Shown here: positions 1-44,471 of the stretch, piece after piece
How positions within the stretch are numbered: position 1 is the stretch's first letter
Layout of the letters: every line of letters begins with the position of its first letter
Assembly: GCA_011053135.1 (NCBI GenBank)
Contig: DRLG01000303.1
Coordinates: 1 to 44,471, forward strand
Length of the DNA: 44,471 bases
Reading direction: 5' to 3'
Source: Chromatiales bacterium
GTDB lineage: Bacteria; Pseudomonadota; Gammaproteobacteria; SZUA-140
Translations under genes and position numbers: made by a program
The notes under the pieces: model-generated
What the model was told of the DNA's origin: nothing
Database searches by the model: none
Seen by the model: the letters and a program-made list of their open reading frames with translations, nothing else

Positions 1-32
1 ACACCATGAAAACGCAACCGCGAATTCAACAC

Positions 33-119
33 GCCGAGGTGGTGAAATTGGTAGACACGCTAGCTTCAGGTGCTAGTGGGGGCAACCCCGTGGAGGTTCA
101 AGTCCTCTCCTCGGCACCA
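33..119 (+). tRNA. tRNA-Leu (anticodon CAG), class II with long variable arm, CCA encoded
   Basis: Hand-folded cloverleaf. Acceptor GCCGAGG pairs with CCTCGGC. Anticodon stem CTAGC/GCTAG surrounds loop TTCAGGT (anticodon CAG). Variable arm is TGGGGGCAACCCCGT. T-arm is GGAGG-TTCAAGT-CCTCT, followed by discriminator A and CCA. Length 87 nt. Confidence 0.9.
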
Positions 120-903
120 TTTTTCCAGACCACACCAGACAATCACAAGCCACATATTCCACTGTTTTTTAACAGTTTCATGCCACACCAAACACACTCT
201 ATATTGCCTGGCGTTGTCCACGGCCGCCTCGTCTGTGGTTCGTGAGTGGAGTACGAAAATACCCCCTAAAACTCTTCAAAAGATCGGATAGATCACCACT
301 ATTTACGCCTGTTTAAACCGCAAAAAATACTGACCTTATGCATCAGCTTCACTATTTGGAGCATTATGATGAAGAGTCAACACTACTAAATAGCGAAGTC
401 TTTGAGCTTTGATGCGAGATATAGCGAGCGTGCTGGTGGGGGCTTATCTCAGACTTCACGTGCTGTGACTCGCTAATCCCACCAGCCTACCGCCGATGCC
501 GTTGACGGGTTCAGATTCGAGATCTGATAGCCCTTAGGAGGCGGAGCTTATACTTTGAGGCCTGGACAATCCAAAGACTTACTTGTTTCAATTGCAGTTC
601 ATTGCGAAAGAATTACGGACACCAAGAATACTACCTTGAAGACCTACTCACACACTGTTCTACTATCGTTCCGTTCTGTGCATCTTCATGTTTTCAGTAT
701 CACCCCACTCCTACACTCGGTCAGACAGGGACACGCGTTGCCGCTTAGTTGTTCCCATCCGTCATCGGGCCGCTAGGCGTTAACACCGCAGTAGTGCTCT
801 ATAACAGCTTCAAATTAACACCAATGAAGCGTGACGACAACTAAAAATGGATAGTGTCAATTCGAATATCTCATCTGGCAATACAAATGATTTAAAATGC
901 CTG

Positions 904-1191
904 TTAGCTGATCAAAACAAGTCGTTTATGCTGCTCAAGAAAACGGTCTCGCTCTGTCTGATCGATAAGCGCATCAGTTTTGTCAGGGATGATGGTTCTT
1001 GAAATCTGGATGCCAACATTACAGGTTTTGCACCAGACGATTTTCCAGCCGAACTCAGAATCTTCAAAACCGAAGTACTGATAATCGAGTCCTGTTGCCC
1101 CACAACAGAGACATGTGCACGTTGCCAGGTCATCATCATTAATCGGCAGGTGCTTTATCCAGTCAAGATAACTGTGCGTTGTCACATTCAT
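904..1191 (-). CDS. Small Cys-rich (zinc-ribbon-like) protein; candidate immunity or accessory partner of the upstream giant toxin
   Basis: 95-aa ORF. Its ATG (1191-1189) overlaps the TGA (1190-1188) of the 3199-aa gene as ATGA, indicating translational coupling. Cys clusters CTCLCCG and WCKTCN lie about 24 residues apart. No family recognised. Confidence 0.55.
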   Translation of the reverse strand: MNVTTHSYLDWIKHLPINDDDLATCTCLCCGATGLDYQYFGFEDSEFGWKIVWCKTCNVGIQISRTIIPDKTDALIDQTERDRFLEQHKRLVLIS

Positions 1192-4100
1192 TCAAATCTC
1201 ATCAGGCGCCCGGACCTATTCTGTAAATAGTATTTCCAGAAACTCTCTTCAATACCGTGGGCAGCAATTTCATTTAAATTCAACTGTTCGATCATTCTAT
1301 CACCGTACGTATTGGGGTGACCGAAAATTTCGATCTGCATCACATGAGTGCGTTCATGGCCCAGTGTCTTAATGAGATCCTCCAGGTTGGTAAAGGCATC
1401 GGGATAGAGATCAATCATGCCATTTGGGTGAGTGTAACCAAAGATATTTTTACCAAGCAGTTCGGGATCTCTTACGATTCTAACTTTTAATCCTTCCAGC
1501 CCTATACCACCTTCAAGCGCAGCACGTAAGACAAAGCGTTTCTGCATCGGCACTTTTAGTTCCGTATAGATGCCAGTATTGGCTTCACGCCTGAACAATC
1601 CGGTTGTAGTACTATCAACGATAATACTTGCTACGCTTTCCATCAATGTCTTTAAATTTTTCGCCTCAATCGGATGAGAGATACGCGACCCTTCAATTAA
1701 CAGATCGGCTATTTCATTGTCACTCAGTTTTAGTCTTCTTGCGTGCGTAATCAGATCAATGGTTTCGGCCTGATCATATTGAAGTCGATAGTGTGCTTTA
1801 TCCAGCGATGAAATTTGACCCTGAATATCCTGTGCAAGATCGGTGGTCGTGGTCTTGATCACTGAATGACGGTTCAGATCGTTCAGATCGTAACGGAAAT
1901 TACTTTTATCTGCACCCGTCGCAGCGCTAATGTCGCCAGCTGTACCACTACGGTCTTTAGCCTGTATCACAACACCAGCCACGGGTGGATGACCATTTTG
2001 AAGCGCATCAATGATCATAGTGCCGATACCGGTATCATCCCCTCGCATGATCATTTGTGCTGCGGTTCTTGCCACCCATTCCGCGCTCATCTGCGCACCC
2101 TTGGTACGCGTTTTCTGCGTGGTGGCACCTGGCCCTTTCGCTTCGACAATCATGATTTCAGAAACCTTACCGTCAGGCCCGAAACGCACCCACACCTGGT
2201 CAAAGCCAATGCCCTGCTCGAAACCACTATGCAGGTAAAACCCCTTGAAACGCTCATCGCTATTCATGGCACGCGTGGCGGCAATCTCCCCAACGGTTTC
2301 GGTGACTTTCTGACGCAGGCCACTGGTCATTTCATTAATCAATGCCTTGCGCGCCGCCGCGTCGCTGGGATACCTTGCGTGTGCAAGCTGTTCTGCGGCA
2401 TCGATCATACGCTGATATTCAATCCGTTGACGTACTAAGTTTTCCAGATGCACTTCTGGTGTTTCACGACCCATTGCGGCACGATTTTCTGCGAGGATTG
2501 AATCAAAATCTTTTTCACGCTGAGCGATGGCCTCTTCACTGAACCCCAGCCGCGCCATCTCTCTTTTAACTTCCTCATTGAACTTAGGCCTGCCATCTAC
2601 CTCGACGATTTTTTGCCGCATTTCCTGCATGATGTGGCGCAGAGTATCGAGGCTGTTAACGCCTGTGCCTCTACGCAGCCCGCTCTTGATGATATCACCA
2701 AGTAAATACCGGGCTTCATCGCCGTGGTTTCTACCACTTTCTTTGACTCTGGCAGAAAACCAGTCAGTGCCGGTGATGTAAGTAAACCACGGTTCAAGGT
2801 CGGCCAGTGCGGCGGTCTGTTTCTCGCGCATCTCATCAGTGGCCGTCCTGAGTGTATCCTTCGTGACATCTTTAAGCATTGTGGCAAAGTCACTATATTT
2901 TTCCCTGAAATCTGGCCATTCTTTGAGTTTATCGCGCAAGTGAAGTTGAAAAGCATCCCCACCGGTAAGCGAACCGCCCTCACTAAGCGATGCAGTAAAA
3001 CGTTCAAGTGCATCTGCTGCCGATTTACTCTTTTCCAGTAATCGGGAAGCCGCGCGAATATCCAGTGCGTGTGCCAGTGAATCCTTACCGCTAATCAGGC
3101 CATCGACAATATGATTAACTACCTTGCGATGTGCAGCCGAACTGGGCAGTTCTGCCAGTGCAGAGAGTAAATTGTGCGTGCGATTGAAGAGGTCAACACG
3201 TTGATCTACATCTCCACTACTGGCGATACGAATAAGACCCGCGATGGCTGCGAAACTATCGCTGTTATCGAGCTTAAGAGCATCAAAGGTAGAACGCATT
3301 TCACCCATCAGGTTAATCAGTGATTGCCGCCCTTCGCTGCCGATACTATCCATCAGGCGCGCGAAATCACTAGCCTGTTCTGCTCCAGCCCTCTCGAGTA
3401 GTTGATTGATGCCAGTGGCTACATCGAGGTGATGGCCTCTCAGGGTGAGCACCGCTGCAACGAATTGTGCGGCACTGGTCACATCGGGTGCGCTGCGTAC
3501 AGTGACACCCAGTAGCGAGATGAGTTCGGTGAAATCACGTCTGGCGACCAACTCACCCAGTCGTTGAGTACGCTGATCTGCTGGCAGCACATCAGCCACT
3601 TGATTGAGCTGATCGATCATGCCCGCAACCCCTTCCGCCGTATCATGGCTACGCAACACCTTGCGCATATCGGCAGGTGACAACTCAAGTGATGCCAGAC
3701 GATTGAGCTGTTCCACATCGATACTATCGATGAGTTTACGAGTTGCGGTGGCTTGCGTGCCGCCTGGGGTTAAATCACTCACCATTTCAGCGAGCAACTC
3801 CTCGCGGGTTTTCTGCACAGGTGGTGGCCCGGTGGCTGGCTCGCCTTTACTAAACAGCCGCGCCGGTTGATCCAGCCACTGTGGCCGCGCCAACAGGCCT
3901 GCTTCGATCTGCAGACGCTGCATCGGCCCAATTGATGCCACCTCGGCATGCCGACGTTGCAGATTGCTCAGGGTGGCCTGCGCGAGCGCTAACTCACTAC
4001 GCAGTTGCGCCTGTTCCGCCGGGTCGCTACTGCGACGCAACTGTTCGGCGAGCCCGTCTATCATACGATCATGGGCATCGATTTCGATATCGATCTTATT

Positions 4101-7100
4101 TCGGTACAGCGCCATCTGCTGTGCGAGAGGTAGCTCATCCCAGCGCTGTAAATCGCTTTCACGGAGTGCGCCGAGGCGCTCGCTCCAGCGAGGGTCTTTG
4201 CTCTGCAGGGCGTGAATCCCTTCCTCACGTAACACACGCGGACTAGCCCCTTCACGCATCACAATGACCGGTTCACCCTGCAGGATTAATGTCACCGCAT
4301 TGCCACTGGACGAGCGGGTAAAAGCTTCAAAGTCACCGGGGCGCATCACCAGTATTGGCACGTCTGAAAGTTGGGCGCGTTGCTCAGCAGGCACTGCCGC
4401 AAGCATCTCACGACGCATCTGTGCCGATTCATCATCTGTGGGACGAATCGGCGCACCCTGCTGTACCGCTTCATCAATGGCGCGACAAAACGTATCAAGA
4501 TCAAGGTCGGGGTTCTCACGCAGCGCTGCCTCTTCCAGCCGCACGCGTTCACCGGGCGAGATGGTTCCTTCCATCTGACGCAGATGCAGATCGACCAATG
4601 AAGCCTCCGGCAACACCGACAGTGTACCGCGCAGATGCTCCGGCACATTACTCATCTGCTGCTGACGTTTATGCCGCGCCTGATCTCGCGCCACTGCATG
4701 TTCCGTTTTTACTTTAGCCACTGCGGAGGCGAGCATGCCATCAAACTGGGCACGTGTGAGTTCCGGGTTACGTTGCTGCGCTTCGCGGAACAGTGCCTCC
4801 TGCTCATGTGCAGTGCCCATTGATTCCCGGTCGAGTAGCTTCTTTATCTGCTTGAGCGATTCAGCAGGTAGACCGGCAAAGACCTTACGACCATCTGGCG
4901 ACAGTGCCGCCATCACTTCACTATGGCGCTGTTGCGTCTGAATCTTTTTAAGTGCCTGGGCCTGATGAGAGGTTGCCGTTGCATCGGCCAGGCTGCGTAA
5001 AAAGGCGAATTCGCTAAGCTCCGGTTTCTCAAGTCTGGCCTGACGGAACAGTGCATCAGCCGTAGCGGAGTCAAACTCACCTCGCGCAATCATTTCACTG
5101 GCGCGACGTAGATCGGCTTCGGTCAGATATTCCATCCCTTCAATACGGACGTCATCCATGACATTACGTAATTCAGGATCCATTCCGGCAGCGAGCTGCT
5201 GGCGAATGCGCGCCTGTTGCGCCGTGTCGGGCGCATCGGCTTCATCGGCAGGATGTAAACTGGCAATCGCCGCTTCCATTTCACGCATCAGTGCGCGGCC
5301 ATCCAGGTCGGGCACGCTATCGTTCAGGTCACGCAGGAATTTACTACGATCGCCCTGGCTGCCCAGGTCACCGGCATCGATCATGCTTACTATATTTCGT
5401 AGCGTGTTGAGGTCATAACTCGACGCCTGCTCACGCAGACCTTGTGGCAGGCGGACGAGTAGTTCACGGCCAGCATCGATCTCGGCGCGAATTTTCTCTG
5501 GCCCATCATCATAGTTCATCACACCGGCCGAGATCGCAGCAAGACGCAGTGCGCGCTGGTCTGACGGACTCATCGGTTCACCGCTACGGGCAACGTCTAA
5601 CAACTGTCGGTAACGCGCCTTATTCTGGCTGGTGGCCCCTGCGCGCAGTGTGCCGGAGACCATATCGCGCAGCCCCGCCTGTCCGATCTGTTTCAATGCG
5701 TCGCCAAATTTTCCTTCAAACTTTCCGGTGGCGTAGTCGGTGATGACACCCGCGGTTTCACCGACGGCTGAACCGAACAGTTCAGCGATACTTTCCTGAA
5801 AGATTTCACTACCGTTGGGGCCGAGCGCGCTGCCGAGTTTCTGCATGCGGCTGAAGTCGCTCGGACCGAGATCACCGGGGCTCATCGAACGGCCAAGCTT
5901 GCTGGTGAGTCCTTCGGATACGCCCGCCGTTACGGCTGCTACCGCCGCACCTTTCACCGCTCCATTGAGCACCCGTTCGAGGCCACGATCCAGCCCGTCC
6001 TGCCACACTTCATCCTGCAGTGCGATCTGAGCACCGCTGCTAATTGCACTCACGAAGGCTTCACGCGCCACCGCTGAACCGATCGAACCGAGGCTCCCTT
6101 TTAATGCCTCGCCAATCCCCGCGAGTGCGCCTGACTTACCCAGTCCGCCACCCAATGCGCCCCCGAATCCTGCTGTAGCCGCTTCAATCGCAGTCGTTGC
6201 AACATCGGTGGCCGCCTCTTCCCAGCCGTAACGTTCACCACGCATCCCCGCCTTCACTGCAATGGTGGCGGCTCCGGCGATTACAGCGGTAATAATCCCG
6301 GCCGCGACGATATTGACACCGGGAATCAACATCAATGCCACCGAAGCCACCAGTGCCAGTACGGTAATACCGGTGGTAAGCATTTTTTCCTGGCGGTCGA
6401 TTTCATTACGATAGGATTCGGCAGCGAGGCTGACGCTCTGGGTGTAGTGCTGAAGCTGCGACGTATTACCTAAAAAGCTACCATCTGTACTAAAGGCCAG
6501 TGCCTGAACGACAGGGTCGATAGAGCCGTCAGGGTTAAAAATAGCACCGGGGTTTCGCTCATATGCAGCAATAGCATCGGGGTTTCCCTGACGCGCCGCT
6601 TCGGCGCGGGCGGCATCAAGAATGGTCTGTGCCAGACGATCTCGTCGGCCATCCAGGTTCTGTTGCTCTGGCGTACCGCGCATACTGCTACGCGCGAGGA
6701 AACCAGCACCACGCACCCGCTCCTGGTTGTAATGCAAACCGGCATACTGCACATGGTCAAGATCTGTTTCGCGGTTACCGCGGGAAAGGCGCTCCAGTTC
6801 AAAAGCCAGATCGCCCGATACCTCCGGGGAACGTGTCGCAAACCAGGCGAGAGGACTGAGCGCCATTAGCCCATAATCGCTGGCACCCCAACTGCGGCGC
6901 TGAATCCCCAGCATCTCCTCCATGTTTTCACCGCCATTTTCCACTGCCCACTGTGCATTGGCGGCATCAATCTCCGCACGCGAGCGATCGCCATAGGCGC
7001 GACGCAACAAAGCCTCATGGGTGCCGGCACCTTCGGTAGCGAGTTGCACGCTCGCCACCAGACTGGCGCGACCACTGGTGATCATCTCCTGACCATAACG

Positions 7101-10100
7101 TGCATGGCTTGGGCGATTCCCCACATAATCATCTTCCCGCGCGAACAGACCACCAACCTGGTCAGCCATCCAGCGCTCCGCCGCAGCGGGATCGGGATCA
7201 TTCGCTATCTCCTTCGGCGCACCCAGACGTCGCGCCATCATCTGCATACGCACACGATGCTTGCCACGTTCCTCGTCTAAAAGGCGCTGATAACGCGAGC
7301 GTTCCCGAGGGTTTCGCGCTTCGCGTACCTGACGCTCAAGCGTCGCGAGCTGTCGATTTTCAAACGCATCACTGAGACGGGTTTGCGAGGTTTCCGAAAG
7401 GTCATCAAAAATCCCGAGGGTGCTGTCACCCTGTGCACGACGGAATTCAAATACACCACGCGAGGCGCGTGCTTCATTGCTTTCAGGGCCATACCTGACA
7501 AGGTCTCTAATGTACTGGCTGGCATCATCAGACATCTCAACCCGTTCGATACGTGCACTGCCCCACCCCTGTATGGCGGATAGATGTGGCGATGTCGCAT
7601 AGCGCGTCATCGCGGCCTGTGCATCCTCGGGCGAAAATGCACTCGCCGCACGACGGCGCGGATCGGTTAACGAGGCAAACTCACTCTGCACCCGCTGGGT
7701 GCTGCGGTCGATCACCTCGCGCGGGAGATAAGCCGATTCAACCGCTAGTTCCTGCTGCAACACGCCGCGCATATTCGCCATCACAGTAACGCGGGCTTCG
7801 TCCGAACGGCGCTGGGCAGACTGAGCACTGAAGATCCAGCCCCACTCACCCTGACCGCGAGCCTTATCGAGCGATTCACGAGTGCGTGCAGCGACGGCAC
7901 GTTCACGGTTACGATCCAGGTATGCAGTCGCAATCGCGCCCTGATGTTCGTTTAATCCGCTGATCAGATTGGTGCGTGTAGTTTCAATAAGCCGAGGATT
8001 AAAAGCTGCAACGGCATCACGTTCGGCCTGGCTTAGTCCCTGCAGTGCGGATTCACGTGCGGCGCGATTATAATCGAACCATCCAGTGGAGTAATTGGCT
8101 ATTGACATACGGGCATAGCCACGCACCCGCGCACTGGTACTCAGTAGATTCAGCGCATGCCATTTTTCCGGGCTACCCAGTTCTGAGCGAATCCGTGGGC
8201 GCAGCAGACTGGGACTGGGGTAGATTGTGTTGAACACATCTTCCAGTCCAAGCACCCCAGGCCACATCAGGTTACCCAGTTTCTCGATAACGACATTTTC
8301 ATCGCCATCGCTACAATAGAGATAGACGCCGGCCGCAATCGGACTTAACAGTGCAAGCCCGCCGGCAGTAGCCAGTGATTGCCCCGGCATCGCATTGTCG
8401 ATCGCCGAAGCGCGGCGTTCGAGATCTGCACGGCTATCCATCATCGGTTTGGTCAGCGAACCTTTGTCACCGACTTTTTCCATCTCTTTGACAAAATTTT
8501 CCAGCGCGCCATACTGGCTTTGTGCGGCAGCGCTGATTGCACCATTTAAAAAACCGACCGCGATCGCATCGACCTGTTGTAGCCCTTCATCGTCCAGTTT
8601 ATCTCTAGACTCGATAATCCCCTCCGCCATTCTTGTCGCGTATTCCTGCGCTGCGGTAATCCCCTGGATGGCACCTGCACTCATTTCGCCGGTCATCTGC
8701 GAGGAGAACATCGACATATCGAAGCTGGTGCGTGTGACCACATCCTCCATACTGTTGACGCTGTCGCGCCCGGCCTTACTAATGGAGTTGATCTGATCGC
8801 GTTTGATCTTATCCATTTTTTCCAGCGTCATATCGGCCTGCTGCTGCGCCGCTTTTTCATGCTGCTGTTGCAGTTTAAAGGCGCTATCGCGTGCGACGAT
8901 CAGTTTGGGAAGGAGATTACGGGAGTCAAGAAATTGTTCTGCTGGCAGCAGCGCATCCAGACGGCGTACCAGGTCACGATAGGCTTCGGCCATTTGTGCT
9001 GCGGAATTGTTTAACGCGGTTTCCGCCGAACTCGCCTGCGACCGTAACCCCTGTGCGGTCTTATTGCCACTCTTGCGAATATTTTTAGTGAGGGTATTGC
9101 GCATATCAAGGTCGGCGTACTCTTTCGCCAGCTTACCCTTGTTCTGAATTATGCGACGTGCACTACGCACCGCCGCCTCTGTTTCTGTCAGCTGTTGGTC
9201 GCTTTTATTGCTGACCTCATCAACTGACTGACTCTCATCCTGTTCATGATGTTGCGATACCGGTGTCGTTAATGACAGCACCAGTGTTGTAAACTGGGCC
9301 TTGTTTGCATCTGAAGAAAGGCGCGTGGCATGTTCACCCGCATTTGTGACGAGTCTTGTCTGCTCCTGTCCAGCCATTCCCTCCAGCACGGGTGAAGCAC
9401 GTGACAGGAGATAGGTTTTAACATTACTGCTTTTCTCGGAAATAATCCCCGACTGTATATCCATAAAGTGGGTTAATCTCTTCTCGGCTTTCGACATTAC
9501 ACGATAGGATGGAGTCGACTCCTGGTTGCCACTCTGTGCAGCTGCGCCACTCTCGCCTCCACCAGCAGGCTGCTCACTGTTCTGGTTGCCACCGCCGGCT
9601 GTGCTCTGAGGGTTAGGGGGCTGAGGTAACTGCGCAGCAATGCCGGATGTAGGGATATCATTAATATAGCCAGCCGCCTGCGGGATTTTTTCATTAAAGC
9701 GCGCCTCTGCTATTTCGGCTGCCTGTCGAATCTCCTCTGACCCTTCCATGAGATTCGCGGTGATCTCCAGCATAATGCGATCACGGCTTGCCTGCAGTTC
9801 TTCGCCAGTTTTTATATTTTGTTCGGTAATGTGCGCCTGCTCTTTGGCCAATGAAAGGTCGATATCGCGCATCGATTGATCCACTGCATCATTAATCTGT
9901 TTAACCGCTGCTGCTGTGACACCCTGTACTTCGACCGCCATCTCCTCGATCGAAATCCGTGTGTTCATACCGAGGTTACCGATATTAAAAAGCATGCGGC
10001 GTTGAGCATCGCGCGCCGCCTGCGCAGTGCGCTGCGCACTCTGTCGCACCAGTGCATGGTGATATTCCGGTGGTGATCCGGTGCGCTTGAGAATTTCATC

Positions 10101-26593: not shown

Positions 26594-28264
26594 CTAGCTT
26601 CCTTTATTTATTTTGGGGAAGGGAATGCAGCTCTTCACCCATGGCAACCAGAAAAAAATAATATTTAATAACGAAATCATGATCATCAACAGAATCATCG
26701 CCACCAAAGTGATGACAGGCAGACTAAACGAACAGACCCACTGAATACCTAAACCCGGCCCTGGTTCACTATCAGGAAGCACGCCCTCTCCAGCACCTTT
26801 TTTTAACTTCAGATTATTGATCAGATTAAACGTATCAGGCGGGGTGATAAAACTCGCCCCCTTCGCCATGCCACGTTTTAAATCTGACAGTGATGGCATC
26901 TGTATCAGTGATGGGCGGCTGGCTTCAGGATCAAACGGGGCGGCGACGCGAAACAGGATGCTGCGATTGGTATTTTCTACCCACTGAATCTGCTCTTTAC
27001 CCTGATCATTTAACGAGCGGACAAACGGAATTATTTGATAGGTATCTTCGCTGTCCTGGGTGAACTTTGGTAGCGGAATCTCCTGCACTTTAGCCAGCGC
27101 CTGCTCTCGCAGTCGCTGCCCCAGTAGTTCACGAATATCCTCGGCGTCAGATTCGCTGATAAAGAGTGTCCAGTTTAAATTCTTCTTTCCCGAGCTAGCA
27201 GGTAGCACACTAAAACTGGATAGCTTATCAATACCCCCGGCTTTATCAATGGCGGCCTCCTGCTCAATAATCCAGCGTACTAACGGGTTCTCACCCCTTT
27301 GAGCAAAACAGCCGCGTAGATATGACCACACCGATGATTTTCGATAGGCAGTGAAAAGCATACGGCTGGATTCACGATAACCTGTTTTCTTAAGCTGGGC
27401 AGAAAAAGCATTCTCATCATAGAACCATAGCTGGTCCATTTTCTTCGCTAACGCGCTATTACTTTCAATCGCCTCATCACCGAGGTGGTAACGATTGACC
27501 AGCAGGCGCAATAATTCGAAAAATGGCTGATCAGGCTTACCTGCGTTCACCGGGCGTGCAATAGTATCGTTCCAGGCTCTTTTGAATGGTTTACGGTAGC
27601 CAAAAGGCCACGAGAGTGATTGCGCATCAGCATCAACCACCGCTTTTTGCGACAACGCATCAAATGCCACACCTGTATCACGGTGATAATAAAAGCCACC
27701 CAGAGGCACGTAACCAAAAAGCAGGGTATGACGTTTACCCGTTTCATCACGGGCATCCAGTGTATGCAGAGGAAATACCTCCTCACCACTATATATTGGC
27801 TGGATTGTCCGCTTTTGCAACACGCCATTTGCACACAGGCGACGATGGATATCAGGATCGCGTAACTCAGTCGGCGCGGGTTGCCAGCCCAGCGCTTCTC
27901 CATCTTCGAGCTGCCATGCATACTCTTGCTTTCCATTGATGCGACGAATCACAAAACCCGCCGATGTGATACGCTGTGGATCCAGCGCCGGTTTTCCCAG
28001 CTGGTCACAAACCACTTCGCAGCAAACCAGGTGGAATGCGCGATGCAATGGCAACCGCAACACCGGTTTGTTATCGTACGGGCTATGCTTATCCTCCTGC
28101 ATCCAGCTGGAAAACTGCGGCAAGGTAAATCGCTGCTGTTGCATATCCTGTTGAAAACGATTAATAAACTCTGCGTCAAGATAGCGATGTATGGCAGCAT
28201 CAGGACCGTCATGATAAAACGGCGGCTTAATGCTAATGGCGTGTAATGAGTGGTTTATATTCAT
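26594..28264 (-). CDS. Hypothetical 556-aa protein with a C-terminal hydrophobic anchor, in the slot usually held by PAAR
   Basis: Long ORF between the spike and gp25 genes. The C-terminus FSLPVITLVAMILLMIMISLLNIIFFWLPWV (about 26640-26740) is a ~31-residue hydrophobic segment ending 16 aa from the end. No PAAR motif and no recognised family. Confidence 0.75.
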   Translation of the reverse strand: MNINHSLHAISIKPPFYHDGPDAAIHRYLDAEFINRFQQDMQQQRFTLPQFSSWMQEDKHSPYDNKPVLRLPLHRAFHLVCCEVVCDQLGKPALDPQRITSAGFVIRRINGKQEYAWQLEDGEALGWQPAPTELRDPDIHRRLCANGVLQKRTIQPIYSGEEVFPLHTLDARDETGKRHTLLFGYVPLGGFYYHRDTGVAFDALSQKAVVDADAQSLSWPFGYRKPFKRAWNDTIARPVNAGKPDQPFFELLRLLVNRYHLGDEAIESNSALAKKMDQLWFYDENAFSAQLKKTGYRESSRMLFTAYRKSSVWSYLRGCFAQRGENPLVRWIIEQEAAIDKAGGIDKLSSFSVLPASSGKKNLNWTLFISESDAEDIRELLGQRLREQALAKVQEIPLPKFTQDSEDTYQIIPFVRSLNDQGKEQIQWVENTNRSILFRVAAPFDPEASRPSLIQMPSLSDLKRGMAKGASFITPPDTFNLINNLKLKKGAGEGVLPDSEPGPGLGIQWVCSFSLPVITLVAMILLMIMISLLNIIFFWLPWVKSCIPFPKINKGS

Positions 28265-28272
28265 CGCGCCGC

Positions 28273-28923
28273 CTACCAGATGTTACCCGCACCAGGGGTG
28301 TAAGTTGTCCCTACCACCGAGGTCGCAATGATGGTATCGGCCTGTACTACCCCACTGAATTTTGACATCGCTGCATCCACTTGCACCATCGCAGCAGAAA
28401 CATTAACCGTTGAGCTATTAATATTGACTGGCCCGCTGCTATCGATGTTGATTTCCGTGGGAGTGAGTTTAATGCTTTGCGCACCACGCTCAATGGTGAT
28501 CTCGCCTCCACTGCTTTCATTAATATGAATACGATAACCGGATTGTGTTCGCATCTCTACTTTAGGACCATCACTATCATCAAACTCCACCACCGTTCCC
28601 GCTGGAGTGCGTACCACATAATGATCCTCGTGCGGAGTGGCATCTTCAGGTACGCTGCTTTGTCCGGCCCAGACACTGCCGAGCACCAGTGGTAACTCTG
28701 GCGTGACAAATGCGAGTACTACAATTTCATCAAGGCGGGGAATAAAACTAACGCCGTAACCTTGCCCTGCTGAGGGAGCGGCCACACTAGCCCAGAGCTC
28801 CATCGGCATTGATTGTAGGCGAACTTTGATGCGCCCACGGCCATCTGGATCGACATTATCGACGACCTGTGCCAGCTGTAAACTTTGTAACTGTCCTGGT
28901 GCATGATGGTTCATACTTGCCAA
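28273..28923 (-). CDS. Central spike protein, phage baseplate assembly protein V / gp5 OB-fold (Afp8 C-terminal equivalent)
   Basis: AQVVDNVDPDGRGRIKVRL...GYGVSFIPRLDEIVVLAF...PLVLGSVW is the gpV/VgrG OB-fold signature, with a beta-helix-like C-terminus. The probable start is ATG 28914, forming ATGA with the gpD-like stop; the track start is TTG. Confidence 0.8.
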   Translation of the reverse strand: MASMNHHAPGQLQSLQLAQVVDNVDPDGRGRIKVRLQSMPMELWASVAAPSAGQGYGVSFIPRLDEIVVLAFVTPELPLVLGSVWAGQSSVPEDATPHEDHYVVRTPAGTVVEFDDSDGPKVEMRTQSGYRIHINESSGGEITIERGAQSIKLTPTEINIDSSGPVNINSSTVNVSAAMVQVDAAMSKFSGVVQADTIIATSVVGTTYTPGAGNIW

Positions 28924-29957
28924 TCTGCCTTATTCACTTTTAAATGCGTCTCAAAGCCTGAATTGTTATCAAACTGGTGCACACAGTGGACGATTTGATA
29001 CTTTCCACTTAACCGTGGCGAAACACCACCCAGATCAATTTCGCGGCCACTTTTCAGACTCGCTTCACCCTGACAAACGATATCACCCTGAATAAAACGT
29101 TTCGCCTGACGACGATAATGCGCCTTGGCATACGCCTGCGCTTCAGCACTGGAGCGAGCGAAAGGCTGCGGCATCACTTCATCTCCTGGCCAGCTCAGAT
29201 CATTCAAGGTGATACGTGCTGTGGTGGCATCTGGCGCGGGCATCATTGACGCTGAGGTGTGATTCACCTCAACAGCATCAGCCATGTTGTAACCCTGTAC
29301 TGTTGAGTTTAACCATTGATGATTCAGGTCAACCAGCAATCTAACCCTTAAAGCACTATCCTGAGCATCGAGCTCCAGTACATCACTATCTGCCTGTTCC
29401 GGTTTAGCGCGCAATTGATTACCATCCAGACGCAATGCAATATCAAACCGGCTTAAGAGTCGCTGCATAAACGCAAGGTCACTTTCATTCAGTTGGTGCC
29501 ATGTTGAAACTAAATTTGAGACGCTAACGTCAGCACTCAGCCCTGCGTCACTGGCGATGGTACGCACCACATCATCTGGACTTTGATCTTCAAAACTTCG
29601 ACTGTTTCGTGAACGCGCGAGTCGATGCAGTTTATCCTGCAACAGCAGCGCTAAAAATGGGGCACCCTCCCCATAACGCTCTTCAATCGCAGTGATCTCA
29701 CCGACAAAAATAGTCACAGGATTATCTTCTCCCATTAATAACTCGCATTCGCTGCCTAGCCCGATGCTATTAAAGATAAAATCTGGCTCTTCTTCACCCT
29801 CAGGCCGGCCCCAGTTTGTTAGATGCAACTCAGCGTGACCGCAACCATGCAGTGGCAGATTAACCACCATGGCTGTCAAAGCCTCCTGTACATCTTCACG
29901 CTCATTACCATCCACTTTTACAGAGGGTCGGCTACTAACAAATGCTGCTTCGGTCAT
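28911..29957 (-). CDS. Phage late control gene D-like baseplate hub (gp27/VgrG N-terminal equivalent)
   Basis: 348 aa, directly upstream of and overlapping the gpV gene. The N-terminus (SRPSVKVDGNEREDVQEALTAMVVN...AELHLTNW) resembles the start of gpD family proteins. A split gpD + gpV arrangement is common in tail-like systems. Confidence 0.6.
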   Translation of the reverse strand: MTEAAFVSSRPSVKVDGNEREDVQEALTAMVVNLPLHGCGHAELHLTNWGRPEGEEEPDFIFNSIGLGSECELLMGEDNPVTIFVGEITAIEERYGEGAPFLALLLQDKLHRLARSRNSRSFEDQSPDDVVRTIASDAGLSADVSVSNLVSTWHQLNESDLAFMQRLLSRFDIALRLDGNQLRAKPEQADSDVLELDAQDSALRVRLLVDLNHQWLNSTVQGYNMADAVEVNHTSASMMPAPDATTARITLNDLSWPGDEVMPQPFARSSAEAQAYAKAHYRRQAKRFIQGDIVCQGEASLKSGREIDLGGVSPRLSGKYQIVHCVHQFDNNSGFETHLKVNKADWQV

Positions 29958-29981
29958 AAGCTAAAACAGTGCCTCACTTTA

Positions 29982-30149
29982 TTAATCGAACTTCAGGCGA
30001 TCTTGTCGCTGCTGAATTAATGCCAGTGTTTGCGCCAGCGCGGACTCAGCTTCAGCCAGCGGCAGTTGCAGCGGCGCCGGCTCTGACTCAGCGAACTCAG
30101 TGACGCCACTTTCAACTTCTGCAATAACTTCGTTAATCAGTACAGGCAT
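29982..30149 (-). CDS. Small 55-aa ORF (Afp6/Pvc6-sized) not present in the supplied ORF track
   Basis: Translated by hand on the minus strand: MPVLINEVIAEVESGVTEFAESEPAPLQLPLAEAESALAQTLALIQQRQDRLKFD, then TAA at 29982-29984. It fills the only gap between the tube-initiator and gpD-like genes. Purine-rich AGAGAGG lies upstream of the ATG. Confidence 0.4.
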   Translation of the reverse strand: MPVLINEVIAEVESGVTEFAESEPAPLQLPLAEAESALAQTLALIQQRQDRLKFD

Positions 30150-30169
30150 ATGCGCCTCTCTTGTTATAT

Positions 30170-31285
30170 TTAATCAAAACCAACACTCGCTTTCGCGTTG
30201 AGATTAATCTTCCCGCTACCCGTCTGATCCATCGACAACTGACTTTTTAATTTCAGCGGCGAAACACTACTCTCATTACGCAGTAGTAGACTGCCATTCG
30301 CAATGCTACTGGCGGTTAAACCCACGCCAGCGGGGCCAGTGCTAAATGCACCCTCTATTCCAGTACCCAAACTGCCGGAAGCACCAAATTTAAAGGCAGG
30401 TGGTGTAAAGCTTGCACTTATACTCGGCTGGACCAAGGCACCCATGCCGACTGAGGCTGACAGTGAAGATGAGACATCCGCTGTTGCTGAGAATCCACCG
30501 CTGAGGCCAGCATTCACTTTAACCGAGGCACTGGCAGACACTTTGGGAATAGCAAGCATGGCGGCTGAGGGTAAACGCGGGTTTTCTACGCCGTTATACA
30601 TAGAGGTGTCACGCCAGTTACCTCTCTTGTCACCACTACCACCGGGTACTGGCGAAGTCTCCTGGCTAGACTTGCTCCCACCACCCTTGTTACTGCTGTT
30701 GTTTCCCGTAGAGCTGAGCGTCGGTGTTTCCCGTGTCGCCTTTGCAACCGTTCGATTACGAAACTGGTAACGGTCTTCACTCAGTTTTAGCGATACAGTT
30801 GCGCGTAACGGATGACCTTCGGGCGAAAAAAAATCCAGCGTCTCATCAAAGCTTTCAACTAACCCAAGAAATTCAAATGCGCCCCATTGAAAAAGGCAAC
30901 GACTCGGGGCTTTGAGCCGATTACCAGAGGGAACCGGTTTAATAAACTTATCGCCAATACGTTTTGTTATCAGACGGACGTCCGTACCTACTTCAAATGC
31001 ATTCCGTTCACGCCCTTCATTTTGCGCCCTTTTTTTATACTTTTTTGCAGCTTCATCATCAATGTAAGTCGTATCGAAAATCAATTCTACGGTTAAGCTG
31101 GATGAACTTTTATCAACAAATTGTGATGAGCGACTGTTACCAGCGCGCTGATTTTCCTTCAGCGTGTTGGACAGGCTAACTTTTAGCGTGGTGGGGTTAA
31201 ACTGTACATCAACAGCCTTCGACAAGTCAGGGTTGTCATTATTCCCACTAACAGGAATGAGCTTGGCTCGTTCAGGATTAATCAT
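30170..31285 (-). CDS. CIS tube-initiator-like protein (Afp7 N-terminal type) with a Ser/Gly-rich C-terminus instead of LysM
   Basis: N-terminus ERAKLIPV...AVDVQFNPTTLKVSLSN...SSLTVELIFDTTYID...GTDVRLITKRI fits the FNP-motif tube-like domain seen at the N-terminus of Afp7/LysM proteins. The C-terminal ~170 aa are S/G/A-rich with no LysM signature. Confidence 0.6.
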   Translation of the reverse strand: MINPERAKLIPVSGNNDNPDLSKAVDVQFNPTTLKVSLSNTLKENQRAGNSRSSQFVDKSSSSLTVELIFDTTYIDDEAAKKYKKRAQNEGRERNAFEVGTDVRLITKRIGDKFIKPVPSGNRLKAPSRCLFQWGAFEFLGLVESFDETLDFFSPEGHPLRATVSLKLSEDRYQFRNRTVAKATRETPTLSSTGNNSSNKGGGSKSSQETSPVPGGSGDKRGNWRDTSMYNGVENPRLPSAAMLAIPKVSASASVKVNAGLSGGFSATADVSSSLSASVGMGALVQPSISASFTPPAFKFGASGSLGTGIEGAFSTGPAGVGLTASSIANGSLLLRNESSVSPLKLKSQLSMDQTGSGKINLNAKASVGFD

Positions 31286-31296
31286 CTCTCACCTCA

Positions 31297-31797
31297 TCAT
31301 CTTTTTACTGGTCGCTCTAACTCAAGCCCTTCATGCACCAGATGTAACTCTTCAATGGCCACTTGATTAGCGGTGGATGATAAATCTGGGCCTTTAAATT
31401 TTGTCGGTAATACCCCAAAGAGTTTCCACACCATAACGGGGTTCTCAGAACTTGACTGGACCCCGTGTTTACCCTTTGTCACCGAGCTATCTGGGTTCCC
31501 AAGCACGACAATTTCACCACTTAAGCGATAAGCATAATTTGATTCACGTGTCGTAATATCGAACCAGGACCACAGGTCATTCATTGTCGTCACGCCGCGC
31601 TTTAATATGATTGGCGCAAATTTCGTGGTACCACTGCGCTGAATCTCACCCCAGTTACGCCCCCCTTCGACAATCACTTTGGGTTCCATGGTTAACTCAA
31701 AACCGGTGACCTCGCTAAAATAACCACCACATAGCAGCTGGCTACGGTCGCCACTAAATAGACTGACTTTGAAACGAAACGGGACAAACTCAGACAT
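31297..31797 (-). CDS. Tail tube protein 2 (T4 gp19 family, Afp5-like)
   Basis: FRFKVSLF...GGYFSEVTGFELTMEPKVIVEGGRN...APIILKRGV is the gp19/tube signature. GGAGGTG lies 4 nt upstream of the ATG. Confidence 0.8.
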   Translation of the reverse strand: MSEFVPFRFKVSLFSGDRSQLLCGGYFSEVTGFELTMEPKVIVEGGRNWGEIQRSGTTKFAPIILKRGVTTMNDLWSWFDITTRESNYAYRLSGEIVVLGNPDSSVTKGKHGVQSSSENPVMVWKLFGVLPTKFKGPDLSSTANQVAIEELHLVHEGLELERPVKR

Positions 31798-33277
31798 TTT
31801 TCACCTCCGCCTGCCACTCCCCATTTTGATTGGCGAAGGTAAGGTAGAGCCGATCAATTGGAAACGCAGGTGCGACCATAATTTCAAACAGCATCGCACC
31901 GGGCTGAGGCTGAGATTCGGTAATCACATAGGCATCATCAGGTAATGCGCCGCGCAAAGCACCTTGCTTATGCAACCGACGAAAAAAATCATGCAGCATT
32001 AAGCGCGGGCGTGGATCACGGTAATCGACGTTAAAAACCAGTACTTCACCCAATGTTCGTAGCTGACGACGCAAAAAACCGAGAAAGCGCATCACTTCAG
32101 CCGAACGAAATCCATTGTAGCGATCTATATCACGTCTCTCTTTGTAGTCTGCAGGTGGCAAAGCAGGGACTACCAGGCGCTCGTCATCCAGGCTCACTTT
32201 ACCTGAACGTATTTGCACCATGCCAATACCAGGTTGTTCACGCAGGTGTAATGATTGTGCGAGCGGCGTTACTGGATAAGGCACAGCGTCTGTAACCATT
32301 GTGCGTGCCGCCATCGAGTGCCACGGCCCTTTTTCCCACGCCACCGCGGCTTGTTGCCCGGCGACGAGTCCGACCGGACTACGCAACAAAAAACGAGGGC
32401 CGCGTAAGTAAGGGTACAGAAACTGAATATGACGTAGTGTATGGCCACTACTACCATCTCTAAGATTTTCCACCGTCAATATTGCCGCAGGGTCAATAAC
32501 CGGACTGCCTTGTTCGCCGGAATAACTCAGCGGAAGACTAAACAGACATTGCATATCTGGACGGTAACGAACGATAGCGCGTAAAATTCCCTTCAGTAGT
32601 TCTGCACTCGGTCTCGGCTGCGGCATAGCTGGCAGTTCGGTCGGGTATCGACGTTCCCGGTGATCATCATCCAGATCCTGACTACACGGCATAAAACGCG
32701 GATCAGGGTTTTCCAGGCGAACACGAGGAATATCACTCATACGCGGCGGAATCTGCAAACGTTCCAGATCGGGCATGGTCACCACCGCAACACTTGGGAT
32801 AACCAGAATACAAGCCAGCCCCCGCAGGGTTTCAGTATCATGAATCACCGTATTATCAGCAGGTAAAAATGCCGCTTGTAGCTCCGCTTCAGGAATTTGC
32901 ACTAACCAGAGCTTTTCGCCACCATTAGCAAAAAAATCATCTACCGACTGCGCTAGCCAGGCCTGCGCGCCAGCGAGCAAACTGACATACTCTGTTTTTG
33001 CGACTGCAGCATCTGGGAAAATATCGTGAAACTCAGCGCTGGAATAGAGCGGGATTGGCAAGTGGTATAGCTGACTCAATGTGCCGTTAATCAGCGCATC
33101 AACGGCAACACCAAAACCCACTGAACGTATCTCATCCAGAGCACCTGGTAAGGCAAGCAGGCGCTCTACCCGTACCCGCCCGGGGCAATGCCCTAGCATG
33201 GCAACTTCGAGTGCAGCCTCACGCCGACGTAATGGGCGTGGCGTTAAGGCGATGCGCGATCCAGCAAGCAGCTCCAT
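31790..33277 (-). CDS. Divergent second sheath-family protein (Afp3/4-like), lacking the canonical N-terminal PGVY motif
   Basis: VDDFFANGGEKLWLVQI parallels AAKSFFDGGGKQLFVSRV in the 725-aa sheath. SPVGLVAGQQAAVAWEKGPWHSMAA parallels PPSGFIAGVYANTDVQRGVHKPPAN. Confidence 0.55.
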   Translation of the reverse strand: MELLAGSRIALTPRPLRRREAALEVAMLGHCPGRVRVERLLALPGALDEIRSVGFGVAVDALINGTLSQLYHLPIPLYSSAEFHDIFPDAAVAKTEYVSLLAGAQAWLAQSVDDFFANGGEKLWLVQIPEAELQAAFLPADNTVIHDTETLRGLACILVIPSVAVVTMPDLERLQIPPRMSDIPRVRLENPDPRFMPCSQDLDDDHRERRYPTELPAMPQPRPSAELLKGILRAIVRYRPDMQCLFSLPLSYSGEQGSPVIDPAAILTVENLRDGSSGHTLRHIQFLYPYLRGPRFLLRSPVGLVAGQQAAVAWEKGPWHSMAARTMVTDAVPYPVTPLAQSLHLREQPGIGMVQIRSGKVSLDDERLVVPALPPADYKERRDIDRYNGFRSAEVMRFLGFLRRQLRTLGEVLVFNVDYRDPRPRLMLHDFFRRLHKQGALRGALPDDAYVITESQPQPGAMLFEIMVAPAFPIDRLYLTFANQNGEWQAEVKNV

Positions 33278-33289
33278 CAGTGACGACTC

Positions 33290-33751
33290 TTAACTCTGCT
33301 CGATATGTTCAACCGATAATACGAGCTCTTCCATCGCAACATCACTGCCTCCCTTGGCGGTGAGTGTCGGGCCAGTCCATTTGATCGGCATCGCGTTAAT
33401 CAATTTCCATGTCACAACCGCAGAAGGATCGGTGGCGTTTTCCCGTTTGAGCTTAACTTCAACATTACGCTTTGCGGTCACATCACCCTCACGGATTTGA
33501 TCTAACCAGTTGTAAATATTTTCAGCACCGATCACGCCACGTTTAAGTGTGACATCTCCCGCCTTACTTACTGCTGGGATTTTAGTTACATAATTTGCCG
33601 GCGCATTTCCATTACGGTATTCCGCGATAGTAATTTCAGCGTTCAATCCGGAGACCTCAGAAAACCCACCCTGTACTTCACCTTCACTACCATCACCAAG
33701 ATTGACTAGATAATTAAAAACGCTATAGGGTGTTTCTCGAAATTCAGCCAT
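33290..33751 (-). CDS. Tail tube protein 1 (T4 gp19 family, Afp1-like)
   Basis: 153 aa. FNYLVNLGDG...GGFSEVSGLNAEITIAEYRNGN...VTLKRGV is the gp19-type tube signature. It lies immediately downstream of the sheath gene. Confidence 0.85.
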   Translation of the reverse strand: MAEFRETPYSVFNYLVNLGDGSEGEVQGGFSEVSGLNAEITIAEYRNGNAPANYVTKIPAVSKAGDVTLKRGVIGAENIYNWLDQIREGDVTAKRNVEVKLKRENATDPSAVVTWKLINAMPIKWTGPTLTAKGGSDVAMEELVLSVEHIEQS

Positions 33752-33785
33752 GTTTAATTCCTCCTGAAAAGATCACTAACAACGT

Positions 33786-35963
33786 TTAACTATCTGCGGT
33801 TTTCTGGCCAATACGGAAAATAACAAACTCCGCCGGTTTCAATGCAGCCACACCAACTTCACACACCAGACGGCCATTGTCTAAATCATTTTGTGTCATG
33901 GTACTGCGGTCGCAACGAACAAAATATGCAGTTTTTGCCGAACCCAGCAAGCGTCCGTTGAACCATTCGTTATAAAGAAAGTCTTCAACTGTGGTTTTCA
34001 CATTGGCCCACAATCGCTCACCATTGGGTTCAAATACGATCCACTGCGTGGATTTCTCGATCGATCGCTCCAGGTACAAAAAGTAACGCCGAACATTGAC
34101 ATATTTCCATTCAGGGTCACTCGCCAGGGTGCGACCACCCCAAACACGATGTCCACGACCAGGGAATGAGCGCAGGCAATTTATGCCGTTAGGGTTTAAC
34201 AACTCCTGTTGAAAACGATTAATATCCTGTGCAAATCGCAGCGCACCGATAACAGGTTCGTTAGCAGGTGGTTTATGGACGCCGCGTTGCACATCGGTAT
34301 TGGCGTAAACACCCGCAATGAATCCCGACGGTGGTGCTGTGATAGTGTCGTTGATACCACGCGGATCACTAATCACCACCCAGGGGTAGTACAGGGCCAG
34401 GCGGGAGTCGTCAAAGTTAGATCGGAATTCACGAATTTCTGATAACGACATGCTTTCTCGTGAATCCACTATACCGACACGGTAACGCATCTTACGGCAA
34501 TGTTTCTGCATTTCTGCCACAATTGCCTGGTGATTTGCGACATCGGCAGCCGCTGCAGGTGTCATAACAATTGAAATGTCGTCAATGTCTTCCAGGGCAG
34601 CAAAACCGGTACTACCATTGACTTCGTCAGTTACACCGCCGTAATGGATGGCTGCCGGCACATTACCATCACTACCGCCAGTCAGGCTAATAAGATAGCG
34701 TGGGCCATCGACTGAAATACCAACGGGGTTCAGTGCCTCGCTGTCAAACATATTATACAGTGCGGCGACCACTTGCTCGCCCGTCACGCCATTCGCAAGG
34801 GTACAACTGACTGGACTGGAGAGTTGATCACTGCGTTTATCGGGCACAGCGGCCATGACGTTATGCAAGCTGTTATCTGCATCGGGCGCTGACGATATAT
34901 TACCGTAGCTGTACACAATCGACCCACTACTGCCCCCTGAGCGCACAGAGATATCAAAATTTCTTTGTATCATCATCGCGCGCACATTGCTCGGTGCAGC
35001 GGCAAGTGCTGCGAGTGAAAAAGTAGCCGGTAAGACAATGCCAGCATTGAGGCCGCTACCATCCAGCGTAAACTCGGTACCAGCTTCATTCAAGGTACCG
35101 CGAAGCGTTGTTAACGTGCCCCAGTCAACACCGGTATAAGCACTCAGGTCGGTAACGCTCGTGAGACTGAGCAACGCCGATGTACCATCGGCCAATGCAC
35201 CACTGGTGGGCCGTTTAGCAGTGACCTGTGTGTACTTAATCGTGGTACTGACACCCGCGACCAGACCTGCGCTCATCAGCACCCCATCATCGCCATCTGC
35301 CGCACCGTCAAGACGCAGCTGGGTGCCCGTGAGTACAACATCATCGTCCGTGGTTATTTCACAGAGATTATCGACGATGACGAAATGATCCCCTTCACGA
35401 CGAACCACCGCTTTAATATCAATTGGGAAACGACTATCAGGCGCCCGAATATCAATATCAGCGGTGCGCACAGCATTGCTCAACCCAGTGGCCTCCAGAA
35501 AGATGACTTCGCCTTCGGCTGGCACAGAAGTTTCCACTGACTTCAATAAATTTTCGCTGTCTCGCCAGTCAAGCTCCAGCGTGTAGTCACCCATAACTCC
35601 GGGAAAGCGACTATTAAACGTAACCCTGTTATTGATGTCAGCGATACTGGAATAACCATCTGTGGGACTGACGTAGTTTGCTACGCGTGACACAAAAAGC
35701 TGCTTACCACCCCCATCGAAAAAAGATTTTGCTGCGATTGCCGTATGATTCAGTACGCTCGTACCAGCCAGAGTAAGATTATTAATATCGCCAAAAATAC
35801 GGGTAAATTCCGCAAAACTGGTCACCACTTCGGGTTTTCCTCGAAGCGGCCCGAAACGTGTTGGACCGACAATTGCAGCGACACTGGTTCCGACGCCTTC
35901 AATTGATTTGGCGCGAAAGCTCACTTCCTCCACAAACACACCCGGTGCTAAATATTCAGGCAT
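33786..35963 (-). CDS. Contractile tail sheath protein (Afp2-like)
   Basis: 725 aa. N-terminus MPEYLAPGVFVEEVSF, internal PPSGFIAGVYANTDVQRGVHKPPAN, and C-terminal NGINCLRSFPGRGHRVWGGRTL are the three classic sheath motifs. Confidence 0.9.
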   Translation of the reverse strand: MPEYLAPGVFVEEVSFRAKSIEGVGTSVAAIVGPTRFGPLRGKPEVVTSFAEFTRIFGDINNLTLAGTSVLNHTAIAAKSFFDGGGKQLFVSRVANYVSPTDGYSSIADINNRVTFNSRFPGVMGDYTLELDWRDSENLLKSVETSVPAEGEVIFLEATGLSNAVRTADIDIRAPDSRFPIDIKAVVRREGDHFVIVDNLCEITTDDDVVLTGTQLRLDGAADGDDGVLMSAGLVAGVSTTIKYTQVTAKRPTSGALADGTSALLSLTSVTDLSAYTGVDWGTLTTLRGTLNEAGTEFTLDGSGLNAGIVLPATFSLAALAAAPSNVRAMMIQRNFDISVRSGGSSGSIVYSYGNISSAPDADNSLHNVMAAVPDKRSDQLSSPVSCTLANGVTGEQVVAALYNMFDSEALNPVGISVDGPRYLISLTGGSDGNVPAAIHYGGVTDEVNGSTGFAALEDIDDISIVMTPAAAADVANHQAIVAEMQKHCRKMRYRVGIVDSRESMSLSEIREFRSNFDDSRLALYYPWVVISDPRGINDTITAPPSGFIAGVYANTDVQRGVHKPPANEPVIGALRFAQDINRFQQELLNPNGINCLRSFPGRGHRVWGGRTLASDPEWKYVNVRRYFLYLERSIEKSTQWIVFEPNGERLWANVKTTVEDFLYNEWFNGRLLGSAKTAYFVRCDRSTMTQNDLDNGRLVCEVGVAALKPAEFVIFRIGQKTADS

Positions 35964-35985
35964 AGTCTTCTCCTTTCAGTTTTTC

Positions 35986-36765
35986 TCAACTAGGTTGCAC
36001 AGCTAAATGATCCTTATTCATTGATCGGATCAGTTTAATCTCACCGGGTACGACTGTTAAACCGATGGGGTTAGAAAAAGTGTTATCGTTATCGAGCTCT
36101 CCAAGCTTCATCGACAACAAGTCAGCAGGATCAAGCGGCGTGTCCGCATCTGCTGTACTGAGTGCCGCAACACGAAGTTCAGCATTGTAAAAATCAACTC
36201 CTTCCGGTAATGGCGGCAAGCGAGTCATGGACAAACCAAAATCACCCTTTGCATCTGCCTGAGCACGAAACGTTAACGTGCCGCTGAGCCCAGTGGCAAC
36301 CTCGAGTGTCAACAATGCCCAGGGCACTGAGTTGCTATTAGTAGAAAACCGCAGCGTGCCAGTAAGACCACCACTGACACCAAAACGGGTACCATACGGC
36401 GATGGATAAAGCTCTACAACCTGCCGCCCAAGGTTACCGGCTGTAAGGCTAAACGTGCGTGGGTTGTAACGCCCATTAAGATCCAGCACGCTACCCGCTA
36501 ACGGATAAGTAGCGCTTACAGGAAATGCCAAATCAGCTTCACTTGCAATACCGTTAATCATTGACTCAGTGGGACGCCGCCATAAAGCTGTCTTTCCAGC
36601 AGTATGCATAAGTTGCAAATTAGTAGGGCGCACTGAAAGTGAAAGTTCAATAGCATAGGGCAGACGCATCATATCTACCTGGTTCTCAGCACTGGTTCCG
36701 TCCAGCCAGTAGATCACATCACTTGCGTGTAGAATGTTGGTTTCAAGTATCTTTAGCGTGTTCAC
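35986..36765 (-). CDS. Hypothetical 259-aa protein between terminator and sheath (possible prealbumin/CarboxypepD_reg-like beta-sandwich)
   Basis: GTG start forms GTGA with the upstream stop. GTLRFSTNSNSVPWALLTLEVATGLSGTLTFRAQADAKGDFGLSMTRLPP loosely fits the G.v.d..g.P...A.v.l......tD..G.F.l..lp pattern. Weak assignment. Confidence 0.55.
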   Translation of the reverse strand: MNTLKILETNILHASDVIYWLDGTSAENQVDMMRLPYAIELSLSVRPTNLQLMHTAGKTALWRRPTESMINGIASEADLAFPVSATYPLAGSVLDLNGRYNPRTFSLTAGNLGRQVVELYPSPYGTRFGVSGGLTGTLRFSTNSNSVPWALLTLEVATGLSGTLTFRAQADAKGDFGLSMTRLPPLPEGVDFYNAELRVAALSTADADTPLDPADLLSMKLGELDNDNTFSNPIGLTVVPGEIKLIRSMNKDHLAVQPS

Positions 36766-37349
36766 AACGCGCCCCCAGGGAACACGCGTGTCACTACCGC
36801 TGGCCCCTCAGTACGCTGAGGATTCAGACGTAAGCGAATGGTACGCGCAACATACGGCACTGAACTCGTATAGGGTGATTCAAACACTTCCCAGATGCGC
36901 ATTAAATCTTCCGTAGACATCTCATCCGGAGTGATGTTTAGAACTTCTGTTTGGCCCCATTCATCATCGATATCCAGCACATGGGATACATCAAGCTGAC
37001 TAGCATTGGCAAGCTCAACCATTGCCCAGCTCATTAAATCTGCTTCGATGGTGGCACTATTCGCATTAGCGATCAGCAGGAAATGAAGATTAACCGGGAG
37101 CTCTGGATGACGACCATTTTCACTGGCACCCTGCTGAGGGAAAAAGCGTGCGCGGCCATGGGGATCAATAGTCATGCGATGCAAATATATACCAAGTATA
37201 TTTCCATTGAGCTTACTGGCAATATCCGAACTACCAAGTAGCTTTGCTTGCGCATTGGTTGGTTCGTTACTGAGGTCTGTTGGCAAGCGGCGTTTAAAAA
37301 ACTCCTCTAATGCCAACAATGCTCCTTGCACTCCCTTATACGAGGCCAC
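36762..37349 (-). CDS. DUF4255 tail terminator/cap protein (Afp16/Pvc16/Cis16-like); first gene of the operon
   Basis: 195 aa. ILGIYLHRMTIDPHGR...LPVNLHFLLIANA...EADLMSWAMVEL fits the DUF4255 pattern (l.lyLyrv..n...rn...ppl.L.LhYLlta....e..lL..am..l). GTG start at 37349 is preceded by AGGAGG with a 4-nt spacer. Confidence 0.65.
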   Translation of the reverse strand: MASYKGVQGALLALEEFFKRRLPTDLSNEPTNAQAKLLGSSDIASKLNGNILGIYLHRMTIDPHGRARFFPQQGASENGRHPELPVNLHFLLIANANSATIEADLMSWAMVELANASQLDVSHVLDIDDEWGQTEVLNITPDEMSTEDLMRIWEVFESPYTSSVPYVARTIRLRLNPQRTEGPAVVTRVFPGGAL

Positions 37350-38140
37350 ACTACCTCCTATGCCGGCTTCATTTTACTTTCTAAATAACCAAGTACAGCG
37401 CAACTCTACAATGCATTTTACTAATGAAATAAATTCTTTGCTGGCGTGCTAAAAAATAAACCCCAATAACACACAAAAATATTTATGCACCGAATTACTA
37501 GGTTATTTATAGCTCTAAAACTTTTTTATACTCTCCCTTCCACATTGAATCTAAACTATGAAAAAATTCTTTGCAAGCGATTTCACCTCACAACCACCTC
37601 AGTAAAGGTGCAATTATTATCCAAGTATTTTTCTGCCAGCGCATACTATAAAAATGCTACGACGACGGCTAAACTGCGTTAACTTATTTGAGTTATTTAT
37701 CCCTGCTAGAAAGGAAAACGAGCGTTATAGAATTAATCAGCCTTAATCAATGAAACGCAATTGTTGTACTTTTAACATCGCGTAATGATGCATGAAGAAA
37801 CAATGAATGTAGACAATAAACCCGCTGAGACAAGCTTTAATAGCACAGAAATTTCGACTGTTAATTTTCTCTGTTCGTAAAACTTAAATGTATATTGAAC
37901 GTAAAGGAATGCAGCCACCCATCATCGAACCATGTCCATTATTCACCATAATCATCATTTCATTCACCTCGCCTCTAAGTACCCCCTTATTAATTGCCTT
38001 GTCTGTCATGACGAGCAAATCGTAATGGGCTGGAAATCCAGCTCCTTCAGGGCGGGTTAGATGAACCATTGAGTTGAGCGATTACTTCGTTACTTCACTC
38101 CTCTTTATGACAATCAATCAGAGGTTTCCACGCTATTTTC

Positions 38141-38210
38141 TGGCTCCCATGCTCCTGCGTGTAACCCCATATCATCAGTATGCGTTCCCACGGGGAACCG
38201 TGGGAACAAG
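38141..38210. repeat. REP-like double-hairpin intergenic repeat, copy A (downstream of cusF)
   Basis: Shares the cores CCATATCATC[A/G]GTATG[C/T]GTTCCC and CCGTGGGAAC with copy B. Contains a perfect 10-bp stem GTTCCCACGG / CCGTGGGAAC (38184-38207) with loop GGAA. On the transcribed (minus) strand no U-tract follows it. Confidence 0.6.
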
Positions 38211-38218
38211 TCTATCTA

Positions 38219-38569
38219 TCACTGTACTTCAATATTGGTAATCACATAGCGTTTGCCCCCTGTTTCGATAAACTCAAAATCCACTTTATCGCCAACTTCA
38301 ACTTCATCCAGCAGTTCTGCATCGTCTACAACGAAAAACATCTTCATACCCATCCAGCCGATGCTTTTAATGGGGCCGTGTTTGAGTTCTATCTTTTTGG
38401 CTTTACTGTCAATGGCGGTAACTGTACCAACACCATGGTGGATTTGGTTAGAAGCCAGCATCAGAGTTTGCTTTGAAAAGGTGTTTTCGGCGTTGACCTG
38501 TATCGGTGCTATGAAGGCTCCTAGTGCTAGAACGGTCATTGATGCTGCAATGATTGATTTCAGTTTCAT
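38219..38569 (-). CDS. cusF: Periplasmic Cu(I)/Ag(I) metallochaperone CusF
   Basis: 116 aa with a signal peptide (MKLKSIIAASMTVLALGAFIAPIQVNA). GVGTVTAIDSKAKKIELKHGPIKSIGWMGMKMFF...VGDKVDFEF aligns with E. coli CusF, including the H...W.M.M metal site. Confidence 0.85.
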   Translation of the reverse strand: MKLKSIIAASMTVLALGAFIAPIQVNAENTFSKQTLMLASNQIHHGVGTVTAIDSKAKKIELKHGPIKSIGWMGMKMFFVVDDAELLDEVEVGDKVDFEFIETGGKRYVITNIEVQ

Positions 38570-38595
38570 TGTTTTATTCCTCTTTGTTTTATTTC

Positions 38596-38663
38596 TGGTT
38601 CCCTCGCTCCAGCGAGGGAACCCATATCATCGGTATGTGTTCCCCGGAGGTCCGTGGGAACGA
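38596..38663. repeat. REP-like double-hairpin intergenic repeat, copy B (between cusA and cusF)
   Basis: Perfect 12-bp stem GGTTCCCTCGCT / AGCGAGGGAACC (38596-38621). Then the shared core CCATATCATCGGTATGTGTTCCC, and a bulged second hairpin ending CCGTGGGAAC (38638-38660). Confidence 0.6.
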
Positions 38664-38674
38664 GCGTAAAGGCG

Positions 38675-41600
38675 TTATGTCATCTCTTGCTCCTCCCTAA
38701 GTTGTTTATTGCTGCTGCGCAACGACCATCCTTTCCAGATGGCGAAAACAGCGGGGAACAAGACCAAAACTGTGATCAGCGCCGAGGCAACACCACCCAC
38801 CATCGGTGCGGCGATGCGCTTCATCACATCCGCGCCGGTGCCGTCGCTCCAGAGGATGGGGATCAACCCTAACAACAACGCCAGGCCCGTCATGAGCATG
38901 GGGCGGATGCGCCGTCCTGCACCTTCGGTGATCACTTCCAGCAGGTCTTGTTGTGTCTGCAATCGCCCATCGGCCTGCCGTTGGCGGTAGACCATGCCGA
39001 GATACAACATCATCAACACGCCCATCGCGGTGTCTACTCCCGCCAGCGCGATCATGCCGACCCATACGGCAACACTGAGGTTGTAGTCCAACCACGCGAG
39101 CAGCCACACCGCACCAATTAGCGAGAAAGGCACGGCCAGCAAAATGATGAGCGACTCTACGACTGATTTGCGGTTGATGAAGAGCATAAAAAAAATGATG
39201 AACAGGGTCAGCGGTACAACGACCATGAGCTTGGCCTTGGCCCGTTCGAAGTATTTGAACTGCCCCGCCCAGTCGAGGCGATAACCGGGCGGTACCTCGG
39301 CCTGTTCTGCTACGACCTGTTTAGCCGCTGCCACGTAGTCGGCGATGCCGATCTTGTCGTTAACATCAACAAAAACGTAACCCACCAACTGACCGTTTTC
39401 ATTGCGCAACATCGGCGGGCCGGTACGAAAATTCAGCTCGGCCAGTTGTGCCAGCGGAATTTGCGCACCCGTAGGTGTCGGCACCAATACCCGTCTCAGC
39501 GCTTGCGGATTGTCACGAAAGTCACGGGCATAACGCAGGTTGATGGCGTAACGCTCACGCCTTTCCACTGTTTCAGAAACCGTCATGCCACCCACTGCCG
39601 CCATGATCACATCTTCCACGTCGGCAATGGTGAGACCATAGCGGGCGATTTTTTTGCGGTCGATATCGAAGTCGAGAAAATAACCGCCACTGATGCGTTC
39701 GGCAAAGGCACTGCGGGTATAGGGCGCGGTGCGCTCATCATCCTGCAATGCCTGTTCGATACGGATGCCGGTCGCTTCCACCGTTTCCAGGTCATCGCCA
39801 AACACCTTGATACCCAGCGTTGAACGGATACCCGTAGCCAACATCTCGGTGCGGGTCTGGATAGGCATCCACCAGACGTTGGGCATACCGGGATAGCGCA
39901 GTTGCTCATCCATCTCGGCGAGCAGGCTCTCCCAGGTGACACCCTCACGCCACTGATCTTTCGGTTTGAAGGTGACGACTATTTCAGCCATCGAGAGCGG
40001 CGCCGGATCGGTGGGACTGGTGGATCGCCCCATCTTGCCAAACACGCGTTCAACTTCAGGAAAGGATTTCAGTTCCTTGTCCATCGCGTGTAACACTTTG
40101 CCCGCCTCAGTGATGGACATGCCCGGCACGGCCGTCGGCATGTAGAGAATGCTGCCCTCGTTCAGCGGTGGCATGAACTCGTTGCCCAGTTCCAGAAACA
40201 CCGGAACCGTGGCCACCAAGGCGGCGATAGCCCCACCAACAACCCACCAGCGCAACTTCACTGCCCATCGAACAATGGGCGTATAGACCGCCACCAATGC
40301 CCGATTGATCCAACTTTTATCACCACGAATCTTGCCGCGAATCAACAACACCGCCAGGGCTGGCGTGAAGGTGATCGCCAGCAAAGCAGCAAATCCCATG
40401 GAATAGGTCTTGGTATAGGCGAGCGGTTTGAACAGGCGACCCTCGGTACCTTCCAGGGCGAAGACCGGCAGGAAAGAGACTGTAATGATTAACAGTGAGA
40501 AGAAGATACTCGGCCCCACCTCCTGCATGGCGCGGATGATCACGTCGGTGCGGCTGCCCTGTTCGCTCCACTCTTCCAACCGTTTATGAATGTTCTCGAT
40601 CATCACGATGGAAGCATCCACCATCGCACCGATGGCCACGGCAATACCACCCAGGGACATGATGTTGGCCGTCAGATTTTGCCCGGACATAGGGATAAAC
40701 GACAACAGAATCGCCACGGGTAACGTGAGAATGGCGATCAGCGCTGAGCGGAAGTGCAGCAGGAAGACCATGATGATGAGCGACACCACAATCATCTCCT
40801 CGGTGAGGGTGTGCTTCAGTGTGTCGATGGCCTGCTTGATCAGCTCAGAGCGGTCGTAGACGGTGATAATCTCCACGCCTTCTGGTAGCGCCGCCTGTGC
40901 TTCGACCAGCCGTTGTTTGACCCGTTCGATCACCCCCAAGGCATCTTCGCCATAGCGCATCACCACTGTGCCACCTACCACTTCGCCTTCACCATCCAGC
41001 TCGGCCACGCCCCGGCGCATGGCTGGGCCGAGGCTGATCACTGCCACGTCTTTCAACAAGATGGGTACACCGCGCTTACCGACACCGATGGCGATCGCTT
41101 CAATATCCCTTTTGTTCTCGATATAACCCCGACCACGAATAAACTGCTCATGACCCGCGATCTCCAACACCCGTCCACCAATGTCGTTGTTGGAACGGCG
41201 CACTGACTCAGCGACCTTTTTCAGAGGAATACCGTAGGCCGCCAGTTTGTTCGGATCGAGCAGAATCTGGTACTCCTTGACGAAGCCACCCACCGAGGCG
41301 ACTTCCGCCACGCCCTCTACCGACTCCAGCCAGTAGCGCAGTTTGAAATCCTGCAAGCTGCGCAGCTCAGCCAGGTTGTGGTTGCCGGGTTTGTCCACCA
41401 GGGCATATTGAAACACCCAACCGACACCCGTGGCATCCGGGCCAAGGGTTGGCTGCACATCATCTGGCAATTTGCCCTGCGCTGAGTTGAGGTATTCCAG
41501 CACCCGCGAACGTGCCCAGTAGATGTCGGTGCCTTCATCGAAAATCACGTAGACAAAAGAGAGGCCCATGTAACTCTGGCCACGCACAGACTGTACTTTT

Positions 41601-41863
41601 GGTGCCGCCAACAGGGTGGTACTGAGCGGGTAGGTGATCTGATCCTCCACCAGATCGGGACTGCGCCCCGGCCACTCTGTGTAGATAATCACCTGCACAT
41701 CGGAGAGATCGGGGATGGCATCCAGTGGCGTATCAAGCAGTGATTTATAACCCCAGCAGGTTGCCGCAATCACAACAAGCAACGTCAATAGCTGATTTCG
41801 TGCGCAGTAGTTAATAATCCACTCAATGGGGCCATGGCCGGAAGTATTGGGTTCCTTTACCAT
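38675..41863 (-). CDS. cusA: Heavy-metal efflux RND pump, CusA/CzcA family
   Basis: 1062 aa. The length and 12-TM RND organisation are typical of CusA/CzcA (N-terminus IEWIINYCARN...PDLSDVQVIIYTEWPGRSPDLVEDQITYPL). Flanked by cusB and cusF. Confidence 0.9.
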   Translation of the reverse strand: MVKEPNTSGHGPIEWIINYCARNQLLTLLVVIAATCWGYKSLLDTPLDAIPDLSDVQVIIYTEWPGRSPDLVEDQITYPLSTTLLAAPKVQSVRGQSYMGLSFVYVIFDEGTDIYWARSRVLEYLNSAQGKLPDDVQPTLGPDATGVGWVFQYALVDKPGNHNLAELRSLQDFKLRYWLESVEGVAEVASVGGFVKEYQILLDPNKLAAYGIPLKKVAESVRRSNNDIGGRVLEIAGHEQFIRGRGYIENKRDIEAIAIGVGKRGVPILLKDVAVISLGPAMRRGVAELDGEGEVVGGTVVMRYGEDALGVIERVKQRLVEAQAALPEGVEIITVYDRSELIKQAIDTLKHTLTEEMIVVSLIIMVFLLHFRSALIAILTLPVAILLSFIPMSGQNLTANIMSLGGIAVAIGAMVDASIVMIENIHKRLEEWSEQGSRTDVIIRAMQEVGPSIFFSLLIITVSFLPVFALEGTEGRLFKPLAYTKTYSMGFAALLAITFTPALAVLLIRGKIRGDKSWINRALVAVYTPIVRWAVKLRWWVVGGAIAALVATVPVFLELGNEFMPPLNEGSILYMPTAVPGMSITEAGKVLHAMDKELKSFPEVERVFGKMGRSTSPTDPAPLSMAEIVVTFKPKDQWREGVTWESLLAEMDEQLRYPGMPNVWWMPIQTRTEMLATGIRSTLGIKVFGDDLETVEATGIRIEQALQDDERTAPYTRSAFAERISGGYFLDFDIDRKKIARYGLTIADVEDVIMAAVGGMTVSETVERRERYAINLRYARDFRDNPQALRRVLVPTPTGAQIPLAQLAELNFRTGPPMLRNENGQLVGYVFVDVNDKIGIADYVAAAKQVVAEQAEVPPGYRLDWAGQFKYFERAKAKLMVVVPLTLFIIFFMLFINRKSVVESLIILLAVPFSLIGAVWLLAWLDYNLSVAVWVGMIALAGVDTAMGVLMMLYLGMVYRQRQADGRLQTQQDLLEVITEGAGRRIRPMLMTGLALLLGLIPILWSDGTGADVMKRIAAPMVGGVASALITVLVLFPAVFAIWKGWSLRSSNKQLREEQEMT

Positions 41864-43290
41864 GACTCAACCCCCGCTTTCAGTTTGCTCTCGGCGGCAA
41901 TGAGAAAGTTACCGGAGGTAACGACGTTATCACCGGCTTCCAACCCCTCCAGCACCTCGATCCACTTACGGTTACGCTGGCCGGTCTTGATCTTGCGCGG
42001 TGCCAGGCGGCCATCACCCAGATCGAGAAACACAATGCGGTTTCGTCCCGAGTAGAGCACGGCTGATTCCGGCACCACCAAACGCTTGCCCAGTTTCGCC
42101 TTGAGCGTGAGCTGGACATACATGTTCGGGCGCAGGAAACCATCACTGTTTTCCAATACCACACGGACACGGGCGGTGTGAGTATCGCCTTCCATGAAGG
42201 GGTAGATAAAATCGATCTTGCCCCTGAGCGCCCTATCCTGCAACTCGGGCAGAACCACCTTGGCTTTCATGCCGCGTTTAATCAGTGGCAATTCATAGTC
42301 ATAGACCTGAGCCTCGACCCACACCCGTGACAGGTCAGCAATACGCAAGAGTTGTTGCCCCGTGTGAAAGGCAGAACCGGCAACGATCTGCTTGTCGATA
42401 ACAATGCCGCTGGCGGGAGCCAGAATAGCAATATACTCCTGTGCTTTTCCGCGTTTTTCCAGTGTTTTGATCTGGGTTTCACTGATACCCCATAACCGGA
42501 GTCTGCGACGCGCAGCCTCACGCATCTTCCCATCTGCACGGCGCTTGAAAATCTCCAGATACTCTTCCTGTGCGGTCAACAGTTCTGGACTGTAAACAGT
42601 AAATAACGGCTCGCCTTTTTTTACTGACTTTCCGATGGCGTTGGCATGGAGTTCACCGATCCAGCCGCCGAACTTCAATGCCACATCGCTCAGCCGGGTT
42701 TCGTCATAGGTCACACTGCCAGCCGCACGGATCGTGATACGCAGTCTCTTCTGTTTGACGCGACCAGTAGTCATGCCGATCAACTGGCGGCGAGCCGGAT
42801 CGACTCGAACCGTGCCAGGGAGATCGGCCCCCCTTCCAATACCAGAGCCACCACAGGTGGCACAGCGCAAACCCTTGCGTCCGGTAGCCAAATCAAAGGT
42901 GATACTGCCTTTTCCCGCCTCAGCCTCGATCTCAACAGTCAGCGGCCATTCGCCACCCATGGAAGGTTGAAAAATACCTTCGTACTGGCCCACCTCGATC
43001 TCGCGCATCGAAGCCGGGGCGTACATCGCAGGCATACTGCCCATAGCTGGCATCACCGCCACGGCCTTGAGCACCGCACCAGACAAAGGCTGTCCCGTCT
43101 CATCCTGCAGCCAGATCGTCACCCGGTTTTTACCCACCTTCGGGGTCTCTGGGTCAAGCGCTGCTCGTACCTTGAAGAGGCCTGCCTCATGAAAGCCAGC
43201 AGGGCTCATTTCAGCGACAGCGGTGCCACTGATGGTAATGCACAAGAAACAAAGTAAACGCCAGCCTGGAAAATAAAATTTGTTCTGCAT
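41857..43290 (-). CDS. cusB: RND efflux periplasmic adaptor (membrane fusion protein), CusB-like
   Basis: 477 aa with a signal or anchor sequence. Met-rich N-terminal domain (AVMPAMGSMPAMYAPASM). C-terminus LVVPESAVLYSGRNRIVFLDLGDGRLAPRKIKTGQRNRKWIEVLEGLEAGDNVVTSGNFLIAAESKL is the typical MFP beta-barrel/MP domain. Overlaps the cusA start by 7 nt. Confidence 0.85.
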   Translation of the reverse strand: MQNKFYFPGWRLLCFLCITISGTAVAEMSPAGFHEAGLFKVRAALDPETPKVGKNRVTIWLQDETGQPLSGAVLKAVAVMPAMGSMPAMYAPASMREIEVGQYEGIFQPSMGGEWPLTVEIEAEAGKGSITFDLATGRKGLRCATCGGSGIGRGADLPGTVRVDPARRQLIGMTTGRVKQKRLRITIRAAGSVTYDETRLSDVALKFGGWIGELHANAIGKSVKKGEPLFTVYSPELLTAQEEYLEIFKRRADGKMREAARRRLRLWGISETQIKTLEKRGKAQEYIAILAPASGIVIDKQIVAGSAFHTGQQLLRIADLSRVWVEAQVYDYELPLIKRGMKAKVVLPELQDRALRGKIDFIYPFMEGDTHTARVRVVLENSDGFLRPNMYVQLTLKAKLGKRLVVPESAVLYSGRNRIVFLDLGDGRLAPRKIKTGQRNRKWIEVLEGLEAGDNVVTSGNFLIAAESKLKAGVESW

Positions 43291-43421
43291 ATAAACACCT
43301 TCGTTATAAATTCTTTACAAACTGGGTTTTCAGCGCGCGCAACAGCGTCGCGAGGATAAACCCAGACGTGAATCAGCGCTCTGCGCCTTTCTTCAAGCGC
43401 GGAGTACAAACGAAGGTGTGA
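43291..43421 (-). promoter_or_regulatory. Structured intercistronic leader; an 11-bp inverted repeat can sequester the cusB Shine-Dalgarno
   Basis: ACACCTTCGTT (43295-43305) and AACGAAGGTGT (43409-43419) are exact reverse complements 103 nt apart. On the mRNA, the 3' arm contains the cusB SD (AAGGUG, 5 nt before AUG). The 5' arm follows the upstream stop codon after 2 nt. Inner hairpins are CUGGGUUU/AAACCCAG and GCGCUU/AGGCGC. Confidence 0.35.
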
Positions 43422-43868
43422 TCAAATACGGAAGCGGCGGGTCAGCAGATAAACCGGCTGATCGAGGAGTCGAATAGAAGAATCAGGAACAAAATAAACA
43501 ACATGATTTGCTGGAATAATTTCAGAGAAATCATATGAAACCAGCAGGGGCGGCGGTTGTGCCGCATCGAGCATTAAAACCTGTTGAGATTGAGCGCTGG
43601 CACCTGATGCCTGAGTTACCTGGGACTGTTCGTAGGTGACATCACAACATCCACCACCCACCATGGCAGACTGATCCTGACACGCGCCATCCATCTCACA
43701 ACCCATCATGCCCATGTCGCCCAGCTCATCGCAGCAACAGACCATACTGGGGCGCTCATAGTCATACGCCATCAATTCGCAGGCATACAGTGTCTGGAAC
43801 TGTGTCAGTGGCCCCATCAGCAGAAGCAAGGCGACAATGAGTTGGCGAATGGACCGGTCTCTTATCAT
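43422..43868 (-). CDS. Small secreted Cys/Met-rich protein, putative metal-binding accessory protein (first gene of the efflux operon)
   Basis: 148 aa. N-terminal hydrophobic signal-like segment (QLIVALLLLMGPL). It contains 8 Cys and many Met: YACELMAYDYERPSMVCCCDELGDMGMMGCEMDGACQDQSAMVGGGCCD. No family recognised. Confidence 0.6.
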   Translation of the reverse strand: MIRDRSIRQLIVALLLLMGPLTQFQTLYACELMAYDYERPSMVCCCDELGDMGMMGCEMDGACQDQSAMVGGGCCDVTYEQSQVTQASGASAQSQQVLMLDAAQPPPLLVSYDFSEIIPANHVVYFVPDSSIRLLDQPVYLLTRRFRI

Positions 43869-43944
43869 GGCTCTATGCTAACCCGCGCAAGTCGCTCAAA
43901 CAACGCCTGATCGGGGTGATTTCAATCGAATTCATTCCCGGTAT

Positions 43945-44343
43945 TTACCCCTCATCTTCGATCCTATCGATAATAGGACAACCCTCTTCACTAGCCGTGC
44001 AGAGATTAACCAGCAAAGTCAGTTCTCGACGTAAAGTATCCAGCTCTGTTAAGCGCTGTTCCACCTCCTCTAATTTATTCGCCGTCAACTGGCGTATCTC
44101 GCGGCGGGCGCGTTGCGGGGCTTCACGCATTTTTAGCAGATCACCAATCTCGGTCAGGGTGAAGTTCATCTGTTGGGCACGTTTGATGAATTTTAGCCGC
44201 GAGATGTCTTTCTCTTGATAGCGCCGCATACCCGAGTCGCTTCGACTCACTTTTGGTAACAGGCCGATCTTTTCGTAATAACGCAACGTATCAACACTCA
44301 CCGCCAACTGGCGGGCCACTTCACCAATGGTGCTATCGTTCAT
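43945..44343 (-). CDS. cueR: MerR-family Cu(I)/Ag(I)-responsive regulator, CueR-like
   Basis: HTH segment IGEVARQLAVSVDTLRYYEKIGLL. C-terminus NLCTASEEGCPIIDRI parallels E. coli CueR ACPGDDSADCPIIENL (two-Cys metal loop followed by PII). The track start at 44361 is TTG; the ATG at 44343 (MNDSTIGEV) is more likely. Confidence 0.8.
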   Translation of the reverse strand: MNDSTIGEVARQLAVSVDTLRYYEKIGLLPKVSRSDSGMRRYQEKDISRLKFIKRAQQMNFTLTEIGDLLKMREAPQRARREIRQLTANKLEEVEQRLTELDTLRRELTLLVNLCTASEEGCPIIDRIEDEG

Positions 44344-44471
44344 CGCTGCATCTCCCTGCAAGGCAATTTTTTATCGCGCTGCGAAGTTGTGACGCTGATG
44401 GCAAGGTGGTAAAGAGCAGTTTGCCACCAATGGCGATAGCCGGCGTGGTCAGTACACCGAAGGCGACGGTG
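44333..44471 (-). CDS. 3' end of a truncated ORF, possibly a thioredoxin-fold (Thioredoxin_3-like) protein
   Basis: Hand translation of the minus strand from the window edge gives TVAFGVLTTPAIAIGGKLLFTTLPSASQLRSAIKNCLAGRCSDER, then TAG at 44333-44335. TTPAIAIGGKLLF...PS..QL resembles the C-terminus of small redox-active disulfide proteins (..lPalavdGe......ps.eei). Only 45 codons are visible. Confidence 0.35.
   Translation of the reverse strand, partial: TVAFGVLTTPAIAIGGKLLFTTLPSASQLRSAIKNCLAGRCSDER

Follow-up and report, generated by a model that had tools for sequence, protein, structure and literature searches.

Among contractile injection systems (CIS), eCIS subtype IIb has been defined by gene content (Chen 2019, PMC6899500): Afp6 is present, VgrG is split (gp27/gp5), there is a single Afp11, PAAR and Afp14 are absent, and subtype-specific unknowns complete the set. 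The subtype is already catalogued, and neither experiment nor imaging on any IIb system was found in the literature searched. Other described systems bear on single genes: the AlgoCIS cap, of 197 aa, goes with an adaptor of 284 aa (PMC8894135), CisA of the Streptomyces CISSc is a bitopic membrane protein needed for firing yet not a particle component, and a 2026 eCIS fibre catalogue lists Hahella GCA_002260525.1 and Marinobacter GCA_004792665.1 as eBAP3 fibre loci.

The locus described here comes from a Chromatiales (Gammaproteobacteria) bacterium of hydrothermal vent origin and lies in a window (the whole stretch of DNA that was analysed) of 44,471 nucleotides. Twenty-two minus-strand ORFs, all co-directional and tightly packed, span positions 37349 to 904 (Table 1). 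The cluster is the complete gene set of a tail-only CIS of the Afp/PVC-related superfamily, with cap, sheath, tube, tube initiators, split VgrG spike, gp25/J/P2-I baseplate and AAA+ ATPase. An initial reading from the sequence alone (the sequence-only reading) had called this parts list non-canonical; feature by feature it corresponds to the published IIb definition, so the architecture is not new. We place the cluster in subtype IIb of lineage II, an assignment made by the published gene-content criteria rather than by a tree including dbeCIS members. The cap-first gene order and the affiliation with a non-Afp lineage, both proposed earlier, were upheld. We consider two parts of the cluster worth study.

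Table 1. Genes of the cluster, with window positions and the basis of each assignment.
Gene	Length (aa)	Assignment	Positions	Strand	Basis
g1	195	Tail terminator/cap, Cis16/Afp16 N-domain type	36762..37349	-	Pfam Pvc16_N/DUF4255 E 1e-29
g2	259	Conserved two-domain beta-sandwich, candidate cap adaptor	35986..36765	-	105 homologs, AF2 model
g3	725	Contractile sheath	33786..35963	-	Pfam Phage_sheath_1 and 1C; PDB 8bky, 8bl4, 9ezm
g4	153	Inner tube	33290..33751	-	Pfam Phage_T4_gp19 E 1.5e-30
g5	495	Divergent sheath paralog	31790..33277	-	Family profile A2 vs PDB CIS sheaths
g6	166	Second tube-fold protein, tube initiator layer, Cis5-like	31297..31797	-	Pfam Phage_T4_gp19 E 1.7e-26
g7	371	Cis7-type tube initiator	30170..31285	-	Pfam CIS_tube E 2.4e-22, aa 5-172
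g8	55	Small conserved protein, Afp6/Cis6 (spike plug) position	29982..30149	-	Position and conservation
g9	348	gp27/gpD-like spike hub, N-terminal half of split VgrG	28911..29957	-	Pfam Phage_GPD E 4.6e-13
g10	213-216	gp5/gpV-like spike, C-terminal half of split VgrG	28273..28923	-	Pfam Phage_base_V E 1.6e-16
g11	556	Conserved tail-anchored membrane protein in PAAR slot	26594..28264	-	Hydrophobicity, AF2 model, synteny
g12	130	gp25/TssE-like sheath initiator	26198..26590	-	Pfam GPW_gp25 E 9e-23
g13	724	Baseplate_J wedge (gp6/Afp11/TssF-like)	23996..26170	-	Pfam Baseplate_J E 1.8e-10
g14	794	Tail_P2_I wedge and fibre adaptor (gp7/Afp12/TssG-like)	21595..23979	-	Pfam Tail_P2_I E 4.9e-6
g15	295	Fibre/receptor-binding candidate	20642-21529	-	NCBIfam CIS13_fam N-terminal match
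g16	564	Fibre/receptor-binding candidate	18945-20639	-	NCBIfam CIS13_fam N-terminal match
g17	1179	Fibre/receptor-binding candidate	15384-18923	-	NCBIfam CIS13_fam N-terminal match
g18	550	Conserved two-domain protein, directly upstream of ATPase	13728..15380	-	Alignment A6, synteny
g19	663	Afp15/Cis15-type AAA+ ATPase	11740..13731	-	Pfam AAA E 2.4e-27, aa 449-573
g20	317	Protein co-occurring with giant toxin	10790..11743	-	Locus co-occurrence
g21	3199	Giant polymorphic toxin, candidate cargo	1188..10787	-	Sequence, TM peaks, CTD homology
g22	95	Cys4 protein, candidate cognate immunity protein	904..1191	-	Downstream-ORF homology

Structural genes and their conservation

The ORF calls agree with the packing described earlier, namely 22 co-directional genes with gaps of at most 65 nt and stop-start overlaps: 4-nt overlaps occur at 5 junctions, and the largest gap (65 nt, at g14/g15) contains a 41-nt tandem duplication. 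A tRNA-Leu gene adjoins the cluster, and the contig ends 32 bp past it. Pfam confirmed the parts named in the sequence-only reading (DUF4255, sheath, two gp19 tubes, gpD, gpV, gp25, Baseplate_J and the gpI/Afp12 wedge). Nineteen genome loci were collected with g13 as the anchor. The g3-g18 block is syntenic in ∼12 genomes (L002-L013) from Marinobacter, Hahella, Permianibacter and Desulfobulbus, and the g14-g19 order is kept in 40+ metagenome contigs; g1 and g2 are conserved upstream in L102 and L103, where the g1 counterparts occupy the same position at 74-75% identity.

The closest solved sheaths to g3 are that of the Streptomyces CIS (8bky, E 1e-97) and 9ezm (E 1e-92), the latter presumably the sheath of the haloarchaeal T6SS-like CIS; g3 is distant from the pyocin (E 4e-12) and T4 (E 1e-6) sheaths. 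The flanks are ordinary chromosomal genes in this window and in relatives, no head genes were found within the cluster, and relatives on long contigs have housekeeping-gene flanks without capsid, portal, terminase, integrase or lysis cassette. The locus is thus a CIS rather than a prophage, R-type tailocin or canonical T6SS, as first proposed. All structural genes do have phage-tail ancestry, and the adjoining tRNA gene near the contig end would suit a defective prophage tail module or an R-type tailocin, in which the giant ORF would serve as tape measure and the AAA protein would be unrelated. We regard this as highly improbable, because, beyond the sheath and the flanks, the DUF4255 cap, the Afp15-type AAA+ ATPase (no relatives of which were found on viral contigs) and the post-ATPase effector slot are eCIS hallmarks, and the giant g21 follows the ATPase rather than lying between tube and hub and carries a predicted polymorphic toxin tip with a candidate immunity gene.

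The large genes previously listed as unknown can now be described: the 259-aa protein is a beta-sandwich, the 556-aa protein is a membrane protein without a fold match, and those of 295, 564 and 1179 aa are fibre candidates. The first, g2, bears the NCBI name 'carboxypeptidase regulatory-like domain', and its AF2 model is all-beta (pLDDT 89.5), with weak pilin/Ig-like Foldseek matches at most, Alg16B not being among them; by position and size alone it is possibly an Alg16B-like cap adaptor. The proposed second sheath paralog, g5, has no Pfam match and was borne out by its family profile, which matches the solved CIS sheaths 7b5h (E 9e-9), Afp2 (E 5e-7) and AlgoCIS (E 6e-7), as well as Afp3; PHROG adds a tail sheath match (E 6e-4), and an Afp3/4-like role seems likely. 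The tube initiator g7 carries a QFNPTT motif and ends in a Ser/Gly/Ala-rich tail where LysM would stand; neither LysM, there or elsewhere, nor PAAR nor an adenovirus-type fibre gave a Pfam match among the cluster proteins. The small g8 is annotated in both ENA and NCBI records, and L002, L004-L007, L012 and L013 have it at the corresponding place (33-85% identity); by size and position alone it is a candidate Afp6/Cis6.

Fibres had been thought absent, which holds for the adenovirus type and not for fibres in general. The N-termini of g15-g17 match CIS13_fam (E 1e-8, 7e-7 and 4.5e-3, respectively) and are 28-30% identical to one another, and none of the three has a TM segment. To judge by these similarities, they are candidates for three paralogous fibres with a Cis13/eBAP-type baseplate-anchor N-terminus. 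The two assemblies catalogued as eBAP3 loci are those holding relatives L101 and L103.

The membrane protein g11 is a core gene, strictly syntenic among relatives and situated within the baseplate block, with 273 homologs and 1,256 family representatives; its slot is occupied by PAAR proteins (spike tip) in relatives L018 and L015. In its AF2 model (pLDDT 78) residues 5-450 are folded, 451-514 form a disordered linker of ∼65 aa, and 515-546 form a helix, in accordance with a hydrophobic peak at aa 520; this C-terminal TM helix is highly conserved. The fold has no Foldseek match in PDB or BFVD and no PDB profile match. It may help the particle to dock at a membrane or to fire at one, or may serve in release.

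ATPase neighbours and the cargo module

The gene g18 is immediately upstream of the ATPase in all of >40 syntenic loci and has no PDB profile match; we suggest that it may be an assembly or loading partner. Alignment A6 shows two folded domains with a hypervariable linker between them. The tape-measure candidate of the sequence-only reading could not be supported, in g18 or elsewhere in the cluster. The ATPase g19 had been read as a double AAA protein, which is partly correct: Walker A (aa 452) and Walker B (aa 506) form the sole canonical module, and a second, possibly degenerate P-loop at aa ∼225-235 was noted by eye. Homologs of g20 (L021-23, L025, L028, L031, L054 and L065) all occur with a g21 homolog, the sole exception being a 1.9-kb contig (L067) with g20 alone; g20 has no Pfam, NCBIfam or PHROG match and may serve as an adaptor or chaperone.

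The module downstream of the ATPase is variable. In other relatives this slot holds proteins of eCIS_core (ex-DUF4157) effector type; here it holds g21, and neither g20 nor g21 has an eCIS_core domain. GC drops to 0.455-0.48 over window positions 1-3000, at the 3' end of the cluster. The giant protein g21 consists of an acidic disordered N-terminus, a conserved body of ∼2,950 aa in which aa ∼1470-1515 form a TM hairpin, and an HExxH domain at aa ∼3033-3199. The last is, by sequence, a predicted swappable, metallopeptidase-like toxin tip: it shares 56% identity with the C-terminal end of a Citrobacter Hcp-toxin fusion and 52% with the C-terminal tip of an Rhs protein, and the L031 homolog stops at residue ∼2963 and lacks it. 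The ORFs directly 3' of these Hcp-toxin and Rhs toxin homologs are 47% and 26% identical to g22, respectively, and share its CxxC...CxxC arrangement, so that the combination of HExxH domain and small downstream Cys4 gene is met again behind both T6SS Hcp and Rhs toxins; g22 is therefore a candidate cognate immunity protein of g21.

Possible released and membrane-attached modes of action

With modest confidence we favour a lineage II, subtype IIb CIS whose released particles inject the g21 toxin into neighbouring bacteria while g22 protects the producer. In the cytoplasm, the baseplate (g9-g14 with fibres g15-g17) would nucleate the growth of tube and sheath, and the distal end would be capped by g1, probably with g2. 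The ATPase, perhaps with g18 and g20, would aid particle assembly and load g21 into the tube lumen via its acidic disordered N-terminus. After release, the three alternative fibre types may bind target cells, and sheath contraction would push spike and tube into the neighbouring bacterium, where the TM hairpin might help membrane passage and the metallopeptidase-like domain would do damage, with g22 guarding producer and kin. That particles reach the medium is assumed from analogy. Against it stand the conserved membrane protein within the baseplate block, the cytoplasmic or membrane-bound nature of the closest characterised relatives by sheath (CISSc and the haloarchaeal T6SS), and the window's content, in which, as the sequence-only reading had it, there is no lysis cassette and no other lysis or release gene.

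These points lead to a possible, though rather less probable, alternative in which g11, as a topological analogue of T6SS TssL, tethers the particle to the producer's inner membrane and the toxin is fired outward on contact, as in the haloarchaeal T6SS and T6SS-iv. Besides the missing lysis genes, the strict synteny of g11, its cytoplasmic domain, flexible linker and conserved TM helix, and its position in the PAAR slot argue for tethering, as do the membrane attachment of every studied non-extracellular relative via a cluster-encoded membrane protein (CisA, Hbor_38620, Cis13-TM), the reported resemblance of eBAP3 fibres and Tail_P2_I proteins to TssK and TssG, and a toxin domain and immunity gene of the type that T6SS uses. 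However, three large, soluble, divergent fibre-type proteins better suit a free particle that recognises its targets, no trans-envelope complex for crossing peptidoglycan and outer membrane is present, the AAA+ ATPase is of Afp15 rather than ClpV type, and contact of g11 with spike or baseplate is putative.

The sheath's top match to CISSc, and the precedent of CisA, which is required for firing from outside the particle, would also suit a cytoplasmic system that fires inside the stressed producer, with g11 in the CisA role, and brings about regulated cell death without attack on others. We consider this improbable. The toxin domain is one that interbacterial T6SS/Rhs toxins share, and with it comes a dedicated candidate immunity gene, both of which point to other cells as the target; CISSc has no fibres, whereas three candidates occur here; and CisA consists of an unstructured N-terminus, then a TM segment and a periplasmic domain, whereas in g11 the folded domain is cytoplasmic and the TM helix is C-terminal.

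Comparison with known systems

CISSc (8bky/8bl4) resembles the cluster in having the closest solved sheath, in belonging to lineage II, and in its cap-first order and cluster-encoded bitopic membrane protein. It differs in being of subtype IId with a fused VgrG, PAAR and no fibres, in a monoderm host, and the gene for CisA, whose architecture is unlike that of g11, follows the baseplate genes rather than occupying the PAAR slot. The haloarchaeal T6SS-like CIS of Halogeometricum borinquense (clade IIa; PMC11566945) has a similar sheath, including a plasmid match to Halogeometricum, and shares the split VgrG, Cis12/Cis13-type peripheral baseplate parts, toxin-immunity pairs and a conserved cluster-linked membrane protein; unlike the cluster, it has two Afp11 copies and PAAR and lacks Cis6, and its membrane protein, with six TM helices, is found outside the core block. 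The host there is an S-layer-bearing archaeon.

AlgoCIS (Algoriphagus, clade Ib; PMC8894135) and the Anabaena tCIS (PMC8894136) also have a short single-domain cap beside a protein of ∼260-280 aa (which in AlgoCIS is the cap adaptor), a small gene of plug size, and fibre-like proteins with a Cis13-type N-terminal baseplate anchor; g10 aligns with residues ∼374-570 of their spikes, Alg8 and All3320, and with T6SS VgrGs. Both differ in a fused VgrG, PAAR, LysM on Cis7 and a Cis11 cage, and Cis13 of tCIS has a TM helix, in contrast to g15-g17. For the cargo, the Sle1/Sle2 pair of the Streptomyces lividans CIS (PMC13277306) and the DUF4157/eCIS_core-linked effectors (PMC8213781) are, like g21, large and mostly helical; they share with it a TM helical hairpin and a functional domain at the C-terminus that can be exchanged, and a small partner gene and CIS genes lie alongside. 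The likeness seen is one of layout rather than sequence; in size g21 exceeds them several-fold, and it ends in a tip of T6SS/Rhs type with a candidate immunity gene. Subtype IIb (PMC6899500), whose hosts span several phyla, also has the divergent Afp12/13 and the cap-first order in common with the cluster; gene content does not differ between them, and the cluster stands out by its cargo, an unusually large polymorphic toxin.

Gene content and subtype of the cluster

The 22 co-directional minus-strand ORFs (g1-g22, numbered from 37349 down to 904) that a sequence-only reading had described as a complete, tail-only contractile injection system (CIS) operon were recovered as such, with a maximum intergenic gap of 65 nt and a 4-nt stop-start overlap at five junctions. 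A Pfam scan of the 22 proteins bore out the parts named in that reading: genes for sheath, tube, gp25, Baseplate_J and a VgrG-type spike all matched above the gathering score and lie clustered together (see table), and the cluster holds both a DUF4255/Pvc16_N terminator (g1) and a dedicated Afp15-type AAA+ ATPase (g19). The best matches of g3 among solved sheaths are those of CIS (8bky with an E value of 1e-97, 8bl4 and 9ezm), its matches to the pyocin sheath (E 4e-12) and the T4 sheath (E 1e-6) being remote. The proposed second sheath paralog is g5 (495 aa), for which Pfam gave no match and a profile of eight orthologs matched the PDB CIS sheaths All3325 of the Anabaena tCIS (E 9e-9), Afp2, Afp3 and AlgoCIS, bearing out that proposal. 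In the AlgoCIS and tCIS spikes and in T6SS VgrGs, it is the gp5-like C-terminal half to which g10 aligned; g9 and g10 together therefore represent a split VgrG. The ATPase had been called a double-AAA protein; one canonical Walker A/B pair (residues 452 and 506) was found in g19, and residues ~225-235 resemble, by eye, a degenerate P-loop, which supports the double-AAA description in part.

Features of the window and of related loci (L numbers, in other genomes or metagenome contigs, with positions in their own coordinates); Pfam matches exceed the gathering threshold
Feature	Position (nt)	Strand	Content or Pfam match
tRNA-Leu(CAG)	33-119	+	
Spacer	120-903		non-coding, AT-rich
CIS cluster, g1-g22	37349-904	-	22 genes
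Region of lowered GC	1-3000		g21 3' end, g22, spacer
PD-(D/E)xK-like motif in g21	~2100-2250		
Tandem duplication at g15	21495-21576		41-nt repeat
Low-complexity tail of g7	30170-30730		
REP-like element	38141-38210		
REP-like element	38596-38665		
Copper-efflux region	38219-44471		
g1			Pvc16_N/DUF4255, E 1e-29
g3			Phage_sheath_1 and 1C
g4, g6			Phage_T4_gp19
g7			CIS_tube, without LysM
g9			Phage_GPD
g10			Phage_base_V
g12			GPW_gp25
g13			Baseplate_J, single copy
g14			Tail_P2_I
g19			AAA, E 2.4e-27, Walker A/B
Upstream of sheath, L101	1-1662		divergent ORF
eCIS_core slot, L026	11922-16483		
eCIS_core slot, L052	11797-16412		
eCIS_core slot, L033	11933-18795		
eCIS_core slot, L046, L047			
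Cargo-slot protein, L024	12032-20350		Annexin repeat, E 4e-11

R-type tailocins and prophage tails are marked by a tape measure between tube and hub, a lysis cassette and the lack of an AAA+ ATPase and of DUF4255, and the gene content of the cluster is opposite on every one of these marks. Canonical T6SSs (subtypes i-iii) are marked by a TssB/TssC sheath, a TssJLM membrane complex and ClpV; TssJ/L/M and ClpV families were absent from the Pfam scans of the cluster, where the single sheath is of the phage/CIS type. Taken with the sheath matches and the flanks, this content upholds the assignment to CIS rather than to a prophage, tailocin or T6SS.

Chen et al. 2019 (PMC6899500) divide CIS into subtypes Ia, Ib and IIa-IId. 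Within lineage II, IIb is the sole subtype that keeps afp6 and the sole one without afp10/PAAR; further, the gp27 and gp5 parts of its afp8 are separate ORFs, afp11 occurs once, afp12/13 are divergent, afp14 is lacking, and two to three conserved genes have no known domains (PMC6899500). The present cluster shares the absence of afp10/PAAR, the split afp8 (g9 and g10 as separate ORFs), the one Baseplate_J gene, the divergent afp12/afp13 (the Tail_P2_I protein g14, and Cis13-type N-termini on g15-g17) and the absence of afp14, no tape-measure match being found; g2, g11 and g18 are its conserved unknowns, and g8 is its candidate afp6 counterpart, by position and size. The parts list taken for non-canonical in the sequence-only reading is, point by point, the published IIb signature (for afp6, by position and size), and the architecture is therefore already catalogued, not new. 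Judged by gene content for the subtype, we regard this with high confidence as a complete CIS cluster of IIb type with polymorphic toxin cargo.

The g8 ORF is a conserved 55-aa ORF between the Cis7-type g7 and the hub, which is the Afp6/Cis6 position. In g7 itself, residues ~190-371 form a Ser/Gly/Ala-rich low-complexity tail of ~180 residues at the place where LysM stands in other systems; its length varies among relatives, which are 328-429 aa in total. The g2 protein (259 aa) is conserved beside g1 and was modeled as two beta-sandwich domains (pLDDT 89.5). AlgoCIS has a short single-domain cap, Alg16A, and a cap adaptor, Alg16B, whose size and place g2 mirrors. Neither a profile search against the PDB nor Foldseek recovered Alg16B from g2, both giving generic Ig/pilin-like matches only; on position and size alone, an Alg16B-like cap adaptor is a lead. 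The g18 protein (550 aa) is always upstream-adjacent to the ATPase and has conserved N- and C-terminal domains. As the candidate tape measure it was rejected: its two globular-looking ends are joined by a hypervariable low-complexity linker, and no PDB match was found. The giant g21 was likewise rejected for this role because it lies beyond the ATPase gene, is missing from most relatives, and has a predicted toxin tip and immunity gene. The tape measure proposed for the cluster was not found.

Flanks and distribution

The window covers nearly the whole of a metagenome contig of 44,560 bp from a hydrothermal vent (ENA ERZ940665), whose proteins NCBI lists under a Chromatiales bacterium MAG. Directly upstream of the cluster, a MerR-type regulator accompanies a cusF/cusA/cusB copper-efflux operon; these host genes appear unrelated to the CIS cluster. 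The same region encodes a YtkA domain on cusB and a DUF8199 protein, and two REP-like elements of ~50-70 nt, with an internal palindrome GTTCCCACGG...CCGTGGGAAC, lie either side of cusF. Beyond the last cluster gene, ~785 bp of non-coding DNA separates g22 from a tRNA-Leu gene, which suggests that the cluster is an island inserted beside a tRNA. A search for an att site with the tRNA 3' end gave no second copy within the window, and the AT-rich 850 bp upstream of g1 showed no sigma-70 consensus when scanned for promoters. The only large intergenic gap (65 nt) exists because of a perfect 41-nt tandem duplication, which repeats the ribosome-binding region of g15 together with its start codon and its first 11 codons and has its upstream copy out of frame; either a recent slip or an artefact of assembly may explain it.

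Capsid, portal or terminase genes contiguous with the cluster, which would make it a prophage, and genes for a T6SS membrane complex or ClpV were seen neither in the flanks within the window nor in those of its relatives; on the tRNA side this absence is read from the relatives, because the contig stops 32 bp past the tRNA. In the relatives, housekeeping genes (SAM synthetase, Tol-Pal, patatin, a transporter) flank the locus, and head, packaging, integrase and lysis genes were not seen there. That the cluster is a prophage remnant or tailocin is thus ruled out by gene content and flanks, and we give this reading almost no credence.

A scan with g13 of one genome per species returned 19 loci. 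Twelve of these (L002-L013) carry g3-g18 in the same order at 31-98% identity, as far as their contigs extend, in Gammaproteobacteria MAGs, Permianibacter, Desulfobulbus/Desulfobulbales, three cultured Marinobacter species, a betaproteobacterium, Cellvibrio and Oceanospirillaceae. When metagenomes were scanned with the ATPase g19, 80 loci were returned, and more than 40 keep the order g14-g19. In L102 and in the Hahella locus L103, the terminator g1 and g2 stand upstream of the sheath. In Marinobacter orientalis W62 (L101, SRZX01000007.1), g1 and g2 are not found there and their place is taken by a 6851-aa ORF transcribed divergently from the sheath. No match was found in E. coli genomes searched with the 5' third of the cluster, and no relatives in viral contigs scanned with g19. 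IIb systems are widespread in marine and sediment Gammaproteobacteria and in Desulfobulbales, cultured strains of Marinobacter, Hahella, Methylomonas and Thalassocella among them, and our literature search returned no paper that characterises, images or tests one.

The cargo module downstream of the ATPase

The genes g20 (317 aa) and g21 (3199 aa) directly follow the ATPase and co-occur in a subset of relatives (L021-23, L025, L028, L031, L054 and L065). In most other relatives this place is taken by a ~1,200-aa eCIS_core protein (PF13699, formerly DUF4157) and, after it, a ~320-aa TPR protein, so the position after the ATPase is a variable effector slot, as already described for eCIS in the literature. 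One of these loci, L033, encodes an additional eCIS_core-OmpA protein. In L024 the slot holds a 2772-aa protein with an Annexin repeat, unusual in bacteria, which hints at cargo directed at eukaryotes.

The N-terminus of g21 is acidic and of low complexity; its long body contains a hydrophobic hairpin at residues ~1470-1515, and it ends in a C-terminal domain of ~140-170 aa with an HExxH motif ('HERTH'). Matching domains form the C-terminal extension of a Citrobacter T6SS Hcp (T6SS_HCP) fusion (56% identity) and the C-terminal tip of an RHS/YD-shell protein (52% identity). Directly 3' of these Hcp and Rhs toxins lie ORFs of 93 and 94 aa, which in alignments share 47% and 26% identity, respectively, with g22 (95 aa) and keep the CxxC...CxxC (Cys4) pattern. 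The L031 homolog of g21 stops at about residue 2963 and lacks the HExxH domain. GC content falls from ~0.58 in mid-g21 to 0.455-0.48 across the g21 3' end, g22 and the spacer, consistent with recent gain of the toxin tip and immunity gene. The occurrence of one C-terminal domain on unrelated scaffolds, the matching downstream gene, the L031 homolog without the domain and the 3' drop in GC together mark g21 as a predicted polymorphic toxin with g22 as its putative cognate immunity gene, and suggest that the targets are other bacteria. That the tip and the putative immunity gene are shared with T6SS Hcp/Rhs toxins also shows an exchange of toxin modules between T6SS and CIS cargo, and for this giant modular toxin it points to an antibacterial role.

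By sequence, g21 had no match in the PDB, and Pfam at a lenient threshold gave none for g20, g22 or pieces of g21. A PD-(D/E)xK-like motif ('GFDQVWV...IMIVEAKG') was noticed by eye at residues ~2850-2900 of g21, before the HExxH domain, in the portion conserved with the L031 homolog; database searches gave no support for it (the 'IVEAKG' part being at residue ~2880). In its large size, hairpin, C-terminal domain and small partner g21 resembles the Streptomyces effector Sle1, a large helical cargo with a TM hairpin, an exchangeable C-terminal domain and a small partner (PMC13277306), a resemblance that does not imply homology.

Fibre candidates, the membrane protein g11 and mode of action

The N-termini of g15 (295 aa), g16 (564 aa) and g17 (1179 aa) match the NCBIfam family CIS13_fam (E values of 1e-8, 7e-7 and 4.5e-3, respectively) and are 28-30% identical to one another; g16 and g17 had no PDB match by sequence. 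In tCIS the Cis13 N-domain binds the baseplate (PMC8894136), and a 2026 eCIS fibre catalogue describes eBAP anchor domains on fibres whose genes lie downstream of Tail_P2_I, a locus having as many as four of them. In the supplement of that catalogue, eBAP3 fibres are given for Hahella GCA_002260525.1 and Marinobacter GCA_004792665.1, two assemblies that also contain relatives of the g1-g22 cluster. On these grounds g15-g17 are candidate fibre genes of a type that is not adenovirus-like. An Afp13/adenovirus-like fibre had been reported as missing, and that type is indeed absent.

PAAR had also been reported as missing, and PAAR_motif, Tox-PAAR-like and DUF4150 matched none of the 22 proteins in Pfam. 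Between the spike (g10) and gp25 (g12) genes lies g11 (556 aa), whose C-terminal segment is strongly hydrophobic and very conserved. More distant relatives without g11 encode a PAAR protein in the same slot (L018, PAAR_motif with E 4e-13; L015, Tox-PAAR-like with E 4e-32), and g11 therefore replaces PAAR in the gene order. The AlphaFold model of g11 (35-sequence alignment, pLDDT 78) is folded over residues 5-450, followed by a disordered linker (451-514) and a helix (515-546). A hidden PAAR domain was considered and rejected, as Foldseek showed no PAAR fold. No PDB match was found by sequence or profile, and Foldseek searches of the PDB and of the viral models in BFVD were empty. The family includes 273 close homologs, none of which is annotated, and clustering at 50% leaves 1,256 representatives.

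Four modes of action are described among the studied relatives in this superfamily. Afp, PVC and AlgoCIS are released particles (AlgoCIS, PMC8894135); tCIS is anchored to the thylakoid via a TM helix on Cis13 (PMC8894136); the Streptomyces system CISSc is cytoplasmic, its firing depending on the membrane protein CisA; and the haloarchaeal CIS is bound to the cytoplasmic membrane and linked to a 6-TM protein (PMC11566945). Gene content alone is therefore insufficient to establish that a system is extracellular. We lean slightly towards a released particle that would bind its targets via the three soluble fibre types. A T6SS-like machine held at the inner membrane of the producer by g11 is a serious, though less likely, alternative: every relative that is not extracellular has a cluster-encoded membrane protein, the topology of g11 is that of a tail-anchored tether, and g11 occupies the spike-tip slot. 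A suicide role like that of CISSc fits poorly with an immunity gene and fibres, and we consider it improbable.

The g11 family may decide whether these machines are released or anchored, and together with the giant toxin g21 it is the part of most interest here, the cluster architecture itself being already in published catalogues. For the engineering of programmable injectors, a system that combines three candidate fibre types with cargo exceeding 3,000 residues would be a useful chassis. As a speculation, and as a whole a doubtful one, IIb systems could, instead of being free extracellular particles, form a separate class of cell-anchored, T6SS-like antibacterial weapons of diderm bacteria, in which g11 would dock spike and baseplate to the inner membrane and the TM hairpin of g21 would aid membrane crossing. 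If so, docking by g11 would add an independent means of membrane anchoring to TssJLM of the T6SS, CisA of Streptomyces, the haloarchaeal 6-TM protein and the TM helix on Cis13.

What the first reader, a model, noticed from the sequence alone, without database searches (positions are those of the whole stretch)
26594..28264. 556-aa tail-anchored unknown protein in the PAAR slot; no PAAR gene anywhere in the locus
In related loci, the position between the gpV spike and gp25 genes normally holds a ~100-aa PAAR tip. Here there is a 556-aa protein without a PAAR motif. It ends in a ~31-residue hydrophobic segment (FSLPVITLVAMILLMIMISLLNIIFFWLPWV) 16 aa from the C-terminus.
Two readings are possible. 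It may be a membrane anchor that tethers the baseplate or spike to a membrane, as described for membrane-attached cytoplasmic CIS in cyanobacteria and Streptomyces. That would argue against a freely released eCIS. Alternatively it may be a spike-mounted membrane-active effector or a tip substitute.
Basis: partly seen in the sequence, partly recalled or inferred. Interest (0 to 1): 0.7.

Follow-up and report, generated by a model that had tools for sequence, protein, structure and literature searches.

The report
Membrane-helix protein beside the injection-system spike
A phage-tail-like injection machine that lacks the usual sharpening tip protein (PAAR) instead always encodes, next to its spike gene, a 556-residue protein of unknown fold ending in an almost invariant membrane helix, which probably ties the spike or baseplate to a membrane.

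Summary
ORF 26594-28264 (-) encodes a 556-aa protein. It has one very hydrophobic C-terminal segment (residues 513-543), which lies 13 aa from the end, not 16. No PAAR domain was found in it or in any other ORF of the window.

The locus matches eCIS subtype IIb of Chen et al. 2019. That subtype has a split gp27/gp5 spike, one Baseplate_J gene and no PAAR gene (afp10). So the lack of PAAR is already published as a hallmark of the subtype.

The new points are these:
- The protein belongs to an unannotated family with 1137 clusters at 50% identity, found in 486 species genomes.
- In every one of about 180 loci with enough flank, it sits between the gp5-like spike gene and gp25.
- An AF2 model is confident (pLDDT 88) but matches no PDB or viral fold.
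- The hydrophobic helix is the most conserved part of the protein, with one invariant face.

It is therefore a core structural gene of the subtype, not variable cargo.

Best reading (confidence about 0.45): it is a spike- or baseplate-bound membrane tether in the producer cell. Main rival (about 0.25): it is a spike-tip substitute that inserts into the target membrane. Neither can be settled from sequence alone. No IIb system has been studied experimentally.

The parts
26594..28264 (-). 556-aa ORF, the subject of the finding: core gene specific to this CIS subtype, with no Pfam, NCBIfam or PHROG family
   Evidence: homologs
26930..28264 (-). Residues 1-445: confidently modelled globular part. 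It has a beta-rich region (1-200), a helical region (200-395) and a beta hairpin (408-440). No known fold matches. Conserved residues include H8, H74, C86, R107, W127 and E161.
   Evidence: AF2 pLDDT mostly above 90; Foldseek against PDB and BFVD gave no hit at E<=1e-3; conservation
26735..26929 (-). Residues 446-510: conserved segment modelled with low confidence (FDPEASRPSLIQMPSL.DLKRG.AKG...TP.DTF). It probably becomes ordered only when bound to a partner.
   Evidence: pLDDT 53-70, yet top-residue frequency is 0.45-0.53
26636..26728 (-). Residues 513-543: 31-residue uncharged hydrophobic helix and the most conserved region of the family. Invariant stripe: F513, P516, T519, A522, L526, L533/N534, F537, W539. 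Conserved C511 and C546 flank it.
   Evidence: AF2 helix at 515-542
26597..26635 (-). Residues 544-556: short basic tail (K/R-x-C-L-P-F-P-K). Its last codons contain the AGGA ribosome-binding site for gp25.
28273..28923 (-). gp5/gpV-like half of the split spike (216 aa): OB domain plus beta-helix. It aligns to residues 374-570 of AlgoCIS VgrG. Its stop codon lies 8 nt before the ATG of the 556-aa ORF.
28276..28302 (-). Invariant C-terminal spike motif YTPGAGNIW, the most conserved part of gpV. It is a candidate docking site.
28911..29957 (-). gp27/gpD-like half of the split spike (348 aa)
   Evidence: Phage_GPD
29982..30149 (-). 55-aa ORF at the afp6/Cis6 position. It is conserved in the closer loci but matches no family.
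26198..26590 (-). gp25-like sheath initiator (130 aa, GTG start), 3 nt downstream of the 556-aa ORF
23996..26170 (-). The single Baseplate_J (afp11-like) gene. Its closest solved relative is the Streptomyces coelicolor CIS baseplate protein in 9GTP.
904..37349 (-). The whole contractile-injection locus, in gene order: Pvc16_N cap, 259-aa unknown, sheath, tube, sheath-like, tube, CIS_tube, 55-aa ORF, gpD, gpV, the 556-aa ORF, gp25, Baseplate_J, P2_I-like, three proteins with Cis13-type N-termini, 550-aa unknown, AAA ATPase, 317-aa unknown, 3199-aa cargo candidate, 95-aa ORF.

Best explanation
The protein is a core structural subunit specific to PAAR-less subtype IIb contractile injection systems, and it most likely works as a membrane tether.

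Proposed mechanism:
1. It is made by translation coupled to the gp5-like spike protein upstream, and gp25 downstream is coupled to it.
2. Its roughly 450-aa N-terminal domain of novel fold, together with the conserved extended segment 446-510, binds the central baseplate or the blunt, invariant spike end (YTPGAGNIW).
3. Its 31-residue C-terminal helix packs through one invariant face into a homo-oligomeric bundle, probably trimeric or hexameric, that spans a lipid bilayer.
4. That bilayer is most probably the producer's cytoplasmic membrane, so the baseplate is held spike-first against the membrane before firing. This would be a T6SS-like or tCIS-like mode.
5. On contraction the spike and this protein are driven through the membrane.

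Shown here: the helix, its conservation, the strict synteny, the absence of PAAR and the novel fold. Inferred: binding to the spike or baseplate, oligomerisation, which membrane is involved, and the topology.
For: - Strict synteny gpD-gpV-X-gp25-gpJ in 80 of 80 genome loci, in all metagenome loci with enough flank (proteins only about 25% identical), and in the IMG/VR loci fetched through gpV instead.
- Tight coupling: 8 nt after the gpV stop, and the gp25 ribosome-binding site lies inside its last codons.
- KD19 of 2.87 is too hydrophobic for a soluble exposed helix. The helix is present in 250 of 254 members.
- The helix is the most conserved region, with top-residue frequency 0.71 against 0.29-0.48 elsewhere. 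Its invariant stripe has a periodicity near 105 degrees, as expected for helix-helix packing.
- Rare variants carry about 100 aa after the helix. That means protein on both sides, which fits a true bilayer span.
- The closest solved CISs, from Streptomyces and Halogeometricum, are intracellular and act at the membrane.
- tCIS Cis13 anchors through a C-terminal helix predicted at 33 residues, which forms a triple helix.
- The segment 446-510 is conserved but modelled with low confidence, as expected for a partner-binding region.
- The spike C-terminus is invariant, consistent with a conserved partner.
Against: - No direct evidence of binding to any CIS part. A pseudo-complex prediction could not be set up.
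- The charge bias (acidic N-flank, basic C-tail) is the reverse of what the positive-inside rule predicts for N-in/C-out. This is weak evidence only. From my own knowledge, not a tool result, some bona fide bacterial tail-anchored proteins end in basic residues.
- The locus looks like a released eCIS in other respects. It has three fibre-like proteins with Cis13-type N-termini, an AAA ATPase, and a 3199-aa cargo candidate in the position Afp18 occupies in AFP by my recollection.
- Known CIS anchors are peripheral and poorly conserved in sequence, whereas this gene lies next to the spike and its helix is nearly invariant.
- A 61-kDa protein sitting between spike tip and membrane might hinder puncture.
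Confidence: 0.45

Rival explanations
1. It is a substitute for the spike tip and inserts into the target membrane. One or three copies cap the blunt gp5-like beta-helix in place of PAAR. The hydrophobic helix is shielded inside the baseplate or a self-bundle until firing. It then inserts into the target cell's energised membrane from outside. There it would form or seed a pore, or fix the tube in the membrane.
For: - There is no PAAR in the locus or in the subtype.
- The gene is adjacent to and coupled with the spike gene, and the spike end is invariant.
- The acidic N-flank and basic C-tail give a topology that obeys the positive-inside rule only if the helix enters from outside (N-out/C-in). 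This holds in 92% of 237 members.
- The invariant helix face fits a defined oligomeric pore or bundle.
- The fibre-like proteins and giant cargo candidate fit a released particle.
Against: - No chaperone or shielding partner was identified.
- A helix with KD 2.87 would insert into the producer's own membrane by default.
- A 450-aa globular domain would blunt the tip rather than sharpen it.
- No PAAR-like, gp5.4-like or pore-former fold was detected.
- The characterised lineage-II relatives are not released.
Confidence: 0.25
2. It is an internal structural or assembly component. The hydrophobic helix would be buried in protein, for example as a bundle in the central hub or cage, or the protein would be a scaffold for hub assembly that is absent from the mature particle. 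It would never span a bilayer.
For: - The strongest conservation lies in residues 400-556, as expected for a segment locked into the conserved core.
- It is a strict core gene.
- The conserved segment 446-510, modelled with low confidence, suggests a stretch that wraps around partners.
Against: - Hydrophobicity and length are typical of lipid-embedded helices, with aromatic residues at both ends (W509; W539/W542).
- Variants with about 100 aa after the helix are hard to fit inside a closed cavity.
- No comparable buried helix is known to me in solved CIS baseplates (my own knowledge).
Confidence: 0.15
3. It is a release factor, such as a holin-like or membrane-disrupting protein that lets assembled particles leave the producer cell, and not part of the machine.
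For: It has a single conserved membrane helix with an oligomerisation face. No lysis cassette was seen in the window.
Against: - At 556 aa it is far larger than holins.
- It is embedded between spike and gp25 with translational coupling, which is typical of stoichiometric structural subunits.
- Its large, conserved N-terminal domain would be unexplained.
Confidence: 0.07
4. It is a spike-mounted toxin, that is, variable cargo.
For: It lies next to the spike and has a membrane-active-looking C-terminus.
Against: - The same family sits at the same position in about 180 loci across Proteobacteria, Desulfobacterota, Acidobacteriota, Myxococcota, Cyanobacteria and Planctomycetota. Cargo genes vary between loci.
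- No immunity gene lies next to it.
- The obvious cargo candidate is the 3199-aa ORF downstream of the ATPase.
Confidence: 0.03

Closest known systems
eCIS subtype IIb 'subtype-specific conserved genes' (Chen et al. 2019, Cell Rep, PMC6899500)
   Same: The locus has every IIb hallmark listed there. afp10 (PAAR) is absent, afp8 is split into gp27 and gp5 ORFs, there is a single afp11, and divergent afp12/13 are present. There is a small ORF at the afp6 position, plus conserved genes with no known domain. The authors ask whether such genes compensate for the missing afp genes.
   Different: That paper gives no sequence features, fold, membrane helix or function for these genes. Here the gene is defined as a family with a near-invariant C-terminal membrane helix and a novel fold. 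I did not place the locus on their tree.
tCIS Cis13 of Anabaena (Weiss et al. 2022, PMC8894136)
   Same: It is a CIS structural protein whose N-terminus binds the baseplate. Its C-terminal helix, predicted at 33 residues, forms a triple helix that penetrates a membrane and positions the particle.
   Different: Cis13 is a peripheral tail-fibre homolog. In this locus the Cis13-type N-terminal module occurs in three other ORFs, not in this protein. There is no sequence or fold similarity. This gene lies next to the spike, and its helix is far more conserved.
PAAR / Afp10 / gp5.4 spike tip
   Same: It is encoded beside the spike and gp25 genes in a system whose blunt gp5-like beta-helix would normally carry a cap. 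It carries conserved His and Cys residues in its N-terminal domain.
   Different: No PAAR motif or fold was found. It is about 5 times larger and has a membrane helix. In AFP the PAAR gene follows gp25 rather than preceding it.
Streptomyces CisA (SCO4242) and haloarchaeal Hbor_38620 membrane adaptors
   Same: They are membrane proteins conserved with lineage-II CIS clusters and are needed, or proposed, for membrane contact and firing.
   Different: CisA is bitopic with a disordered N-terminus and a periplasmic domain that resembles substrate-binding proteins. Hbor_38620 has six membrane helices. Both are encoded at the edge of or outside the core operon. There is no homology: the profile search against PDB sequences was empty and there were no Pfam hits.
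T6SS TssL (C-tail-anchored membrane-complex subunit)
   Same: A single C-terminal membrane helix with a large cytoplasmic N-terminal domain links a contractile machine to the inner membrane. This rests on my own knowledge and was not tested here.
   Different: There is no sequence or fold similarity. No TssJ or TssM partners are present in the locus.

Membership tests
PAAR-repeat spike tip (Pfam PAAR_motif and related) | PAAR-motif repeats detectable by profile | tested here: not met
   No Pfam hit at E<=0.01 for the protein. None in 125 other ORFs at E<=0.1.
PAAR-repeat spike tip (Pfam PAAR_motif and related) | Small conical beta fold of roughly 100 aa | tested here: not met
   The AF2 model (pLDDT 88) gave no Foldseek match at E<=1e-3 in the PDB, which by my recollection (not checked here) holds PAAR-type tip structures, or in BFVD.
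PAAR-repeat spike tip (Pfam PAAR_motif and related) | Binds the blunt end of the gp5/VgrG beta-helix | not testable with these tools
   No multimer prediction is available. The pseudo-complex alignment failed.
eCIS subtype IIb locus (Chen et al. 2019) | afp10 (PAAR) absent | tested here: met
eCIS subtype IIb locus (Chen et al. 2019) | afp8 split into separate gp27-like and gp5-like ORFs | tested here: met
   Phage_GPD (348 aa) plus Phage_base_V (216 aa). The latter aligns to the C-terminal half of VgrG.
eCIS subtype IIb locus (Chen et al. 2019) | Single afp11 (Baseplate_J) copy, with divergent afp12/13 present | tested here: met
   One Baseplate_J gene, one Tail_P2_I-like gene, and three ORFs with a Cis13-family N-terminus.
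eCIS subtype IIb locus (Chen et al. 2019) | afp6 homolog present | tested here: inconclusive
   A 55-aa ORF sits at the right position and is conserved in the closer loci. It has no family or PDB match.
eCIS subtype IIb locus (Chen et al. 2019) | Phylogenetic placement in the IIb clade of the dbeCIS tree | not tested
The closest solved relatives are lineage II (IId Streptomyces, haloarchaeal).
Bacterial tail-anchored membrane protein | Single hydrophobic helix within about 30 aa of the C-terminus, with no N-terminal signal peptide | tested here: met
   Helix at 513-543 of 556. Elsewhere KD19 is at most 1.24.
Bacterial tail-anchored membrane protein | N-in/C-out topology consistent with flanking charges | tested here: inconclusive
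   The N-flank has net charge -0.8 and the C-tail +2.5, which is opposite to the positive-inside expectation. No experimental topology is available.
tCIS Cis13-type membrane anchor | Cis13 N-terminal baseplate-binding module | tested here: not met
   NF053767 hits ORFs 20642-21529, 18945-20639 and 15384-18923, not this protein.
tCIS Cis13-type membrane anchor | C-terminal membrane helix that oligomerises | tested here: inconclusive
   The helix is present, with one invariant face. Oligomerisation was not tested.
Variable eCIS cargo or effector | Variable presence and position between related loci, usually downstream of the ATPase | tested here: not met
   Fixed position in all loci examined.

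The most novel reading that the evidence does not exclude
Subtype IIb systems may be a new class of cell-anchored contractile weapon in double-membraned bacteria. They would be widespread in Gamma-, Beta- and Alphaproteobacteria, Desulfobacterota, Myxococcota, Acidobacteriota, Cyanobacteria and Planctomycetota. In this reading they are neither released 'extracellular' particles nor classical T6SS. They would dock to the cytoplasmic membrane centrally, through the spike, by an oligomeric bundle of this protein's invariant membrane helix. That bundle would replace both PAAR and a TssJLM-type membrane complex.
Probability: 0.3. Interest if true: 0.85.

Novelty: new variant of a known kind. Interest (0 to 1): 0.62.

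Why it matters
No subtype IIb contractile injection system has been studied experimentally. This was checked against the paper library and against PDB sequences. Yet this one gene family marks at least 486 species genomes and more than 1100 clusters at 50% identity.

Chen et al. asked in 2019 what compensates for the missing PAAR in this subtype. This protein is the obvious candidate, and its near-invariant membrane helix gives a sharp handle for testing.

Two outcomes are possible:
- If it tethers the spike to the producer membrane, a large group annotated as 'extracellular' systems would have to be reclassified as membrane-docked. That group would also show a minimal, one-protein way of coupling a phage-tail machine to a membrane.
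- If instead it rides on the spike into the target membrane, it would be a new kind of spike tip. That could be useful for engineering delivery particles.

In either case the family deserves a name and a profile model.

Tried and rejected
1. PAAR hidden in a small ORF or inside the protein: rejected.
2. Known fold or family for the protein: nothing in Pfam, NCBIfam or PHROGs, in a profile search against PDB sequences, or in Foldseek against PDB and BFVD.
3. Link to SalCIS and its membrane hydrolase SalCis19: rejected. That system is clade Ib and has a PAAR-like Cis10.
4. Homology to CisA or Hbor_38620: none. Their architectures differ.
5. Literature on a characterised IIb system or on organisms carrying this locus: none found.
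6. Pseudo-complex AF2 (three spike tips plus the protein in one chain): abandoned. Paired rows were too large to hand in. With unpaired rows, MAFFT pushed the ends of the homologs onto the wrong block (A6, A7). Only 18 loci have gpV and this gene in the same frame for read-through references.
7. A chaperone or partner for the helix among the other unknown ORFs (259, 317, 550, 55 and 95 aa): no informative family hits.
8. Helical-hairpin (re-entrant) reading of the 31-residue segment, with C511 and C546 brought together: considered. AF2 gives one continuous helix and there is no turn motif at the midpoint. It remains open.
Full report
**1. Observation**

The window is a 44.5-kb contig of a Chromatiales MAG. 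The protein is identical to ENJ13_10380. ORF 26594..28264 on the minus strand starts with ATG and encodes 556 aa.

Its neighbours are a Phage_base_V (gpV/gp5-like) gene at 28273-28923 and a GPW_gp25 gene at 26198-26590. The gpV stop lies 8 nt before the ATG. The gp25 GTG start lies 3 nt after the stop, and its AGGA ribosome-binding site is inside the last codons of the ORF.

The hydrophobic segment FSLPVITLVAMILLMIMISLLNIIFFWLPWV is residues 513-543. It has a Kyte-Doolittle 19-residue maximum of 2.87. No other structural gene of the locus has such a segment, and the rest of this protein reaches at most 1.24, so there is no signal peptide. Thirteen residues follow it, not sixteen.

No PAAR domain was found in this protein or in the other long ORFs. 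None was found in 125 further ORFs of at least 62 aa in all six frames at E<=0.1. The gp25-Baseplate_J gap is 27 nt.

**2. The locus**

All genes from 37349 down to about 900 lie on the minus strand and form a contractile injection system. In order:
- Pvc16_N cap
- a 259-aa unknown
- sheath
- tube
- a second sheath-like protein
- tube
- CIS_tube
- a 55-aa ORF
- gp27-like gpD
- gp5-like gpV
- the 556-aa protein
- gp25
- one Baseplate_J
- a P2_I-like protein
- three proteins with a Cis13-family N-terminal module
- a 550-aa unknown
- an AAA ATPase
- a 317-aa unknown
- a 3199-aa ORF with a C-terminal HExxH
- a 95-aa Cys-rich ORF

The gpV protein aligns only to the C-terminal OB and beta-helix half of full-length VgrG proteins, so the spike is split into two genes.

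The closest solved relatives are:

| Protein | Closest solved structures | Source |
|---|---|---|
| Sheath | Streptomyces CIS (8BKY, 8BL4) and Halogeometricum CIS (9EZM), E about 1e-95, far ahead of Afp, PVC, tCIS and AlgoCIS | |
| Baseplate_J | Only the S. coelicolor baseplate protein in 9GTP | |
| gp25 | A putative tail lysozyme (2IA7, E 1e-13), then 9GTP chain V (7e-13) | |

Chen et al. [quoted passage not shown] There are also two or three subtype-specific genes without known domains, and the authors ask whether these compensate for the missing genes.

So the missing PAAR is a published hallmark of the subtype and not a peculiarity of this locus. In AFP the gene order is spike (afp8), gp25 (afp9), PAAR (afp10), so the canonical PAAR slot lies after gp25.

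**3. The protein family**

The protein has no Pfam, NCBIfam or PHROG match. It nevertheless has many full-length homologs:
- 273 or more clusters at 90% identity among the candidates scored
- 1137 representatives at 50% identity with E<=1e-3, of which 658 have E<=1e-10
- relatives in 486 species-representative genomes

Named carriers include Methylomonas, Hahella, Marinobacter, Thalassolituus, Cellvibrio, Thauera, Aromatoleum, Azoarcus, Desulfobulbales, Holophagaceae, Planctomycetota, Myxococcus stipitatus, Polyangia, Blastocatellia, Leptolyngbya, Hydrogenophaga and Methylococcus. All of these have two membranes. All the proteins are annotated 'hypothetical'.

**4. Context**

- In 80 of 80 genome loci the gene sits in the same string: gpD, gpV, X, gp25, Baseplate_J, P2_I-like, and the first two fibre-like (Cis13-type) genes.
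- The same holds for 80 metagenome loci chosen from the distant clade, whose proteins are about 25% identical to the window protein, wherever the flank suffices.
- Fetching loci through gpV instead (IMG/VR, 25 loci) again always gave this gene as the next one.

It is therefore a core gene of the subtype and not cargo.

**5. Structure and conservation**

An AF2 model built on 82 diverse sequences is confident, with mean pLDDT 87.9 and pTM 0.77. It has four parts:
- a beta-rich region, residues 1-200
- a helical region, residues 200-395
- a beta hairpin, residues 408-440
- a low-confidence stretch, residues 446-514, followed by a helix at 515-542

Foldseek found nothing at E<=1e-3 in the PDB or BFVD, and the best TM-scores were about 0.1. 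A family profile found nothing among PDB sequences. The fold is thus unmatched, and there is no PAAR, gp5.4, TssK, TssL or lysozyme-like domain.

Conservation runs opposite to what a passive anchor would show. The membrane segment has a mean top-residue frequency of 0.71, against 0.29-0.48 elsewhere. In 237 sequences, F513, P516 and W539 are invariant. T519, A522, L526, L533, N534, F537, P548 and P550 are nearly so. The conservation has a periodicity near 105 degrees, which means one helix face. Conserved cysteines C511 and C546 flank the helix.

The preceding segment 446-510 is conserved but was modelled with low confidence, as expected for a stretch that folds on a partner. 250 of 254 members of at least 300 aa have the helix. 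Two distant variants carry about 100 residues after it.

The flanks are asymmetric. The 15 residues before the helix have net charge -0.8, and the roughly 13-residue tail has +2.5. The tail is the more positive in 92% of members.

The spike protein's own most conserved part is its extreme C-terminus...FSG.V......VV...YTPGAGNIW. This is invariant across 155 loci.

**6. Interpretation**

Three facts are solid:
- It is a stoichiometric, core, spike-adjacent subunit.
- It carries a real, sequence-specific membrane-type helix.
- The subtype has no PAAR.

Everything about partners and membranes is inference.

I favour a producer-membrane tether with confidence about 0.45, for these reasons:
- A helix this hydrophobic will enter the producer's membrane by default.
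- Variants with protein on both sides of the helix indicate a true bilayer span.
- The only characterised lineage-II systems work inside the cell at the membrane.
- tCIS Cis13 shows that a CIS subunit can anchor through a long C-terminal helix that forms a triple helix.

The invariant face then suggests a defined homo-oligomeric bundle.

Against this reading stand the reversed charge bias, the fibre-like proteins, and the large 3199-aa cargo candidate downstream of the ATPase. These fit a released particle.

The main rival (about 0.25) is a spike-tip substitute whose helix enters the target membrane from outside. That reading is what the charge bias would predict. However, it needs an unidentified way of shielding the helix.

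Lesser rivals are a helix buried in protein or an assembly scaffold (0.15), a release factor (0.07) and a toxin (0.03).

**7. Known versus new**

Already known: the subtype, its lack of PAAR, its split spike, and the existence of unnamed subtype-specific genes.

Not found in the literature searched:
- any description of this family
- its membrane helix
- its fixed position beside the spike
- any experimental work on a IIb system

I rate it as a new variant of a known kind, with interest 0.62. It turns the open question 'what replaces PAAR in IIb, and are these systems released or anchored?' into a directly testable one.

**8. Limits**

- The tools returned no model coordinates, so no contacts or metal site could be checked.
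- There was no multimer prediction, and a single-chain pseudo-complex could not be built properly.
- The rest of the genome is not available to exclude an orphan PAAR.
- The locus was not placed on the dbeCIS tree.

Noticed in passing
window 1188-10787 (-) and 904-1191 (-): A 3199-aa ORF lies downstream of the AAA ATPase and has no Pfam hit. It has a very acidic N-terminus, a hydrophobic block around residue 1476 (KD19 2.43) and an HExxH motif (HERTH) near the C-terminus. It is a candidate giant cargo protein, in the position Afp18 occupies in AFP by my recollection. A 95-aa Cys-rich ORF that looks like a zinc ribbon follows it.
   Followed up: partly
window 20642-21529, 18945-20639, 15384-18923 (-): Three consecutive ORFs (295, 564 and 1179 aa) each begin with a roughly 70-aa module matching the NCBIfam CIS13 family N-terminus. 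That makes three different fibre-like proteins on one baseplate. None has a membrane helix.
   Followed up: partly
window 28276-28302 (-): The last nine residues of the gp5-like spike protein, YTPGAGNIW, are invariant in about 155 loci. They are the most conserved part of that protein. I know of no described function for this motif.
   Followed up: partly
L181:6590-8317 and L185:6638-8317: Two distant family members from IMG/VR contigs keep the hydrophobic helix but carry about 100 extra residues after it. No Pfam domain was found in them. This makes them two-sided (bitopic) variants.
   Followed up: partly
window 31790-33277 (-): A 495-aa ORF between the two tube genes is a second, divergent sheath-like protein. 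It has a weak PHROG tail-sheath hit, and in distant loci the ORF at this position is recognised as sheath.
   Followed up: no
window 33-119 (+); 37350-38200; 38219-44361: A tRNA-Leu(CAG) gene lies at one edge of the CIS island. At the other edge there is an AT-rich gap (GC 0.40), followed by copper-efflux genes (CusF, CusA-like RND pump, CusB) and a MerR regulator. This layout suggests a horizontally acquired island.
   Followed up: no
window 26590-26605 (-): The gp25 gene uses a GTG start, and its AGGA ribosome-binding site lies inside the last codons (K-G-S) of the 556-aa ORF. The gpV stop lies 8 nt before that ORF's ATG, and no clear ribosome-binding site is visible there. Both features point to translational coupling along gpV, the 556-aa ORF and gp25.
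   Followed up: no
window 26594-28264 (-), residues 8, 74, 86, 107, 161: H8, H74, C86, R107 and E161 in the N-terminal beta-rich region are invariant or nearly so across the whole family. They could form a metal or catalytic site. Their spatial proximity could not be checked because the tools return no model coordinates.
   Followed up: no
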